Source of the DNA: Sphingomonadaceae bacterium
GTDB taxonomy: Bacteria; Pseudomonadota; Alphaproteobacteria; Sphingomonadales; Sphingomonadaceae
Assembly (NCBI GenBank): GCA_041736905.1
Contig: JBGSSR010000078.1
Coordinates: 1,283-65,282 of the forward strand
Direction of reading: 5' to 3'
Length of the DNA: 64,000 nt
Under the pieces are notes generated by a model. It was not told the DNA's origin. It saw only the letters and a list, made by a program, of their open reading frames with translations, and did not search any database. Below are positions 1-64,000 of the stretch, one piece after another. Each line of letters begins with the position of its first letter. Position 1 is the first letter of the stretch. The position numbers and the translations under genes are program-made.

Positions 1-1198
1 GCGTCAATTCTTCATCCAGATAGAATGCGCCAACCATCCAGTCGACTTTACCATCCATGAACTCGCCTTGGATACGCAATTCTTGGGTGAAGTCCTTGAT
101 TCCGGTTTGGTAGCCATCACGATAGGCACGATCGAGGCCGGTAAAATCGATATCCATCGAACGGGTGGCATCCCAATCGCGGTACGCCGTGATGCTCGTG
201 ATGTTCACGCCACCCAATTCAACGTCCAATTGACCGGAAAAGCCCCATTCTTCGACTTGCTCGGTCAAATCACGGCCGGGCGTAAAGGCAACGTTGCGGT
301 CAGCAGGATCGTTTGGCGTGATAAGGCCTGTCGTTTGGCCGCCCGACAATGCGGAGGTCAGGCCAATTATCGCGGGACCGGTGCTGCCGATGGCGGTGTG
401 GATCGCGCCGCAGCATTCTTCGTCGGTGCGCGCATAATCTGCGATGAAGCGGAATTGCACATTGTCGCCGTTGTCATACAGCACTTGGCTACGCATGAAT
501 TGGCGATCGACATTGTTGATGTCTTTGCCTGTGTTGACTTCGGTGATGTAGCCATCACGCTCCCGCCAGCCACCGTCAAACCGCACGGCCAAGGTGTCCG
601 ACAATGGGCCCGTGACGCCAAGTTTGATTTGTTTTTCGTCGTAGTTGCCAAAGCTGCCTTCAACATAACCGCCGAAATCAAATTTTGGGCCAGCGGTCAC
701 GATGCTCAATGCACCGGCCGACGTGTTGCGACCGAACAAAGTGCCTTGTGGGCCGCGAAGAACCTCAACACGCTCCAATTCGGGCATGTCGGACAAAGCC
801 AAACCGGCGCGGGCGCGGAACACACCATCGACGAACACGCCAACGGCAGGTTCAAAACCCGGGTTATCGCCTGCGGTGCCGATACCGCGGATGGACAGCA
901 CAACGCCGGTCGCGCTGGATTGGCCAGTGGTGGATTGCAGACTTGGCGTCAATTGACGCAGGCCGCGAACGTCGGTCACGCCGCTATTGGTAATCAGTTC
1001 GCTGTCCACGACGGTAATCGCAACGGGAACTTCTTGCAGCAATTGGTCACGACCTTGGGCGGTAACGACGATGTCGCCATAGCCTTCGTCAGCATTTTCT
1101 TCTGTTGCGGTGGTTTCTTGTGCAAAAGCGGGGGTAGCAAGGCCAAAGGCCAATACCGGCGTTAGCGCGGTTGCCGTACGCAAAATGGTTTTACGCAT
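1..1198 (-). CDS. TonB-dependent outer-membrane receptor, N-terminal ~399 codons (3' end lies beyond the window edge)
   Basis: Absent from the ORF track because it runs off the edge. Reverse-strand translation from ATG at 1198 gives MRKTILRTATALTPVLAFGLATPAFAQ (signal peptide), DIVVTAQGRDQLLQEVPVAITVV and ELERVEVLRGPQGTLFGRNTSAGA (plug-domain motifs). The + ORF 68..1165 is its antisense shadow. Confidence 0.9.
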   Translation of the reverse strand, partial: MRKTILRTATALTPVLAFGLATPAFAQETTATEENADEGYGDIVVTAQGRDQLLQEVPVAITVVDSELITNSGVTDVRGLRQLTPSLQSTTGQSSATGVVLSIRGIGTAGDNPGFEPAVGVFVDGVFRARAGLALSDMPELERVEVLRGPQGTLFGRNTSAGALSIVTAGPKFDFGGYVEGSFGNYDEKQIKLGVTGPLSDTLAVRFDGGWRERDGYITEVNTGKDINNVDRQFMRSQVLYDNGDNVQFRFIADYARTDEECCGAIHTAIGSTGPAIIGLTSALSGGQTTGLITPNDPADRNVAFTPGRDLTEQVEEWGFSGQLDVELGGVNITSITAYRDWDATRSMDIDFTGLDRAYRDGYQTGIKDFTQELRIQGEFMDGKVDWMVGAFYLDEELT

Positions 1199-1658
1199 CA
1201 AATTCTCTCCTCAATAAACAGCGCGACCCAAAGCTGTGTATCACAGTCATTGTCAGCGCCTTGGGCAAACTGTGGCGCATTTTGTTGCTTTATGTCCAGC
1301 AAAGAGCGCAAAAATTTGCGTGCAAGGAAACGAATGTTGCTTTTGGGTTACAGAATCGAGGACGGTGGCGGTTTGTAGTGCGGTCATCCGGTCGTTAACA
1401 TTGGTGTTAATAGCTCCCATTTCCCTAGGGTAAAATGGATCGCAACTCCTTTTATGCCCGCACAACCGCGGCGATAGGGCAGCCCTCCCCGAAAAACAGA
1501 TCCCGCTGCTGGATTAGACACTCCGCTGGGCTGCAATCCGTTGCCAAGGACTTCAGCAAGCTTGATTCGCTTGGCTCCAATCCATGAATGTGCAATTCAC
1601 CAGCTATTCATGGCGTAACCAGCAAAACAAGGAAACCGGAACCAAAGCGGAGGCGCAC

Positions 1659-3047
1659 ATGGATATTAAAGCACATATCGCGGCCACTCGATTTGGCCTT
1701 GGCCATGCCCATGATTTCGATGTGCCTTCGGCGTCAAAGTCCGCCTTACTGACGCAGGTGCAAAATGCACATAGCAGTTCCACCGCGTCAAATGCAGAAG
1801 CGCTAATCTCCGACATCTTGTCGTTTCAATTTTCTGCCCGAAGCGCAGCCATGGCTGGGGAAGTTTTGCCCCCAGAAAAGCGCGCCGTTTTCAACCAATC
1901 GTTTCGACAGTCCGTAAACGATCGGTTGGCGCTTTCCGTCGAGAGTGAGGCACCGTTTCGTGAGCGGCTGGTCCAATTTTGGTCCAACCATTTTGCCATT
2001 GATGCGAAGTCCTTGGTCGTTCGGGCCTTGGCACCCGATTATGAAAATGCCGCAATCGCGACATATGTCGGTGGCCGTTTCGCGGACCTATTGAAATCAG
2101 CCCTGCTCCACCCCGCGATGTTGATTTATTTGGATCAAGTGAACTCCATCGGTCCCAACAGCATAGCCGGCCAACGGGGCCGAGAAGCGCGCGAGTTGAA
2201 GGGTAAGAAGGCGGGCCTCAACGAAAACCTTGCTCGTGAAATTTTGGAATTGCACACGCTTGGCGTGAACGGCGGCTATTCGCAAGGCGATATCGAGGAA
2301 CTTGCCCGCGCGATGACGGGCCACACCATCGCGCATTATTCGCGGCAGCGCGACGCAAAGGAAGGTAGCGCTGGCAAACCTTTAGGCCGGGCTATTTTTA
2401 TTCCGCAATTGCATGAGCCGGGCGAACGTCGGCTGCTCGGTCAGCGTTATCCGGACACTGGCGCGGGTCAATTTTTGGGGATGTTAGATGCGTTGGCGGT
2501 GCACCCCGCGACCGCCACATTTCTAGCGACCAAATTGGCGCGGCATTTTGTCGCGGATGCTCCGCCTGCTCAATTGGTTAAGTCCATGGCGACCGCGTAT
2601 TTAGGCTCCAAGGGCGACTTGATGGCGCTCTATGCCGCTATGCTTGATGCAGAGGAGAGCTGGCGGGCTGAGCCTTTGAAATTCAAATCGCCATGGGATT
2701 GGACCGTATCCGCTTGCCGCCTCATCAGCAATCGCGCGCACGAACGCATTGTTGCGCATAAATTCGTGCAGGATTTGGGGCAGAGTATTTGGCAACCCGG
2801 GTCGCCCGCCGGATTTGGTGACCAATTCACTCATTGGGCCAGCCCCGATGGATTGGTGCGGCGCGTGGGTGCGGCGGAACGGCTAGCGGGTCGCGCTGGT
2901 CAGGATCCGTTGTCGGCGGACGCCATCGACGCGCTATTCCCTGCTAACATGCTTTCAGTTCAATCGAGGTCAGTTCTGCTCGCCGCCGAAAGTCCGCGCA
3001 GCCAATGGGCGATTGCCCTGTCCCTCCCCGAATTTCAGCGGAGATAG
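1659..3047 (+). CDS. DUF1800 family protein
   Basis: LNENLAREILELHTLGVNGGYSQGDI block is typical of DUF1800. The ORF opens at 1584. I prefer ATG 1659, which has GGAGG 7 nt upstream. Confidence 0.8.
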   Translation: MDIKAHIAATRFGLGHAHDFDVPSASKSALLTQVQNAHSSSTASNAEALISDILSFQFSARSAAMAGEVLPPEKRAVFNQSFRQSVNDRLALSVESEAPFRERLVQFWSNHFAIDAKSLVVRALAPDYENAAIATYVGGRFADLLKSALLHPAMLIYLDQVNSIGPNSIAGQRGREARELKGKKAGLNENLAREILELHTLGVNGGYSQGDIEELARAMTGHTIAHYSRQRDAKEGSAGKPLGRAIFIPQLHEPGERRLLGQRYPDTGAGQFLGMLDALAVHPATATFLATKLARHFVADAPPAQLVKSMATAYLGSKGDLMALYAAMLDAEESWRAEPLKFKSPWDWTVSACRLISNRAHERIVAHKFVQDLGQSIWQPGSPAGFGDQFTHWASPDGLVRRVGAAERLAGRAGQDPLSADAIDALFPANMLSVQSRSVLLAAESPRSQWAIALSLPEFQRR

Positions 3048-3050
3048 ACC

Positions 3051-4175
3051 ATGACCGTGAACCGTCGCCATTTTATCGCGCAATCCATGATGGCCAGTGG
3101 ATTGGCGTTTAGCCCGTTCAGCATCGGCCCCCTTCACGCCATGAACGCGCCCACCGACCAGCGCTTTGTGTTTATAATCCAACGCGGTGCCGCCGATGGA
3201 TTGGCCATTGTGGAGCCGCGCGGAGATGCGGCCCTCACTGGCCTTCGCAAAGGATTGATGTCCGCCGACCCGTTGCGGTTGGACGGTTATTTCGCCCTGC
3301 ACCCTGCCCTACCAAAAATCCATGGCTTGGCGCAAAAAGGTCAGGCGGAAATTGTCCACGCCATCGGCACGGTGTATCGCCAACGCTCGCACTTTGATGC
3401 GCAGGCTGTGCTGGAAACCGGCGGCGCAACGGCGCAATCGCTGCGCACGGGATGGATGAACCGCCTTATCGGGATGTTGCCCCAAGGCGCGCAAAGTGCG
3501 ATGGCATTATCGCCTATCATCCCGCTCGCACTGGCGGGGAAGAACCATGTCGGCAACGTTGGCTTGGAAAACAACGCGCCGGTGAGCGACGATTTGGCCA
3601 TGCAAATGAGTACGCTTTATGCCAGTGACCCTGAACTTGGCCCCCTTTGGCAACAGGCGATGCAAACGCAGGGATTGCTGTCCACAAATAAAGGCGACGC
3701 GAAGGGCGGATCGACCATTGGCACCGCCGCCGCCGACTTGCTCCGCCCCGCCAATGGCGCGCGGTTGATGATGATCGAAACCGGTGGTTGGGACACGCAC
3801 AGCGCGCAGCAAAACCGGCTGACGCGGCAACTCACCCATTTGGATGCCATGGTGGATGCACTGGCGAGCAGTTTGGGCCCATTGTGGAACAAGACCTTGG
3901 TTCTCGTCGCCACCGAATTCGGCCGCACCGCCGCGCTTAATGGGACGCAAGGAACGGACCATGGGACAGGAAGTGCCGCGTTTTGGCTGGGCGGGTCATT
4001 GGGCAGCAGAACGCCGGTGGTCGCCGAATGGCCGGGGCTTTCTGCGAACGCCCTTTACCAAGGCCGCGACCTGATGCCCACGCGCAGTTTTGAGCGGATG
4101 ACGGCGGAGCGCTTGTCCGCGCATTTCGGCCTTTCGCCGGTCAATACGTTGGCAACGCTATTCCCCTCAGTCTAA
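3051..4175 (+). CDS. DUF1501 family protein (Tat-signal, sulfatase/phosphatase-like)
   Basis: Twin-arginine-like N-terminus MTVNRRHFIAQSMMASGLAF. Carries GGWDTH and VLVATEFGRTAALNGTQGTDHG hallmarks of DUF1501. Starts 3 nt after the DUF1800 gene, which is the usual pairing. Confidence 0.85.
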   Translation: MTVNRRHFIAQSMMASGLAFSPFSIGPLHAMNAPTDQRFVFIIQRGAADGLAIVEPRGDAALTGLRKGLMSADPLRLDGYFALHPALPKIHGLAQKGQAEIVHAIGTVYRQRSHFDAQAVLETGGATAQSLRTGWMNRLIGMLPQGAQSAMALSPIIPLALAGKNHVGNVGLENNAPVSDDLAMQMSTLYASDPELGPLWQQAMQTQGLLSTNKGDAKGGSTIGTAAADLLRPANGARLMMIETGGWDTHSAQQNRLTRQLTHLDAMVDALASSLGPLWNKTLVLVATEFGRTAALNGTQGTDHGTGSAAFWLGGSLGSRTPVVAEWPGLSANALYQGRDLMPTRSFERMTAERLSAHFGLSPVNTLATLFPSV

Positions 4176-4285
4176 GCGGCGCAATTGTCGGTAAACGCGG
4201 TTGATAAATGCTGCGCCTGCGCATAAAAGGCGCGCGATACAGCATAACCGGCGTCGCATACCGAGAATACTGCCGAAGGGAATTG

Positions 4286-5320
4286 ATGTTGGCGCGAAAG
4301 ATAGATTCTGTCCTCATTACCGGCGGGACAGGCAGCTTCGGCAAGACGATGCTCAACGGCTTGCTGGCCGATGGTGTGAGCGAAGTGCGCGTGCTAAGCC
4401 GCGATGAGGAAAAGCAGGATGCGTTGCGTAACCAATTGCGCGACCCGCGAGTGCGCTATTTCATCGGCGACATTCGGGAACGGTCCAGCGTTGACCGCGC
4501 GATGGCGGGCGTCGACGCCTGTTTCCACGCCGCTGCGTTGAAGCAAGTGCCCTCCTGCGAATTCTTCCCGTTGGAGGCCGTGCGCACCAATATTTTGGGC
4601 AGCGAAAACGTCATCCGTTCGGCCATCCAGAACGACGTCAAAAGCCTCGTCTGCCTGTCCACGGACAAGGCCGTGATGCCCATCAACGCGATGGGCATGA
4701 GCAAGGCGATGATGGAAAAACTCGCCCAATCCGCCGCGCGAGAAATCGGCGGCGGAGCTGGCACGACGATAAGCTGCGTCCGGTACGGCAACGTCATGTA
4801 TTCGCGCGGGTCGGTCATCCCTTTGTTCATTAAACAGATTAAGGACGGCAATCCGATCACCGTTACGGAACCCAAAATGACGCGCTTTCTGATGCCGTTG
4901 CGCGACAGTGTTGAGTTGGTGCGGTTCGCGTTCGAACACGCCAATCAGGGCGATTTGTTCATTAAGAAGGCGGCGGCCAGCACGATTGCAGATCTTGTTA
5001 CGGCATTGCTCGAACTCTTCGATGTGCCGAACCATCCTGTTGGCGTCATCGGATGGCGACATGCCGAAAAGCTTTACGAAACGCTGGCTAGTGCGCAGGA
5101 ATTGACCACGGCGGAGGATATGGGCGACTATTGGCGGCTGCAATTGGATGGCCGCGACCTGAATTACAACGCCTATTTCTCGGAAGGGGAAACCGAAACC
5201 GCGGCGCTTGACGATTATCATAGCCACAATACGCACCAATTGGATGTGGAGGGCGTGAAGGCATTGCTGCTCACCCTGCCCGAGGTGCAGGCGGAATTGG
5301 CTTCATGGCAAGCCCAATGA
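4286..5320 (+). CDS. fnlA: UDP-N-acetylglucosamine 4,6-dehydratase/5-epimerase (FnlA/CapE/WbjB family)
   Basis: Motifs VLITGGTGSFGKTML, YFIGDIRE, FHAAALKQVPSCEFFP and STDKAVMPINAMGMSKAMMEK. Start placed at ATG 4286 (GAAGGGA upstream); the ORF opens at 4208. Confidence 0.88.
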   Translation: MLARKIDSVLITGGTGSFGKTMLNGLLADGVSEVRVLSRDEEKQDALRNQLRDPRVRYFIGDIRERSSVDRAMAGVDACFHAAALKQVPSCEFFPLEAVRTNILGSENVIRSAIQNDVKSLVCLSTDKAVMPINAMGMSKAMMEKLAQSAAREIGGGAGTTISCVRYGNVMYSRGSVIPLFIKQIKDGNPITVTEPKMTRFLMPLRDSVELVRFAFEHANQGDLFIKKAAASTIADLVTALLELFDVPNHPVGVIGWRHAEKLYETLASAQELTTAEDMGDYWRLQLDGRDLNYNAYFSEGETETAALDDYHSHNTHQLDVEGVKALLLTLPEVQAELASWQAQ

Positions 5321-6435
5321 AAATAGCAATTACCGGAGCGCGCGGGCTTTTGGGCTGGCACAGCGCGGCGCGGCTCCATGCACAAAATTGTCAGGCGCGG
5401 TTTAAGGGGACGGATGCGCCCTATGAACTCGCGCTGATTGACCATGCGACCTTTGACGACGCCGCGGCGTTGGCTGAGGCGCTAAAAGGCGCGGACGCAG
5501 TGCTCCACTGGGCAGGCGTCAATCGCGGGACCGAGGAAGAAGTAGAGGCGGCCAACCCGGCCATCGCGCGACGTCTGGTCGCGGGCTGTCAGGCGGCGGG
5601 GGTCACTCCGCACATCGTCTATGCCAACAGCACACACGCGGCGAACGACACCTTTTATGGCCGCTCAAAACGCATCGCGGGCGAGGTTTTGGCCGAGTTT
5701 GCGGGTGAGCGTTACACCAACCTCATCCTGCCGCATATTTTTGGCGAGTGCGCCAAGCCATACTACAACAATGTCACCGCAACGATTATTGATCAGTTGT
5801 GGGAGGATGTGACGCCCACGCTCAACCCCGATGGGCGGGTGCAATTGCTCCATGCGGGCGAAGCGGCGCAGATGGCGATTGATGCGGCGCTGGGCGGAAC
5901 CGGCGGGACGTTAGCTCCGAAAGGCCGCGATATTGGGGTCGTTGAACTTTACGAAAAGCTGAAAGGTTTTCACGAACTCTACACCGCCAATATCTTCCCC
6001 GACCTGTCGGACCCGTTCGATTTGGCGTTGTTCAACAGCTACCGCAGTGGCGGTTTCCCCAAACACTACCCGCGCCCTTTAAGGGTCAATGCCGACGCGC
6101 GTGGGATGTTGTTTGAAAGCGCAAAGGGCGGCAATGCCAGCCACACCTTCCTCTCCACCACCCTGCCCGGACAGCGCCGAGGGGAGCATTTCCATTATGA
6201 TTTGGTGGAGCGGTTCTTGGTGGTGCAGGGTGAGGCGCTGCTGCAAATCCGCAAAGTTCTGACGGGCGAAGTGACGGAATTCCGCGTCAGTGGCGACACC
6301 CCCGTCGCCATCGATCAGATACCCTTTCACACGCACAATATCATCAATGACGGCGATACGCCGGTCATCACCTTCTTTTGGACGCACCGGATGTTCGACC
6401 CCGCGCGGCCCGATACCTATGCCGATCCTGTTTAG
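5305..6435 (+). CDS. fnlB: UDP-2-acetamido-2,6-dideoxy-L-hexose 4-reductase/3-epimerase (FnlB/CapF/WbjC family, Rossmann plus C-terminal cupin)
   Basis: N-terminal KIAITGARGLLGWH Rossmann fold. The C-terminal cupin-like GQRRGEHFHYDLVERFLVVQGEALL is arranged as in CapF. Overlaps the fnlA stop and sits between the fnlA and fnlC homologues. Confidence 0.8.
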   Translation: MASPMKIAITGARGLLGWHSAARLHAQNCQARFKGTDAPYELALIDHATFDDAAALAEALKGADAVLHWAGVNRGTEEEVEAANPAIARRLVAGCQAAGVTPHIVYANSTHAANDTFYGRSKRIAGEVLAEFAGERYTNLILPHIFGECAKPYYNNVTATIIDQLWEDVTPTLNPDGRVQLLHAGEAAQMAIDAALGGTGGTLAPKGRDIGVVELYEKLKGFHELYTANIFPDLSDPFDLALFNSYRSGGFPKHYPRPLRVNADARGMLFESAKGGNASHTFLSTTLPGQRRGEHFHYDLVERFLVVQGEALLQIRKVLTGEVTEFRVSGDTPVAIDQIPFHTHNIINDGDTPVITFFWTHRMFDPARPDTYADPV

Positions 6436-6447
6436 AGGACACGACAC

Positions 6448-7605
6448 ATGAGCAAGTTGAAAGTCACCACCGTTCTGGGCACGCGCCCCGAAATCATCCG
6501 CCTGTCGCGCGTCATGGCGCGCCTGGATCAGCACACTGATCACCGCATTGTCCACACGGGGCAGAATTGGGATTATGAGCTGAACGAAGTGTTTTTCAGC
6601 GATCTGGGCGTGCGCAAACCCGATAATTTTATGGGCGTGGACACGTCATCCTTGGGTGCAGTTCTGGGCGGTATCCTCATCGAAACCGAGAAAGAACTGC
6701 GCGCCAATCGCCCCGATGCGTTGCTTGTCCTTGGCGATACCAACAGCGCGATTGCCGCCATTATGGCGCGACGGATGAAAATCCCCGTCTATCATATGGA
6801 GGCCGGCAATCGCAGCTACGACCGCAACGTGCCGGAGGAAACCAACCGGCGACTGGTCGATCATATTAGCGATTTCAATCTGGTTTATACCGAACATGCG
6901 CGGCGGCACTTGTTATCCGAGGGGATGCAGCATCGGCGCGTGTATCTGACGGGTTCACCCATGCGCGAGGTGTTGGAACATTACCGCCCGCAGATTGAAG
7001 CGTCGGATGTGCTGTCCACTTTGGGCCTTGAGGCGGGCAAATATTTCATCGTCTCGCTCCACCGCGAAGAGAATGTGGATAGCAAGGACCGGCTGGCGCA
7101 AGCAATGGCGGCGTTGAACCAACTCGCCGCCGCGTATGACATGCCGGTCATCATCTCCACGCATCCTCGGACTCGGAAGCGGTTGGACGCCATCGAAGGC
7201 CTGGCGCTCGACCCGCGCATCCGCGATATGAAGCCCTTCGGTTTCCACGACTATAACCACCTGCAAATGCAGGCATTCTGCGCGATTAGCGACAGCGGCA
7301 CGATTGCGGAGGAATCGAGCATCCTCGACTTCCCCGCCATCACCCCGCGCGACGCGATTGAGCGGCCCGAGGCATTGGACACCGGCAACATCATCGTCAC
7401 GGGCCTCAATGCCGACACGATTGCCGAAGCCGTAGCGGCGGTGACCGCGATGCATGCTGAACGCAAGGCAGCGGGCGTGGCGGGCATCATCCCTGAGGAC
7501 TATCAGATCATGAACACGTCCGAACGGGTCACAAAACTCATCCTCGGCACCGCGCGTCTGTCCAATGGATGGGATGGCATCCGTATGCACGATTATGTCG
7601 GCTAA
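6448..7605 (+). CDS. fnlC: UDP-N-acetylglucosamine 2-epimerase (non-hydrolysing; FnlC/CapG/WbjD family)
   Basis: KVTTVLGTRPEIIRLS N-terminus, GDTNSAIAA and HMEAGNRSYD motifs typical of WecB-type 2-epimerases. Third gene of the fnl-type triad. Confidence 0.88.
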   Translation: MSKLKVTTVLGTRPEIIRLSRVMARLDQHTDHRIVHTGQNWDYELNEVFFSDLGVRKPDNFMGVDTSSLGAVLGGILIETEKELRANRPDALLVLGDTNSAIAAIMARRMKIPVYHMEAGNRSYDRNVPEETNRRLVDHISDFNLVYTEHARRHLLSEGMQHRRVYLTGSPMREVLEHYRPQIEASDVLSTLGLEAGKYFIVSLHREENVDSKDRLAQAMAALNQLAAAYDMPVIISTHPRTRKRLDAIEGLALDPRIRDMKPFGFHDYNHLQMQAFCAISDSGTIAEESSILDFPAITPRDAIERPEALDTGNIIVTGLNADTIAEAVAAVTAMHAERKAAGVAGIIPEDYQIMNTSERVTKLILGTARLSNGWDGIRMHDYVG

Positions 7606-7617
7606 GGCGCGATAGCT

Positions 7618-8475
7618 ATGGCCCAACCCATTTTCATCATTGGCGCGGCGCGGTCCGGCACGAAATATCTGCGCGATATTTTGGCGACGTCGCCCAATGC
7701 GTGCAAAGTGCCCTATGATGTCAATTACATCTGGCGCTATGGTTTTGAACAGCATCCCGATGATGTCCTACCGCCGGAGCAGATGACCGCGAAGCAAGAG
7801 CAGTTCATCCGCACGCATATCCACCGGCTCGCCAAAACGACGCCCGATGCGGCGACCGTTCTATTTGAAAAAACGGTGAGCAACACGTTGCGCGTGCCCT
7901 ACATCCTGCGCGCCTTTCCCGATGCGAAGTTTATCCACCTGATCCGCGATGGCCGGTCGGTGACAGAAAGCTCGATGCGCCAATGGGAGGCACCGCCCGA
8001 TTGGGGCCGTTTGGTTGAGAAATTGCGCGGAATGCCGCTGCAAAATCTGGGTTATGCCGCATGGTTCGTTGTCGATATTATCAAGGGCAAGTTGGAGCGG
8101 CGCAAGACCGATAAACTGTGGGGTCCGCGCTATCCCGGCATCGTCGATGATGTGCGCGCTGATGTGCCGCTTGCGGAAATCTGCGCAAAGCAATGGGCGC
8201 AATCGTTGGCGACGGCACAGCGCGATTTGGACGCCCTGCCCCATGGCCGCGTCATCACTGTCCGCTATGACGATTTGGTCGGCGGTGAGTCCACGATACG
8301 CCAACTATGCGATTTTTGTGATTTGCGCGAAGCGGATGCCATCGTCGCCAATCACCTTGCCCAGGTCGACAAACGCACCGATGCCAAATGGCGCACCGCC
8401 ATGTCCGACACTGAAAAAACGCAAATGATCCAACACGCCGGCGCTCTGCTTGAGCAGCTTGGTTACAGGGAGTAA
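7618..8475 (+). CDS. Sulfotransferase family protein (PAPS-dependent), ST1
   Basis: 5'-phosphosulfate-binding loop IFIIGAARSGTKYL and 3'-phosphate-binding segment FIHLIRDGRSVTESS. No signal peptide. Embedded in the co-directional sugar operon. Confidence 0.8.
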   Translation: MAQPIFIIGAARSGTKYLRDILATSPNACKVPYDVNYIWRYGFEQHPDDVLPPEQMTAKQEQFIRTHIHRLAKTTPDAATVLFEKTVSNTLRVPYILRAFPDAKFIHLIRDGRSVTESSMRQWEAPPDWGRLVEKLRGMPLQNLGYAAWFVVDIIKGKLERRKTDKLWGPRYPGIVDDVRADVPLAEICAKQWAQSLATAQRDLDALPHGRVITVRYDDLVGGESTIRQLCDFCDLREADAIVANHLAQVDKRTDAKWRTAMSDTEKTQMIQHAGALLEQLGYRE

Positions 8476-8482
8476 TTCGACC

Positions 8483-9640
8483 GTGGAAGCCCGCACTATC
8501 CCCTTTTTCCGCCCCAGCATTGGTGAGGATGAAATCAATGAAGTCGTCGATTGCCTGCGCAATGGCTGGCTCACCACCGGCGCGAAATCGGCTAAATTTG
8601 AGCGGGACTTTTCGGCCTTGTTCGATGATGGCGTGGACTCCATCGCGGTGAACAGCGCCACGGCGGCGCTGCATTTGGGCCTTGAGGCGTTGGGCGTTGG
8701 CCCGGGCGACGAAGTTATCGTTCCCACTTTCACCTTCACCGCCACCGCCGAAGTCGTCCGCTATTTGGGCGCGACGCCGGTGTTCGTCGATTGCGATTTG
8801 GACAGTTTCAACATTGGCCCTGCGCAGATTGAACCCGCCATAAGCCCGCGTACCAAAGTCATCATGCCAGTGCACTTTGCCGGTTTGGCGTGCGACATGA
8901 AGGGCATTCGCGCGCTGGCTGACCAGCATGGCCTGAAAATTTTGGACGACGCCGCGCACGCCCTGCCTACCTATCACGATGGCAAATTGATTGGCGATTG
9001 CTACGCCGATGTCACCGCGTTTTCCTTCTACGCCAACAAGACGATGACCACGGGCGAAGGCGGCATGCTGACCACGCGCGATCCCGCCTTGGCGCAGCGG
9101 GCGCGGCATATGCGCCTCCACGGCATCAACCGCGATGTGTTCAACCGCTTCACCGATACCAAGGCAAGCTGGCAATACGACATCGTTGCGCCGGGCTATA
9201 AATACAACCTGACCGATATCGCCGCCGCGATGGGCCTTCATCAGTTGAAGAAAATCGTCGCGTTTAAGGACGCGCGCAAGGCATTGTGCGATCGGTACAG
9301 TGAGAAACTTGCTGGCTTGCCGCTCATCCTGCCCGCCGTGGCGAAGAAAACGGGCGGACACAGCCACCATCTTTACATCGTGCGCGTCACCGATGGCGCA
9401 GTGATGAACCGCAACGACGTTATCGTCGCGCTGCAAGCCGCGGGCATTGGCGTGTCGGTGCATTACCGCCCGCTACACCGTATGACCTATTGGCAGGAAA
9501 CCTTCGGCCTGACGCCAGAGGCATTTCCGAATGCCGATGCGATTGGTGAGACCTGCATCAGCCTCCCGCTGTTCCCCGGCATGAGCGAGGATGATCAGGA
9601 TTACGTCATCGCCACCTTGCGCGGGCTGTTGGCCAATTAA
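8483..9640 (+). CDS. DegT/DnrJ/EryC1/StrS-family PLP-dependent sugar aminotransferase
   Basis: IPFFRPSIGEDEINEV N-terminus, DDAAHA, SFYANKTMTTGEGG (PLP-lysine region) and MRLHGI blocks. The ORF opens at TTG 8450. GTG 8483, preceded by CAGGGAG, is preferred. Confidence 0.85.
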   Translation: MEARTIPFFRPSIGEDEINEVVDCLRNGWLTTGAKSAKFERDFSALFDDGVDSIAVNSATAALHLGLEALGVGPGDEVIVPTFTFTATAEVVRYLGATPVFVDCDLDSFNIGPAQIEPAISPRTKVIMPVHFAGLACDMKGIRALADQHGLKILDDAAHALPTYHDGKLIGDCYADVTAFSFYANKTMTTGEGGMLTTRDPALAQRARHMRLHGINRDVFNRFTDTKASWQYDIVAPGYKYNLTDIAAAMGLHQLKKIVAFKDARKALCDRYSEKLAGLPLILPAVAKKTGGHSHHLYIVRVTDGAVMNRNDVIVALQAAGIGVSVHYRPLHRMTYWQETFGLTPEAFPNADAIGETCISLPLFPGMSEDDQDYVIATLRGLLAN

Positions 9641-9642
9641 TC

Positions 9643-10320
9643 ATGCTGAAACGCGCATTCGACATCGGTTTTTCCGCATTCATCTTAGTGGCCACCGCGC
9701 CATTGATGGTGGTTGCGGCATTGGGGATAAAGCTGACCTCGCCCGGGCCGATATTTTACCGCGCCAACCGGATGGGCGTGGGTGAGCGGCCCTTTTCAAT
9801 GTGGAAGTTCCGCACCATGCACGTGCGCGAAACCGCTGGACCGGAAATTAGCGCGGTCAATGACACCCGCATTTTTGGCTTCGGCCATTTCCTTCGCGCC
9901 ACCAAAATCGACGAGTTGCCGCAGTTTTTCAACGTGCTGATCGGCGATATGGCCATCGTCGGCCCGCGACCGGAATCGGTGGCGATTGTGCATTCCAGCT
10001 ATCTGCCGTGGATGATGGAAACGCTCGCCGTGCGTCCCGGTGTCACCAGCCCCGGCGCTTTGTTTGGTTACACCCACGCCAACGCGTTGCTCGACGACAG
10101 CGACCCCGATGGCAGCTATGAGCGGTTCGTGCTTGCGCCAAAGCTCGCGGTGGAACTCGCCTATATCCACCGCGCCACGTTTTTAAGTGACGTTGGCGTG
10201 ATGATCCAAACCGCACTTATCATCGTGCAAATGGTGGCGGGAAAGCATGATTTCCCCCTGCCCCGCGATGCACAGGCGAACCGATGGTTTGACTTTGCTC
10301 GATTGGGACAAGCAGCGTGA
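9643..10320 (+). CDS. Small monotopic phosphoglycosyl transferase (PglC/WbaP C-terminal-domain type; initiating sugar-1-phosphate transferase)
   Basis: MLKRAFDIGFSAFILVATAPLMVVAALGIKLTSPGPIFYR re-entrant helix, MWKFRTM, and DELPQFFNVLIGDMAIVGPRP catalytic block. Confidence 0.88.
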   Translation: MLKRAFDIGFSAFILVATAPLMVVAALGIKLTSPGPIFYRANRMGVGERPFSMWKFRTMHVRETAGPEISAVNDTRIFGFGHFLRATKIDELPQFFNVLIGDMAIVGPRPESVAIVHSSYLPWMMETLAVRPGVTSPGALFGYTHANALLDDSDPDGSYERFVLAPKLAVELAYIHRATFLSDVGVMIQTALIIVQMVAGKHDFPLPRDAQANRWFDFARLGQAA

Positions 10321-11501
10321 AAATCCTGCTGACCCACCGCTATTTTTGGCCAGACACGCCGCCTTACGCCAATATCTTGCGCACGCTAGCGACGCATTTT
10401 GCCGATGAGGGGCATGAAGTGCGTGTGTTCGCGTCCTATCCATCTTATGGTAAAATTGAAAAAGGCGCGGCGCTGTTCTTCGATGACCGTATCACCATCA
10501 ACCGCGTGCGCACATTTCAGGAGACGAAATCGAACATCGCGGTGCGCCTGTTCAACACCATGGTCTATTGCATCGCGCTGTTCTTACACATTATCCGTAT
10601 AAAGCCAGATGTGGTCACCGCCGCCACCTTCCCGCCCGTAATTGCCGGATGGGTGGCGAGTTTGGCGGCCAAAATCATCGGCGCAAAATTCGTTTACCAT
10701 ATGCAGGATATTCATCCGGAGGTCAGCCATTACTCCGGCGGTCTAATGCAAAAACGGCCGTTGCAAGCAGCGTTCCGGTGGTTCGACAATCAGACCTTGC
10801 GGCGGGCGAGCGCGATTATTGTCCTGTCGCAGGATATGAAAAACACGCTGGAACGGCGCAGGTTGGCGGGCACATTGCCCATTTATATCATCAACAACAT
10901 GCTGCTGTCCAAATTTGCAGAGGCCGCCGCTCCGCCGCCGGATTATGCCAAAGCAGCCGACAAAAAGCGCATCATTTTCGCGGGCAATATGGGCCGGTTC
11001 CAAAGGCTCGACGTCATTGTGCCACTCATCGTTGCGGCAATGGAAAGCGACCCGCGCCTCGAACTTATGCTCATGGGTGACGGCGAAATGCGCCCCGCGT
11101 TGGAACGGCAATGGGGCCAGCATGCGCAGGTTCAATTCGCACCATTCCTACCGTTTGAAACCGCGGCAACCGTGATGGCGGACGCCGACATTGGCTTGGT
11201 ATCGTTGGCGAAGGACATTTATGCCGTGTCCTACCCGTCCAAAATCCTAAGCTATCTGGGCCTTGGCCTGCCAGTTTTGACCTTTATCGAACCGCATAGC
11301 GGCATCGCTCAAGAAGTCACGCACAACGGCATTGGCGCCACCCCTGCACACGAAACGGCAGCAAGTGTGGGTGAGGCCATCGCCTCCATCCTCTCCAGCC
11401 CCGACGTTAAACAAGCCGTGGCGCAATATTATCAGGACACCTATCGCCACGACGCGATTTTGGCCGAATGGGATAGGATGCTCCATGCAATCGCGTCCTA
11501 A
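10317..11501 (+). CDS. GT4 glycosyltransferase, WbuB-like (L-FucNAc-type transferase family)
   Basis: MKILLTHRYFWPDTPPYANILRTLATHF is typical of WbuB-type GT4 enzymes that accompany fnlABC. GTG start overlaps the upstream stop by 4 nt. Confidence 0.75.
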   Translation: MKILLTHRYFWPDTPPYANILRTLATHFADEGHEVRVFASYPSYGKIEKGAALFFDDRITINRVRTFQETKSNIAVRLFNTMVYCIALFLHIIRIKPDVVTAATFPPVIAGWVASLAAKIIGAKFVYHMQDIHPEVSHYSGGLMQKRPLQAAFRWFDNQTLRRASAIIVLSQDMKNTLERRRLAGTLPIYIINNMLLSKFAEAAAPPPDYAKAADKKRIIFAGNMGRFQRLDVIVPLIVAAMESDPRLELMLMGDGEMRPALERQWGQHAQVQFAPFLPFETAATVMADADIGLVSLAKDIYAVSYPSKILSYLGLGLPVLTFIEPHSGIAQEVTHNGIGATPAHETAASVGEAIASILSSPDVKQAVAQYYQDTYRHDAILAEWDRMLHAIAS

Positions 11502-12660
11502 AATATTGGTGCTGGGGCAATATTTTTACCCTGCCTATAAGGCGGGCGGCAGCGCGCAATCGCTGACCAATTTTGTCGCGCATTTCAGGCAAGAATACGA
11601 CATCGCCGTTTTCACCCGCGACCGCGATTTGGGAGCGAGCGAGCCGTTTCCCCTGCCCCGATCCCAATGGCATGATGCGGGCGGATACCGCATTTGGTAT
11701 GAACCCTTGGGTAAGTCTACGCCGATGGCCATTTTGCGGGTTCTGCGCGCGGAGGAGTGGGATGTGATTTATGCCAATGGCTACGTCAATCCGGTATTTT
11801 CCTTCACTCCCCGCCTGATTGCGCGAATGGGTTTGGCCAAGGGTCGGCCCACTGTCGTGCTCGCCCCGCGCGGGGAATTTGCAGTTAATGCAATTGGCAA
11901 ATCGCCGAAACGCAAGCAATTCTACAAGCGTGTTTCGGCGCTACTCGGCCTGCATCGCGGCATCGTGTGGCAGGCATCGGCGGAGCATGAGGCGGCGGAT
12001 ATTATCGAACATGTGCCGGAGGCAATGGGAGGTATTCAAATCGCACCAGATCTGACGCCGCTGGATGATGCGGCATTGGCTATAAAGCCCGTCAAAACGG
12101 CAGGCGCAATTTCGCTCGCCATGGTGGCGCGCATTCATCCGATTAAGAACGTATTATTCGCAATTGAAACGCTCGCCACTTGCGCCCAACCCGTCACCTT
12201 CAACCTCTATGGGCCAAAGGAGGATGCCGCCTATTGGACCGAGTGCGAGGCGGCAATTGCGCGTTTGCCTGCGCATATCAATGTCGTGTGGCATGGGCCT
12301 ATTTCACGGCCAGATGTCGCGGAGGCCCTGCGCCAAGCCGATGCGTTTTATATGCCCACCCATGGCGAAAACTTTGGCCATTCTATTTTTGAGGCTTTGC
12401 AAGCCGGTTGCCCCGTGCTGATCAGTGACCAAACGCTTTGGCGCAATCTGGCGGCGGGGAAGGCGGGGCATGACTTGCCGCTCAACGACCGCAAAGGATT
12501 TTCCGATGCCATCGACGCGTGGGCGGCGATGGGTGATAATGAATTCGCGGCATGGCAGATGGGGGCCCGTCAAAAGGCGGCGGACTGGTTAGAGAACACC
12601 GACGGCGTTGCCAGTAATCGGGCGTTGATGGAAACGGCGTTGGAGGCTCGGGCAAAATGA
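11485..12660 (+). CDS. GT4 glycosyltransferase
   Basis: MQSRPKILVLGQYFYPAYKAGGSAQS N-terminus and EX7E-type block PTHGENFGHSIFEALQAGCPVLISD. The ORF opens at 11332, but that extension overlaps the upstream GT. ATG 11485 chosen. Confidence 0.78.
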   Translation: MQSRPKILVLGQYFYPAYKAGGSAQSLTNFVAHFRQEYDIAVFTRDRDLGASEPFPLPRSQWHDAGGYRIWYEPLGKSTPMAILRVLRAEEWDVIYANGYVNPVFSFTPRLIARMGLAKGRPTVVLAPRGEFAVNAIGKSPKRKQFYKRVSALLGLHRGIVWQASAEHEAADIIEHVPEAMGGIQIAPDLTPLDDAALAIKPVKTAGAISLAMVARIHPIKNVLFAIETLATCAQPVTFNLYGPKEDAAYWTECEAAIARLPAHINVVWHGPISRPDVAEALRQADAFYMPTHGENFGHSIFEALQAGCPVLISDQTLWRNLAAGKAGHDLPLNDRKGFSDAIDAWAAMGDNEFAAWQMGARQKAADWLENTDGVASNRALMETALEARAK

Positions 12661-13964
12661 GCGCCGCCAAACCATCCGCGCGCAAAAGCCTTTTCGAATA
12701 CGCCACGCTGGTCGTATTGCGGGGCGGCATAAGCCTCTCGCAATTCATCATCGTGGTTATTGCGGGCACCATCCTCGACAAAACCGATTTCGGCCGGTTT
12801 GCCATTGTCTATGCTGGGGCCAGATTACTGGCCAGTTTCGCCGGATTCGGCGCACCGTCGTTCTTGCTAAAGGACGTGCCGTTTCGCCAAGCCAAGGGAA
12901 TGCCGTGGCATAGCGTTCCGACCGCACTCAAATGGTTCGTCGCTTTACCATTACTCATTTGCGCAATTTTTGGCGCATCCTTGGAGCTCATCGCAGCGCA
13001 GAATTTCACCCTGTACCCGCTGCGCTCAGGGGAAGGCGGAATGCTCGCCGCGACAGGATTTTTCTGGTCATTGGCATCCCTGCTCGGCGCGTGGGTGCGT
13101 GCCACGCGCAGCAGCATGGAGGCTATGTTTGTCGCAGAATTCGCGCCGCCCTTGGCCCTGGTTGCGGGGATTGTCGCCATGTGGTGGCTTGGCAATACCC
13201 GCGTGGCGGCGATATTCTTGGTCTGTTGCGGGCTATTGTTAGTGGGGCAAATCGTCCTCCTCCTACTCCATGCCGCGACGAAATGGATACCGGTCGGCGG
13301 GGACGGCGCGCAGCCTATCGCGTTCAAGGACTTGACCGCTTATTGGTGGACCGTGTTGCTAAACACCGCCTCAACGCAGCTTGATATTTTGATTGCGGGC
13401 GTTGTTGCCGGCCCATTGGCGACTGGCATTTATGCGCTCATCAAACGTATCACTAACATTATCGCCATCCCGCAAAGTATCGTCGTTTGGATACTCGCCC
13501 CTCGCATCAGTAGGGCCTCGGCATTGGATGATACCAATGGTTTGCAGGCGCATGCACGCTACGCCACAAAGATGGCATTCCTGCCCGCCATTGCCATTGC
13601 CGCCCTGATCGGCCTGACTGCGCCCTGGTGGTTCGCGCATTTTGAGATTGCCTGGTTGCCGACTAACATCGCCATGCTTGGCCTATTGCTCTTTGCCAAT
13701 TTGTTCAGTGTGTCGTGCGGGCAACCGTTCCTGTTCGCGACGCAAACGGGAAATCCACAAATCGCCGTTCGGGCGCTGATTTGGGCAAATATGTTCAGTG
13801 TAATATGGCTGTTTGCCGCCGGGGCGAGCATGGGCATTGTCGCTATAGCCGTCGGCCCGACTCTTATGTATGCAATAATAAACGTCTATTCTCGGCAGAA
13901 ATTGAAGGCTCTTTACGGCATCGAAATTTCTGCACTTAACCTATTGAAAAAGAGGTCCTTATGA
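12657..13964 (+). CDS. wzx: Oligosaccharide flippase (Wzx / polysaccharide biosynthesis protein family)
   Basis: 435-aa polytopic membrane protein with about 12 hydrophobic segments. ATGA overlap with the upstream GT. Position within a repeat-unit locus. Confidence 0.7.
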   Translation: MSAAKPSARKSLFEYATLVVLRGGISLSQFIIVVIAGTILDKTDFGRFAIVYAGARLLASFAGFGAPSFLLKDVPFRQAKGMPWHSVPTALKWFVALPLLICAIFGASLELIAAQNFTLYPLRSGEGGMLAATGFFWSLASLLGAWVRATRSSMEAMFVAEFAPPLALVAGIVAMWWLGNTRVAAIFLVCCGLLLVGQIVLLLLHAATKWIPVGGDGAQPIAFKDLTAYWWTVLLNTASTQLDILIAGVVAGPLATGIYALIKRITNIIAIPQSIVVWILAPRISRASALDDTNGLQAHARYATKMAFLPAIAIAALIGLTAPWWFAHFEIAWLPTNIAMLGLLLFANLFSVSCGQPFLFATQTGNPQIAVRALIWANMFSVIWLFAAGASMGIVAIAVGPTLMYAIINVYSRQKLKALYGIEISALNLLKKRSL

Positions 13965-14644
13965 AAAAGCAACTGAAGCAACTTCTGCGCCCCCTTATCC
14001 CGCAATCCATTTTGCAAAAGCGTTTGGATGCGCGGCATAAGCGCTTGTTTGGCGATGCCGACTATAAAACCGCTTTCAAAATCGTGCATGATCAAAACCT
14101 ATGGTTAAACCCCGAAAGCAAAAGCGGTGGTGGATCGACCGTGGAATTTACCCAGCATATCCGCAAGAACTTAGCCGAATGGCTGCACGCCCATGAGGTG
14201 AAATCGATGGTCGATTTGCCATGTGGTGACTTCAACTGGATGCGACTGGTCGATTTTCCTGCAGGTATGAGCTATCACGGAATCGACATCGTTCCCGATT
14301 TGATTGCGGAAAACACGCGCAAATATCTGAGCGATACGGTCCAATTCTCGGTTGGCGACATCATTGAGGGGCCGATTCCTGCCGCAGAGGTCTATTTCTG
14401 CCGCGATGTGTTCATTCATTTTCCCAATGATGCCGTTGAGAAATCTATTGCCAATGTGCGGGCGACCGGGGCGAAGTGGCTGATTGCAACCACTTGCCCC
14501 ACCGTGAAAGAAAAAATCGATACGGTTTTCCCGAACAGCCGTAAACAAAATATGGCACTGTTCCTGGGCGAACCAGACGTGATGCTTGAAGATTTCGGCG
14601 ACGGAAAAACAGACAAATATATGGGCGTTTGGCGGATGAACTAA
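13961..14644 (+). CDS. Class I SAM-dependent methyltransferase
   Basis: Motif-I-like VDLPCGDFNWM, later HGIDIV and VYFCRDVFIHF blocks. ATGA overlap with wzx. Confidence 0.6.
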   Translation: MKKQLKQLLRPLIPQSILQKRLDARHKRLFGDADYKTAFKIVHDQNLWLNPESKSGGGSTVEFTQHIRKNLAEWLHAHEVKSMVDLPCGDFNWMRLVDFPAGMSYHGIDIVPDLIAENTRKYLSDTVQFSVGDIIEGPIPAAEVYFCRDVFIHFPNDAVEKSIANVRATGAKWLIATTCPTVKEKIDTVFPNSRKQNMALFLGEPDVMLEDFGDGKTDKYMGVWRMN

Positions 14645-14690
14645 TCGCGTTGGCATGGGGCCGCTCTATTCGGGCAGCCCCAGCAAGCCG

Positions 14691-15635
14691 TTATAGCCTT
14701 CCGAATTGCAACTGCCCCTTTTCCGCCAAATTGTGCGCGTGCGTGCAAATATCCTCAATAGCTTCTGCCATCCCAACACTGTGCGTCAGGTTGAACGGGT
14801 GCAGCCACAAATGAACTTTTTCGCCTGTCTTGGCGGCATGGTCGATGGCCTTCTTTGCCTGATACATGACCGTATGGCGGCGCAGGGAAGCACCCCTGCC
14901 GAACCAATTGAAGAACAGCGAACCGCTGTGTTCCAATACCCCGTCGGGACGCATGTCTTCGCGCACCATTGGCGGCGTTGCCATGGTTCGGGCCAGAAAA
15001 TGATCCAGAGGCGCTATGCCGCTGGGCCGAACGGCGGGCGCGGGCGTGCGGCCGACGCGGAAGCCAGACTCGGCGAGTGCCGGCCAATCGACGATGATGT
15101 TTTCGGGAAAAACCAAGGCATCAACTGGGCGGTTCAAATCTACCATTGCTCTTCGGCTTTTCACAAGATCCGCCAAAATCGCCTCATGCGTCATGCCCGC
15201 ATAATCGAAACGCGTGTGCGAGTAGCTATGGCTTGCAATTTGTTGCGTCGTGCGGGTGCCAGCAACAATGTCAAACAAATCGCGTCCATCGACCGTCTTG
15301 GCATCCGCCGTCGCCAAAAAACGGGCAATATGCGCCTGCGCGGCGGGAGGCAAATGGTCAAACTCGCCACTATGGCGCGCCGTGACCATGGCACCAACTG
15401 TTGCCCAGGTTAGCGCAATTTCGCGATCATCCAAAAACGCCAAGAACCGACGCATCGCAGGCCGTAAATCGCGGTAGATTCCCCGCGCCTGCCGTGCTGG
15501 CCAAAGCTCACTTTCCCATACCCCCCATCCGATTTCAAAATCAAAGGAGATGATAAGCTGCCCAATTTTCGGAGGAGTTTCCATGGCAAATCCCATACTC
15601 ATCGGGCCGCGAAATTGCCAGCGATAATGGCACAC
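14691..15635 (-). CDS. Polysaccharide deacetylase (CE4/NodB-like) family protein
   Basis: ISFDFEIGWG (motif-1 position), SHSYSHTRF (HxxxH metal motif) and VHLWLHPFNL blocks. No signal peptide. Start uncertain (ATG at 15635, 15602 or 15584). Confidence 0.7.
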   Translation of the reverse strand: MCHYRWQFRGPMSMGFAMETPPKIGQLIISFDFEIGWGVWESELWPARQARGIYRDLRPAMRRFLAFLDDREIALTWATVGAMVTARHSGEFDHLPPAAQAHIARFLATADAKTVDGRDLFDIVAGTRTTQQIASHSYSHTRFDYAGMTHEAILADLVKSRRAMVDLNRPVDALVFPENIIVDWPALAESGFRVGRTPAPAVRPSGIAPLDHFLARTMATPPMVREDMRPDGVLEHSGSLFFNWFGRGASLRRHTVMYQAKKAIDHAAKTGEKVHLWLHPFNLTHSVGMAEAIEDICTHAHNLAEKGQLQFGRL

Positions 15636-15719
15636 GCCGCCTCACTCCAATTGTCAAACAGGGACAAAGCGCGCGCCATTTTGCTTTGTCTTTGCCGCGT
15701 TTGGCGGTAAAGCATTCGG

Positions 15720-17129
15720 ATGCTTTACGTCATGACAATTTTGGTGCTTGGCATTGCCCCGACCGCGCTGCTGTTTTTTGTGGTGGCGATGCTTGGACGC
15801 AACAATGGCTTGAGCCCGCTGAATATTTTGGCGTGGACGATGTTGCTCGGTTACACGTTGAAGAGCCTGTATCTGGCCTATGCTGTCATGGCCGAAGCCT
15901 CCTTCGTGACCGAATATTGGTCACGCGACATTATTCATATTGGGCAGTTGGCGGTGAACGTGGGTGTGATCGCCTTTATCGCGGGCGTTTTAATGTTTCG
16001 GCGAAAGAACGTTCGAACGGATGGAACTCTTATCAACCCTATAACAATGGGCCAACCGGCGCGGTTTCCTGAACTCTATTATTACCCCGTATTCTTCGTG
16101 TCATTGGGCCTGATGGTGGTTTATTTCTTCACCATGGGTTTCCATGAGCAACTGCTACGCGGGCAATTCACGGCGTCAAAATTCTACGTCGATGAGGAAG
16201 GTGGGAAAAGCTCGCTCGCATTCCTGACCTTCGGCGGCGATATGGTTGTTGCCTTTTTCATCTATTGGCTGGCGTTTACAAAGAGGATTACCATCGCCAA
16301 CATCTACGTCCCGGCCATTGCCTTTGTGTCGCTATGCTACATGCTCGCTAGCCGGCGCAATGGCGTGCTCATCATCATCATCGCCACCGTCATGGTGATG
16401 AGCCTTCGCACCATAAATGAAAACGTGTCGTCCAAGTTCAAACGCTGGGCATTGATTGGCGTAGCGTTCCTATTCCTTTCATTCGTTAGCGCTATCCGCA
16501 TGGGTGGTGGCGAAAAGGAAATTCAGGATTTGAGTATTGGTGCATCCATTGGTGTCGCCATGGAACAAACTTTTGAAGGTGCCTATTTCCTCGACCCCGC
16601 CAAAACCGCCGTGATCGTGGACCAGACGGAGAAGAAAAACCTGTATATGTACGGGGAAAGCTTCGTTGGCGCTTTCTTCGCGCCAATTCCCCGCGTGTTG
16701 TGGCCCGAAAAGCCCTTGGTCCGTATTGGGCCATTGGTGGCGCAAACCATCTTGCAGAATAACAACAATAGTGGTGTTCCGCCGGGCGCGGTGGGCGAGT
16801 TTTATATGAACTTTGGCTGGGGCGGCATTTTTGTCGGCATGTTCCTATTGGGAGCGATCTCTGCTCAGCTTTACAACCGCTACGAACGGCACGTCGATAA
16901 GCGGTTCAGTACCCCGGCCTATGCCCTTTTTATGTTGTGCATCATTTTCTTCTTGGTCGCCGACTTCTCGCTCTCGTTCCTGTACGTCATTCGATACGGG
17001 GTCGCGATTTGGATTTGTAGCCAATTCTGGTCAAAAATGGTGGCGAAAAATGAAAGCCCGCGTCGACGGAAATCGTCGCGCGGGCCGGCCAATCCAAATT
17101 TCAATGCAGCGCCAAGCCCGGCGGAGTAG
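15720..17129 (+). CDS. wzy: Oligosaccharide repeat-unit polymerase (Wzy-like)
   Basis: 469-aa polytopic membrane protein with a large loop ...FFAPIPRVLWPEKPLVRIGPLV... typical of repeat-unit polymerases. Visibly lower GC than its neighbours. Confidence 0.65.
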   Translation: MLYVMTILVLGIAPTALLFFVVAMLGRNNGLSPLNILAWTMLLGYTLKSLYLAYAVMAEASFVTEYWSRDIIHIGQLAVNVGVIAFIAGVLMFRRKNVRTDGTLINPITMGQPARFPELYYYPVFFVSLGLMVVYFFTMGFHEQLLRGQFTASKFYVDEEGGKSSLAFLTFGGDMVVAFFIYWLAFTKRITIANIYVPAIAFVSLCYMLASRRNGVLIIIIATVMVMSLRTINENVSSKFKRWALIGVAFLFLSFVSAIRMGGGEKEIQDLSIGASIGVAMEQTFEGAYFLDPAKTAVIVDQTEKKNLYMYGESFVGAFFAPIPRVLWPEKPLVRIGPLVAQTILQNNNNSGVPPGAVGEFYMNFGWGGIFVGMFLLGAISAQLYNRYERHVDKRFSTPAYALFMLCIIFFLVADFSLSFLYVIRYGVAIWICSQFWSKMVAKNESPRRRKSSRGPANPNFNAAPSPAE

Positions 17130-17921
17130 TTACTCTTTCCAGGCGAACAAATCCCCTGCCCGCCAGCGCCAATCTTTTTCCGAAGATGACGATGGCTCGC
17201 CCTTGGTAATTTTTGTCTGATAGCCAAGGCTTTGCATAATGGCCTGTGTTTCAAGGTGCAGCGGTTGGCCCTTAGTATCACGCGCATGACCTTTGGCGTA
17301 AACGCGGGTGCCCTTGGCACTGGCCCGTAAAATATTCGTGGCCCCTTTTAAGACCTCGCCCTCTGCACCATTCACGGTGATGGAAATATAGTCGATGGTG
17401 GTCACGCTATGTTTCGGCAATTCGTCGTCCAACCTAATGAACTGCACCGCAATTGTGTCCATGGCGGCATTGCCGGGTCGGTCGTCATTATCCATCCGAA
17501 TATGGTCGAGGTCGATTTTATGGTCGCCGATGTAAGGCGAGATCGAGAGTTCGCCCAAGCGGTTTTCATTACACGCCGCCGCGCGGATGAGCGTCACGTT
17601 GGTGAACCCGTCCTCGGCAATCGCCTTGGCCAATCGGTCTTGATTCTCCGGCATCGCCTCCACAATGATAAGCCGTCCGGTATCGCCAACCGCGCGGCGG
17701 AAACGACGCATTGTTTTAGGGCGAGGCGTGCCGATTTGGACAACGGTATCGCCGGCATTCACGGCAAATTCGGTGGGCAGGCTGTGTTGCAGCGACAGAA
17801 TGGCTTGCCGCACGCGGTTCTTTCCCGCGCCTTCTTTCATACCGCGAAACGGGATGGTGCCGACACGCACGATGCCGCGCATGCCCCAGTAAATATAGCG
17901 TTCCAGTTTGAATTCACTCAT
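17130..17921 (-). CDS. FkbM-family methyltransferase
   Basis: VVQIGT..., IVEAMPENQDRLAKAI and IDYISITVNGAEGEVLKGA blocks resemble the FkbM methyltransferase domain. Its stop abuts the wzy stop with a 0-nt gap. Confidence 0.7.
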   Translation of the reverse strand: MSEFKLERYIYWGMRGIVRVGTIPFRGMKEGAGKNRVRQAILSLQHSLPTEFAVNAGDTVVQIGTPRPKTMRRFRRAVGDTGRLIIVEAMPENQDRLAKAIAEDGFTNVTLIRAAACNENRLGELSISPYIGDHKIDLDHIRMDNDDRPGNAAMDTIAVQFIRLDDELPKHSVTTIDYISITVNGAEGEVLKGATNILRASAKGTRVYAKGHARDTKGQPLHLETQAIMQSLGYQTKITKGEPSSSSEKDWRWRAGDLFAWKE

Positions 17922-17948
17922 CGGATCTCATCCTTAATTCGGCATAAT

Positions 17949-18863
17949 TTAGTCGATGGCATAGCCATGGCGCTGCATAGCTTTGGCCATAATGGGACGC
18001 ATCGCGTCTCTTTCGGCGGCGGTCAGGCGGGCCAAAGACGCCGCATTTTGGTTCGCGAGTTCGTGATGGTGCCCGTCAATGGAAATGCCATCGGCGACAG
18101 TGTGCATTTCCGGCGCGGGCAGGCCAAGAAAGTCGAATATGCCAGACAGAGTTTCAGAAGGCTGCGCCATCAACTGCTCATAAGTGATCGCATGGCTACG
18201 CGGCACTTCGGCAATTTCGGTGCGGATGTGCTCATCAAAAGCGACCCATTGCCGCGCGGCTAATTCCGCCGGATAGCGTTCCCCGATTTCTGCCTTCGCT
18301 TCACCAAAGGGCTTCGCACGGCGCATGATGCCCTCATTCACGCAATAGCCATTGCGGGTAATCCAAACAAAATGCGCGTTGGGAAAGTGGCGGTTTATCC
18401 ATGCAATGCGGGTGGAGTGGTCGATGGATTTTTCGAAGAAAACGCTGGAGTCCTTATCGAACCAGATTGACCAATCCTGCCGCGCCATTTTCGCCCGCTC
18501 CGCCGCTCCATCCTCGCCCAAGTCCCACAAATGCTGGTTTTTGAACATCATGCGCGGCCACCCGCCGACCTCCAAATTGGGGAAGGCATCGGTCAGCTTA
18601 GCCCCTTCACGCACTGTGGCGGCAATATCGGGATGCGATTCAAGGAGGCGGCGCAATATGGTGGTGCCGCTGTTGTAGCAGCCCACGACGAATAGCCATT
18701 TGTCTGGCTTGGCCTCGCTTAAAAATGGCCGCGCCATGCGCCGAAAGGCGGGCTTAAGCATCAATTTGCCCAACCCCTCGCGCGCCACGCCGCCAATGAC
18801 GTTGCCCTCATTGCGCGCCAAAATCCGCGCCAGACGGTTGTCGGAGTCGTTAAAGCGGCTCAT
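17949..18863 (-). CDS. Sulfotransferase family protein (PAPS-dependent), ST2
   Basis: WLFVVGCYNSGTTILRRLLESHPD (5'-PSB loop) and AHFVWITRNGYCVNEGIMRR (3'-PB segment). The start overlaps the acetyltransferase stop (ATGA). Confidence 0.78.
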   Translation of the reverse strand: MSRFNDSDNRLARILARNEGNVIGGVAREGLGKLMLKPAFRRMARPFLSEAKPDKWLFVVGCYNSGTTILRRLLESHPDIAATVREGAKLTDAFPNLEVGGWPRMMFKNQHLWDLGEDGAAERAKMARQDWSIWFDKDSSVFFEKSIDHSTRIAWINRHFPNAHFVWITRNGYCVNEGIMRRAKPFGEAKAEIGERYPAELAARQWVAFDEHIRTEIAEVPRSHAITYEQLMAQPSETLSGIFDFLGLPAPEMHTVADGISIDGHHHELANQNAASLARLTAAERDAMRPIMAKAMQRHGYAID

Positions 18864-19483
18864 CCTTCACCCTGCATTCTGGCCATCCGTTTGGTCAAAG
18901 GGCTGAACGTTGCTGGGACGCCTTTTGCCAGCATATCGGCGGGCACGTCCTTGGTCACAATCGCCCCCGCCGCGATAACGGCATTGTCGCCAATGGTAAC
19001 GCCGGGAATGATTTTCGCGCCAAGACCGATGTAGACATTATTGCCAATGGTCACCGGACCCTTCGACGTTTCGGCATCGACCAGCACAGGCGAGTTGGTA
19101 TCCGCCGTCACTGAATAAATCGCCACCTGCGCCGAAATCGCACAGCCCTCGCCAATTGTGACGCCGCCCATGCCGGATACGATCGACATGCGTGAAATAT
19201 GCGTGTTCTTGCCAATGTGGATATAGCCATGGCCAGCGGTCACATATTGTCCGCCATCAAACAGCTTTACATTCGCCCCGAGTTTGAAATTCTCGCCCTC
19301 AAACTGCATGTGCCGCCCGATGACGAGGTTTCGGCTACCGAAACGAAACCCCCAATAGATGCCGCGTATTTTGCGCTCCAACCCATAGGCCTTCCCCGGC
19401 ACAAATATGCCGAGCAAGAAACCCGCCGCGCGTGCCAAAATCTCCACCAGCGTCAGCGGCACCAATCGCATTAGAAATCGCAT
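18860..19483 (-). CDS. Left-handed beta-helix (hexapeptide-repeat) acetyltransferase, WcaF/NodL-like
   Basis: Hexapeptide repeats IGKNTHISRMSIVSGMGGVTIGEGCAIS ... VTIGNNVYIGLGAKIIPGVTIGDNAVIAAGAIV. ATG 19483 shares one nt with the upstream TGA. The ORF opens at 19501. Confidence 0.82.
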   Translation of the reverse strand: MRFLMRLVPLTLVEILARAAGFLLGIFVPGKAYGLERKIRGIYWGFRFGSRNLVIGRHMQFEGENFKLGANVKLFDGGQYVTAGHGYIHIGKNTHISRMSIVSGMGGVTIGEGCAISAQVAIYSVTADTNSPVLVDAETSKGPVTIGNNVYIGLGAKIIPGVTIGDNAVIAAGAIVTKDVPADMLAKGVPATFSPLTKRMARMQGEG

Positions 19484-20283
19484 CACGCGCCCCCCACCCA
19501 TGACCGGTCGGGTTCATAGCCCAAATCTATGAGCGCCTGCCCGCAATAATGGTCAAACACTTGCCGCGCTTCGTCGGAAAAGTGGTTGTGCCAATCGCCC
19601 GCGATGCCTTTGCGTAGGAAGCTGGATTTATCCTCCTGCCCTGGTTTGCGTTTGGTTTGGTTTTCGAAGGAATATTTGTCGGCAATCGCCTGCGCCCGTT
19701 CCGGCGTGATATTCAAATCAAAGGCGGCGGCGATGCGCAATATCTCACCCGCGCAATCGGCCAGCATATCCTCGTAACGTGTCTCCACCCGCACCGCCGC
19801 ATGGTCCCGCCATTGGGTCACGAAATCCTGCCATGCGAAGCCCGGCGTGATTTGGCCGGTCGCCATCAACTCGATAAAGCGAGGCATTCCGGCGCGCGTA
19901 TCTGTGACGTCAATGCCCGCCATCTGCTCGGCCACGCGGCTTTGAAATTGGTTGCTAGCGAAGTTATTTTTGAACAGGAGGTGGTGATAAAAACTACACA
20001 CCACATCCCTCCCGTCGCGCCAAATGACGACGATGTCTTTGGGGTTGGGCAGCGTTAGATGATGGCCGTGCAAAATGCACGATCCCAATGGTGGCAATTG
20101 ATTGCGCGGATTGGGAAGCTCAAACAAATCGCCCAAAATCTGGCTTAGCCAGCTGCCGCCGCTTTTGGGATATTCATTGATGGCCGGATGGAACGCCCAA
20201 AATGCCGCGCCATTCCAAATGACGTAGCGTGTGGCCGCGTTCATCACGTGCCACCACCGGGCATCTCTTTGTTTAATGATCAA
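19483..20283 (-). CDS. Sulfotransferase domain protein (Sulfotransfer_1-like, PAPS-dependent), ST3
   Basis: EYPKSGGSWLSQILGDL (PKSGTTW-type 5'-PSB loop) and IVVIWRDGRDVVCSFYHH (RDPRD-type 3'-PB segment). Confidence 0.82.
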   Translation of the reverse strand: MIIKQRDARWWHVMNAATRYVIWNGAAFWAFHPAINEYPKSGGSWLSQILGDLFELPNPRNQLPPLGSCILHGHHLTLPNPKDIVVIWRDGRDVVCSFYHHLLFKNNFASNQFQSRVAEQMAGIDVTDTRAGMPRFIELMATGQITPGFAWQDFVTQWRDHAAVRVETRYEDMLADCAGEILRIAAAFDLNITPERAQAIADKYSFENQTKRKPGQEDKSSFLRKGIAGDWHNHFSDEARQVFDHYCGQALIDLGYEPDRSWVGGA

Positions 20284-20343
20284 AACTTAAAACCCCTGTT
20301 CGCACAGAAAAACGGCATGTTGGTGCGACCCATTGCGTTATGG

Positions 20344-21357
20344 CTAGACGCCATAGAACTCCCGATACCAATTTACAAATTGCTTTATACCATCGCGCAC
20401 GTCCGTTTTTGGGGCATAGCCGGTGAGAGATCGGATCAGGTCCGCATTCGCCCATGTCGCGGGCACATCACCCATTTGCATGTCCATCATGTTACGGATG
20501 GCCTTTTTGCCGAGTTCCGCCTCAATCGCGTCAATGAAATCGGTAAGCTTCACCTTGTCCGAATTGCCGATGTTGACGACACGGAACGGCGCGGCGGGGC
20601 TTAGGCTATCGCCCAGCGCAATATCGGCGGCGCTGTCGGGGCGCACGGGAGCGGCGTCCATCAGCAGCGCAATGCCGCGCACTAAATCTTCAACATACGT
20701 AAAATCGCGATACATTTCGCCGTGGTTATAAACGTCAATCGGCTTATCATGCAGGATATTGGCGACGAATTTGAACAACGCCATATCGGGCCGACCCCAT
20801 GGGCCATAAACGGTAAAAAAACGGAACATCGTCGTCGGAATGCCCCACAAATGCGCGTAGCTATGCCCCATCACCTCGGTCGCCTTCTTCGTGGCGGCAT
20901 AGATGGTCAGTGGATGGTCGGCCTTATCCGTTTCGGCGTAAGGCAAATCCTCATTCGCGCCATAGGCAGAGGAGGTTGACGCCATCATCAAATGCCGCAC
21001 CTGATGCTCGCGCGCGATTTCCATGACGTTGAAACTGCCGACAATGTTGCTGTTGATATAGCTGCGCGGTTGTTCAAGGCTATAACGGACACCGGCCTGC
21101 GCCGCCAGATGCACGATGACTTCGGGACTGAATTCGGCCGATACGCGGGACAAAGTGTCCATATCCTCCAGCATCGCCTCAACCGGCGTGAAGGTCGGGT
21201 GCTGCTTCAATGCCGCATGGCGCGCGTGTTTCAACGCGACGTCGTAATAATCGGTGATGCCGTCATAGCCCATCACCTCATGGCCTTCTTCCAGCAGCAG
21301 CCGTGCGAGGTGGAAGCCGATGAAACCGGCGGTGCCTGTGATCAAAATGCGTGTCAT
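20344..21357 (-). CDS. NAD-dependent epimerase, UDP-glucuronate 4-epimerase-like (Cap1J/LpsL family)
   Basis: MTRILITGTAGFIGFHLARLLLEEGHEVMGYDGITDYYDVALK N-terminus and SSAYG...PLTIYAATKKA (YxxxK) block. Confidence 0.78.
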   Translation of the reverse strand: MTRILITGTAGFIGFHLARLLLEEGHEVMGYDGITDYYDVALKHARHAALKQHPTFTPVEAMLEDMDTLSRVSAEFSPEVIVHLAAQAGVRYSLEQPRSYINSNIVGSFNVMEIAREHQVRHLMMASTSSAYGANEDLPYAETDKADHPLTIYAATKKATEVMGHSYAHLWGIPTTMFRFFTVYGPWGRPDMALFKFVANILHDKPIDVYNHGEMYRDFTYVEDLVRGIALLMDAAPVRPDSAADIALGDSLSPAAPFRVVNIGNSDKVKLTDFIDAIEAELGKKAIRNMMDMQMGDVPATWANADLIRSLTGYAPKTDVRDGIKQFVNWYREFYGV

Positions 21358-21390
21358 AGTCTGCCCTAAAGCCGTTCGATTGCGGGTGCT

Positions 21391-22113
21391 TTAGACGCGT
21401 TGATGGCGGCAGGCCATGATATAATTCAGGTCCAATTTGTCACTTATCGTCAAACCGCGCGCCAATGATAAATGGATGCCCGCGGTATTGGTGACTTCCA
21501 ATCCTGCCGCATGGAGCAAGTCGTGCATCTCATCGGGCGTAATAAATTGATCCCAATGGTGCGTCCCGCGCGGGATTTGGCCGAGGCGTTCCGCGCCCTC
21601 TATCATCAACAGTCGCGAGGCTGCGGTGCGGTTTGGGGTGGATATGATTAACAGACCATCCTCGTTCAGCCGCGCCGCCAAACCGTTGATAAACGCCGCT
21701 GGGTCGGAGACATGTTCAACGACCTCCAAAGAAGTGACGAGGTCATATTGCGGTAGGTCCAATGCCAAGAAATCGCCCGCCTCATAGCGAATGGCTAAAC
21801 CCGATTGCGCCGCATGGTCCCGCGCCGCCGCTATATTTTCTGGCGCGGCATCAACGCCGGTCACATCGGCGCCCATCCGTGCGAGTGGTTCACACAGCAG
21901 ACCCGCACCGCATCCAATATCAATCGCGCTCTTGCCCGCCAAAGGCCGCAATGCCGATGGGTTGCCGCCAAAATGCGCATCAATCTGCGCGCGAATATAG
22001 CCAAGCCGCACAGGGTTCAGCTTATGCAACATTGCCGACGACCCTTTAGGGTTCCACCAATCGGCCGCCAAAGTGCCGAAATGCGCGGCTTCTTGTTCGA
22101 TAATGCTGCTCAT
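21391..22113 (-). CDS. ubiG: Bifunctional 3-demethylubiquinol 3-O-methyltransferase / 2-polyprenyl-6-hydroxyphenol methylase
   Basis: FGTLAADWWNPKGSSAMLHKLNPVRLGYIR, IDIGCGAGLL and LEVVEHV motifs. ATG 22113 has AAGGA upstream. The ORF opens at 22146. Confidence 0.88.
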   Translation of the reverse strand: MSSIIEQEAAHFGTLAADWWNPKGSSAMLHKLNPVRLGYIRAQIDAHFGGNPSALRPLAGKSAIDIGCGAGLLCEPLARMGADVTGVDAAPENIAAARDHAAQSGLAIRYEAGDFLALDLPQYDLVTSLEVVEHVSDPAAFINGLAARLNEDGLLIISTPNRTAASRLLMIEGAERLGQIPRGTHHWDQFITPDEMHDLLHAAGLEVTNTAGIHLSLARGLTISDKLDLNYIMACRHQRV

Positions 22114-22228
22114 CTTCGGTTCCTTCGTGGCGGTGTTGCGGTCCATTTACCACTCCATATTTGCATTAGCGAGACTTGTCGCGCAACCTTTGCCAAATTG
22201 AAACGCTTAGCTATTAAAGGCTTTCTGA

Positions 22229-23278
22229 ATGAACACAAAAATTACCCCTGTTATTTTATGCGGAGGCAGCGGAACACGGCTGTGGCCGTTGTCACGCCCG
22301 CAAAAACCAAAACCGTTTTTGCCTTTGCTAGGCGAGGTGTCGCTGTTTGAGGAGACCTTGGCGCGCCTGTCTGCGCCTGACCTTTTTGCTCCGCCCGTCA
22401 TCGTCGCGGGTGCGGCGCATGTGGACTTGATAGAGGAACAACTCGCTGGTCGGCCTGCGCACATCATCGTCGAACCCGCCGCGCGGAACACCGCGCCTGC
22501 AATTGCGCTCGCGGCGCATTGGGTCGCGGCGCAAAGCGAAGGGGGCGGCCCGATGTTGGTCTGTCCTAGCGACCACCATATCGCCGACGCCGATGCTTTC
22601 CACGCCGCCGTGCGCGTTGCGTTGACGGGGGCACAAGCCGGACGTTTGATGACTTTCGGCATCGCGGCCAGCCATCCGGAGACCGGTTATGGCTATTTGG
22701 AACGCGGTCGTGCATTGGCAGAAGGTGTTTACGAAGTCGCCCGCTTTGAAGAAAAACCCGCCCTGCCTCGCGCCCGCGCGTTTGTCGCTAGCGGTCGGCA
22801 TAGCTGGAACGGTGGGGTGTTCCTGTTCGACGCCGCACAGGTTTTGGTAGAATTAGCAGCTCACCGCCCAGTCATCGCCGACTCCTGCGCCGCCGCCATG
22901 GCCAATACGATTACCGAAGGTGCGCGAATCCATCCTGACGCCGCCGCCTTCACCGCGATTAAGGGCGAATCGGTCGACTATGCCGTCATGGAAAACAGCC
23001 GCAAGGTCGCGATGGTGGAGGCCGATATGGGTTGGTCCGACATTGGCAGCTTCGCTAGCCTAGCCGAGCATTTACCGCGCGACGATGATCACAACGCGGC
23101 GCGCGGACGAGTCGACATTGTTGGCGGCCATAACCTAACTGTGTTGGCTGGCGGCAAGCGCGTGTCGGTGGCGGGCGTCGATGATCTTATCATTGTCGTC
23201 GATGGCGACGACATTATGATCACCCACTCGCCTTCCGCCCAAATGGTCGGCCAATTGCCAGGCGCTAAGGGCGAGTAG
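22229..23278 (+). CDS. manC: Mannose-1-phosphate guanylyltransferase (nucleotidyltransferase domain only, no C-terminal cupin)
   Basis: ITPVILCGGSGTRLWPLSRPQKPKPFL N-terminus, GYGYLE and WNGGVFLF blocks. Confidence 0.82.
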   Translation: MNTKITPVILCGGSGTRLWPLSRPQKPKPFLPLLGEVSLFEETLARLSAPDLFAPPVIVAGAAHVDLIEEQLAGRPAHIIVEPAARNTAPAIALAAHWVAAQSEGGGPMLVCPSDHHIADADAFHAAVRVALTGAQAGRLMTFGIAASHPETGYGYLERGRALAEGVYEVARFEEKPALPRARAFVASGRHSWNGGVFLFDAAQVLVELAAHRPVIADSCAAAMANTITEGARIHPDAAAFTAIKGESVDYAVMENSRKVAMVEADMGWSDIGSFASLAEHLPRDDDHNAARGRVDIVGGHNLTVLAGGKRVSVAGVDDLIIVVDGDDIMITHSPSAQMVGQLPGAKGE

Positions 23279-23280
23279 GC

Positions 23281-24090
23281 GTGCAAATCCTCACCCGCCA
23301 TTTTGTTGAGAAGATTTGGGGGCGGCATGATGTGCCCGTTGGCTTCGGCGCGCCTGAGCGGATGCAGACAGGCGAGATTTGGTTTCAAGGTGATACTCTG
23401 CCCCCCGCGCTGGATGCCTTGCTGGTCAAATATCTGTTCACGTCAGAAAAACTGTCGGTGCAAGTGCACCCTACCGATGAACAAGCGCGCGCAATCGGCC
23501 TGTCCGGCGGCAAGAGCGAATGTTGGTTCGTGACGCATGCGGACGAAGGCGCGACGTTGGGCATTGGGCTGCACGCGCCCGTGACCGCCGCCGATTTGCG
23601 CGCCGCCGCATTGGACGGGTCCATCGAACAGGCACTGGTCTGGCACGCGGCGGAGGCGGGCCAATGCTGGTTCATCCCCGCTGGCACCATCCACGCCATA
23701 GGCCCTGGCGTGACATTGGTGGAGGTGCAGCAGGCGAATGACATCACTTATCGCCTCTATGATTATGGCCGCCCGCGCGAATTGCATTTGGACGCTGGCG
23801 TCGCGGTGGCAAAGGCAGAACCTTATGACATGGCATTGCGCACTTCGCCAAAGGGAGCGGCAAGTTGGTTATCGCGTAACGCCTATTTCGACCTTCTGCA
23901 TTTTACAGCGGACGGCGTCGAGCAAGTAAAGGCAGCGCTGACCCGCGATGCCTTGCTCATCACATTGGATCAAGAAGCGGAAGTCGGTTGCGCACTGCTC
24001 CCACCCGGCAGTGTCGCATGGGTGAAAGCAGGCGACGACATTGCTCTACCCGCTGGCGCAGCCGCGCTCCTCGCGATTCCCGCCGTATAG
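23281..24090 (+). CDS. manA: Class I mannose-6-phosphate isomerase (short type)
   Basis: VEKIWGRH...GEIWF, KLSVQVHP, SECWFV and AGTIHAIGPGVTLVEVQQ blocks. GTG start 2 nt after the manC stop. Confidence 0.78.
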   Translation: MQILTRHFVEKIWGRHDVPVGFGAPERMQTGEIWFQGDTLPPALDALLVKYLFTSEKLSVQVHPTDEQARAIGLSGGKSECWFVTHADEGATLGIGLHAPVTAADLRAAALDGSIEQALVWHAAEAGQCWFIPAGTIHAIGPGVTLVEVQQANDITYRLYDYGRPRELHLDAGVAVAKAEPYDMALRTSPKGAASWLSRNAYFDLLHFTADGVEQVKAALTRDALLITLDQEAEVGCALLPPGSVAWVKAGDDIALPAGAAALLAIPAV

Positions 24091-24145
24091 CATTTCGCAT
24101 TAAACCCGATATTGCTTTTACGCCTACGCTTGCTAAAGGGAGCGC

Positions 24146-24164
24146 GACCCCGCGTGGGGTTTTG
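24146..24164 (+). terminator. Possible weak intrinsic terminator after manA
   Basis: ACCCC-GCGT-GGGGT hairpin (5-6 bp) followed by TTTT, in the 101-nt manA-lysC spacer. Confidence 0.4.
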
Positions 24165-24191
24165 TGCAATTAAATTACAGGCTGGGCAGCA

Positions 24192-25442
24192 ATGGCACGC
24201 ATCGTGATGAAATTCGGCGGCACCTCCATGGCGGGGACGGAGCGGATTCGCACCGTCGCGTCGTTGGTCAAACGTGAGGTTGAGGCCGGCAACGAAGTCG
24301 CCGTCGTCGTCTCCGCAATGGCCGGAGAGACCGATCGATTGGTGGGATTCTGCCGTGAAGCTAACCCGATTTACGACCCCGCTGAATATGACGTTGTGGT
24401 GGCCAGCGGCGAACAAGTTACCAGCGGGTTGCTCGCGCTCACCTTGCAAGCGATGGGGGTTCCGGCGCGCAGTTGGCTGGGCTGGCAAATCCCGATCAAC
24501 ACGATTGAGGCGCACGCAAAGGCGCGGATTGCCGACATCGAATGCGACTCTATGATCGCCGCAATGCAATCGGGCCAAGTCGCCGTCGTTCCCGGCTTCC
24601 AAGGCGTCAGCGCTGACAATCGCGTCACTACGCTTGGCCGTGGCGGATCCGACACGTCGGCGGTCGCAGTTGCGGCGGCGGTGAAGGCGGACCGGTGCGA
24701 CATCTATACCGATGTGGACGGCGTCTACACCACCGACCCGCGCATTGTGGCGCGCGCGCGCAAACTCAATTACGTCACCTATGAAGAAATGCTGGAACTC
24801 GCCAGCGTCGGCGCAAAGGTGTTGCAAACCCGCTCGGTCGGCCTCGCCATGAAGGAAAAGGTGCGCGTGCAAGTGCTCTCCTCCTTCGTCGAACCCGGCC
24901 AAGCGCCAACCCAAGGCACCTTAATCGTCAGCGACGAGGAACTGGAGGAACTCAAAGTGGAACGCCAACTCATCACCGGTATCGCGCATGACAAGAATGA
25001 AGCGAAAATCACGCTAACCCGCGTCCCAGACCGCCCCGGCGCAGTGGCAACCATCTTTGGCCCGCTGGCGGAAAACAGCATCAACGTCGATATGATTATC
25101 CAAAACGTGGGCCGCGATAAGGGCGAAACCGACGTGACTTTCACCGTCCCCGCCGCCGACCTCGACCGTGCGGTGCAATTGCTGGAAGCGGATAAGGACA
25201 AAATCGGCTTCAACCGGATGCTGCCCGATACCAAGGTCGCAAAAATATCCGTCGTCGGCGTCGGCATGAAAAGCCACGCGGGCGTCGCCTCCACCATGTT
25301 CAAATCCTTGAGTGAACGTGGCATCAACATCCTCGCCATCTCAACCAGCGAGATTAAGGTATCAGTTTTGGTCGATGAGGACGAGACAGAGTTGGCCGTG
25401 CGGGTGTTGCACACGGCCTATGGGTTGGATGCGGTGGATTAG
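24192..25442 (+). CDS. lysC: Aspartate kinase
   Basis: IVMKFGGTSMAG, VVVSAMAGETDRL and GRGGSDTSAVAVAAA motifs, plus C-terminal ACT domains. Confidence 0.95.
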   Translation: MARIVMKFGGTSMAGTERIRTVASLVKREVEAGNEVAVVVSAMAGETDRLVGFCREANPIYDPAEYDVVVASGEQVTSGLLALTLQAMGVPARSWLGWQIPINTIEAHAKARIADIECDSMIAAMQSGQVAVVPGFQGVSADNRVTTLGRGGSDTSAVAVAAAVKADRCDIYTDVDGVYTTDPRIVARARKLNYVTYEEMLELASVGAKVLQTRSVGLAMKEKVRVQVLSSFVEPGQAPTQGTLIVSDEELEELKVERQLITGIAHDKNEAKITLTRVPDRPGAVATIFGPLAENSINVDMIIQNVGRDKGETDVTFTVPAADLDRAVQLLEADKDKIGFNRMLPDTKVAKISVVGVGMKSHAGVASTMFKSLSERGINILAISTSEIKVSVLVDEDETELAVRVLHTAYGLDAVD

Positions 25443-25446
25443 GGCG

Positions 25447-25881
25447 ATGATAGGGATTTTCGCAAAATTCTGCATTCGCGTATCGCTTGGACTCGGGGCA
25501 ATTTATTTTTCAGTTGCCCCCGTTAGTGCTAAATCTGTCGAAGATAAGGATGCGCGAAATTCGCTCTTGTTTATTTACAGCTATGCCAACTTCTGTTCCG
25601 AAGCTCATGCTTATATTGAAACCGACGGCTTTCGGAAAGATGGTATTAAAATCGAGGATTATCCTGAGCTTTTGTTTTGGACTAAGCTAGCTGGAAATTC
25701 TGCATCAGGTCTCAAATTAAACCCAAGTGATATGGGTAAAATATCTGGTTTTTCTATTGTGTCTCGAGAAAAGGTTCTCGGATACGATCGGATGATGTCG
25801 GATATGCGTATAATCGCTGCGGATTGTGAAAAACAGAAGCCTAAATATGAGTTAGGCCTCTCAATATTCAAACCTTATTAA
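25447..25881 (+). CDS. Hypothetical secreted protein (ORFan, AT-rich)
   Basis: [30 protein letters not shown] is a signal-peptide-like N-terminus. I recognise no family. The region is markedly AT-rich. The ORF opens at 25312 inside lysC, so ATG 25447 was chosen. Confidence 0.45.
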
Positions 25882-26794
25882 AACACCACCGCAACACGCT
25901 TTTCTGTGCGTGCAGGCGGTTTTCCGCCTCATCGAACACCACGCTCGCCGCGCTGTCGAACACGTCCTGCGTCACTTCTTCGCCCACATGGGCGGGCAGG
26001 CAATGGAGGAACAGGGCGTCGGGTTTCGCCTGCGCCATCAACGCGGCGTTGACCTGATACGGCATCATCGCGGCCAGCTTTTCCGCGCCGTCCGATTGCC
26101 CCATCGAAATCCATGTGTCGGTAACAATCACATCCGCGCCCGCCGCCGCCTCTTCAGCGGAGCGAGTAAGCGTCACGGTCGCTCCGGCCGCGCGCGCGGC
26201 TTGCGCAAACGACGGGTCGGGATCGTAACCCTCTGGTATGCCCATGCGCAAATTGAATTTGAACAGACCGGCTGCCTCAACAATGGAATGCAGCACGTTG
26301 TTGCCATCGCCCAACCACGCGACTTCAAGCCCCGGCAACGCCTTGCCGTGCTCCGCGAGCGTCAGCAAATCGGCGACAATCTGACACGGGTGCGACAAAT
26401 CGGTCAGGCCATTGATGACGGGAACGGACGCAAAACGCGCCATTTCCTCAATCTTTGCATGGTCGTCGGTGCGGATCATGATGGCGTCCACCATGCGGCT
26501 GAGCACGCGCGCGGTGTCGGCAATGCTCTCCCCGCGGCCCAATTGCGACGTTCCGCCATCGAGGATCAGGCTGCTGCCGCCCAACTGCCGGATCGCCATG
26601 TCGAAACTGACGCGGGTGCGGGTCGAGTTTTTCTCAAAAATCATGCCCAACGTATGGCCCGCCAAGGGTGCATCGGCGTCCGCCTTGCCCTTGGGCCAGC
26701 CCGCCCTCGCCGCTTTCCGGTCCAGCGCATCGGCCAACATCGCGGCGACGCCATCGGCGCCCGCATCGCTCAAATTGATGAAGTGCCGCGTCAT
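25868..26794 (-). CDS. argF: Ornithine carbamoyltransferase
   Basis: [10 protein letters not shown] start, [15 protein letters not shown] and HCLPA motifs. Confidence 0.93.
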
Positions 26795-27975
26795 TTGGTA
26801 AAGTTCCCCGCACCTGCGCTCAACCGTTCGATGCATTCATCGACGTGGGCTTGTTCGATAATCAGCGGCGGCAAAATCCGAATGGTGTTGTCGCCCGCCG
26901 CAACAGTGAGCAGTCCGTGATGGTCGCGCAAGTGCGCCACGAAATCGCGCGGCTCCTTCCCCTCGGCCAATTTGATGCCGAGCATCAACCCCATCCCGCG
27001 CACTTCGGTGAAGAGTTCGGGATAGTTGCCGATGAATTGCTCCAACGCACCGCGCAGTTTTGCGCCGATGTCGCGGACGTGAGCGAGGAATTCGTCATTC
27101 GCGACCACGTCCCAAACCGCCTGCCCCGCCGCCATGGCTAACGGGTTGCCGCCATAAGTGGAGCCATGCGTACCAAAGACCATGCCGCGCGCGGCCTTTT
27201 CGGTCGCGAGGCACGCACCCATTGGGAAGCCGCCCCCAATGCCTTTCGCGGTGGCCACTACGTCGGGGATGATGTCATATTGCTCATAGGCATAGAGCGT
27301 ACCGGTACGTGCGACACCGCATTGGACCTCATCAAGCACCAATAACGCATCGTGCTCGTCCGCCAATTTGCGTAGCCCCTGAAGGAACTCTTTCTCCGCC
27401 GGACGCACGCCGCCCTCGCCTTGCACGGGTTCGACCAGGAACGCCGCCGTGCTGGCATCCATCGCTGCTTTCGCGCCCTCAAGATCGCCAAACGGCACAT
27501 ATTTGAACCCGGGCAGCAACGGCAGGAAATTATGGTGCATTTTTTCCTGATTGCTCGCCGAAATGGTCGCCATCGTCCGCCCATGGAAAGCATTGTTGAA
27601 AGTGATGATTTCAAACCGGCCTGAATGGCCCGCCGATTGATGGTAGGCACGTGCGGTTTTCATCGCGCATTCGACCGCTTCCGCACCGCTGTTGGTGAAG
27701 AACACGGTGTCGGCGAAGGTCGTGTCCACGATACGTTGCGCAAAGGCCTCGCCCTGCGGAGAGCCATAAAGGTTGGAGACGTGCATCAAGGTCGCGGCCT
27801 GATCCGCAATCGCCATGGTCAGATGCGGATGGCCATGACCTAGCAAATTGACGGCAATGCCACTGGCGAAATCGAGGTATTTTTCGCCATTCTCGCCATA
27901 AAGATAGCACCCCTCACCGCGCACAGGACGCACGCCGCACCGGGGGTAAACGGGCATAAGCGGGGTAATCGTCAT
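26791..27975 (-). CDS. argD: Acetylornithine (and likely succinylornithine) aminotransferase
   Basis: Class-III aminotransferase blocks [25 protein letters not shown] and [17 protein letters not shown] lies 6 nt before ATG 27975. Confidence 0.92.
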
Positions 27976-28017
27976 ATGGGCCTCCTGTGGCGTGCCGCCA
28001 AATTCAGCGGCGGTGGT

Positions 28018-28051
28018 AAAAAACAAAAAGGGCGGCCTATCACAGGCCGCC
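28018..28051 (-). terminator. Rho-independent terminator of the dnaK-dnaJ operon
   Basis: On the minus strand, GGCGGCCT-GTGAT-AGGCCGCC is followed by CTTTTTGTTTTTT, about 50 nt after the dnaJ stop. Confidence 0.85.
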
Positions 28052-28100
28052 GCTCATTTGCTTATATCGCCGCGCAATTCCCATGGCAAGCGCGTTTGGG

Positions 28101-29216
28101 TTAGGTTAGGTCCTCAAAGAAATCCTTAATCTTGGCAAAAAAGCCCTCAGATTGTGGGCACTCCTTACCCGTTTCGGTTTCCTGAAACTCGCACAATAAT
28201 TCGCGTTGACGCGCAGAAAGACGCGTTGGCGTTTCCACGTCGATTTGCACGACCAGATCACCGCGCCCGCGCCCCTGCAATACCGGCATGCCCGCGCCAC
28301 GATGGCGAATTTGTTTGCCGGATTGTATGCCTTCAGGCACCTTCAGCGTCAGTTTTTCGCCATCCATGCCAGGCAATTCAATTGTCCCGCCCAATGCCGC
28401 CTTGGTGAAGCTAATAGGCACGCGCGTGAACAGGTTGGTGCCCTCTCGCGTGAAAATACCATGTTCTTTGACATGAATGAAGATGTAGAGATCGCCCGCC
28501 GGTGCGCCGTGCGCCCCCGCTTCGCCCTTACCCGCCATGCGGATACGCGTGCCATTGTCCACACCCGGTGGGACATTGACGGAAAGTGATTGCCGTTTGT
28601 CGTGCCGTCCCTCGCCATGGCATGTGCGGCATGGGTTGGACACCACTTGCCCGCGACCGTGGCATGTTGGGCATGGGCGTTCGACTACGAAGAACCCCTG
28701 CTGCGCACGGACCTTGCCATGCCCGCGACAGGTGGCGCAGCCTTTTACTTCGCTATCCGCGCCCGCGCCGCTGCCATCGCAACTTTCGCAGCGGACGGAC
28801 ACATCGACGGTGACCTCAGTTTCTTTGCCATGGAACGCCTCGTCAAGCGTGATTTCCATATCATAGCGCAAATCCGCGCCGCGTTGCGGCCCGCGCCCAC
28901 GGCCACCTTGAAAGGCATCGCCGAAGAAACTTTCGAAAATGTCCGCGAAATCGCCAAAGCCTTGCGCACCTGCGCCGCCGCCCTGGCCATTCACGCCGTC
29001 TTTACCGAACCGGTCGTACGCCGCGCGTTTTTGCGGATCTTTCAGGCAGTCATAGGCTTCGCTTATCGCCTTAAACCGCGCCTCCGCCTCCGCATCGCCG
29101 GGATTACGGTCGGGATGATATTGCATGGCAAGCCGCCGATAGGACGCCTTAAGCACCTTATCGTCGGCCGTGCGTTCGCACTCCAGCAATTCATAAAAAT
29201 CAATGTCCAGACTCAA
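28101..29216 (-). CDS. dnaJ: Molecular chaperone DnaJ
   Basis: J domain DFYELLECERTADDKVLKASYRRLAMQYHPDRNPGD, a G/F region and four CxxCxGxG zinc repeats. Probable TTG start at 29216 gives (M)SLDIDFYELL. The ATG-extended ORF to 29276 adds 20 atypical residues. Confidence 0.93.
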   Translation of the reverse strand: MSLDIDFYELLECERTADDKVLKASYRRLAMQYHPDRNPGDAEAEARFKAISEAYDCLKDPQKRAAYDRFGKDGVNGQGGGAGAQGFGDFADIFESFFGDAFQGGRGRGPQRGADLRYDMEITLDEAFHGKETEVTVDVSVRCESCDGSGAGADSEVKGCATCRGHGKVRAQQGFFVVERPCPTCHGRGQVVSNPCRTCHGEGRHDKRQSLSVNVPPGVDNGTRIRMAGKGEAGAHGAPAGDLYIFIHVKEHGIFTREGTNLFTRVPISFTKAALGGTIELPGMDGEKLTLKVPEGIQSGKQIRHRGAGMPVLQGRGRGDLVVQIDVETPTRLSARQRELLCEFQETETGKECPQSEGFFAKIKDFFEDLT

Positions 29217-29279
29217 CGCCCTGCCCCCGCAGTGCCGTTGGGCCACCGTCCATACTGACGGCGGCCCATGCGGCAATCA

Positions 29280-31187
29280 TCAGTTTTTCGCGTCTTCGTC
29301 GACTTCGGAGAATTCGGCGTCAACGACATCGTCGTCGGCCTTATTCGCCGGAGCGTCTGCGTCTGGCGAAGCAGCAGTCGCCTGCTCCTTCTCATAGATC
29401 GCTTGGCCCATCTTCATCGCAACTTGCGTAAGCGCGTCGGTTTTCGCCTTCATCGCATCCGCATCGCCGCCTTCGATAGCCGTTTTCGTTTCGGCAATAG
29501 CAGCCTCAATCTCACCCTTCAGTGCGGCATCGATTGAATCGCCATGTTCAATCAATTGCTTTTCAGTCGCGTGGACAAGGCTTTCGGCGTTGTTTTTCGC
29601 TTCGGCTGACTCGCGGCGCTTCTTGTCTTCTTCGGCAAAGCGCTCAGCATCCTTGACCATTTGGTCGATGTCATTGTCCGACAAGCCGCCCGATGCCTGG
29701 ATGCGGATTTGCTGTTCCTTGCCGGTGCCCTTGTCCTTCGCCGACACGTTAACGATGCCATTGGCATCGATATCAAACGTGACCTCAATTTGTGGCACGC
29801 CGCGCGGTGCGGGGGGCAGGCCGACGAGGTCGAATTGGCCGAGGATTTTGTTATCCGCCGCCATTTCACGCTCGCCTTGGAACACGCGGATGGTCACGGC
29901 ATTTTGATTGTCCTCGGCGGTCGAATAGACTTGGCTCTTCTTCGTCGGGATTGTCGTATTACGATCAATCATACGCGTAAACACACCGCCTAACGTCTCA
30001 ATGCCCAACGACAATGGCGTGACGTCGAGAAGGAGAACGTCCTTCACATCGCCCTGCAAAACGCCCCCCTGAATAGCCGCGCCCATGGCAACGACTTCGT
30101 CGGGGTTCACGCCGGTATGGGGCTCTTTACCAAAGAAGTTTTGCACGACTTCGCGCACCTTCGGCATACGGGTCATCCCGCCGACCAACACGACTTCGTC
30201 GATGCCGCCCTTGTCCAAACCAGCATCCTTCAATGCCTTTTTGCAAGGCTCCAAAGTGCGTTGGATCAGGCCATCGACCAATCTTTCCAAATCGGCGCGG
30301 CTGATGGGCTTTACCAAATGCTTCGGCCCATTTTGGTCGGCGGTGATGAACGGCAAGTTGACCTCGGTCGTTTGCGCGCTCGACAATTCAATCTTCGCCT
30401 TTTCTGCCGCTTCTTTCAGACGTTGCAGGGCGAGCTTGTCCTTGGTCAAGTCAATGCCCTCGGCCTTGTTGAAATCTTCGGCCAAGAATTCGACAAGCTT
30501 GCTGTCGAAATCTTCACCACCCAAGAACGTGTCGCCGTTGGTCGATTTGACTTCAAACACGCCGTCGCCGACTTCGAGGATGGAAATATCGAACGTACCG
30601 CCACCAAGGTCATAGACCGCGATGGTTTTATTCTCATCTTTATCGAGGCCATAGGCAAGCGCAGCGGCCGTCGGTTCGTTGATGATGCGAAGCACCTCAA
30701 GACCTGCGATTTGTCCGGCATCCTTCGTCGCCTGACGTTGCGCGTCGTTGAAGTATGCGGGGACGGTGATGACGGCTTGCGTCACCTTTTCGCCCAGATA
30801 CGCCTCGGCGGTTTCCTTCATCTTTTGCAAGGTGAAGGCGGAGATTTGGCTGGGCGAATATTTTTCGCCGCCGGCCTCGACCCATGCGTCGCCGTTTGAT
30901 CCCTTTACGATAGTATAGGGGACCAATTCCATGTCCTTTTTGGTCATGGGATCGTCGAAACGACGGCCGATGAGGCGCTTTACCGCGGACACAGTATTGT
31001 CGGGATTGGTCACCGCCTGACGCTTGGCCGGTTGACCGATTAGGCGTTCGCCGTCTTTTGCGAAAGCGACGATGGAGGGCGTGGTGCGGGCACCTTCGGA
31101 GTTTTCAATTACTTTCGGTTTGCCGCCATCCATAACCGCAACGCAGCTGTTGGTGGTGCCAAGATCGATACCGATTACTTTTGCCAT
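29280..31187 (-). CDS. dnaK: Molecular chaperone DnaK (Hsp70)
   Basis: [31 protein letters not shown] and the rest of the Hsp70 signature. ATG at 31187; the ORF opens at 31247. Confidence 0.98.
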
Positions 31188-31290
31188 AGTCTTACTAACC
31201 TCAAATTCATGACAGTTGGGACGGAACGGAACCCTCGGGATGACCATGGGTCAACCTCAATGAGGCATTACCGCTCCTGTGACAGCGCCG

Positions 31291-31318
31291 ATATAGGCCA
31301 GAATTCGGCTTGCACAAG
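31291..31318 (-). promoter_or_regulatory. Sigma-32 (RpoH)-type heat-shock promoter of dnaK
   Basis: The minus strand reads CTTG-tgcaagccgaattctgg-CCTATAT (CTTG-N17-CCTATAT), about 100 nt upstream of the dnaK ATG. This matches the alphaproteobacterial sigma-32 consensus. Confidence 0.7.
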
Positions 31319-31433
31319 GCAGGCAAATGCCTAGACCGTTACAAAATGGAACCTTTCCCCTATTTTTTGCGTATCAGAGACGAAAAAATTAGGGCATTTG
31401 GGCTTATGATTTCTGGATATAAGGTGGATTTCG

Positions 31434-31889
31434 ATGAACGGCACACTTCGCATTAGTTCGCGCATTTTCATGCTTTCTGTTGCCGCCTTGGGCGCTTTGT
31501 CCGCTTGCAATGTGGATAAGCGCGTTTTGGGCGTTGTCGATATTGAAGTAACAGCGGGGCAAAAATTGTTCGACCCGTCCATTGCCTCCTTCACAATCGA
31601 AGGCGGCGCACAGGATGTAAAGTTGATGCACGTCTCTTCCCCATCGGCGGTTGTCACGAGGATCGTCGATGCCAAGGGAAAAACGATTACCATTGATGAA
31701 GGCATTGTCATTAAAGCCGGTGAAAAGGTTCGCTTTGGTCCCGGTGCCATATACGGCGTCGAACTGGACCGAGTGAACCGCATACCTCGAGGGACCAATA
31801 AGATCGAGATGACATTCGTCTTTTCCAATGGCGACCGGCAATATGCCACCGCCCCCTACACCATCCCCGATGGCGCAGAAGAGATTTAG
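31434..31889 (+). CDS. Lipoprotein, function unknown (distant PCuAC/DUF461-like layout without the Cu ligands)
   Basis: Lipobox in MNGTLRISSRIFMLSVAALGALSAC. Mature part about 125 aa. Followed after 8 nt by the HExxH gene. Confidence 0.6.
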   Translation: MNGTLRISSRIFMLSVAALGALSACNVDKRVLGVVDIEVTAGQKLFDPSIASFTIEGGAQDVKLMHVSSPSAVVTRIVDAKGKTITIDEGIVIKAGEKVRFGPGAIYGVELDRVNRIPRGTNKIEMTFVFSNGDRQYATAPYTIPDGAEEI

Positions 31890-31897
31890 GCAAGGCC

Positions 31898-32371
31898 ATG
31901 TTTGCACGGCAATCGGGGCGCAGGCTAACCGAACAAGAAGTTGCTTTGTCGCGTTCTCTATTTGGCGACGCCATTAATTATGATCGGGTTCGCATCCATC
32001 ATCGCAAATGGTGGTGGTTTCAGCCTCGCCGGATAACCATGGCACCCGATGGGCATTTATGGTTCCATCCAAAAGGCGGTTTGTTCTGCGACGATTATTG
32101 CGCGGCAGGATTGGATTTGCAGGGGCATTTCCTGCACGAAATGACCCATGTGTGGCAACATCAGCGCGGCATTTTCTTGCCGCTGCGCCGCTTGCCCTTT
32201 GCGCGCTATCATTACAGCATAAAGCCCGGATGGCCTTTGGAACGCTATGGGTTGGAGCAGCAGGCGGAGATTATTCGCCATTTGTTTTTACTGCGTAACG
32301 GTCGGCACGTCATTGGCGCTCCGCCAGTTTCGGTGTATGAGTCCATTATGCCGACAAGTTTTCGAACTTAA
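31898..32371 (+). CDS. DUF4157-like (eCIS-core / 'vgr-related') putative zinc metallopeptidase domain protein
   Basis: LTEQEVALSRSLFGDAINYDRVRIHH ... GHFLHEMTHVWQHQRG. The pattern FG-D...VR(I)H followed by HExTHVxQxQ is the DUF4157 signature. No signal peptide. Confidence 0.65.
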   Translation: MFARQSGRRLTEQEVALSRSLFGDAINYDRVRIHHRKWWWFQPRRITMAPDGHLWFHPKGGLFCDDYCAAGLDLQGHFLHEMTHVWQHQRGIFLPLRRLPFARYHYSIKPGWPLERYGLEQQAEIIRHLFLLRNGRHVIGAPPVSVYESIMPTSFRT

Positions 32372-33492
32372 CCCATTAGGCGGACTTTGCTGCCCGCCCC
32401 GCGTTCTAATGTTCCGGCAAGCTCCATTTCCAAGAGGATAAGGTGTACAGCCGAGGGGTCGCAATCCGATTGCCGGACGAGTTCATCCACCTCAACGAAA
32501 TTAAATGACAGCAAAGCGCGCACGTCACCGCGTTGGCCGTCATCGGGTTCAACTGCTTCGGCGGCGTCATAGCTGGGCTCCGCAACCCATTCCGCCCGGT
32601 TATCGAGCAATGTAGCCGCGCTGCGTGCGTCTCCTGTAAAGCTGGTCAACATTTCGGCGATGTCCTCCACGCTTTGCACCAATGTCGCGCCTTGGCGGAT
32701 GAGGTCATTGCACCCTTGCGACCGCGGGTCCATTGGTGAACCCGGGATGGCCATCACCTCACGCCCAGCTTCCGCCGCCAATCGTGCGGTAATGAGCGAT
32801 CCGGATTTGGGTGCGGCCTCCACAATCAACGTCCCCGTCGCCAACCCCGCAATAATCCGGTTACGATGCGGGAAATGTCGCGCTCTTGGTTCGGTGCCAA
32901 AGGGCATTTCGGCAATGAGCAGACCGCGTTCGGCGATTTCTGTCTGTAATGCTGCGTTTTCCGGCGGATAGGCAAAATCTATTCCGCCCGCGACAACCGC
33001 AATTGCCCCACAAGCAAGTGACCCGCGATGCGCGGCGGTATCAATGCCGCGTGCCAATCCAGACACGACGGCAAACCCCGCCTCCGATAATCCCTGGGCC
33101 AAAAATGCCGCCATTTTGCACGCCGATGCGGATGCGTTACGTGCACCCACGATAGCGCAAGCATTGCGGGTGAACAACGTGGTATCGCCTTTTAAGGTCA
33201 ACGCGACCGGCGCGCCGGGCATCGACCGCAGCAACGCAGGAAATTGCAAATCGTCTTCGAATAACAGCCGCGCGCCAAATTTGTCTATCGCCGCCAACTC
33301 GCGATTCACTATGTCGGCTGGTGCAATTGCAACATTTCTGCTTCCACCCTTTTGCAAAAGGGCAGGCAAAGCATCTAGAGCGGCCTCAGCAGTGCCAAAT
33401 CGTCCGAGCAGCTGCCGATAGCTTACCGGCCCAACGCGCGCGGATCGGATAAGGCGCAGTTTGTGGAATTGCGATGAAACGCCATCGGCCAT
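32368..33492 (-). CDS. dprA: DNA-processing protein DprA (Smf)
   Basis: VVSGLARGIDTAAHRGSL, HFPHRNRIIAGL and PKSGSLITARLAAEAGREVMAIPG blocks. Confidence 0.92.
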   Translation of the reverse strand: MADGVSSQFHKLRLIRSARVGPVSYRQLLGRFGTAEAALDALPALLQKGGSRNVAIAPADIVNRELAAIDKFGARLLFEDDLQFPALLRSMPGAPVALTLKGDTTLFTRNACAIVGARNASASACKMAAFLAQGLSEAGFAVVSGLARGIDTAAHRGSLACGAIAVVAGGIDFAYPPENAALQTEIAERGLLIAEMPFGTEPRARHFPHRNRIIAGLATGTLIVEAAPKSGSLITARLAAEAGREVMAIPGSPMDPRSQGCNDLIRQGATLVQSVEDIAEMLTSFTGDARSAATLLDNRAEWVAEPSYDAAEAVEPDDGQRGDVRALLSFNFVEVDELVRQSDCDPSAVHLILLEMELAGTLERGAGSKVRLMG

Positions 33493-33494
33493 AT

Positions 33495-34100
33495 TTAGGC
33501 GTCTTTCCGACCAATGCGCGGTTCCGTCCCAATTCGGAGCCGTTCAATATTTTCGCCGTGTTTCAAGACAACAAGGCCACTTATCAACAATAGCACCAAT
33601 GCCCATTCACCCTGCCCCATGACAAGTGCGGCTATCGGCATGGCAATTGCCGCGGCAATGCCACCCAAAGAGCTAATACGAAAAGCGAGTAACACGCCTA
33701 ACCATATGAACGCGTAGATGCCGCCCAAGACTGGCGATAATCCAAAGGCAACGCCAGCGTAAGTCGCCACGCCTTTCCCACCCGAAAATTTGAGAAATAC
33801 CGAGAAACAATGACCCAAAACCGCGCCCAATGCTGCGGCCAACGTGGCATATTGGCTCCATTCGCTTGTCGGCCAAATCCAGCCAACGGCCAACACCGCC
33901 AATGTCCCCTTCGATAAGTCCAATAGCAATGTAAGAGCCGCAATCCCTTTTTTGCCCGTCCGCAGAACATTGGTCGCGCCGATATTGCCAGATCCCACCG
34001 ATCGCAAGTCGCCGCCGCCTGAAAGCCGCGTCAGTAGAAGGCCAAATGGAATCGACCCCAACATCACGCTGCCCAGAAATGCCAAAGCAATTATTTGCAT
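33495..34100 (-). CDS. plsY: Glycerol-3-phosphate acyltransferase PlsY
   Basis: GSIPFGLLLTR, GSGNIGATNVLRTGKK and FSGGKGVAT motifs. About 200-aa membrane protein. Confidence 0.93.
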   Translation of the reverse strand: MQIIALAFLGSVMLGSIPFGLLLTRLSGGGDLRSVGSGNIGATNVLRTGKKGIAALTLLLDLSKGTLAVLAVGWIWPTSEWSQYATLAAALGAVLGHCFSVFLKFSGGKGVATYAGVAFGLSPVLGGIYAFIWLGVLLAFRISSLGGIAAAIAMPIAALVMGQGEWALVLLLISGLVVLKHGENIERLRIGTEPRIGRKDA

Positions 34101-34245
34101 TGTTTTACCTTTGAAAGATGAAGTGCGATGACCGCCTTGACCCTGTTAAACATTTGAAAATTAAGCTATTTTGCCAAGATTAGAGCCTTGTTAATCAATA
34201 ATGGATACAAAAACATCCACATAAACGGGGTAAGGATTATTCAGT

Positions 34246-35964
34246 ATGTTTGGATGGCGTTCCAACAAAAAGCAAGCTGTCGTCAATGGCAAAGAAATAG
34301 CACTGGTTGGCGGCACCTCAATCAATCGCAACACAAAGGCGAATAGCGAGCTTTTGGTGGGTGCCATCGTTATCGCGGCGACCATCCTTTTTATCGGCAC
34401 CGGTAGCACAGCCGTCAACGTGATTTTTAACCAGGTTGGCGATTTGGGCGCCGTTGACAAGCGCATGGTGATGACCACGCTGCTGCTCAACATTGCCCTG
34501 CTTTTGTTCGGTTGGCGCCGGTATCGCGACATGCAATTGGAAATGCAGGATCGCATCACGGCCGAGCAACGCGCGCAAAAACTTGCTATTACCGACCCGT
34601 TGACGGGATTTTATAACCGCCGCGCGATTTCGCAAATTGCCGCAGATTTGTGTGTGAGTGCGGATTCTAAAGATCATTCAGTCGCCTTCATGATGCTTGA
34701 TTTGGACAATTTCAAACGCATCAATGACATGAACGGTCACGCCGCCGGCGATTTCCTGCTAACGCAATTTGCGGAGCGGATGCAGAAAATCGCTCCATCG
34801 CGGGCTTATTTGGCGCGCATTGGTGGCGACGAGTTCGCCTTTGTGTTCACATTTAACCCAAATGTGCCGGAGGAAGTCACGCGCTTTGCTGAGGCGATAA
34901 TCGAAGAAACCGAACGCCCCATCATCCAAGACAATCTGATATTGGAAACGACGGTATCCATCGGCATCGCACGCCATGACCGAAATGATGGTGGCGTCGA
35001 TAAATTGATGCAGCGCGCCGACATTGCGATGTATAATGCCAAACGCAACGGCAAGAATGACAAAAGCTGGTTCACCGAGGAAATGGAGCAGGAGTTGCGC
35101 GCGCGCATTGATGTTGAAGCGGCCATCCGGCTTGGCATTCCGCGCGGCGAATTTGTGCCTTATTTTGAGCAGCAGGTTGACATTCGCACGGGCCGTTTGA
35201 CTGGCTTTGAAATGCTCGCACGTTGGGATGCCCCTGCGCATCGTCATGTGCCGGTTGAAACGTTCATCGATGTTGCGCAAGAATCGGGCCTGATTGGCGA
35301 CTTATCTATCTCCATCATGGAAAAGGCGTTTTTGGAGGCGAAGAATTGGGATCCGTCGTTGACCATTGCGGTGAATATTTCGCCAGTGCAATTGCTCGAC
35401 GAACGATTGGCACAACGGATATTGAAACTGCTGGTCGAAACCGGTTTTCCGCCGCAACGGTTGGAAGTGGAAATTACCGAAGGCGCGATTTTCAAGAACG
35501 TGGAATTGGCGCAAACCATCATCCACAGCCTGAAAAACCAAGGTATCCGGGTCGCCTATGATGATTTCGGCACCGGTTATAGCTCGCTAACACACCTGCG
35601 CGAATTGCCGTTTGACCGCATCAAAATCGACCGCAGCTTCATCAGCTCGGTTGCGCGGGATAAGGACAGCGCCGATATGGTTCGCGGCATTACTAGCCTA
35701 TGTCGCTCGCTCGGTCTGCCGATTACAGCGGAGGGTATCGAGGACGAACTGGTCGAACGCTTCGTGGCCGATTTGGGGGATTTCACCGCACAAGGTTGGT
35801 TCTATGGCCGCCCATTGTCGATCGTTGGCGCACGCAAATTGTTGGCCGAACGCAACCTGCTGCCAGCACGCCGCGCCGAACAACCCGATGTGTTTGCTTC
35901 GAATGAAATTGAGGCAGAAGGGGTTTTGTCACAAACCGAAGCACCTCGCAGCGCTGCGCGTTGA
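34246..35964 (+). CDS. Membrane-anchored GGDEF-EAL protein (diguanylate cyclase/phosphodiesterase)
   Basis: Two N-terminal TM segments. DPLTGFYNRR and RIGGDEFAFVF (GGDEF). EAL domain with FEMLARW, NISPVQL, DDFGTGYSSL, KIDRSF and TAEGIEDE. Confidence 0.9.
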   Translation: MFGWRSNKKQAVVNGKEIALVGGTSINRNTKANSELLVGAIVIAATILFIGTGSTAVNVIFNQVGDLGAVDKRMVMTTLLLNIALLLFGWRRYRDMQLEMQDRITAEQRAQKLAITDPLTGFYNRRAISQIAADLCVSADSKDHSVAFMMLDLDNFKRINDMNGHAAGDFLLTQFAERMQKIAPSRAYLARIGGDEFAFVFTFNPNVPEEVTRFAEAIIEETERPIIQDNLILETTVSIGIARHDRNDGGVDKLMQRADIAMYNAKRNGKNDKSWFTEEMEQELRARIDVEAAIRLGIPRGEFVPYFEQQVDIRTGRLTGFEMLARWDAPAHRHVPVETFIDVAQESGLIGDLSISIMEKAFLEAKNWDPSLTIAVNISPVQLLDERLAQRILKLLVETGFPPQRLEVEITEGAIFKNVELAQTIIHSLKNQGIRVAYDDFGTGYSSLTHLRELPFDRIKIDRSFISSVARDKDSADMVRGITSLCRSLGLPITAEGIEDELVERFVADLGDFTAQGWFYGRPLSIVGARKLLAERNLLPARRAEQPDVFASNEIEAEGVLSQTEAPRSAAR

Positions 35965-36019
35965 TCGAAAAGGGCAAATGCTGGACAGGACGTCATAAGC
36001 CCCCTAAATGGGCGGCATT

Positions 36020-36826
36020 ATGGCAACCATCAAATTCGATAAAATGCACGGACTGGGCAATGACTTCATCGTCATAGACAGCCGCGTGCAGCCAGTCGCG
36101 CTGAACACGGAGCAAATTTTTGCTTTGTGCAACCGGCGCACCGGCATTGGATGCGATCAGCTTATCCTTCTAGAAAACAGCACCATTGCCGATCTGAAAA
36201 TGCGCATATTCAATCCCGACGCGTCGGAAGTTGAGGCCTGTGGCAACGCCACCCGCTGCATCGTTGCACGCGAAGGCCGCGATATCTCGATTGAGACGTT
36301 GGGCGGCCTCCTCCACGCCATGATCAGTGGCGCGCAATTGTCGGTCAATATGGGCCAACCACGCTTCGCATGGGAAGAAATTCCTCTTGCCTACGCCATG
36401 GATGCGCAGAATTTGCCACTGGCTTGGGACGACCTAAGCGGCGGGTGTTGTGTCAATGTTGGGAACCCACATGTGGTGTTCTTTTTGGAAGGCGGCCAAA
36501 CTCCCGACTTCGCGGTGATTGGTCCCGTCATCGAAACAGACTCCGTTTTCCCCGAACGCATCAACGTCAATTTTGCTCATGTGACTGGCACTGGCATTGA
36601 CCTTGTCGTATGGGAACGCGGTGCGGGCCTTACGCAGGCGTGCGGCACAGGCGCATGCGCTACCGCAGTCGCCGCCATCCTGCAAAAACGGGTCAGTAGT
36701 CCTGTCGAGGTTCGCTTGCCCGGGGGAACGTTGACTATCGAATGGCAGCAGGGCGGCGATATAACGATGCGTGGCCCCGCGACTCATGTGTTCAGCGGGA
36801 CCGTTACGCTGCCCGATACGGCATAG
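36020..36826 (+). CDS. dapF: Diaminopimelate epimerase
   Basis: MATIKFDKMHGLGNDFIVID, NPDASEVEACGNATRC and ACGTGACA catalytic Cys blocks. Confidence 0.93.
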   Translation: MATIKFDKMHGLGNDFIVIDSRVQPVALNTEQIFALCNRRTGIGCDQLILLENSTIADLKMRIFNPDASEVEACGNATRCIVAREGRDISIETLGGLLHAMISGAQLSVNMGQPRFAWEEIPLAYAMDAQNLPLAWDDLSGGCCVNVGNPHVVFFLEGGQTPDFAVIGPVIETDSVFPERINVNFAHVTGTGIDLVVWERGAGLTQACGTGACATAVAAILQKRVSSPVEVRLPGGTLTIEWQQGGDITMRGPATHVFSGTVTLPDTA

Positions 36827-36835
36827 GCACGGCGG

Positions 36836-38122
36836 ATGGCAAAGGTTGAAACCATAACTCTGGGCTGCCGCCTGAACGCGGCGGAAAGTGACGCGCTGGC
36901 GGCATCACTGCGCCTTGCTGGCCCCACGGACGATGCACGGGCCACCATCATCATTAACAGTTGTGCCGTAACCAATGAGGCCGTGCGCCAAACCCGCCAA
37001 GCCATCCGCCGTGCGCGAAAGGACAACCCTGACGCCCATGTCGTCGTCACGGGCTGCGCAGCGCAAACCGACCCAGAGATGTTCCGCGCCATGGATGAAG
37101 TCACCGCCGTGGTCGGCAATGCGGAAAAGGGCAATATCGCCAATTTCATGGGGCTGGACCGGCTGAACGATCCGGTACGCGTGTCCGACATTATGTCGGT
37201 GGCTGAGGCTTCTCCGCATTTGGTGAGTAGCTTTTCGGAACAAACCCGGGCGTTTGTCGAAGTGCAGAATGGGTGCGACCACCGCTGCACCTTTTGCATC
37301 ATCCCTTTTGGCCGAGGGCCAAACCGGTCGGTTCCGGCGGGCGCGGTGATTGATAAAATCAAACGCTTGTTGGATGAAGGATTCCAAGAAATCGTGCTAA
37401 CCGGCGTCGATGTGACCAGCTATGGCCACGATTTGCCCGGTGCGCCGACTCTCGGTCATTTGGTCGAGCGGATATTGCGCGCCGTCCCCACCCTTCCGCG
37501 ATTGCGCCTGTCATCGGTGGATGGCGTTGAGATTGACGAGCGTTTGTTCGACCTGCTCACCGGCGAGGCGCGCATGATGCCGCATGTGCACTTGTCGTTG
37601 CAATCGGGCGATAACCTTATCCTTAAACGGATGAAACGTCGCCACAATCGGGAACAAGCCATCGAATTGGTGGCAGGGCTGCAAGAACGCCGTCCCGACA
37701 TCGCCATCGGAGCGGATATTATCGCAGGTTTTCCGACCGAGGATGACGCCGCGTTTGAAAACTCGCTGCGCTTGGTCGCGGAGGCGAAGATTGTCCATGG
37801 CCATATCTTCCCTTATTCGGAGCGCAACGGCACCCCCGCCGCAAGAATGCCGCAGGTTGCACCGCCCGTCCGTAAGGCCAGAGCCGCGCAACTGCGAACC
37901 GCAGTGGCTGCGCAAAAGGCGCATTGGCAAGCGGGCTTGATTTGCTCTACCCACAAGGTTTTGATTGAGCGCGATCAATTATCCGGTCATGCCGAAAATT
38001 TCGCGCATATTCGGCTTGAATCAAAGGCGACGGCGGGGCAGATAGCGCCTGTCCGCATCACCCGCGTCACCGATGGCCAGCTTTTCGGTCAGATTATTGA
38101 GGCAAATTCTTATGGCCTATGA
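36836..38122 (+). CDS. mtaB: tRNA (ms2t6A37) methylthiotransferase MtaB (MiaB-like radical SAM)
   Basis: UPF0004 N-domain (TLGCRLNAAES, INSCAVT) and the radical-SAM cluster motif CDHRCTFCIIP. No N-terminal MiaB-specific features. Sits in the dapF-mtaB-ftsY neighbourhood. Confidence 0.85.
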   Translation: MAKVETITLGCRLNAAESDALAASLRLAGPTDDARATIIINSCAVTNEAVRQTRQAIRRARKDNPDAHVVVTGCAAQTDPEMFRAMDEVTAVVGNAEKGNIANFMGLDRLNDPVRVSDIMSVAEASPHLVSSFSEQTRAFVEVQNGCDHRCTFCIIPFGRGPNRSVPAGAVIDKIKRLLDEGFQEIVLTGVDVTSYGHDLPGAPTLGHLVERILRAVPTLPRLRLSSVDGVEIDERLFDLLTGEARMMPHVHLSLQSGDNLILKRMKRRHNREQAIELVAGLQERRPDIAIGADIIAGFPTEDDAAFENSLRLVAEAKIVHGHIFPYSERNGTPAARMPQVAPPVRKARAAQLRTAVAAQKAHWQAGLICSTHKVLIERDQLSGHAENFAHIRLESKATAGQIAPVRITRVTDGQLFGQIIEANSYGL

Positions 38123-39038
38123 GCCCGAAAGCTGGTCCGATCGCCTGTTTGGCGGATTGAAGAAAACGTCGGGACGGCTCACCGGCAATTTGACCGGCCT
38201 TATCACGCAATCGAAACTGGACGATGCGACGCTGGATTCGATTGAGGAGGCGTTGATAGTCAGTGACCTAGGCCCTGCGACCGCCGCACAAATTCGCGCG
38301 AAACTGGCCTCCACGCGGTTTGAGCGTGGGTTGGATGAAGGCGCGCTTAAGGCCTTTGTTGCAGAGGAAATAGCAGAAATCCTGCGCCCCGTGGCAAAGC
38401 CCTTGGAGATTGAGGCCTTTCCGCGCCCGCAAGTTATCCTAGTAATTGGTGTCAATGGGTCGGGCAAAACTACGACCATCGCGAAACTCGCGCACCTTTT
38501 CTTGGAGCAAGATTACGGCGTCATGCTGGCCGCTGGCGACACCTTCCGCGCCGCCGCCATTGGGCAACTGAAAATCTGGGCGGAACGGTTGGGCGTCCCC
38601 ATCGTGTTCGGCAAAGAGGGCGGCGATGCGGCGGGCATTGTCTATGATGCCGTCAAACAGGCGACTGCGACGGGTATTGACGTGCTCATCGTCGATACCG
38701 CCGGACGGTTGCAAAACAAGACCGAATTGATGGAAGAACTGGCCAAAGTGCGCCGCGTGTTGGGCCGCCTTAACCCAGCGTCTCCGCATGATGTGGTGTT
38801 GGTGTTGGACGCCACCACGGGGCAAAATGCGTTGAGCCAAATCCAAACATTCCGCGACATGGCGGGCGTGACTGGCCTTGTCATGACCAAGCTCGACGGC
38901 ACAGCGCGCGGCGGCATGTTGGTCGCGGCGGCTAAGGAATTCGGCATGCCCATCCATGCAATCGGAGTGGGCGAGCAAATGGAAGATTTACGCCCCTTTG
39001 ACGCCGACGAATTGGCGCGGGCGATTGTTGGAGTATGA
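38112..39038 (+). CDS. ftsY: Signal recognition particle receptor FtsY
   Basis: ILVIGVNGSGKTTTIAKLA, DTFRAAA, DTAGRL and TKLDGTARGG motifs. ATG 38112 chosen; the ORF opens at 38073 inside mtaB. Confidence 0.93.
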   Translation: MAYEPESWSDRLFGGLKKTSGRLTGNLTGLITQSKLDDATLDSIEEALIVSDLGPATAAQIRAKLASTRFERGLDEGALKAFVAEEIAEILRPVAKPLEIEAFPRPQVILVIGVNGSGKTTTIAKLAHLFLEQDYGVMLAAGDTFRAAAIGQLKIWAERLGVPIVFGKEGGDAAGIVYDAVKQATATGIDVLIVDTAGRLQNKTELMEELAKVRRVLGRLNPASPHDVVLVLDATTGQNALSQIQTFRDMAGVTGLVMTKLDGTARGGMLVAAAKEFGMPIHAIGVGEQMEDLRPFDADELARAIVGV

Positions 39039-39041
39039 TGC

Positions 39042-39689
39042 GTGACTGAAGGACCGACACAAGCTCCTGCGAAAAAGCCACATGGCTTGCTCAATTTCCT
39101 GCTCGATTTTGGGCCGTTGTTGGCGTTTTTCATCGCTTATAAGTTGGCTGGCCCCGGCGACAGCATCACCAGCACGACCGAAGCGACCATAATTTCCACT
39201 GGCACATTCATGGTCGCCATCACCATCGCGCTAATCGTTTCGCAATGGAAATTGGGCAAAATCTCACCGATGATGTGGATGAGTGCGATACTCGTGCTGG
39301 GATTCGGCACCATCACCATCATTTCGGGCAGCTTTGCGTTTATTCAGCATAAGCCGACGTTCCTCTATTTGCTCTTCGCCGCCATTTTGTTCCTTGGCGT
39401 TTGGCGTGGAAAGGCGCCGTTGAAATACCTACTCGAATATGCGTTTGAGGGGTTGTCGGATGAAGGCTGGCTAAAATTGTCGCGCAATTGGGGCTTTTTC
39501 TTCATCGGCATGGCCGTTTTGAATGAGGGCATGATTGCGACGTTAACCGAGGAAATGTGGCTAACCCTGAAAGTTTGGGGCGTCACGGCGCTAACGTTCG
39601 TTTTCGGAATGGCCAACATCCCGATGTTGCTGCGCCACGGACTCAAATTGGCCGATGACGAAAAAGCGGACGATCAAGCCGGCGCATAA
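39042..39689 (+). CDS. yciB: Intracellular septation protein A (YciB/IspZ)
   Basis: About 215-aa five-TM protein. LNFLLDFGPLLAFFIAYK and the conserved ftsY-adjacent position. GTG start. Confidence 0.8.
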   Translation: MTEGPTQAPAKKPHGLLNFLLDFGPLLAFFIAYKLAGPGDSITSTTEATIISTGTFMVAITIALIVSQWKLGKISPMMWMSAILVLGFGTITIISGSFAFIQHKPTFLYLLFAAILFLGVWRGKAPLKYLLEYAFEGLSDEGWLKLSRNWGFFFIGMAVLNEGMIATLTEEMWLTLKVWGVTALTFVFGMANIPMLLRHGLKLADDEKADDQAGA

Positions 39690-39716
39690 AAAAGGCCCCG
39701 CATTTCTGCGGAGCCT
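39688..39716 (-). terminator. Rho-independent terminator of sodB (overlaps the yciB stop codon)
   Basis: Minus strand: GGCTCCGCA-GAAA-TGCGGGGCC followed by TTTTTT. Lies between convergent yciB and sodB. Confidence 0.8.
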
Positions 39717-39738
39717 CAGTAAATTCGATTGCTAAAAC

Positions 39739-40350
39739 CTAGCCAGCTTGGTCCGCGCGGCTTGCACCCTCGCCGTCCAGGTTCGTTGCCACAAAATCCC
39801 AGTCAATCGCGTTCTTCAACACGGTGTCGGCATAGTTCGGGCGCGCATTGCGGTAATCGATGTAATAGGCATGCTCCCACACATCGAGGATCAACAATGG
39901 CGTATCACCATGCGAAACGGGGCAATCGGCATCGTGATAGCTGGTCACGTGTAACTTGCCGTCTTTCAAGTTGAGCGCGGCCCAACCGCTGGCAAAATGG
40001 CCCACGGCCTCGGCCTTTAAGGCATCGCATAGTGCCTCAGTCGAGCCGAATTGTTCGTTGATCATATCCGCCAATTTGCCGGTAGGCTCTTTCTTCTCAG
40101 GCGATAGGCACAGCCAATAAAAGCTGTGGTTCCAGATTTGGCCAACTTGGTTAAACAAACCGCCCTTCGACGATTTGATGAGGTCCACCAACGACTTGCC
40201 AGCCAAGCTTTCATCGGCGGCGACCAACTCATTGGCCTTAACCACATAGGCGTTATGATGCTTGCCATGGTGATAATCAAAGGTTTCGGCGGTCAATACG
40301 TCGCCAAAGGCGTCCTTGGCATAGGGTAGTTCGGGAAGGGTGAAGGCCAT
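39739..40350 (-). CDS. sodB: Superoxide dismutase (Fe-type)
   Basis: AFTLPELPYAKDAF, HHGKHHNAYV, QIWNHSFYW and DVWEHAYYIDYRN motifs. AGGAGA RBS. Confidence 0.93.
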   Translation of the reverse strand: MAFTLPELPYAKDAFGDVLTAETFDYHHGKHHNAYVVKANELVAADESLAGKSLVDLIKSSKGGLFNQVGQIWNHSFYWLCLSPEKKEPTGKLADMINEQFGSTEALCDALKAEAVGHFASGWAALNLKDGKLHVTSYHDADCPVSHGDTPLLILDVWEHAYYIDYRNARPNYADTVLKNAIDWDFVATNLDGEGASRADQAG

Positions 40351-40443
40351 AGTTCGTCTCCTGTTTCAAAAGCAATTTTGATAATAACTGTGCGTAGCGC
40401 CGTTCGTTCCGGCCATACAACAAATTTTATGGATTAGGTCCAA

Positions 40444-41136
40444 TCACTCTGCCAATAACCAAGCGACACCGGCGCGCGCATGCAAATCGGTGCTGTCGTA
40501 AATGGGAAGGACATTCGCCTTTGTGTTCACAATCAGCGATAATTCGGTGCAGCCAAGCACCACGGCATCCGCTCCGTCCTGATCCATGTCGGTCAGGATG
40601 GTTTTCATCGCCCGTTCCGAATCGCGCGTGGCTTTGCCGAGCATGACTTCATCGTAGATAATCCTGTCGATGGTATCGACTTCGCGCATATCGGCGGGCA
40701 GCAATGACACGCCGAGTTTGACGAGGCGCTGGCGATACCAAGGCTCGCTCATCACATTGCGGGTGCCGATAAGCGCGGCGGTTTCGACTTCATCGGCGGC
40801 CATGGCCTTGCCCACTTCATCCGCGATGTGGATGATGGGAATGGCAACCGAGGCAGCCACTTCGTCATAGACCTTATGCATGGAATTGGCGCAAATGAGT
40901 AACGCCCCTGCCCCCGCAGCCTCCAACCGCTTTGCGCTTTCCGACAGGGTTGCGGCGGTGCAGGTCCAATCGTCAGGTTCGCACGTGCGACCAACGCCAG
41001 CGAAATCCAAACTTTCAATAAGGAGCGGCGCGCTGTGCATCCCGCCTTTTGCCTTGGCATAGGCAAGGTTGATGGTGCGGTAATAGATTTCCGTCGAAAT
41101 CCAGCTCATACCGCCGATTAGGCCCAATTTACGCAT
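40444..41136 (-). CDS. Aspartate/glutamate racemase family protein
   Basis: MRKLGLIGGMSWISTEIYY, ICANSMH and VVLGCTELSLIV (two catalytic Cys regions). The ORF opens at 41172. Confidence 0.82.
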   Translation of the reverse strand: MRKLGLIGGMSWISTEIYYRTINLAYAKAKGGMHSAPLLIESLDFAGVGRTCEPDDWTCTAATLSESAKRLEAAGAGALLICANSMHKVYDEVAASVAIPIIHIADEVGKAMAADEVETAALIGTRNVMSEPWYRQRLVKLGVSLLPADMREVDTIDRIIYDEVMLGKATRDSERAMKTILTDMDQDGADAVVLGCTELSLIVNTKANVLPIYDSTDLHARAGVAWLLAE

Positions 41137-41225
41137 ATCACTGTCCCTGTTTGTGTTGTGCGAAAGGCCCACCAGTTCTAACCGGCGGGCCTCTCCATTT
41201 TCATCGTCTTATAAAAGCGAATGGC

Positions 41226-42782
41226 TTAGTGCGCCATCGCCTTCACAATGTCCTCACACATTTTCTTCGCATCGGCGAGCAGCATCATGGTGTTGTCCAT
41301 GTAGAACACTTCATTGTCCACGCCGGCATAGCCAACGCCGCCCATGGAGCGTTTGATGAACAGCACAGTCTTTGCTTTTTCAACGTCCAAAACCGGCATC
41401 CCGTAAATGGGCGAGGTTTTGTCGGTCTTCGCCGCTGGATTGGTCACGTCGTTCGCGCCGATGACAAAGGCGACGTCGCATTGCGCAAATTCGCTGTTGA
41501 TGTCTTCCAACTCGAAAACATCATCATAAGGCACATTCGCCTCGGCAAGCAGGACGTTCATGTGACCCGGCATCCGGCCCGCGACAGGGTGGATGGCGAA
41601 TTTGACGCTGACCCCTTCGGCCTTCAACAGGTCGGTCATTTCGCGCAAAGCATGTTGCGCCTGCGCCACCGCCATGCCGTAGCCGGGGACGATGATGACG
41701 GTTTCCGCTTGCTTCATCAGGAATGCCGCATCCTCTGAACTGCCGCGTTTCCATGGGCGATCAACCTTTTCGCCGCCACCGGAGGCCGCGCCAGACTCCG
41801 CGCCAAAGCCGCCCGCAATCACGCTGATGAAGCTGCGGTTCATGGCCTTGCACATGATGTAAGACAGAATCGCGCCCGATGAGCCGACCAACGCGCCGGT
41901 GATAATCATCGCGGTGTTGCCGAGGGTGAAACCCATGGCTGCCGCCGCCCAACCGGAATAGCTGTTCAGCATCGACACCACCACCGGCATATCTGCGCCG
42001 CCGATGGGGATGATGAGCAGGAAACCGATCAGGAAACTAAGCGCCGTAATCGTCCAAAACACCCATGGGCTTTGATCGAACAGGAAGTATCCGATGAGGC
42101 CCAAAATCCCAGCAAGCAGGCCCAAGTTGATGACATGCCGCGCGGGCAGCATAATCGGGCTGCCCGACATATTGCCGTTGAGTTTTAGGAACGCGATGAC
42201 CGAACCACTGAACGTAATCGCGCCAATGGCGACGCCAAGGCCCAGTTCGATTGCGCTTGCAAATGCTATCGGCGAACCATTGGGTGCGAAGATATTGGCG
42301 TTTGTGGCGTCGATAATGCCGAAAGCTTCTGGATTAAGATACGCCGCCGCACCCACCAAAACCGCCGCCAAGCCAACGAGGCTGTGAAAAGCCGCGACCA
42401 ATTGCGGCATGTCAGTCATCGCAATGCGCCGCGCCGTGACGATGCCGATGACGGCACCGATGGCGATGGATCCAATGACAAGGCCGATGGTTTCAAAGTC
42501 TGGCCCAACGTAACTGTTGTTTGCGTCGCCGGTAATCATCGGCACGTGCGTGACCAGTGTCGTGACCACGGCAATCAACATCCCCGCCATACCGAAACGG
42601 TTGCCCGAACGGCTGCTTGCGGGACTAGATAAGCCGCGCAACGCCAGGATGAACAGGATGCCCGCAATAAGGTAGGCAAGGCCGACCCATGCAGGGACAG
42701 ATTCACCCGATGAAGCCAAAGCGGGGCTGGCAAACGCCATTATAGGCGCGGATATCGCGGCACGTGTAAGGAAGGAGCGCAT
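41226..42782 (-). CDS. pntB: NAD(P) transhydrogenase subunit beta
   Basis: Polytopic N-domain plus dIII block VIIVPGYGMAVAQAQH...VKFAIHPVAGRMPGHMNVLLAEA. ATG shares one nt with the pntAB stop (TAATG). Confidence 0.95.
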   Translation of the reverse strand: MRSFLTRAAISAPIMAFASPALASSGESVPAWVGLAYLIAGILFILALRGLSSPASSRSGNRFGMAGMLIAVVTTLVTHVPMITGDANNSYVGPDFETIGLVIGSIAIGAVIGIVTARRIAMTDMPQLVAAFHSLVGLAAVLVGAAAYLNPEAFGIIDATNANIFAPNGSPIAFASAIELGLGVAIGAITFSGSVIAFLKLNGNMSGSPIMLPARHVINLGLLAGILGLIGYFLFDQSPWVFWTITALSFLIGFLLIIPIGGADMPVVVSMLNSYSGWAAAAMGFTLGNTAMIITGALVGSSGAILSYIMCKAMNRSFISVIAGGFGAESGAASGGGEKVDRPWKRGSSEDAAFLMKQAETVIIVPGYGMAVAQAQHALREMTDLLKAEGVSVKFAIHPVAGRMPGHMNVLLAEANVPYDDVFELEDINSEFAQCDVAFVIGANDVTNPAAKTDKTSPIYGMPVLDVEKAKTVLFIKRSMGGVGYAGVDNEVFYMDNTMMLLADAKKMCEDIVKAMAH

Positions 42783-43066
42783 TATTTCTTCTCCTTCTTC
42801 TTATACATGGCCAGCATGCGCTCCGTCACGGCAAAGCCACCGAAGATATTGACGCTGGCGAGCACCACGGCCAGCAGACCTAGCCACTTCGCGCCCGGAA
42901 CCGCCGCCGCCGCGCTGGCAACCAGTGCGCCGACGATAATGACCGATGAAATTGCATTCGTCACCGCCATCAATGGCGTGTGCAAAGCTGGTGTCACCGA
43001 CCAAACGACGTAATAGCCAACGAAACAGGCCATCGCAAAAATGCTTAGGATGGAAATGAAGTCCAT
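42782..43066 (-). CDS. pntAB: NAD(P) transhydrogenase subunit alpha part 2 (membrane)
   Basis: 94-aa three-TM protein MDFISILSIFAMACFVGYYVVWSVTPALHTPLMAVTNAISS. Confidence 0.92.
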   Translation of the reverse strand: MDFISILSIFAMACFVGYYVVWSVTPALHTPLMAVTNAISSVIIVGALVASAAAAVPGAKWLGLLAVVLASVNIFGGFAVTERMLAMYKKKEKK

Positions 43067-43086
43067 TTGCCCCTCCCCCTTTATAG

Positions 43087-44211
43087 TTATGCGCCGGTTA
43101 GGCGTGCGTTCACGACCTTACCGCCCTGCGTCAGGCGGATGGCATTGCCGATTTCATCGTCCAGCGTGACGGTGTTCGTTTCCTTGTCCCAAAATGCGGA
43201 CAGGAAATTAAACAGGTTGCGGCTAAACAACGCGCTGGCATCCGCCGCCATGGTGGAGGGCAGATTGTTCGCGCCGATGATTTTGACGCCGTGTTTGACC
43301 ACGACTTCGCCCGCGACGCATCCCTCAACATTGCCGCCTTGTTCAGCGGCCAAGTCAACGATGACTGAGCCTGCGCGCATCGTCGCGATTTGCGCATCGC
43401 TAATGAGGCGCGGCGCGGCGCGGCCGGGGATAAGTGCGGTGGTTATAACGATGTCTTGCTTGGCGATGTGAGAGGACACCAATTCGGCCTGCGCCTTTTG
43501 ATATTCCTCGCTCATTTCGGTGGCATAGCCGCCTGACCCTTCGCCCTCGATGCCAGCGACATTTTCCACGAAGATCGGTTTCGCGCCCAGCGATTGGATT
43601 TGTTCTTTGGTCGCGGACCGCACATCGGTGGCCGATACCTGCGCACCCAAACGGCGGGCGGTGGCAATGGCTTGCAAGCCAGCAACGCCGACACCCATGA
43701 CGAAACAGCGCGCTGCGGAGACCGTGCCCGCCGCCGTCATCATCATCGGATAGACGCGGCCATAATGATAGGCCGCCTCGATCACGGATTTGTATCCGGA
43801 AAGGTTCGACTGCGACGACAGGATATCCATCGACTGCGCCCGTGTTATGCGCGGCATGAATTCCATGGCCAGCGCCTCAATGCCCAGCGCCGCATAGTCA
43901 TCCACGCGCGCACGTTGCCCGAAGGGATTTAACGAAGCCGCGACCCATGCACCCGACTTTATGCCCTTAAGCGATGTCGGCTCCGGCCCCTGAATGCCGA
44001 GGATAATGTCGGCATCCTTAGTGGCGGCAGCGCGGGAGGCGATGGTTGCGCCTGCGGCTTCATAATCGGCATCGGCAATGGACGCAGTCTCACCCGCCCC
44101 CTTTTCGACGACGAGAGTGGCACCCAAAGCCATGAATTTCTTCACTGTTTCGGGCGTAGCAGCAACGCGGCGTTCACCCGCTGCTTGCTCCTTTAAGACT
44201 GCGATTTTCAT
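43087..44211 (-). CDS. pntAA: NAD(P) transhydrogenase subunit alpha part 1 (dI)
   Basis: MKIAVLKEQAAGERRVAATPETV and the Rossmann block VMGVGVAGLQAIATARRLGA. Alternative ATG at 44226. Confidence 0.94.
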   Translation of the reverse strand: MKIAVLKEQAAGERRVAATPETVKKFMALGATLVVEKGAGETASIADADYEAAGATIASRAAATKDADIILGIQGPEPTSLKGIKSGAWVAASLNPFGQRARVDDYAALGIEALAMEFMPRITRAQSMDILSSQSNLSGYKSVIEAAYHYGRVYPMMMTAAGTVSAARCFVMGVGVAGLQAIATARRLGAQVSATDVRSATKEQIQSLGAKPIFVENVAGIEGEGSGGYATEMSEEYQKAQAELVSSHIAKQDIVITTALIPGRAAPRLISDAQIATMRAGSVIVDLAAEQGGNVEGCVAGEVVVKHGVKIIGANNLPSTMAADASALFSRNLFNFLSAFWDKETNTVTLDDEIGNAIRLTQGGKVVNARLTGA

Positions 44212-44226
44212 GGCCAATTGCGCCAA

Positions 44227-44352
44227 TCAACTGTCGAGCAAAAAGACGACGAGAGCGACAACGGCAATCGATGCGACTGTCCCCCATTTCATCAAACCTA
44301 GAAAACCCGAATAGGTTTGTTCTGCCGATTTCAGATCCGGTTTGTCCGCCAT
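44227..44352 (-). CDS. aa3-type cytochrome c oxidase subunit IV (41 aa)
   Basis: MADKPDLKSAEQTYSGFLGLMKWGTVASIAVVALVVFLLDS parallels the Paracoccus/Rhodobacter CoxIV pattern (..[23 protein letters not shown]..). GGAGGA RBS. The track ORF is extended to 44412. Confidence 0.7.
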   Translation of the reverse strand: MADKPDLKSAEQTYSGFLGLMKWGTVASIAVVALVVFLLDS

Positions 44353-44511
44353 GATGGTTCCTCCATTAAAGTCACTTTTTCTTTGCCTAGCCGCACAACC
44401 GCCATTCGGCAAGGGGGCGGCGGCATAGAAAAAATGGGGTTAGCTTAATCGGGTCTTTACCCATTCAGGTTAAGCGATGTTTTCCAACCGTGTAAGCAAG
44501 GACCGCAGAAC

Positions 44512-45936
44512 TTGGCAGATCAAGCCAGCCGCCTTCTAATGTTAGTCGATGACGAACCGGCACAATGCCGGTTAGTGGCGGCTATTGCTTCGCGCGCGGG
44601 CTGGCGCACCATATTCGCCCGCGATGCGGAAACCGCCATTGCGATGCTCGGCACGCAAGAAGGCATGATGCTGGACGCGATTCTGCTGGACCAATGGGTG
44701 CCCGGCGGCGACGCGCCATCGTTAATAGCGGAATTGAAATCGCGCCGCCCTGCTCTGCCGATTCTCTTACTGACGTCCATTGGGTCGTCGGATGCAGCAA
44801 TTCAGGCAATGCGCGCAGGGGCAACGGATTATTTGTTAAAGCCTGTGCCGTCGGAGCGGTTAGTAGCGGCCTTGGCGTTGGCCGCCGATCGGTCAAAGGA
44901 TTTCGGAGAGTTACAGCCGCTTACCGAAAAAATTGCGCAGCCGTTGGCATTTGAGGAAATTATCGGCTCCTCCACCGCATTCCGCGCCGCGCTGGCCATT
45001 GCGGCGAAAGCGGCACGCAGCCGTGTGCCGGTTCTGCTCGACGGCGAAAATGGCGTGGGCAAAGAAGTGTTCGCCGATGCCATTCAGGCCGCCAGCCCCC
45101 GTGCCAAGTTGCCTTATCTAAAGGTTGATTGCGGGGCAATTGCCGAAAATTTGCTCAATTCCATCCTGTTCGGACATGAAAAAAACGCCTTCACCGGCGC
45201 TTTTGATAAGCAAATCGGATTATTGCAACAGGCCGATGGAGGGACGTTGTTCATTGATGAAATCGACCGCCTGCCCGCCGATACGCAAGTTCGCTTGGTG
45301 CGTTTTTTGACTCGCGGTGAGATACAACCGCTGGGTTGCCCGCATAGTTATCGTATTGATGTGCGCCTGATTACCGCCACCAACAACGGCATTGAGGGGT
45401 TGGTGCGCGAAGGCACTATTCGTGAAGACCTATATTATCGTTTGAACGTCGTGCAATTGACGATACCGCCGTTGCGAGAGCGTGGGCAGGATTTGTCCGC
45501 ATTGGCGCGTCATTTCCTTGCCCGATTGGGATCGCAACCCGGTTTGCGGTCTCTAACGCTTACGGACGAGTCCGCCGCCTTGCTGCGCGCTTATGATTGG
45601 CCGGGCAATGTGCGACAATTGCAATCCGTGCTGTTCCGCGCCGCTGTCATGTGTGAGCGCGATGCTCTGACCCCAGATGACTTCCCGCAAATTGCGGCGG
45701 CGGTGGAGCAAACCGGCGATCCGGCCCGCGAAGGTAACGCTAATGATGGCATCGGCATCGCACTGTATCAAGATGACGGAAACCTGCGGCCATTGGAAGA
45801 AATCGAGGCCGATGTAATCCGGCTAGCTATTGGCCATTATCGCGGCCGTATGACGGAGGTTGCGCGGCGCTTAGGGATTGGGCGTTCAACGCTCTATCGC
45901 AAGCTCGCCGATTTGGGCATTGAAAGCGCGGCCTAA
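44512..45936 (+). CDS. Sigma-54-type enhancer-binding response regulator (REC-AAA+-Fis HTH)
   Basis: REC domain (LLMLVDDEP..., ILLDQWVPGGD, LLKP). AAA+ blocks VLLDGENGVGKE, EKNAFTGAF, GGTLFIDEI and RVI/DLYYRLNV. C-terminal HTH RRLGIGRSTLYRKL. TTG start. Confidence 0.85.
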   Translation: MADQASRLLMLVDDEPAQCRLVAAIASRAGWRTIFARDAETAIAMLGTQEGMMLDAILLDQWVPGGDAPSLIAELKSRRPALPILLLTSIGSSDAAIQAMRAGATDYLLKPVPSERLVAALALAADRSKDFGELQPLTEKIAQPLAFEEIIGSSTAFRAALAIAAKAARSRVPVLLDGENGVGKEVFADAIQAASPRAKLPYLKVDCGAIAENLLNSILFGHEKNAFTGAFDKQIGLLQQADGGTLFIDEIDRLPADTQVRLVRFLTRGEIQPLGCPHSYRIDVRLITATNNGIEGLVREGTIREDLYYRLNVVQLTIPPLRERGQDLSALARHFLARLGSQPGLRSLTLTDESAALLRAYDWPGNVRQLQSVLFRAAVMCERDALTPDDFPQIAAAVEQTGDPAREGNANDGIGIALYQDDGNLRPLEEIEADVIRLAIGHYRGRMTEVARRLGIGRSTLYRKLADLGIESAA

Positions 45937-45939
45937 TTC

Positions 45940-46485
45940 TCAATCTGGCGTGCTAGGCTTCCATTGCCGCAATTCTTCCGACACGCGCAACACATCATAG
46001 GCGGCTTGGCCCTGCGCGAACCGTTTGGCCGCCTCTGCATCGCCGGGCTTTACATCTGGGTGGCATTCTTTCGCCAGCGTCCGCCATGCCTTCTTCGCAT
46101 CCTCAAAACTGCTGTCGGGGTCCAGCCCGAACAGTTCCAACGCCCGCATTTCATCCCGCGTTCGGCTGCCATCGCCAGAGCCAGCCCAGCTATAGTGTGC
46201 GGATTCCTGAAAGCCCGAGGCGTCGCGTCGTTCGGTCCGTTCGCGTTCGGCGGCGTCCTCTTTAGACAGCCCCTCAAAATAGTCCCACCCGCGATTATAT
46301 TCCGCCGCATGCGCCTCACAAAACATCCATCGTTCGGGGCTATTCGGAGCCTTTGGCGCGGGGCATTTGCCAGGTTCGTTGCAGCCGTAACGGTCGCACA
46401 GCCGCACAGGCTCCGCCTCACGCGCGCTGCCATAGCCGCGCCAGCGTGGGAATCCCCAATCAGTCGTGCGTCCATTTCTGCTCAT
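45940..46485 (-). CDS. J-domain-containing protein (C-terminal DnaJ domain, Cys-rich N-terminal region)
   Basis: C-terminal FEDAKKAWRTLAKECHPDVKPGDAEAAKRFAQGQAAYDVL contains the HPD motif. N-terminal CDRYGCNEPGKCPAP...FCEAHAAEYN. Confidence 0.8.
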   Translation of the reverse strand: MSRNGRTTDWGFPRWRGYGSAREAEPVRLCDRYGCNEPGKCPAPKAPNSPERWMFCEAHAAEYNRGWDYFEGLSKEDAAERERTERRDASGFQESAHYSWAGSGDGSRTRDEMRALELFGLDPDSSFEDAKKAWRTLAKECHPDVKPGDAEAAKRFAQGQAAYDVLRVSEELRQWKPSTPD

Positions 46486-46557
46486 CGGTTTCCTTTAGCG
46501 AAGTGACGGGGTCATGGCCAGAATGTTTCCGCCATTGCGCCTACCAAAAGTGAAAAT

Positions 46558-46938
46558 ACCAGAGGGTCTATAAGCCGGGTTCTGTCCTCCTCCTTGCGAA
46601 GGATGTGCGACCATTCATCTCATGCGGCGATTGCTCGCGCACCTTTAGCAACCAACCCGGACGACTGCCCCGGACAAGGGTTGAGTGCAAACTCGTGTCG
46701 TCCCTATTCGGTTTTGCTCCCGGTGGGGTTTACCATGCCGCCTGTCGTTGCCGAAGACGCGGTGCGCTTTTACCGCACCCTTTCAATGTCACATGACCGA
46801 AGCCGTTGCGACCTGCTTTCTGTTGCACTGTCCCTGGGGTCGCCCCCGCCGGGTGTTATCCGGCACCGTGTGTCCGTGGAGCCCGGACTTTCCTCGAAAG
46901 TGCCAAGGCACCGTCGCGGTCGCCCAACCCTCTGGTGC
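46558..46938 (-). ncRNA. rnpB: RNase P RNA, bacterial type A
   Basis: The minus strand contains GAGGAAAGTCCGGGCTCCA (CR-I), CAGTGCAACAGAAAGCAGG, GGGTGCGGTAAAAGCGCACC, GGTAAACCCCACC and ACAGAACCCGGCTTA (CR-V). P1 forms between 5' CCAGAGGGT and 3' ACCCTCTGG. Ends are approximate to within a few nt. Confidence 0.92.
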
Positions 46939-46956
46939 GGAGGCCCTACATCAGGT

Positions 46957-47637
46957 TCAGCTATTTTCCAAGAGCAAGCGCATTAATATCGCGCGGCATT
47001 CGCCATCGATTATGCCATCGACCATTTCGGGACGGAAACGGCGTTGAAACGCTGTCGTCGCGGCGCGGCCATCATCGACCGCATAGCCATAGCGTTCGAG
47101 GGCGAGGAGAAACGCCGCATCGCTCCACCCCGGATCGGTCAGCACCTTGGCCGGACGCGGGACGGCCAACCCGCGCGAAGCCAAAGCGTGCCAATCAAAC
47201 AATTCGCCGGGGTCGTCCTTACGCGCAGGGGCAATGTCGCTATGCCCGACCACATTGCGCGGCTCGATGTTATAGGTGCGCACGATTTCGGCGCACATTG
47301 GAAGGAGCGAACTCATTTGCTCTTCGGTAAAGGGGCGGTAGCCCCATTCGTGCCCCGGATTGACGATTTCGATGCCGATGGAGCGGCTATTGATGTCCTC
47401 CATCCCACGCCAGCGAGAAACACCCGCATGCCATGCGCGATGGTCTTCCTGCACCATTTGGATGATGGTGCCATCTTCCTCAACGCAGTAATGCGCCGAG
47501 ACACCGGCATCCGCGCTGGTCATCCGTTCGATGGCTTCTGGCCCGCTTTGCATGCCCGTGTAATGTAACACTAGCATCGAAATAGGGTGCGCGCGCTCGT
47601 TAAAGTTGGGCGATGGGGTCCAGATTATGTCGTCCAT
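46957..47637 (-). CDS. N-acetylmuramoyl-L-alanine amidase (AmpD-like) with C-terminal peptidoglycan-binding domain
   Basis: SPNFNERAHPISMLVLHYTGM, AHYCVEEDGTI, RAWHAG and GHSDIAPARKDDPG blocks. C-terminal FQRRFRPEMVDGIIDGE is PG_binding_1-like. Confidence 0.88.
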   Translation of the reverse strand: MDDIIWTPSPNFNERAHPISMLVLHYTGMQSGPEAIERMTSADAGVSAHYCVEEDGTIIQMVQEDHRAWHAGVSRWRGMEDINSRSIGIEIVNPGHEWGYRPFTEEQMSSLLPMCAEIVRTYNIEPRNVVGHSDIAPARKDDPGELFDWHALASRGLAVPRPAKVLTDPGWSDAAFLLALERYGYAVDDGRAATTAFQRRFRPEMVDGIIDGECRAILMRLLLENS

Positions 47638-47650
47638 GCCCCGCCTCCGC

Positions 47651-48298
47651 TTATGCCGCCTGCATCACCATGGCGCCGATGATCAGGCCATTGTCGCCGT
47701 CATTGGCAATCTGCACCATGCCGCCACCTTGTTTGGCAAGGTTGGACACCATCCACGCGGCAGCCGTCCGGCTGTCGATTTCCGACGCGGCAAGCTCACC
47801 CGCAAGAGCACGGCGGATGTTGGCGTCCATCACAAGACGCGGCCCTTCGGCGCGCACGACGATTTCGGTTGTGCCACCGCGCCGTTCGGCCGCCACATTG
47901 ACGACACCGCCACGTAGCAATGCTTCATTGGCGATATAGATGAGGTTAAGCATAATCTTGACTGCACCCTTGGGCAGATGTGCGGCGGGGACCATCCACT
48001 GCAATTGTGTGCGGCCCGAACCAGTGACGAGACTTTCAATCGCTTCTCTTGCCTCGCCCGGGTCAACTTCCGCTCCGAAACCGCCTGCTGCGCCAAAGGC
48101 AAGGCGGAAGAATTTCAACTTATCCGCCGCCGCCTTCGCGCTGTCCGCCAGCAATTCTAGGCACCGCGCGCGCATATCGGGGTCTTGCTCATCGGCCATC
48201 AATTCGATGCCGTTATTCATCGCCCCCACAGGGCTAAGGAGGTCATGGCACAGGCGTGAACACAGCAGGGCGGCAAGGTCGGGTTGATTATCGGTCAT
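47651..48298 (-). CDS. chpT: Histidine phosphotransferase ChpT
   Basis: LAALLCSRLCHDLLSPVGAMNNGIELMADE is the ChpT/HPt-like DHp signature. About 215 aa. The ORF opens at 48376. Confidence 0.85.
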   Translation of the reverse strand: MTDNQPDLAALLCSRLCHDLLSPVGAMNNGIELMADEQDPDMRARCLELLADSAKAAADKLKFFRLAFGAAGGFGAEVDPGEAREAIESLVTGSGRTQLQWMVPAAHLPKGAVKIMLNLIYIANEALLRGGVVNVAAERRGGTTEIVVRAEGPRLVMDANIRRALAGELAASEIDSRTAAAWMVSNLAKQGGGMVQIANDGDNGLIIGAMVMQAA

Positions 48299-48513
48299 AG
48301 TTATCCTGAAAAACGCATGGCAATACAGCCCCGTCTTTGGCGATAGCGGCGTGGTGATGCAACCCCGCTGTGCCACAATTTCAATAGCAAGCGGTAAAAA
48401 CCGGCCAAGCCATGGCCCATCTGCGACGGCCCGCCAACTTTACAAAACGCCGCCGCAAAATATCGGTCATCGTTACGCTTGATAAAGCATCATCCATTTC
48501 CCACATATAGGAT

Positions 48514-49494
48514 GTGAGCGGGGAACAATCAAAACGAACCGGCGTGCTGACCGAAGGACGGTTGGACAAGGCCTTGGCGGATGCTGTCCCCGATTTGTCG
48601 CGGGAACGGATAAAGGCGCTGATTTTAGAGGGCCAATTGACCCTCAATAATCGCCGCGCAACGAAGCCGTCCGAGAAAATCGAGGTCGAAACTTCATTCG
48701 AATTGATTATCCCTGGTTTGCGCCCCGTCGATACCGTGGCGGAAGATATCGCCCTTAATATCGTATACGAAGACAGCGATTTGCTGGTCATCGACAAGCA
48801 AGCCGGCCTAGTCGTCCACCCCTCCCCCGGCCATCCCGATGGCACATTGGTCAATGCCCTGCTACACCATTGCAAGGGGCAGCTTTCGGGCATTGGTGGC
48901 GAGGAGCGCCCCGGCATTGTGCACCGCATCGACGCGCTCACCAGCGGGCTGCTCGTTGTGGCGAAATCCGACGCCGCTCATCAAGGGCTAAGCACGCAAT
49001 TTGCCGAACACAGCATCGAACGCCTGTATCAAGCCATTGTGAAGGGCGTGCCCAATCCGGCAGAGGGCAAAATTTCCACCACCATTGGCCGCTCAACCAC
49101 CGACCGGAAGAAAATGGCGGTTTTGGGCCCCTATGACGCCGCGCGCGAAATGACGCCCTACCTTAAGGGCAAACACGCGATAACCCATTACAAAATATTA
49201 CAAGCCGGACGCGATTGTGCGGTGGTACAGTGCAAGCTGGAAACGGGCCGAACGCATCAGGTGCGCGTGCACATGGCGCATATCGGCCATCCTTTAATCG
49301 GTGATCCACTTTATGGGCGCAAAAGGAAATTGAAACAAATGGGACCAAAAGAGTCGGAATTCGCAAGACAGGCCTTGCATGCCGCCACACTTGGTTTTAT
49401 TCATCCTATATCGGGCGAAAAAATGCGTTTCGAAAGTCCGATTCCTGTCGATATGCAGGAACTGTTAAGCGAATTGTTCGTTATAACATCGTAA
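48514..49494 (+). CDS. rluD: RluA-family 23S rRNA pseudouridine synthase (RluD-like) with S4 domain
   Basis: S4-like N-domain (RLDKALADAV...), LLVIDKQAGLVVHP and HRIDALTSGLLVVAK catalytic Asp block. GTG start. Confidence 0.88.
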   Translation: MSGEQSKRTGVLTEGRLDKALADAVPDLSRERIKALILEGQLTLNNRRATKPSEKIEVETSFELIIPGLRPVDTVAEDIALNIVYEDSDLLVIDKQAGLVVHPSPGHPDGTLVNALLHHCKGQLSGIGGEERPGIVHRIDALTSGLLVVAKSDAAHQGLSTQFAEHSIERLYQAIVKGVPNPAEGKISTTIGRSTTDRKKMAVLGPYDAAREMTPYLKGKHAITHYKILQAGRDCAVVQCKLETGRTHQVRVHMAHIGHPLIGDPLYGRKRKLKQMGPKESEFARQALHAATLGFIHPISGEKMRFESPIPVDMQELLSELFVITS

Positions 49495-49562
49495 CGCAAT
49501 CGCCGTGAAGCCTGGGGTGCTTGATGAGGCCTTGGGATGCGGCAACGAAAGGTGAGTATATT

Positions 49563-50468
49563 ATGTCGAATGCTGAAAAGGTTCCGGCTACTATCCCTGC
49601 TCTGGGGGGGGATGCGTCGCTCAATCGTTATCTTGCGGAGATCCGCAAGTTCCCAATTCTAAAACCTGAACAAGAATATATGCTGGCCAAACGCTACGCT
49701 GAACATGGCGACAGCGAGGCCGCACACCAACTGGTCACGTCCCACCTGCGTCTCGTGGCGAAAATCGCCATGGGCTATCGCGGTTATGGCCTGCCTGTCA
49801 GCGAATTGATTAGCGAAGGTAATATCGGTCTGATGCAGGGTGTAAAGAAGTTTGAGGCCGAGCGCGGCTTCCGTCTTGCCACTTATGCGATGTGGTGGAT
49901 CCGTGCGTCCATTCAGGAATTCATCCTGCGCAGTTGGAGCCTCGTTAAAATCGGCACCACTGCCGCGCAGAAGAAGCTGTTCTTCAACCTACGCCGCATG
50001 AAAAATCAGTTGCAGGCGTTTGAGGATGGCGATTTGTCACCCGAGGATTTGGCCAAAATCGCGACCGACCTTGGCGTGTCAGAGGAAGAAGTTACCAATA
50101 TGAACCGCCGTATGGCGATGGGCGGCGATGCTTCGCTTAACGTCTCCATGCGCGAAGATGGCGATGGCCAGTGGCAAGATTGGCTTACCGATGGCGGGCC
50201 GTTGCAGGACGAAATCGTTGAGGAAGCCGAAGAGGCCGACATCCGTCACGACCTTCTGCGAGAAGCAATGGACGCGTTGAACGAGCGGGAGCAACACATC
50301 CTGACCGAGCGCCGCCTGACCGAAGACCCACGCACTCTGGAGGAATTGAGCCAAGAGTATAACGTCAGTCGGGAACGCGTCCGCCAAATCGAAGTGCGCG
50401 CGTTTGAAAAGCTGCAGAAGGCGATGCTGCGCATTGCTGGTGAAAAGCGACTAATCGCGGCGGTTTAA
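49563..50468 (+). CDS. rpoH: RNA polymerase sigma-32 factor RpoH
   Basis: LNRYLAEIRKFPILKPEQEYMLAKRYAEHGD, LVTSHLRLVAKIA, and an RpoH-box-like QKKLFFNLRRMK. Region 4 reads VSRERVRQIE. Confidence 0.93.
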   Translation: MSNAEKVPATIPALGGDASLNRYLAEIRKFPILKPEQEYMLAKRYAEHGDSEAAHQLVTSHLRLVAKIAMGYRGYGLPVSELISEGNIGLMQGVKKFEAERGFRLATYAMWWIRASIQEFILRSWSLVKIGTTAAQKKLFFNLRRMKNQLQAFEDGDLSPEDLAKIATDLGVSEEEVTNMNRRMAMGGDASLNVSMREDGDGQWQDWLTDGGPLQDEIVEEAEEADIRHDLLREAMDALNEREQHILTERRLTEDPRTLEELSQEYNVSRERVRQIEVRAFEKLQKAMLRIAGEKRLIAAV

Positions 50469-50491
50469 ACCTCTGTTTTTTTGAAATTCAA

Positions 50492-50531
50492 GGCGGCGGC
50501 GAAGGGCAACTTTCGCCGCCGCTGCTTTTTT
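50492..50531 (+). terminator. Rho-independent terminator of rpoH
   Basis: GGCGGCGGCGAA-GGGCAAC-TTCGCCGCCGCT hairpin (11-12 bp), followed 2 nt later by TTTTTT. Confidence 0.88.
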
Positions 50532-50587
50532 ACATTCCCGCAATTCGGCGCTTGGCGTGGATGCAGGGGCGCGGTATGCCATGACCC

Positions 50588-51283
50588 ATGAACGCCCGCA
50601 CTCGATCCTTTAACAGTTCCAACTGGTTTATTCGTTGGGTGGTGTATCCCATCCTTTACGTCATCGGCATCGCGTTGATTTTCATTTTATTATACGCGCT
50701 GGTCCCTGTGCCCACCACCATCACTATGCTGACCGATCCCAATGGTGTTGAGCGCGATTGGGTGCCATTGGAGGACATCTCGCCCAACATGGTGCGCGCT
50801 GTAATCGCGGCGGAGGATGGCAAATTCTGCACCCACAACGGCTTCGACCGCGAGGCGATCGAGTTGGCCATGAAAGAAAACGCGCGCGGTGGCCGCATCC
50901 GCGGTGGCTCCACCATCAGCCAGCAAACGGCGAAGAACGTCTTTCTTTGGCAAAATGGTGGCTATTTCCGGAAAGGTTTGGAGGCCGTATTCACCTTTGC
51001 CATCGAAAATATTTGGGGCAAGCGGCGCATTATGGAGGTATATCTCAACGTCGCTGAAACCGGCATCGGCACTTATGGTGTGGAGGCCGCGTCGCAACGC
51101 TATTTCAACAAACCGGCCAGCGAATTGACGCTACAAGAGGCATCGCGCATTGCCGCCAATTTGCCGCAACCCAAAAAACGCCCCGTCGTCAACCCAAGCG
51201 GATTCACCCGCCGATACGGCAACGCCATCGCCGCACGCGTTGCGATTGTGCGGGGCAGCGGGTTAGACGAATGTATTTATTGA
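50588..51283 (+). CDS. mtgA: Monofunctional biosynthetic peptidoglycan transglycosylase
   Basis: N-terminal TM, then [29 protein letters not shown] and [13 protein letters not shown] (GT51 motifs). Confidence 0.92.
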
Positions 51284-51308
51284 TTTTTCAGACGAAGGAA
51301 ACGAACTC

Positions 51309-52421
51309 ATGAAAACCCGCGCCGCCGTTGCTTTTGAAGCAAAAAAGCCTTTGGAAATCGTCGAATTGGACCTTGAGGGGCCAAAGGCTGGCGAAGTTTT
51401 CGTCGAGATTATGGCCACAGGCGTGTGTCACACCGATGCTTATACTTTGGACGGCTTCGACAGCGAAGGCATATTCCCATCGGTCTTGGGCCACGAAGGC
51501 GCAGGGATTGTGCGCGAAGTTGGCGCAGGCGTGACCAGCGTCAAACCCGGCGACCACGTCATCCCGCTCTACACACCGGAATGCGGAAAATGCAAAACAT
51601 GTTTGTCTGGCAAATCAAACCTGTGCACCGCCATCCGCGCCACGCAGGGTCAAGGATTAATGCCAGATGGCACGACGCGCTTTTCCTATAAAGGGCAGCC
51701 GATTTTTCATTATATGGGATGCTCGACGTTTAGCAATTTCACCGTCCTGCCCGAAATCGCTGTTGCCAAAATCCGAGAGGATGCGCCGTTTCAAAGCGCG
51801 TGCTACATAGGGTGCGGCGTCACCACCGGCGTTGGCGCTGTCACCAAAACCGCCAAAGTGCAACCAGGGGATAACGTGGCCGTTTTCGGCCTGGGCGGTA
51901 TCGGGCTCAACGTAATTCAGGGGGCAAAGCTGGCGGGAGCCAACCGCATCATCGGCGTGGATATTAACCCCGCGCGGGAGGATTGGGGCCGCCAATTCGG
52001 CATGACCGACTTCTTGAACTCCAAGGGGTTAAGCCGCGAGGAAACCGTGGCGAAGGTCGTCGAACTAACCGATGGCGGCGCGGATTACACCTTTGACGCC
52101 ACCGGCAATACCGAGGTTATGCGCACGGCGTTGGAGGCTTGCCATCGCGGTTGGGGCACATCCATCATCATCGGCGTGGCCGAGGCGGGTAAGGAAATCA
52201 GCACTCGCCCCTTCCAACTCGTAACCGGCCGAAACTGGCGCGGCACGGCGTTCGGCGGGGCAAAGGGTCGAACCGATGTGCCGGAAATCGTTGATATGTA
52301 TATGACTGGCAAGATTCAAATCGACCCGATGATCACGCACGTCATGGGGCTGGAGGAGATCAACACCGCCTTTGACCTGATGCACGCGGGCGAGAGCATC
52401 CGCAGCGTCGTGGTGTTCTAA
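51309..52421 (+). CDS. adhC: S-(hydroxymethyl)glutathione dehydrogenase / class III alcohol dehydrogenase
   Basis: [50 protein letters not shown] and VFGLGGIGL blocks. Confidence 0.93.
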
Positions 52422-52428
52422 CACCCCA

Positions 52429-52455
52429 TTGGCGCGGGCGGAAAACCCGCGCCAA
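52429..52455. terminator. GC-rich hairpin between convergent adhC and astD (no U-tract)
   Basis: TTGGCGCGGG-cggaaaa-CCCGCGCCAA is a 10-bp perfect stem filling the 35-nt convergent spacer. Terminator function is inferred only. Confidence 0.4.
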
Positions 52456-52456
52456 A

Positions 52457-53881
52457 CTAGGGCTTCAGGCCAACGGCGATCGTCTCCGTCACGCCCTCGC
52501 TTTGCACACCGGCGACGGGATAAGCGCAATAGTCGGCGGCGTAAAAGGCACTTGGCCGATGGTTGCCGGAAAGGCCAATACCGCCGAAGGGTGCCGCGCT
52601 GCTCGCGCCATTTGTAGGGCGGTTCCAGTTGATAATGCCTGCCTTCACCTCGGCGGCGAAACGGTCGAATAGCGCGGAGTCCCCGCCCACCAATGACGCC
52701 GAAAGGCCAAAGCGTGTGGCATTGGCGCGGGCAATCGCCTCGTCAAACTGGCTGGCCGAATAAAATTGCGCGATGGGGCCGAACAGTTCGGAATCCGCTG
52801 CTTCCGCGGCCCCGCGCATGTCAACAATGGAGGGTGTTAGGAACGGTTTATCGTCCATCAATCGCTGCTGCTCAATGACCGCTTTGCCGCCCGCCGACAA
52901 CAAAGCGGCATTGCCCGCCTGCAAATGGTCGGCGGCGGCATTGTCGATGACCGGCCCCATAAAGGGCTGCGGGTCGGCAAACGGCGCGTCGATGATGAGG
53001 CGATGAGTAAGCGCGGCGACTGCTTCAGTCACTGCATCAAAATGTGCGTCCTGCACAATAATTCGCCGCGCACAAGTGCACCTCTGGCCGCTGCTCAGGA
53101 ACGAAGATTGCACGACCAGCGCGGCAATCGCTTCCATCTGCGCTAAGTCCGGCTCCCAAATAACCAACGGGTTGTTGCCGCCCATTTCCAGAGCCAGCAT
53201 TTTCCATGGCGTCTCACCAAATTGCCGTGCGAGTTTCAGGCCCGTCGTGCTGCTGCCCGTAAACAGCAATCCGTCAATGCCATCATGTCCGGCCAACGCC
53301 GCGCCGATGTCGCCATAACCAAAAACCAATTGAAACATGCCATCGGGAAGCCCGGCCCGCGCCCATAAATCGGCCATAAAAGCAGCCGTGGCGGGGGTTT
53401 TTTCGCTGGGCTTAAACACAATCACATTACCGGCCAGCAGAGCGGGGACGATGTGCCCATTGGGCAAATGCGCAGGGAAATTATAGGGGCCAAGCACCGC
53501 CAAGACGCCATGCGGTCGGTGGGTGAGCGTGCGCGTAAAGCTGCCCTCATCATGCGACGATTGCCCCGCTCGCTCGGTTTGCGCCTTGATGGAAATACCA
53601 ACCTTAGCCGCGACCGTGGCAACCTCTGTTTGGGTTTCCCAAAACGGCTTTCCCGTTTCATTGGCGATCAGTCGCGCAAAGGCATCCTTCTCGGCCAACG
53701 CCAGTTCGGCGAACCGCTGCGCAACGGCAATGCGATCGTTTCGTTCCGTTGCGGCCCAAGCACGCTGCGCCGACTTAGCAGTTAGCAAAATACCGTCGAG
53801 CGCGGCGACGGGCGTAATCGCCTCAGCCCAAATTACTTCGCCCGTTGCGGGGTTCATGGATTGCAACTTAGAATGCGACAT
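52457..53881 (-). CDS. astD: N-succinylglutamate 5-semialdehyde dehydrogenase
   Basis: Aldehyde dehydrogenase blocks (FKPSEKTP, LEMGGNNP, SGQRCTCARR). Overlaps the astA stop by 14 nt. Confidence 0.82.
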   Translation of the reverse strand: MSHSKLQSMNPATGEVIWAEAITPVAALDGILLTAKSAQRAWAATERNDRIAVAQRFAELALAEKDAFARLIANETGKPFWETQTEVATVAAKVGISIKAQTERAGQSSHDEGSFTRTLTHRPHGVLAVLGPYNFPAHLPNGHIVPALLAGNVIVFKPSEKTPATAAFMADLWARAGLPDGMFQLVFGYGDIGAALAGHDGIDGLLFTGSSTTGLKLARQFGETPWKMLALEMGGNNPLVIWEPDLAQMEAIAALVVQSSFLSSGQRCTCARRIIVQDAHFDAVTEAVAALTHRLIIDAPFADPQPFMGPVIDNAAADHLQAGNAALLSAGGKAVIEQQRLMDDKPFLTPSIVDMRGAAEAADSELFGPIAQFYSASQFDEAIARANATRFGLSASLVGGDSALFDRFAAEVKAGIINWNRPTNGASSAAPFGGIGLSGNHRPSAFYAADYCAYPVAGVQSEGVTETIAVGLKP

Positions 53882-54914
53882 GGCGCGCCTCCTGTCCTTG
53901 GCTTAATCCCAGTTCGGCGGCGCAAGCGGTGGGCAAATAGACCAGACCGTCATCGAAAGCGGCCGGACCATGCCAGCATTGGAAATCGGCCCCCTGCCCC
54001 GTCGATAGCAACGCTTCACCCCACAACAAATCGGGATCATCGCTAAACGTCATCGGTGCGGCCTCTGATTGCGCCAAAGTCGCGATGGAATCGGTATCCA
54101 CCATCATCGTCGGCCCGCCATCGAAGATGTCGACATAGCCGTCATATCGGAACCCCTCCGCCCGAAGTAACCGCGCCGCGCCGCCGCCGTGGTCATGGTG
54201 ACGCCCGATAACGTCCCGTGTAGGTTCAGGCAGCAAACAACTGTAAATCGGGTATTTCGGCATAAGGTCCGCGATAAATTGATTGCCGTGCATGGAGTTG
54301 TGCAGGTCCGCCTCGCTAAACGGCATTTGGAAAAATCGCCCGGCTAGCCCATCCCAGAACGGGCAGGTGCCGTCCTCATCAATCCACCCGCGAAGCTCAG
54401 AAATCGTGCGGTCGGCGAAGCGATTGCGATGCGATGCCATGAACATATAGCGGCTGCGCGCCACCATGCGGCCCAACCCGCCGGAGCGTAGTTTGGCCGA
54501 GAGGAACAGGCCGCCGACTTCGCTTGTCCCTTCCAAATCATTGACCAAATTCAGCACTTCGTTGCGGATAATCCGGTCGAGCTTTTGGTTATATTGGCTG
54601 AGCCGCGTGATTTTATAGCTGTAAAATGGCCATTTTACGCCAACCATAGAAAACAACATGGCGGTGCCGCAAATTGCGCCCGTCGTGCGGTCTTCAAGCA
54701 GCAGGATGTATAGCTCATCCTCCGGCGCCGTCGAATTTTTGGCCATGCTCCCCACGCTCCAATCGAGCCGCGCGCGCAGGGCGTCGGGGTCGTTCGGGAT
54801 GTTGGTGAAGCCCGGCCCCGTTTCCTTGGCCAGCGCGACCAACGCGTCAAAATCGCCATCACGCGCCGCGCGCATGACGAAGCGGGGGGCGTCCATGGAC
54901 ACAATATCGCTCAT
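53868..54914 (-). CDS. astA: Arginine N-succinyltransferase
   Basis: FVMRAARDGDFDALVALAKETGPGFTNIPNDPDALRARL matches the AstA N-terminal pattern. About 348 aa. Adjacent to astD. Confidence 0.82.
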   Translation of the reverse strand: MSDIVSMDAPRFVMRAARDGDFDALVALAKETGPGFTNIPNDPDALRARLDWSVGSMAKNSTAPEDELYILLLEDRTTGAICGTAMLFSMVGVKWPFYSYKITRLSQYNQKLDRIIRNEVLNLVNDLEGTSEVGGLFLSAKLRSGGLGRMVARSRYMFMASHRNRFADRTISELRGWIDEDGTCPFWDGLAGRFFQMPFSEADLHNSMHGNQFIADLMPKYPIYSCLLPEPTRDVIGRHHDHGGGAARLLRAEGFRYDGYVDIFDGGPTMMVDTDSIATLAQSEAAPMTFSDDPDLLWGEALLSTGQGADFQCWHGPAAFDDGLVYLPTACAAELGLSQGQEARHVAF

Positions 54915-56140
54915 TGAAAAAGCGCCTCCTCCTGCGCCAATTGTATTAGGGTCAGGAAGGTCAATTGCGCCCGTTCTGTGAGCGAATCGATGATGACATA
55001 TTCCTGATCGCTATGAATATTGCCGCCGCGCACGCCCAAGGTATCGACCACGGCGACGCCAACTGCGGCCAGATTATTGCCATCGCATACACCGCCGCTG
55101 TCATGGCGGGGCAGCGCAAGGCCCAAGTCGCGTCCTGCGCTTTCGACGATGGAGAACAGACGTTCGGTGCGCGCATCCAAAGGCTTTGCGGGGCGATAAA
55201 AGCCACCGCTTAGGGTGATTTCCACCCCGCGTTCATTCGTAATAATGGCGATAATGGCCGCAATATCGCGCTCTATCTGCGCCTGCATATCTGGCCCGCT
55301 CACTCGCATGTTCCAACGCACCACGGCCAAATCTGGCACAACGTTATTGGCAGCACCGCCATCGATTTTGGCAACATTGACACTAAGCCCGGCGTGGGTG
55401 GCGCGCAAGGCATCCAAGCGAATGGCTAAATCAGCCGCCGCCATTATAGCATTGCGCCCATCTTCCGGATTGCGCCCGGCATGAGCAGAACGACCGCCAA
55501 TCCGCGCGGCGAAATTGCCGCTGCCTTTTCGCGCGCCGGCCAGTGCACCCTCGGGCGACGTTGCGGGTTCAAAGATTAGACCAACAGGGCACCGCTTGCC
55601 TACCTCCGCCAACAACGCAGCAGATCCAAGCGACCCGACCTCTTCGTCGCTGTTGATGATGATTTCCCATCCCAAATCTGCGGCCCACGGCGTCTGCTCA
55701 AATGCTCGTAACGCCTCCAACATGACTAGCAATCCGCCCTTCATATCGGCCACCCCAGGTCCATGGATGGTGCCATCGTCGCGGATGATGGGAGTTTGGA
55801 ACGGACTATCGACCGGAAACACCGTGTCCATATGGCCGGTCAGCACAATATTTCGGTGAAACGTTCCGGCCTTTTTGATATGAATATGGTCGCCAAATTG
55901 CCTGAGTCTTTCATCGCCCTCAGCATCAAAATAAGGAGCCGAATTCGCGGGAACGGATGTGACAGGCTGCCCCAATTCACCAAACGCCGCTCGTAATATT
56001 TTATGAGTCGAAGCCAACCCAACGAGATTGCCACTACCGCTGTTTATCTTGGACCATTGCAACAAGCGGGACACCATAATGGCTCGCTGCGCCGCGATGT
56101 TGTCTAACCAATCCAAGGTATTCTTATCGAATGTGCTCAT
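54911..56140 (-). CDS. M20-family metallohydrolase (acetylornithine deacetylase / carboxypeptidase G2-like)
   Basis: LTGHMDTVFP, GPGVADMKGG and NSDEEVGS metal-ligand blocks. ATGA overlap with the astA start. Confidence 0.8.
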   Translation of the reverse strand: MSTFDKNTLDWLDNIAAQRAIMVSRLLQWSKINSGSGNLVGLASTHKILRAAFGELGQPVTSVPANSAPYFDAEGDERLRQFGDHIHIKKAGTFHRNIVLTGHMDTVFPVDSPFQTPIIRDDGTIHGPGVADMKGGLLVMLEALRAFEQTPWAADLGWEIIINSDEEVGSLGSAALLAEVGKRCPVGLIFEPATSPEGALAGARKGSGNFAARIGGRSAHAGRNPEDGRNAIMAAADLAIRLDALRATHAGLSVNVAKIDGGAANNVVPDLAVVRWNMRVSGPDMQAQIERDIAAIIAIITNERGVEITLSGGFYRPAKPLDARTERLFSIVESAGRDLGLALPRHDSGGVCDGNNLAAVGVAVVDTLGVRGGNIHSDQEYVIIDSLTERAQLTFLTLIQLAQEEALFQ

Positions 56141-56214
56141 GAAATCATGTTACGCACATAGGACATAAATGGTCAATGGTAGCCCTAGGCTTTTACATCA
56201 GCGCGTCCATTGTT

Positions 56215-56547
56215 TCAGTCAATTACAGGCGTTGTCTTATATAAAATATGGTCTGCATACAGCATATCCATATCTTCCAAAACCGTTGCCACTTCCTCAT
56301 CGGCAAACTCATTGGCTTCGGCGGTGCTTGACCCAGCAGAACGCTCATCCTTCACCACTGCCGCGTGAAAGTTGGCTTTTTCTGCTTCACACGCCGTTTT
56401 CGCCACCTCGACAAATTCGTCGGCCGTCTTTTTTTCTTTCAGCATGTCGGCGGTCAACTTGACCAAGCAATGCTCATACGCCTCGCGCGAGCCTTGCAGC
56501 GACGTTGCGCTAGCCGCTGCAGCGACAATAAATAACAACATGGACAT
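56215..56547 (-). CDS. Hypothetical small secreted protein
   Basis: MSMLLFIVAAAASATSLQ signal peptide, followed by a charged helical region. No recognised family. Confidence 0.5.
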   Translation of the reverse strand: MSMLLFIVAAAASATSLQGSREAYEHCLVKLTADMLKEKKTADEFVEVAKTACEAEKANFHAAVVKDERSAGSSTAEANEFADEEVATVLEDMDMLYADHILYKTTPVID

Positions 56548-56632
56548 AATGTATCCCCTAAACAAACGTCCGAACCGGAACTAACTTAGGCCAGTTCCCG
56601 CGAAAGCGAAAGTGCGAAATGTGCCGGACCAA

Positions 56633-56648
56633 ATGCAAATATTTGCAT
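56633..56648. repeat. Perfect 16-bp palindrome ATGCAAATATTTGCAT (candidate operator)
   Basis: Read directly from the sequence. Lies 18 nt downstream of the lpd stop and about 85 nt upstream of the small secreted-protein gene. Confidence 0.6.
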
Positions 56649-56665
56649 CATGCCGCCGCGTGCAT

Positions 56666-58075
56666 TCACATGTGAAGCGCCTTGCCATAAGCCATCAACA
56701 CGCTTTCGTGCATCATCTCGCTTAGGGTTGGGTGCGGGAATACGGTGTGCATGAAATCAGTCTCCACCAATTCTGCGGTTTTGCCGACGGTGTAGCCTTG
56801 GATCAGTTCGGTAACTTCCGCGCCTACCATATGCGCGCCAAGCAATTCGCCCGTTTTCGCATCAAACACGGTTTTGATAAAGCCCTCGGCCTCGCCCAGT
56901 GCAATCGCCTTGCCATTTCCGATGAAGGGGAAAGAGCCGACTTTCAATTCATAACCCGCCTCTTTCGCCTTTGCCTCGGTCAGGCCGACGCTGGCAACTT
57001 GCGGGTGGCAGTAAGTGCAGCCAGGGATGTTCCGAACATCCATCGGGTGCGGATGGACATCCTTATTGCCGAGTTCCTGTGCGATGGCTTCTGCGGCGAT
57101 GACGCCCTCATGGCTGGCCTTGTGCGCGAGCCATGGCGGGGCGGTGATGTCGCCGATGGCCCACACGCCCTTCACATTTGTGCGGCACAGGCCGTCGGTT
57201 TTGATATGCCCGCGATCCGCGTCGATTTTTAGCGCTTCTAGACCGATGTTCTCGCTGTTCGGGACAATCCCAACGGCGACGATGCAGTGGGAAAATTCCG
57301 CCGCCTCAACCTTGCCGTCCTTGGTTTTGATTTTGGCCGACACGCCAGTGGCCGAGGTTTTGAGCTCCTCCACCCCCGCGCCGGTCAGGATTTTCATGCC
57401 CTGTTTCGTCAGCGATTTTTCGAGAAAGGCGGACACATCCGCGTCCTCCACCGGCACAATGCGGTCCATCATTTCCACAACGGTCACGTCCGCGACCATG
57501 TCGTTGTAGAAGGACGCAAACTCAATCCCAATCGCGCCCGAACCGATGACAAGCAACTTGCTAGGCATTTCGGGCGGCACCATCGCGTGACGATAGGTCC
57601 ATATCCGCTTCCCGTCGGCGGGCGCAAAGGGCAAATCGCGGGCACGCGCGCCGGTGGCGATGATGATGTGCTTGGCGGTGAGTTCCTCCGCCTTGCCGTC
57701 CTTTGTCACCGTCAACTTACCGGGCGTGGTCAATTTGCCATCGCCCATATGGACGGTAATCCTGTTCTTCTTCATCAGGTGCGTCACGCCCTGATTGAGT
57801 TGTTTCGCCACCCCGCGCGATCGGGCGACGACGGCGGCGATGTCCGCCTCAATCTTTTCCGCCTTCAGGCCGTAGTCCTTGGCATGGTTCATATAATGGA
57901 AGATTTCCGCCGAACGCAGCAGCGCCTTGGTCGGGATACAGCCCCAATTGAGGCAAATGCCGCCCAAATTCTCCCGCTCCACAATCGCGGTTTTTAGGCC
58001 TAATTGCGACGCGCGAATGGCGGCAACATAGCCACCGGGGCCGGAACCGAGGACGATGAGATCGTATTGGGACAT
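56666..58075 (-). CDS. lpd: Dihydrolipoyl dehydrogenase (E3)
   Basis: YDLIVLGSGPGGYVAAIRA, GGICLNWGCIPTK redox-active disulfide and HPTLSE C-terminal motif. Confidence 0.96.
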   Translation of the reverse strand: MSQYDLIVLGSGPGGYVAAIRASQLGLKTAIVERENLGGICLNWGCIPTKALLRSAEIFHYMNHAKDYGLKAEKIEADIAAVVARSRGVAKQLNQGVTHLMKKNRITVHMGDGKLTTPGKLTVTKDGKAEELTAKHIIIATGARARDLPFAPADGKRIWTYRHAMVPPEMPSKLLVIGSGAIGIEFASFYNDMVADVTVVEMMDRIVPVEDADVSAFLEKSLTKQGMKILTGAGVEELKTSATGVSAKIKTKDGKVEAAEFSHCIVAVGIVPNSENIGLEALKIDADRGHIKTDGLCRTNVKGVWAIGDITAPPWLAHKASHEGVIAAEAIAQELGNKDVHPHPMDVRNIPGCTYCHPQVASVGLTEAKAKEAGYELKVGSFPFIGNGKAIALGEAEGFIKTVFDAKTGELLGAHMVGAEVTELIQGYTVGKTAELVETDFMHTVFPHPTLSEMMHESVLMAYGKALHM

Positions 58076-58160
58076 ATGCTTTTCCTTGGGGATGGAACGG
58101 ATAATTTCTGTTTATCGAGTGGCCGCGGCGCAGTCTATACCGCGCCGCGACCTTATAGTT

Positions 58161-58838
58161 TTAGAAACGCGCGCCGATGTTCACATGGCCTTGGAACCGT
58201 TGCAGGTTCCAATCGGTGCCTTCAAAATTGCCGAATTCCGACACTTTCATGCCAAGGCCCAGATACAATGTGTTGTTCAATTGGTGGTTGTAGCCAAGGC
58301 TAACCCCGATACCGCCACGTGCATCCGTGCTAGCAAAGTCCAGGTTCGCGCCGGTGGTGACAGGGGTGTAATCCTCGGTATAGTCAAGGTCATACATGTC
58401 ATAGCCAAGGCCCAAATAAATTTCGCCGCGCCCCATAACTAGTGCGCCGCGCACACCGACCGACAGGTTCGATTTCGACTTGGTGCAGATATCAATGTCA
58501 TAAACCGCGCCGCCAATGCTGTCCCGCTCACGGTCGCATTCTTCGGAGCTGCTCAAATCATAGGAGACATAGGGTCCAACGGTGGCGGCGTCGCTCACCG
58601 GAATGTCATAACCAATTTCACCGCCATAGGCGAAGCTGGAAGACAAAGGAATCGCATAGGTGAAGTTGGCGTCTTCCTCATTCAGGTTCGGCTTTTCCAT
58701 ACCCACATGCGCCTCAATGCGCAGGCCGCCGATTTCGGGTGCGACTTCTTCATCATACGGCGCAGGCGCGGGACCAGCTTGCGCAAAGGCAGGCGTGGCG
58801 GCGGTCAACAACAACGCAGTGACAATTAGCTTTTTCAT
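58161..58838 (-). CDS. Outer-membrane beta-barrel protein (OmpA-like/opacity porin family)
   Basis: MKKLIVTALLLTAATPAFAQ signal peptide, alternating-hydrophobicity strands, and C-terminal ...HVNIGARF with terminal Phe. Confidence 0.8.
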   Translation of the reverse strand: MKKLIVTALLLTAATPAFAQAGPAPAPYDEEVAPEIGGLRIEAHVGMEKPNLNEEDANFTYAIPLSSSFAYGGEIGYDIPVSDAATVGPYVSYDLSSSEECDRERDSIGGAVYDIDICTKSKSNLSVGVRGALVMGRGEIYLGLGYDMYDLDYTEDYTPVTTGANLDFASTDARGGIGVSLGYNHQLNNTLYLGLGMKVSEFGNFEGTDWNLQRFQGHVNIGARF

Positions 58839-58977
58839 AAATCCCTCATTTGTGAATGCGACGCAAACATTGCGGCGCCCTCATGGATTAGCAATCGGCC
58901 CAAATATGAAAAATGAAAGCTCAGGCGACTTAATACGAAATTCGTTGCTGTGGTGCAATTCAGCAACAGTTCCCGTC

Positions 58978-60324
58978 TCAAGCCAACATCCCCAACGGCG
59001 CCTCAACAAACTCCTTGAACGCCTTCATCAGTTGCGCACCGTCTGCGCCGTCAATGGCGCGATGGTCGAAGCTGCCGGTGGCGCTCATGATGGATGCGAC
59101 GCCAAGCTGGCCGTCCTCCATCACCCATGGGCGTTTATCGCCCGCGCCGATGGCCATGATCATGCCCTGCGGCGGGTTGATGACGGCTTCAAATTGCTTG
59201 ATGCCGAACATGCCCATGTTGGACAGGCTGGCGGTGCCGCCTTGGAATTCCTCTGGCTTCAACTTGCCATCCTTCGCGCGGGAGGCGAGGTCTTTCATCT
59301 CGGTGGAGATGGCGGACAGGCTCTTGCCATCGGCGTCCGATATGATCGGCGTGATGAGGCCAGCGGGCACGCTGACCGCGACCGAAATATCGGCGCGCTG
59401 GTAGCTGATGAGTTCTTGGCCCGCAAATGCCACATTGCATTTCGGCACCGCGACCAGCGCCTTGCCCAATGCCTTGATGAGGAGGTCGTTGACGGACAGC
59501 TTCACGCCCTTCGCCTCCAGCGCCGCGTTCATTTCGGTGCGCATGGCCAGCAAGCGGTCGAGGCGAATATCGACGGTGAGGTAAATATGCGGCACCGTCT
59601 GCTTCGATTCGGTCAGGCGGCGGGCGATGGTTTTGCGCATACCGGACAGCTTTTCGACCGTGTGAGGAATACGCGCATCGAGGATCGCGGCGGTGTCTGG
59701 CGCGGCCTGAACCGTCGACACGGCGGGGGGTGTAGCGGCAGCGACCGAAGCGGGCGCGCCAACCTTTGCGTTCTCTACATCCGCCTTCACAATCCGGCCA
59801 TTGGGTCCTGAGCCGGAAATGGTCGAGAGGTCCATCCCCTTCGCGACGGCAATGCGCTTGGCCAACGGGCTGGCTTTCACGCGCGCGCCGGATGCGACCG
59901 CCTTTACATCATCGCGCACGATCCTGCCGTTGGGGCCAGTGCCAGCGACCGATTTCAAATCCACGCCTTCATCGGCGGCGACTTTCTTTGCATTGGGGCT
60001 GGCAATGACACGGTCCGATTTAGCGGCGGGTGCGGAGTCAGCCTTTGGCACAGGGGAAGCGGCGGAGGCATCCTCGCCCTCACTTGCGACGATCGCGATT
60101 TCAGTGCCGACCTTCACATTTTCGGTGCCTTCAGCCACCAAGATCTTCGCAATCACGCCATCGTCAATCGCCTCAAATTCCATCGTCGCTTTGTCGGTTT
60201 CAATCTCGGCCAGCAAATCGCCCGCGCTGACATTGTCGCCTTCTTTGACAAGCCATTTGGCAAGCGTCCCTTCCTCCATCGTGGGGGACAAGGCGGGCAT
60301 TTTCAGGCTGATGGGCATGGGCAA
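58978..60324 (-). CDS. pdhC: Pyruvate dehydrogenase complex dihydrolipoamide acetyltransferase (E2)
   Basis: Lipoyl domain ([15 protein letters not shown]), two PSBD-like segments and a catalytic domain with [10 protein letters not shown]. Confidence 0.93.
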
Positions 60325-60490
60325 CGGCTCCTCAAATTGACTAACAGGCTGGCCCGCAAAGGGGGAAAGGGCGCGGCTTTACCCATCCCGCTTGCCACCA
60401 TACGATTTTTGGCGCAAGTTCCCACATAGCTATTCGCGCCCTTTTTATCGATTGCGCGCATGGACGATATGGATGGGGGCTATCTTAAAA

Positions 60491-60952
60491 ATGGGAACAC
60501 GGACATATCTGGTCGTGATTGATGAGACCGAGGAGGCGCGTTTAGCGTTGCGTTTCGCGTCCCAACGGGCGAACAAAACCGGCGGCCATGTGCTAATTTT
60601 GGCGCTTGTCCCGCGTCAGGATTTCCTCGCATGGGGCGGTGTTCAGGCGACAATGGAGGATGAGGCGCGCGCGCGGGCGGAGGCCCTTTTGAACAGTGCA
60701 GCGGGCGAAATCTTCGCGGAAAGTGGCGTGCGCCCGGCGATCATGGTCAAAAGCGGCGATGCCAGCCAAGTCATCCGCGAAGTCATCGACGACCATGGCG
60801 AGGTCGCCGCGTTGGTTCTCGCCACCGCCGCATCGGGTGCACCGGGGCCACTGGTGAAACACTTCACTGGGCATAACAGCGGCACGTTGCCCTGCCCCGT
60901 GATGGTCATTCCGGGGTCGTTGAGCCAAGAGGCGCTTGACCGGATAACCTAA
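60491..60952 (+). CDS. Universal stress protein family protein
   Basis: MGTRTYLVVIDETEEARLALRFA, ...ALVLATAASGAPGPLV and CPVMVIPG blocks. The ORF opens at 60392. The stop overlaps the convergent rnr stop. Confidence 0.75.
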   Translation: MGTRTYLVVIDETEEARLALRFASQRANKTGGHVLILALVPRQDFLAWGGVQATMEDEARARAEALLNSAAGEIFAESGVRPAIMVKSGDASQVIREVIDDHGEVAALVLATAASGAPGPLVKHFTGHNSGTLPCPVMVIPGSLSQEALDRIT

Positions 60953-63231
60953 CGCCGTTTTCCCTGATGCCGAATATTCTTTGGCCGCCCTCGCCGACCC
61001 ATGGGTAGGGCCTTACCCTTATAGGTTTTGCCATCATGCGCCGGATGCCGGTCACTGCCATCCTCATCGACGATGGCAAAGCGCAATCCGCCACTAATCG
61101 GATTGGCCTCAACCAATTTGAGTTTCAACCGCTGCCCCTGATCATAGCGCCGCCCGCTATGTTCACCGATGAGGGCGTTGGCCGCCTCGTCATAGCGATA
61201 ATAATCATCGCCAAGAGTGGACACTGGCACGATGCCGTCGCCGCCAATGCCCTCCACCGTTGCAAAGAAGCCGAAATTCTGCACGCCGGTGATGCGGGTG
61301 TCGACAATTTGCCCAACATATTGGGTGAGATAAGCGGCGATATAGCGGTCGGTCGTCTCGCGTTCGGCGGACATGGCGCGCCGTTCGGTCAGGCTAATCG
61401 CTTCTGCAATGCGCGGCAAACGATCGATTTCGGATTTGGATAGGCCGCTATGTTCGGGCACGTCCATGTCGGGCGCGCTGTCCTCCAACCCATAAGCGGA
61501 CACCAAAGCGCGGTGGACGATAAGGTCGCTATACCGCCGAATGGGTGAGGTGAAGTGCGCATAACTACCCAAGGCTAGGCCAAAATGCCCTGCCCCATCG
61601 GGCGTATAGAGCGCCTGCGTCTGGGTGCGCAGGATTTGCTCCATGACCTGCGGCAGGATAGTCTCATCAGTTACCCTCTCAAGGATTCGGTTGAACATGT
61701 CGGGCACGACCGTTTGGCCAAGCGTGAATTCAATGCCCAGCGTTTTGAGATATTCCTTCAACGCCATCAACTTTTCGCGGCTTGGCGGTTCATGCGTACG
61801 GTAGAGGAGCGGCGATTTCTTAGCCTCCAATGCTTTCGCCGCCGCGACGTTGGCGGCAATCATGAAATCCTCCACCAGTCGGTGCGCGTCCAACCGTTCG
61901 CGCACGATGACGCCGGATATTTTGCCGGCGTCGTCCAGCTTCACCTGCTTTTCGGGCAGGTCGAGGTTCAGCGGCCCGCGCCGGTCGCGGGCTTTGGCGA
62001 GCAATGCCCAAGCATCCCATAACGGACGCAGCGCCGTCTCGGTTAAGGGGTGCGGCTTCTCACCATCAATCGCCGCCTGCGCATCCTCATAGGCAATGTT
62101 CGCCGCCAAACGGACAAGGGCGCGGGTGAAGCGCCAGCTTTTCACTTGCCCGCCCGCGTCGATGGTCATGTGACAGACCAGCGCGGCGCGGTCCTGACCC
62201 TGTTTCAGGGAACATTTGTCGCTGCTGAGTTCATGCGGCAACATCGGCACGACTTGGTCGGGGAAATAGACACTGTTGCCGCGCTTCAACGCCTCTTTGT
62301 CGAGCGCGCCGCCAGTGCGGACGTAATAGGATACGTCGGCAATCGCGACCAGCGCAACAAAGCCGCCCTTGTTGGCGTCGCTATCATCCGGCGCGGCCCA
62401 GATGGCATCGTCATGGTCCCGCGCATCGGCGGGGTCGATGGCGAGGATAGGCAGATGCCGCAAATCTTCCCGCTTGTTGGGCATGAGCGGCAGGCTGGCG
62501 ACCATCCGCGCCTCCGCCACCGCCTCATCTGGCATGATATAGGGGATGCCATGTTTATGAATAGCAATCAAACTGAACGATTTGGGCGCCAGAGGATCAC
62601 CGAGAACTTGCGTTACTTTCGCGCGCGTTTGCCCGCCGCTGCCCGATTTGGTGGCGAGTACCAATTGCCCCGCCTCCGCATTGCCGGGATCGGACACGGG
62701 AGTATCCCGCCTCGACGCCTTATCAATGGCGCGCAGCCAGAAGCGGCCCGCTTTGTCCTGCTCCAACACGCCCATTTCGGTTTCCGCCGCACCGCTGAGC
62801 TTTTTCATCGGATAGGCGACGTATCCCGCGCCGCTCTCCTCGGTCCGCGCAAGGATTTTGTCGCCAACGGTCAGTTGCGCCGTCCCTTTGCGCTCCATCA
62901 CGCGCAGGCGCGGCGGAGGCACGCCATCGGCGTCCCATTTGTCGGGCGTGGCGAACAGTTGGTCATCCTCACGATCGACAATGCGCAGCACCGTAACCTT
63001 TGGCACGCCGCCCATTTTGTGGAAAGCACGCGAGCGTTCGGAGTCAATCAACCCCTCATCCGCCATATCGCGGAGCAGCGCCTTAAGCTTGATCTTCTCC
63101 GCCCCTTTTAGCCCAAAGGCACGGGCAATTTCGCGTTTGCCGGTGGGCGTGTCGCTGGTTTGGATAAACTCCAAAATCTTATCGCGGCTTGGCAGGCCCG
63201 CGGTGAAGCCGGGTTTGGGGGGCTTGGTCAA
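60949..63231 (-). CDS. rnr: Ribonuclease R
   Basis: RNB domain blocks (IDPADARDHDDAIW, YFPDQVVPMLP, HFGLALGSYAHFTSPIRRYSDLIVHR). C-terminal S1 domain and a basic tail. Confidence 0.95.
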   Translation of the reverse strand: MTKPPKPGFTAGLPSRDKILEFIQTSDTPTGKREIARAFGLKGAEKIKLKALLRDMADEGLIDSERSRAFHKMGGVPKVTVLRIVDREDDQLFATPDKWDADGVPPPRLRVMERKGTAQLTVGDKILARTEESGAGYVAYPMKKLSGAAETEMGVLEQDKAGRFWLRAIDKASRRDTPVSDPGNAEAGQLVLATKSGSGGQTRAKVTQVLGDPLAPKSFSLIAIHKHGIPYIMPDEAVAEARMVASLPLMPNKREDLRHLPILAIDPADARDHDDAIWAAPDDSDANKGGFVALVAIADVSYYVRTGGALDKEALKRGNSVYFPDQVVPMLPHELSSDKCSLKQGQDRAALVCHMTIDAGGQVKSWRFTRALVRLAANIAYEDAQAAIDGEKPHPLTETALRPLWDAWALLAKARDRRGPLNLDLPEKQVKLDDAGKISGVIVRERLDAHRLVEDFMIAANVAAAKALEAKKSPLLYRTHEPPSREKLMALKEYLKTLGIEFTLGQTVVPDMFNRILERVTDETILPQVMEQILRTQTQALYTPDGAGHFGLALGSYAHFTSPIRRYSDLIVHRALVSAYGLEDSAPDMDVPEHSGLSKSEIDRLPRIAEAISLTERRAMSAERETTDRYIAAYLTQYVGQIVDTRITGVQNFGFFATVEGIGGDGIVPVSTLGDDYYRYDEAANALIGEHSGRRYDQGQRLKLKLVEANPISGGLRFAIVDEDGSDRHPAHDGKTYKGKALPMGRRGRPKNIRHQGKRR

Positions 63232-64000
63232 TTAATAGGCCCGCCCGATAAGGATCTTCTGCGTTGCGGGTTCGCCAGTGAAGAAACACGCGCCGGTTGC
63301 GGGGGCAGCATCACGGGGCGTGTTGCGCATGGTGAGTTGCAGCGTTTTCAGCTTCTCTACAATGGCATCCAACGCCTCACCCGATGGCGCGGACCATTTG
63401 ACCTCAACCCAACCGGGATATTTATCCTTGCCTTTATAGTGCGCAGTCAGGCCGTCAAAATCGGTGATGTCGCGCCGGATGGAGGCATCCAACCGCGCGC
63501 GGGCGGCGGTGTAGAGTTCGACCTCTATGCTCTCCAGCATCGCGGCCGCCTGCCCCACAAAGTCGGCGCGGTCGGGGAATTGGCTGTTCAGCTTGCCGTC
63601 CTCTTTGTAGAGGTCTGTGCGTTTGATAACCGCCAGTTTCCCATTGGCGACATCACGCGGGCCAACCTCGATAATAATCGGCGCGCCTTTTTTGACCCAG
63701 CCCCATCGTTTGGTCGCGGCCTTCGTCGCGCGGGTGTCGAGTAGCACACGGATGCGTTCCTGAAACGCGGTTTGCCCGCGCAAGTCCGCCGCCAGTGATT
63801 GGCAGTATTCCATCACAGCGGCATCGCCCTCATCATCGCGCAACATCGGCACGATAACGATCTGATGCGGGGCGACTTGTGGTGGGCAGCGCAGGCCGTC
63901 ATCGTCGCCGTGCACCATAATCATGCCGCCAATCATACGCGTGCTCATGCCCCAACTGGTGGTATGCGCGAGTTGTTGAGTGCCCTCAGCATCCTGATAG
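63232..64000 (-). CDS. proS: Proline-tRNA ligase, C-terminal part (5' end beyond the window)
   Basis: GGMIMVHGDDDGLRCPPQVAPHQIVIVP (anticodon-binding domain entry) and a C-terminal Zn-less ProRS-C domain ending ...ILIGRAY. The reading frame stays open to the window edge. Confidence 0.88.
   Translation of the reverse strand, partial: YQDAEGTQQLAHTTSWGMSTRMIGGMIMVHGDDDGLRCPPQVAPHQIVIVPMLRDDEGDAAVMEYCQSLAADLRGQTAFQERIRVLLDTRATKAATKRWGWVKKGAPIIIEVGPRDVANGKLAVIKRTDLYKEDGKLNSQFPDRADFVGQAAAMLESIEVELYTAARARLDASIRRDITDFDGLTAHYKGKDKYPGWVEVKWSAPSGEALDAIVEKLKTLQLTMRNTPRDAAPATGACFFTGEPATQKILIGRAY

Follow-up and report, generated by a model that had tools for sequence, protein, structure and literature searches.

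Published polysaccharide gene clusters that carry several sulfotransferases include those of Synechocystis, Vibrio, Cobetia and Actinoplanes (PMC8205485, PMC11641403, PMC11766843, PMC13390465), so the general kind of locus considered here is already known. Among Wzx/Wzy systems of this kind, only that of synechan has been tested genetically; there the number of sulfotransferase genes equals the sulfate stoichiometry, and deletion of one of two sulfotransferases had little phenotype (PMC8205485). The EPS of Pontiella is reported to be 75-80% N-sulfated, as judged by an indirect nitrous-acid assay, and in its cluster a PF13469 gene adjoins a DegT-type transaminase (PMC7356697).

We analysed a 64-kb piece (the window) of a 66.7-kb contig. 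At a probability of roughly 75%, it holds a Wzx/Wzy-dependent surface-polysaccharide locus of an uncultured marine Erythrobacter-like member of the Sphingomonadales, whose product is sulfated and is a capsule or EPS more probably than an O-antigen.

Gene content of the locus

Between a DUF1501 gene (3051-4175) and ubiG (21391-22146, minus strand) lie 17 open reading frames (about 4286-21357), the number given in an earlier sequence-only reading of this DNA.

4286..5320 (+): FnlA-like UDP-GlcNAc 4,6-dehydratase/5-epimerase (PF02719 3.9e-95; PF08485)
5305..6435 (+): FnlB/WbjC-like 4-reductase (PF14667 1.4e-37; PF01370)
6448..7605 (+): FnlC/WecB-type non-hydrolysing UDP-HexNAc 2-epimerase (PF02350 1.2e-87)
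7618..8475 (+): ST1, PF13469 sulfotransferase (7.2e-28, 98.8 bits)
8483..9640 (+): DegT-family sugar 4-aminotransferase, PseC/ArnB-like (PF01041 4.6e-123)
9643..10320 (+): small PglC-type polyprenyl-phosphate sugar-phosphate transferase, the initiating enzyme (PF02397 1.6e-49)
10317..11501 (+): GT4 glycosyltransferase, WcaI-like (PF13579, PF13439, PF00534; NF007640 1e-30)
11485..12660 (+): second GT4 glycosyltransferase, GT4b (PF13692 2e-15; PF00534 2.5e-13)
12657..13964 (+): Wzx-type flippase (PF01943 30.3 bits, barely over the cut-off of 28.2)
13961..14644 (+): putative SAM-dependent methyltransferase, a weak assignment (PF13649 and PF13847, E ~1e-3, below cut-offs)
14691..15602 (-): CE4-superfamily metal-dependent deacetylase-like protein ('Unk') of an unannotated family
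15720..17129 (+): Wzy repeat-unit polymerase (PF14296 9.8e-15; TIGR04370 81.5 bits, cut-off 40)
17130..17921 (-): FkbM-family methyltransferase (PF05050 2.7e-10; TIGR01444 59.9 bits, cut-off 37.7)
17949..18863 (-): ST2, PF13469 sulfotransferase with an atypical PAPS loop (3.3e-24, 86.8 bits)
18860..19501 (-): hexapeptide-repeat acetyltransferase (PF00132 3e-12)
19483..20244 (-): ST3, PF00685 (cytosolic-SULT-type) sulfotransferase (9.4e-25, 87.9 bits)
20344..21357 (-): UDP-glucuronate 4-epimerase-like SDR (PF01370 3.2e-52)

The likely true starts are 4286 for FnlA (an ATG, in a frame that opens at 4208), 8483 for DegT, 11485 for GT4b (ATG) and 20244 for ST3, whose frame spans 19483-20283 (-) and whose 253-aa form exactly matches an NCBI-called protein. 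Profile matches bear out the FnlA/B/C-like, DegT, two GT4, Wzx and Wzy proteins that the sequence-only reading had named, and its small Bac_transf initiating transferase and UDP-GlcA-4-epimerase-like SDR likewise hold. Four genes lie beyond that named set: the two methyltransferases (SAM and FkbM), the hexapeptide acetyltransferase and the CE4-like deacetylase.

The assembly set is complete, comprising PGT, two GT4 enzymes, Wzx and Wzy. The initiating transferase has 225 aa with a hydrophobic helix at its N terminus, Wzx at least nine hydrophobic segments and Wzy several transmembrane segments. Wzx is 51-69% identical to the same-position gene in two related loci (L003, L004), and the WcaI-like GT4 is kept in 14 of 26 module loci. 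The weakly assigned methyltransferase has a homologue, 68% identical, at the matching place in an Erythrobacter MAG. For the acetyltransferase, LacA, Maa, NeuD and WcaF-like matches all fall under equivalog cut-offs; it is kept adjoining ST2/ST3 in L003-L006.

The FnlA-like protein is 73-78% identical to the same-position gene in L001, L002, L006 and L012-L017 but scores 437 bits against TIGR04130 (FnlA), below the equivalog cut-off of 730. The FnlB-like protein reaches 168 of the 500 bits set for NF047837, and the DegT protein, whose closest solved structure is ArnB (9.5e-88), scores 379 bits with the PseC profile and 366 with the ArnB profile, each below its own cut-off. Since these three enzymes are all under NCBIfam equivalog cut-offs, the sugar identities are provisional. 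The FnlC/WecB-type epimerase exceeds the cut-off of TIGR00236 (233 against 210 bits). PDB matches of the SDR include 5u4q (1.7e-110), the 6zl6 series (2.6e-42) and MoeE5 (8e-34), the last two being UDP-GlcA 4-epimerases.

Sulfotransferases and the proposed pathway

ST1, ST2 and ST3 all exceed the curated Pfam cut-offs (27 bits for PF13469, 22 bits for PF00685) by far more than chance would allow. All six peptide motifs quoted in the sequence-only reading are present in the translations: GAARSGTKYL and IHLIRDGRSV in ST1, GCYNSGTTIL and VWITRNGYCV in ST2, YPKSGGSWL and VIWRDGRDVVCS in ST3. The ST1 family is invariant at G9-K16 (GAARSGTK), E84-K85 and R110...S118. Compared with the PDB by Foldseek, the AF2 model of ST1 (pLDDT 90.3) has 50 listed matches, of which 50 are sulfotransferase-fold proteins; among the matches listed it resembles PAPS sulfotransferases only, with TPST2 the best (E 1.4e-7, TM 0.60). 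ST3 matches estrogen sulfotransferase (3.7e-12) among solved structures. Over 120 homologues it keeps P26-K27-S28-G29-G30, H61, R76-D-G-R-D...S84 and R211-K-G-x-x-G-D-W218, retaining the Lys/His/Arg-Ser/RKGxxGDW set.

ST2 finds CurM sulfotransferase (9.2e-9) and TPST2 (7e-6) in the PDB, and its family aligns with that of ST1 at 99.7% in hhalign. In that alignment Asn63 takes the position of ST1 Arg12 and Gly177 that of ST1 Ser118. ST2 is thus non-canonical at two PAPS-contact positions, and its activity is less certain than that of the others because Asn replaces the PAPS-loop Lys/Arg and Gly the 3'-phosphate Ser.

We propose that the repeat unit would be assembled on undecaprenyl phosphate, on the cytoplasmic side of the membrane. 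With one initiating transferase and two GT4 enzymes, it is probably a trisaccharide. Its building blocks would be a 2-acetamido-2,6-dideoxy-L-hexose of the L-FucNAc type from the FnlABC-like enzymes, a 4-amino sugar via DegT and possibly galacturonic acid via the epimerase. PAPS is confined to the cytoplasm. The three sulfotransferases and the deacetylase are all predicted to be soluble, with no signal peptide found in any of the four and no transmembrane segment found in ST1; decoration would therefore precede flipping by Wzx and polymerisation by Wzy. Nucleotide sugars or the lipid-linked unit would receive at most three sulfates, methyl groups (from FkbM and the weaker methyltransferase) and one acetyl group, and undergo one de-N-acetylation. 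The conserved gene pairs point to distinct roles: ST1 would act on the DegT-derived initiating amino sugar, ST2 would act jointly with the CE4-like deacetylase, and ST3 would place a further sulfate on the same region. Genes for Wza, Wzc, WaaL and Ugd are absent from the window, so we infer the export route and the supply of galacturonic acid from relatives. Genes of PAPS synthesis are likewise absent from the window.

Related loci and the nature of the product

Loci that are syntenic with this one and carry three or four sulfotransferases are found in MAGs of Sphingomonadaceae and Erythrobacter, in Rhodobacterales and elsewhere. That of a Sphingomonadaceae MAG (L003/L007) encodes proteins 70-95% identical to those described here; others lie in an Erythrobacter MAG (L004/L008), a JGI contig (L005) and an ENA contig (L006). 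The fnlABC-ST1-DegT-PGT-GT4 core recurs in Altererythrobacter sp. ZODW24 and Sinisalibacter lacisalsi. The sequence-only reading had called sulfated bacterial glycans rare. This was overstated, as matching architecture recurs in many marine genomes and multi-sulfotransferase clusters are published (PMC8205485, PMC11641403, PMC11766843, PMC13390465); in line with its statement that it was aware of none, we found no characterised locus for this lineage. Its central claim, a repeat-unit polysaccharide sulfated at up to three positions, is supported by the sulfotransferase profiles, the ST1 model and the Wzx/Wzy context, by the matches of ST2 and ST3 to solved sulfotransferases, and by L005, where cysQ, cysN/C and cysD directly adjoin the sulfotransferase locus. 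Of the computational checks suggested in that reading, none of those run spoke against the claim. Three is an upper bound that we infer from the number of sulfotransferase genes.

Fewer sulfates may be added if some sulfotransferase is inactive, redundant or condition-specific. ST2, with its atypical PAPS loop, is the weakest of the three, and synechan shows how little the loss of one of two enzymes may matter (PMC8205485). However, the atypical residues are themselves invariant in 30 diverse homologues, as are GC(Y/F)NSGT, E85-G86, E143-K144-S145 and R169; this pattern points to purifying selection on a working site and not to decay, and we regard fewer than three sulfates as somewhat unlikely. 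An LPS O-antigen is an unlikely product. PGT, Wzx and Wzy are no less typical of O-antigen clusters, the window lacks wza and wzc, and a PF04932 (Wzy_C, O-antigen-ligase-like) gene adjoins L004 and L005. Yet L004-L006 bear Wza-, Wzc- and WbpM-type genes, the adjoining ones being Wza- (Poly_export) and/or Wzc-type (Wzz/GNVR/AAA_31), as for group-1-type capsule/EPS export, and Sphingomonadaceae generally have glycosphingolipids in place of LPS. It is very improbable that the sulfotransferases are incidental here and act on carotenoids, other small molecules or protein tyrosines. Erythrobacter does make sulfated carotenoids (PMC6627997), and the closest solved relatives are tyrosylprotein and polyketide sulfotransferases for ST1 and ST2 and small-molecule SULTs for ST3. 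All three genes are nevertheless embedded, on both strands, among glycan-assembly genes, no carotenoid or peptide-precursor genes were found nearby, and the orthologues lie inside glycan loci of many phyla, where the commonest neighbours are DegT, PGT, GT4 and Wzy.

The deacetylase-like protein and its pairing with ST2

The deacetylase-like protein scores 16.8 bits against PF01522, under the cut-off of 23.1, while 18 of 23 relatives match this profile (best 5e-7). D16, E18, H120, H124, R180, H263 and P264 are invariant in the family, and no transmembrane segment was found in the protein. Foldseek matches of its AF2 model (pLDDT 96.7) include polysaccharide and peptidoglycan deacetylases (3rxz, 1e-8), other CE4 enzymes and human NDST1 (1.2e-4).

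Across 28 species-level genome loci, the deacetylase gene directly adjoins an ST2 orthologue (at least 290 bits) in 22 and lies within 2.3 kb in 2 more; it accompanies none of 52 remoter paralogues. When the search began from the deacetylase, an ST2-family gene ended at its start in 24 of the 26 metagenome loci with enough upstream DNA, often with an ST3 homologue next; one of the two exceptions is an ORF-calling artefact. The spacing is 0-25 nt, and the pair spans Alpha- and Gammaproteobacteria, Planctomycetota, Bacteroidota and others. In the present locus the two genes are separated by FkbM and an inverted Wzy. The gene pair looks new.

This pairing suggests that, as in animal NDST, N-sulfation follows N-deacetylation. 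ST2 and the deacetylase would be a split bacterial functional analogue, the deacetylase stripping N-acetyl from a lipid-linked hexosamine and ST2 (or ST3) sulfating the freed amine, with an N-sulfated sugar as the product; ST1, the partner of DegT, might likewise N-sulfate the 4-amino group. We hold this as a tentative possibility. Besides the near-obligate pairing over several phyla, the D/E...HxxxH...H set and (beta/alpha) barrel resemble metal-dependent de-N-acetylases. Remoter members of the family carry a fused methyltransferase or ATP-grasp domain, and such enzymes typically derivatise a free amine. ST1-like genes in relatives always flank a DegT aminotransferase, the Pontiella EPS that is reported to be N-sulfated comes from a cluster with a PF13469 gene next to a DegT-type transaminase (PMC7356697), and NDST1 is among the structural matches of the deacetylase model (PMC10864358). 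Nothing in the sequences, however, separates N- from O-sulfotransferases, and CE4 enzymes include O-deacetylases. A freed amine could remain free in a zwitterionic glycan, be methylated or be re-acylated; in Sinisalibacter a formyltransferase adjoins DegT, which argues that the 4-amine there is acylated and not sulfated. The Pontiella N-sulfate rests on the indirect assay (PMC7356697).

A fixed sulfotransferase-deacetylase pair in many marine bacteria hints at a possible bacterial route to N-sulfated sugars.

Gene content of the polysaccharide locus

Seventeen ORFs lie between a DUF1800/DUF1501 pair (1584-4175), which forms the left border, and ubiG on the right (21391-22146, minus strand; TIGR01983, 219 bits), bearing out the number of genes counted from the sequence at the outset. 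We regard the region as a sulfated Wzy-dependent glycan locus, with a probability of about 0.75. The original proposal of the sequence-only reading, that these genes direct synthesis of a sulfated repeat-unit glycan, is supported in silico by protein profiles, by a structural model of one sulfotransferase (ST1), by the assembly genes and by related loci in other organisms.

Genes of the locus (window coordinates, strand, product)
4286 (likely start)-5320, plus: FnlA-like dehydratase
5305-6435, plus: FnlB-like reductase
6448-7605, plus: FnlC/WecB-type 2-epimerase
7618-8475, plus: sulfotransferase ST1 (PF13469)
8483-9640, plus: DegT aminotransferase
9643-10320, plus: PglC-type initiating transferase, 225 aa (PF02397, 1.6e-49)
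10317-11501, plus: first GT4 glycosyltransferase
11485-12660, plus: second GT4 glycosyltransferase
12657-13964, plus: Wzx (PF01943, 30.3 bits, cut-off 28.2)
13961-14644, plus: SAM methyltransferase, weakly supported
14691-15602, minus: deacetylase-like gene without Pfam assignment
15720-17129, plus: Wzy (PF14296, 54.6 bits; TIGR04370, 81.5 bits)
17130-17921, minus: FkbM methyltransferase
17949-18863, minus: sulfotransferase ST2 (PF13469)
18860-19501, minus: hexapeptide acetyltransferase
19483-20244, minus: sulfotransferase ST3 (PF00685)
20344-21357, minus: SDR (best solved relatives 5u4q, 1.7e-110; 6zl6 series, 2.6e-42; MoeE5)

A complete Wzx/Wzy set is present, comprising the initiating transferase, two GT4 enzymes, Wzx and Wzy, and the membrane topology is consistent with it. 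Among the solved relatives of the SDR, the 6zl6 series and MoeE5 are UDP-glucuronate 4-epimerases. No Wza/Wzc export or WaaL ligation genes were found within the 64-kb window; the export genes are presumably elsewhere in the genome, since they are present beside homologous loci (L004-L006, from an Erythrobacter MAG, a JGI contig and an ENA contig). The PAPS genes cysD, cysN, cysC and cysQ were likewise not found within the 64 kb, a stretch too short for their absence to weigh against sulfation.

The first three genes share their order and domains (Polysacc_synt_2, Epimerase with Polysacc_synt_C, Epimerase_2) with Cap5E/F/G of S. aureus and WbjB/C/D of P. aeruginosa O11, both of them L-FucNAc pathways, which makes a pathway of this type likely. 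However, FnlA (437 bits against an equivalog cut-off of 730) and FnlB (168 against 500) fall below threshold, which leaves the C-4 stereochemistry, and with it the choice of product among L-FucNAc, L-QuiNAc and L-PneNAc, uncertain; within the trio the 2-epimerase alone clears its cut-off (wecB, 233 bits against 210). DegT is also below the NCBIfam equivalog cut-offs, with PseC and ArnB equally close, and sugar names are therefore provisional. The methyltransferase at 13961-14644 was considered as a split counterpart of methyltransferase domains carried by distant relatives of the deacetylase-like protein and was rejected, as the two show no similarity.

Between 13 and 18 kb (Wzx, methyltransferase, deacetylase, Wzy and FkbM genes) G+C falls to 0.53-0.54 from about 0.57-0.59 in the flanks, a mild dip that is usual for the variable portion of glycan loci and on which we base no case for horizontal transfer. 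Scans of the 64 kb for tRNAs and Rfam families gave no sign of mobile elements or integration, nor did any mobile-element gene come to light. The whole stretch lacks tRNA genes, and the sole RNA in the Rfam scan is a bacterial class A RNase P RNA at 46555-46935 on the minus strand (RF00010, 271 bits). Just past ubiG (22229-24090) are a mannose-1-phosphate guanylyltransferase gene (TIGR01479, 328 bits, below cut-off) and a short manA-like gene, conserved at the same position in a Sphingomonadaceae MAG (L003). GDP-mannose for this glycan, or for a different one, could come from their products. Further away, consecutive genes for an aldehyde dehydrogenase, an AstA-type arginine N-succinyltransferase and an M20 peptidase (52457-56140, minus strand) probably belong to an arginine succinyltransferase catabolic pathway unrelated to the glycan locus. 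At E up to 1e-5, Pfam offers no match for two ORFs, 68-1165 (365 aa) and 31898-32371 (157 aa).

Three sulfotransferases and a deacetylase-like protein

The six peptide motifs from which the sulfotransferases had been recognised all occur verbatim in the translations, and on profile comparison each protein passes its curated Pfam threshold by a wide margin: ST1 scores 98.8 and ST2 86.8 bits against PF13469 (cut-off 27), and ST3 87.9 bits against PF00685 (cut-off 22). All three lack signal peptides and membrane segments. Homologues number at least 726 for ST1, mostly in marine Alphaproteobacteria, at least 1384 for ST3, in many phyla, and 206 for ST2.

ST3 keeps the full canonical cytosolic-type set of residues in an alignment of 120 homologues: PKSGG with Lys27, His61, Arg76 and Ser84, and RKGxxGDW at 211-218. 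In its PKSGGSW loop, K27 is present in 97% of homologues, and a sequence search of solved structures matches estrogen sulfotransferase at 3.7e-12. ST1 has the weakest sequence link of the three to solved structures (E 0.005) and for this reason was modelled, from a 40-sequence alignment (pLDDT 90.3). All 50 PDB matches listed by Foldseek are sulfotransferase-fold proteins, so the structural comparison also favours the original assignment; the best is human TPST2 (E 1.4e-7, TM 0.60), followed by CurM, StaL, Teg12, Stf and heparan 3-OST sulfotransferases. Invariant positions in the ST1 family include GAARSGTK (R12), E84-K85 and R110 with S118.

ST2 is the least secure of the three. It matches the CurM sulfotransferase (9.2e-9) and TPST2 in a sequence search of solved structures and is homologous to the ST1 family (hhalign, 99.7%). 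Its loop, GCYNSGTT, carries an Asn, invariant in the family, in place of the loop Arg of ST1 and of the Lys or Arg found in other sulfotransferases; R169 is retained, with Gly177 at the usual position of the 3'-phosphate Ser. These atypical residues are invariant in 30 diverse homologues, along with E85, E143-K144-S145 and R169, and we read this pattern of conservation as pointing to an atypical but probably working site rather than decay. The family alignment (A1) further shows that the N-terminus is extended by about 55 residues, which are conserved and non-hydrophobic (R16, N17, G19). Orthology of ST2 to NoeE/NodH was considered and ruled out: the sole match to the NoeE model spans 26 residues at E 3e-4, which argues against membership of the NoeE family.

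The 298-residue product of 14691-15602 is harder to place by sequence. It scores 16.8 bits against PF01522, under the cut-off of 23.1, matches a PDB profile weakly (E 0.0077) and matches no NCBIfam model; its fold was settled through a family alignment and structure prediction. Across 23 homologues from related loci the invariant residues are D16 and E18 (SFDFE), H120 and H124 (HSYSH), R180 and HxWLHP (H263); 18 of the 23 match PF01522 at E up to 1 (best 5e-7) and five match DUF2334. The model, built from 60 sequences (pLDDT 96.7), has as its top structural neighbour the mycobacterial putative polysaccharide deacetylase 3rxz (E 1e-8), followed by the H. pylori peptidoglycan deacetylase HP0310 and then by CE4 esterases, chitin deacetylases and GH57 barrels; the deacetylase 3qbu is among the best matches, and human NDST1 stands at rank 17 (E 1.2e-4). 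Between them, the alignment and the model matches contain a (beta/alpha) barrel, the residues of a putative Asp/His-x3-His metal site and a downstream His, the candidate catalytic residue. These features and the structural neighbours argue for a divergent, cytoplasmic, metal-dependent deacetylase-like enzyme as the predicted product. A library of 1.84 billion proteins contains 907 representative clusters of this family at E up to 1e-3.

Conserved gene pairs, related loci and possible N-sulfation

Scanning with an ST2 profile, one genome per species, yielded 80 loci, whose ORFs were scored with ST1, ST2, ST3 and deacetylase HMMs. ST2 orthologues (at least 290 bits) occur in 28 loci, and in 22 of these the deacetylase gene is immediately adjacent, usually in the order ST2 then deacetylase with a gap of 0-25 nt. 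Two more, of a sphingomonad type like the window, have the deacetylase 2.1-2.3 kb from ST2; in the window itself the two genes are 2.3 kb apart within the locus. An ST3 homologue also occurs in 16 of the loci and at least three sulfotransferase genes in 11. Among the 52 loci whose ST2 paralogue is more distant (Alteromonas, Marinobacter, Gemmatimonadota and others), not one shows the pairing. It is carried by, among others, Rhodobacterales, Rhizobiaceae, Arenicellales, Granulosicoccaceae, Pirellulales, Bacteroidota, Auribacterota and a deltaproteobacterial MAG. The converse search, an independent check in metagenome contigs, set out from the deacetylase. Among 26 deacetylase orthologues that score at least 220 bits and have DNA upstream, 24 start where an ST2-family gene ends; of the two exceptions, one is an artefact of ORF calling and the other a close relative of the window. 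The pair is directly followed by an ST3-family gene in 8/24. Below 220 bits, 44 of 48 loci have no sulfotransferase neighbour, and the four that do comprise three deacetylase genes truncated where the contig ends and one with a score of 219.9 bits. The ST2-deacetylase pair is a distinctive feature of a widespread locus class to which the window's locus belongs. No description of a sulfotransferase-deacetylase pair in bacterial EPS clusters was found in the literature searched, which subscription papers may escape. There is also a second pairing, in which an ST1-like sulfotransferase adjoins DegT, in both close and diverged versions.

The closest relative of the window is the locus of a Sphingomonadaceae MAG (L003/L007; ST2 84% identical), syntenic from manC and ubiG up to GT4 with proteins 70-95% identical and carrying one additional PF13469 gene. 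Three sulfotransferases with Wzy, DegT, PGT and an acetyltransferase occur in each of an Erythrobacter MAG (L004/L008; ST2 65% identical to the window's), a JGI marine contig (L005; 3300002030, BBAY60_10000015) and an ENA contig (L006). Genes of Wza and/or Wzc type are found in L004-L006, L005 having both, and a WbpM-type dehydratase gene in L004 and L006. Directly adjoining the three-sulfotransferase Wzy locus of L005 (L005:367-3907) are a cysQ-like gene (Inositol_P), a cysN/cysC fusion (GTP_EFTU and APS_kinase) and cysD (PAPS_reduct family); a dedicated PAPS supply thus accompanies such a locus in at least one relative. In the published work on Vibrio and Cobetia, cys genes beside a glycan cluster are treated as the hallmark of loci for sulfated polysaccharides (PMC11641403, PMC11766843). 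The fnlABC-ST1-DegT-PGT-GT4 core is found in Altererythrobacter sp. ZODW24 and in Sinisalibacter lacisalsi, both of them cultured strains. The DUF1800/DUF1501 pair recurs with the locus: at the window's border, and in ZODW24 between fnlC and the ST1 gene (L001:7374-9871). Sinisalibacter lacisalsi has ST1-DegT followed by a formyltransferase (Formyl_trans_N/C), a PIG-L deacetylase and then the initiating transferase (L002:12041-13697), an Arn (aminoarabinose)-like layout which implies that the 4-amino sugar is N-formylated there. Several Rhodobacterales-type loci have, downstream of the module, an extra, weakly ST2-like sulfotransferase-family ORF (52-62 bits):

L012:11763-12734, extra ST2-like ORF
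L013:10046-11047, extra ST2-like ORF
L014:12574-13578, extra ST2-like ORF
L015:11516-12520, extra ST2-like ORF

Counting this ORF, there are four sulfotransferase genes in L014 and L015 and three in L012 and L013.

The simplest explanation of the near-obligate pairing is that deacetylase and sulfotransferase act consecutively on one position, as the two activities of animal NDST do. Tentatively, and with the odds somewhat against it, ST2 and the CE4-like deacetylase, often then joined by ST3, might constitute a widespread bacterial N-deacetylation/N-sulfation module. That this module is a split, cytoplasmic counterpart of the animal enzyme NDST, acting on lipid-linked repeat units, is a suggestion we rate as doubtful. 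N-sulfation would fit the Pontiella exopolymers, which are reported to be mostly N-sulfated and whose cluster has a PF13469 gene beside a DegT-type transaminase (PMC7356697), and it would fit the ST1-DegT pairing of the present loci, yet in Sinisalibacter it is a formyltransferase that follows DegT. Distant members of the deacetylase family have C-terminal fusions to SAM-methyltransferase or ATP-grasp (and PHP) domains (P0448, P0475, P0488 and P0496, 559-614 aa; P0457 and P0503, 689-969 aa), which suggests that the wider family frees an amine for modification by a partner enzyme. However, an amine so freed may stay free or receive another modification, CE4 enzymes also include O-deacetylases, and no sequence feature separates N- from O-sulfotransferases.

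We propose the following model for the sulfated Wzy-dependent glycan. PAPS is cytoplasmic and Wzy-pathway repeat units are assembled on undecaprenyl phosphate; all sulfation must therefore precede flipping. The repeat unit would be built on this carrier, sulfated and then flipped via Wzx, and would be approximately a trisaccharide, given one PGT and two GT4 enzymes, containing a sugar of the L-FucNAc type together with a 4-amino sugar and perhaps also GalA. ST1 may act on the DegT-derived initiating sugar, ST2 would work in concert with the deacetylase and ST3 would put on a further sulfate; methyl and acetyl groups would also be added. Wza/Wzc, with genes outside the window, would carry out export.

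With sulfated polysaccharides, marine microbes acquire a surface that is strongly charged, tolerates salt and binds metals; such polymers are also wanted as heparin-like biomaterials. We know of no bacterial polysaccharide sulfotransferase of these families with an assigned acceptor. The locus is a member of a compact class, found in several phyla and partly in cultured strains, in which three sulfotransferase families are tied to an aminotransferase and a deacetylase; the conserved pairs, some in cultured strains, make acceptor, position and O- versus N-linkage directly testable. Were the N-sulfation reading true, the Wzy-dependent surface polysaccharides of many marine bacteria would contain hexosamine residues that are N-sulfated and heparan-like, the pair would account for reported N-sulfated bacterial exopolymers, and soluble bacterial enzymes would be available for the step now limiting microbial heparin production (PMC13353177, PMC11069525).

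Comparison with known systems

Polysaccharide clusters with several sulfotransferases are a kind already described. The sequence-only reading had limited sulfated bacterial glycans to a few cases; this is too narrow, since the synechan, Vibrio, Cobetia, Actinoplanes and Pontiella clusters have been published, several with multiple sulfotransferases. Its statement that no such locus is characterised in this lineage holds within the literature searched, where no characterised sulfated glycan or sulfotransferase locus was found for Erythrobacter/Erythrobacteraceae; subscription papers on sulfated O-antigens of marine Alphaproteobacteria lay outside that scope.

The synechan cluster (xss) of Synechocystis sp. 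PCC 6803 also serves a Wzx/Wzy extracellular polysaccharide and has more than one sulfotransferase from different Pfam subfamilies; there are two, and the sulfate stoichiometry matches their number (PMC8205485). It is cyanobacterial and plasmid-borne, with eight glycosyltransferases, neutral hexoses and XssQRS regulation (PMC8205485), and it lacks an amino-sugar pathway and a deacetylase, whereas the window's locus has FnlABC, DegT and the CE4-like deacetylase, three sulfotransferases and methyl and acetyl transferases, with no XssQRS-like regulators seen. Vibrio sp. KMM 8419 (PMC11641403) and Cobetia marina KMM 1449 (PMC11766843) are marine Gram-negative bacteria whose polysaccharide clusters include sulfotransferase genes and whose sulfated polymers are chemically proven, the former with three sulfotransferase genes across its locus plus cysNDC (PMC11641403). 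Their PAPS genes (cysNDC, cysQ) are clustered, as in L005 and unlike in the 64-kb window. Their capsules are ABC-transporter (Kps) dependent and contain rhamnose, glucose and mannose, encoded by clusters of 70-80 genes with unassigned sulfotransferases; the locus described here is of a compact Wzy type with amino sugars.

Rhizobial NodH, NoeE, LpsS and KpsS are similar in being alphaproteobacterial and in carrying out PAPS-dependent, cytoplasmic glycan sulfation, and Nod-factor synthesis also joins a CE4 deacetylase (NodB) with a sulfotransferase. Their substrates, however, are lipo-chitooligosaccharides, LPS or K-antigen, and the amine freed by NodB is acylated, not sulfated. NodH is a member of PF13469 (PMC11625862). 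The cluster of Pontiella sulfatireligans resembles ours in that a PF13469 sulfotransferase adjoins DegT-type transaminase and GT4 genes (PMC7356697), and wps-1 of Actinoplanes missouriensis in its Wzx/Wzy type, its two sulfotransferases and its methyltransferase (PMC13390465). Both belong to other phyla and are predictions with partial chemistry only, and neither paper reports a sulfotransferase-deacetylase pair in these clusters (PMC7356697, PMC13390465).

Animal NDST differs in being a single fused Golgi protein that acts on finished polymer, whereas here two separate cytoplasmic proteins are predicted, the deacetylase-like one sharing at most about 15% identity with deacetylases of solved structure; N-sulfation belongs to NDST and is here a hypothesis. 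The likeness lies in the parts and their coupling. In NDST the deacetylase domain folds as a (beta/alpha)7 barrel and has a His-His-Asp site (PMC10864358), and in both systems a (beta/alpha)-barrel deacetylase with such a metal site, predicted in the bacterial one, accompanies a PAPS sulfotransferase, the two being genetically coupled in the bacterial case in 22/28 genome and 24/26 metagenome loci.
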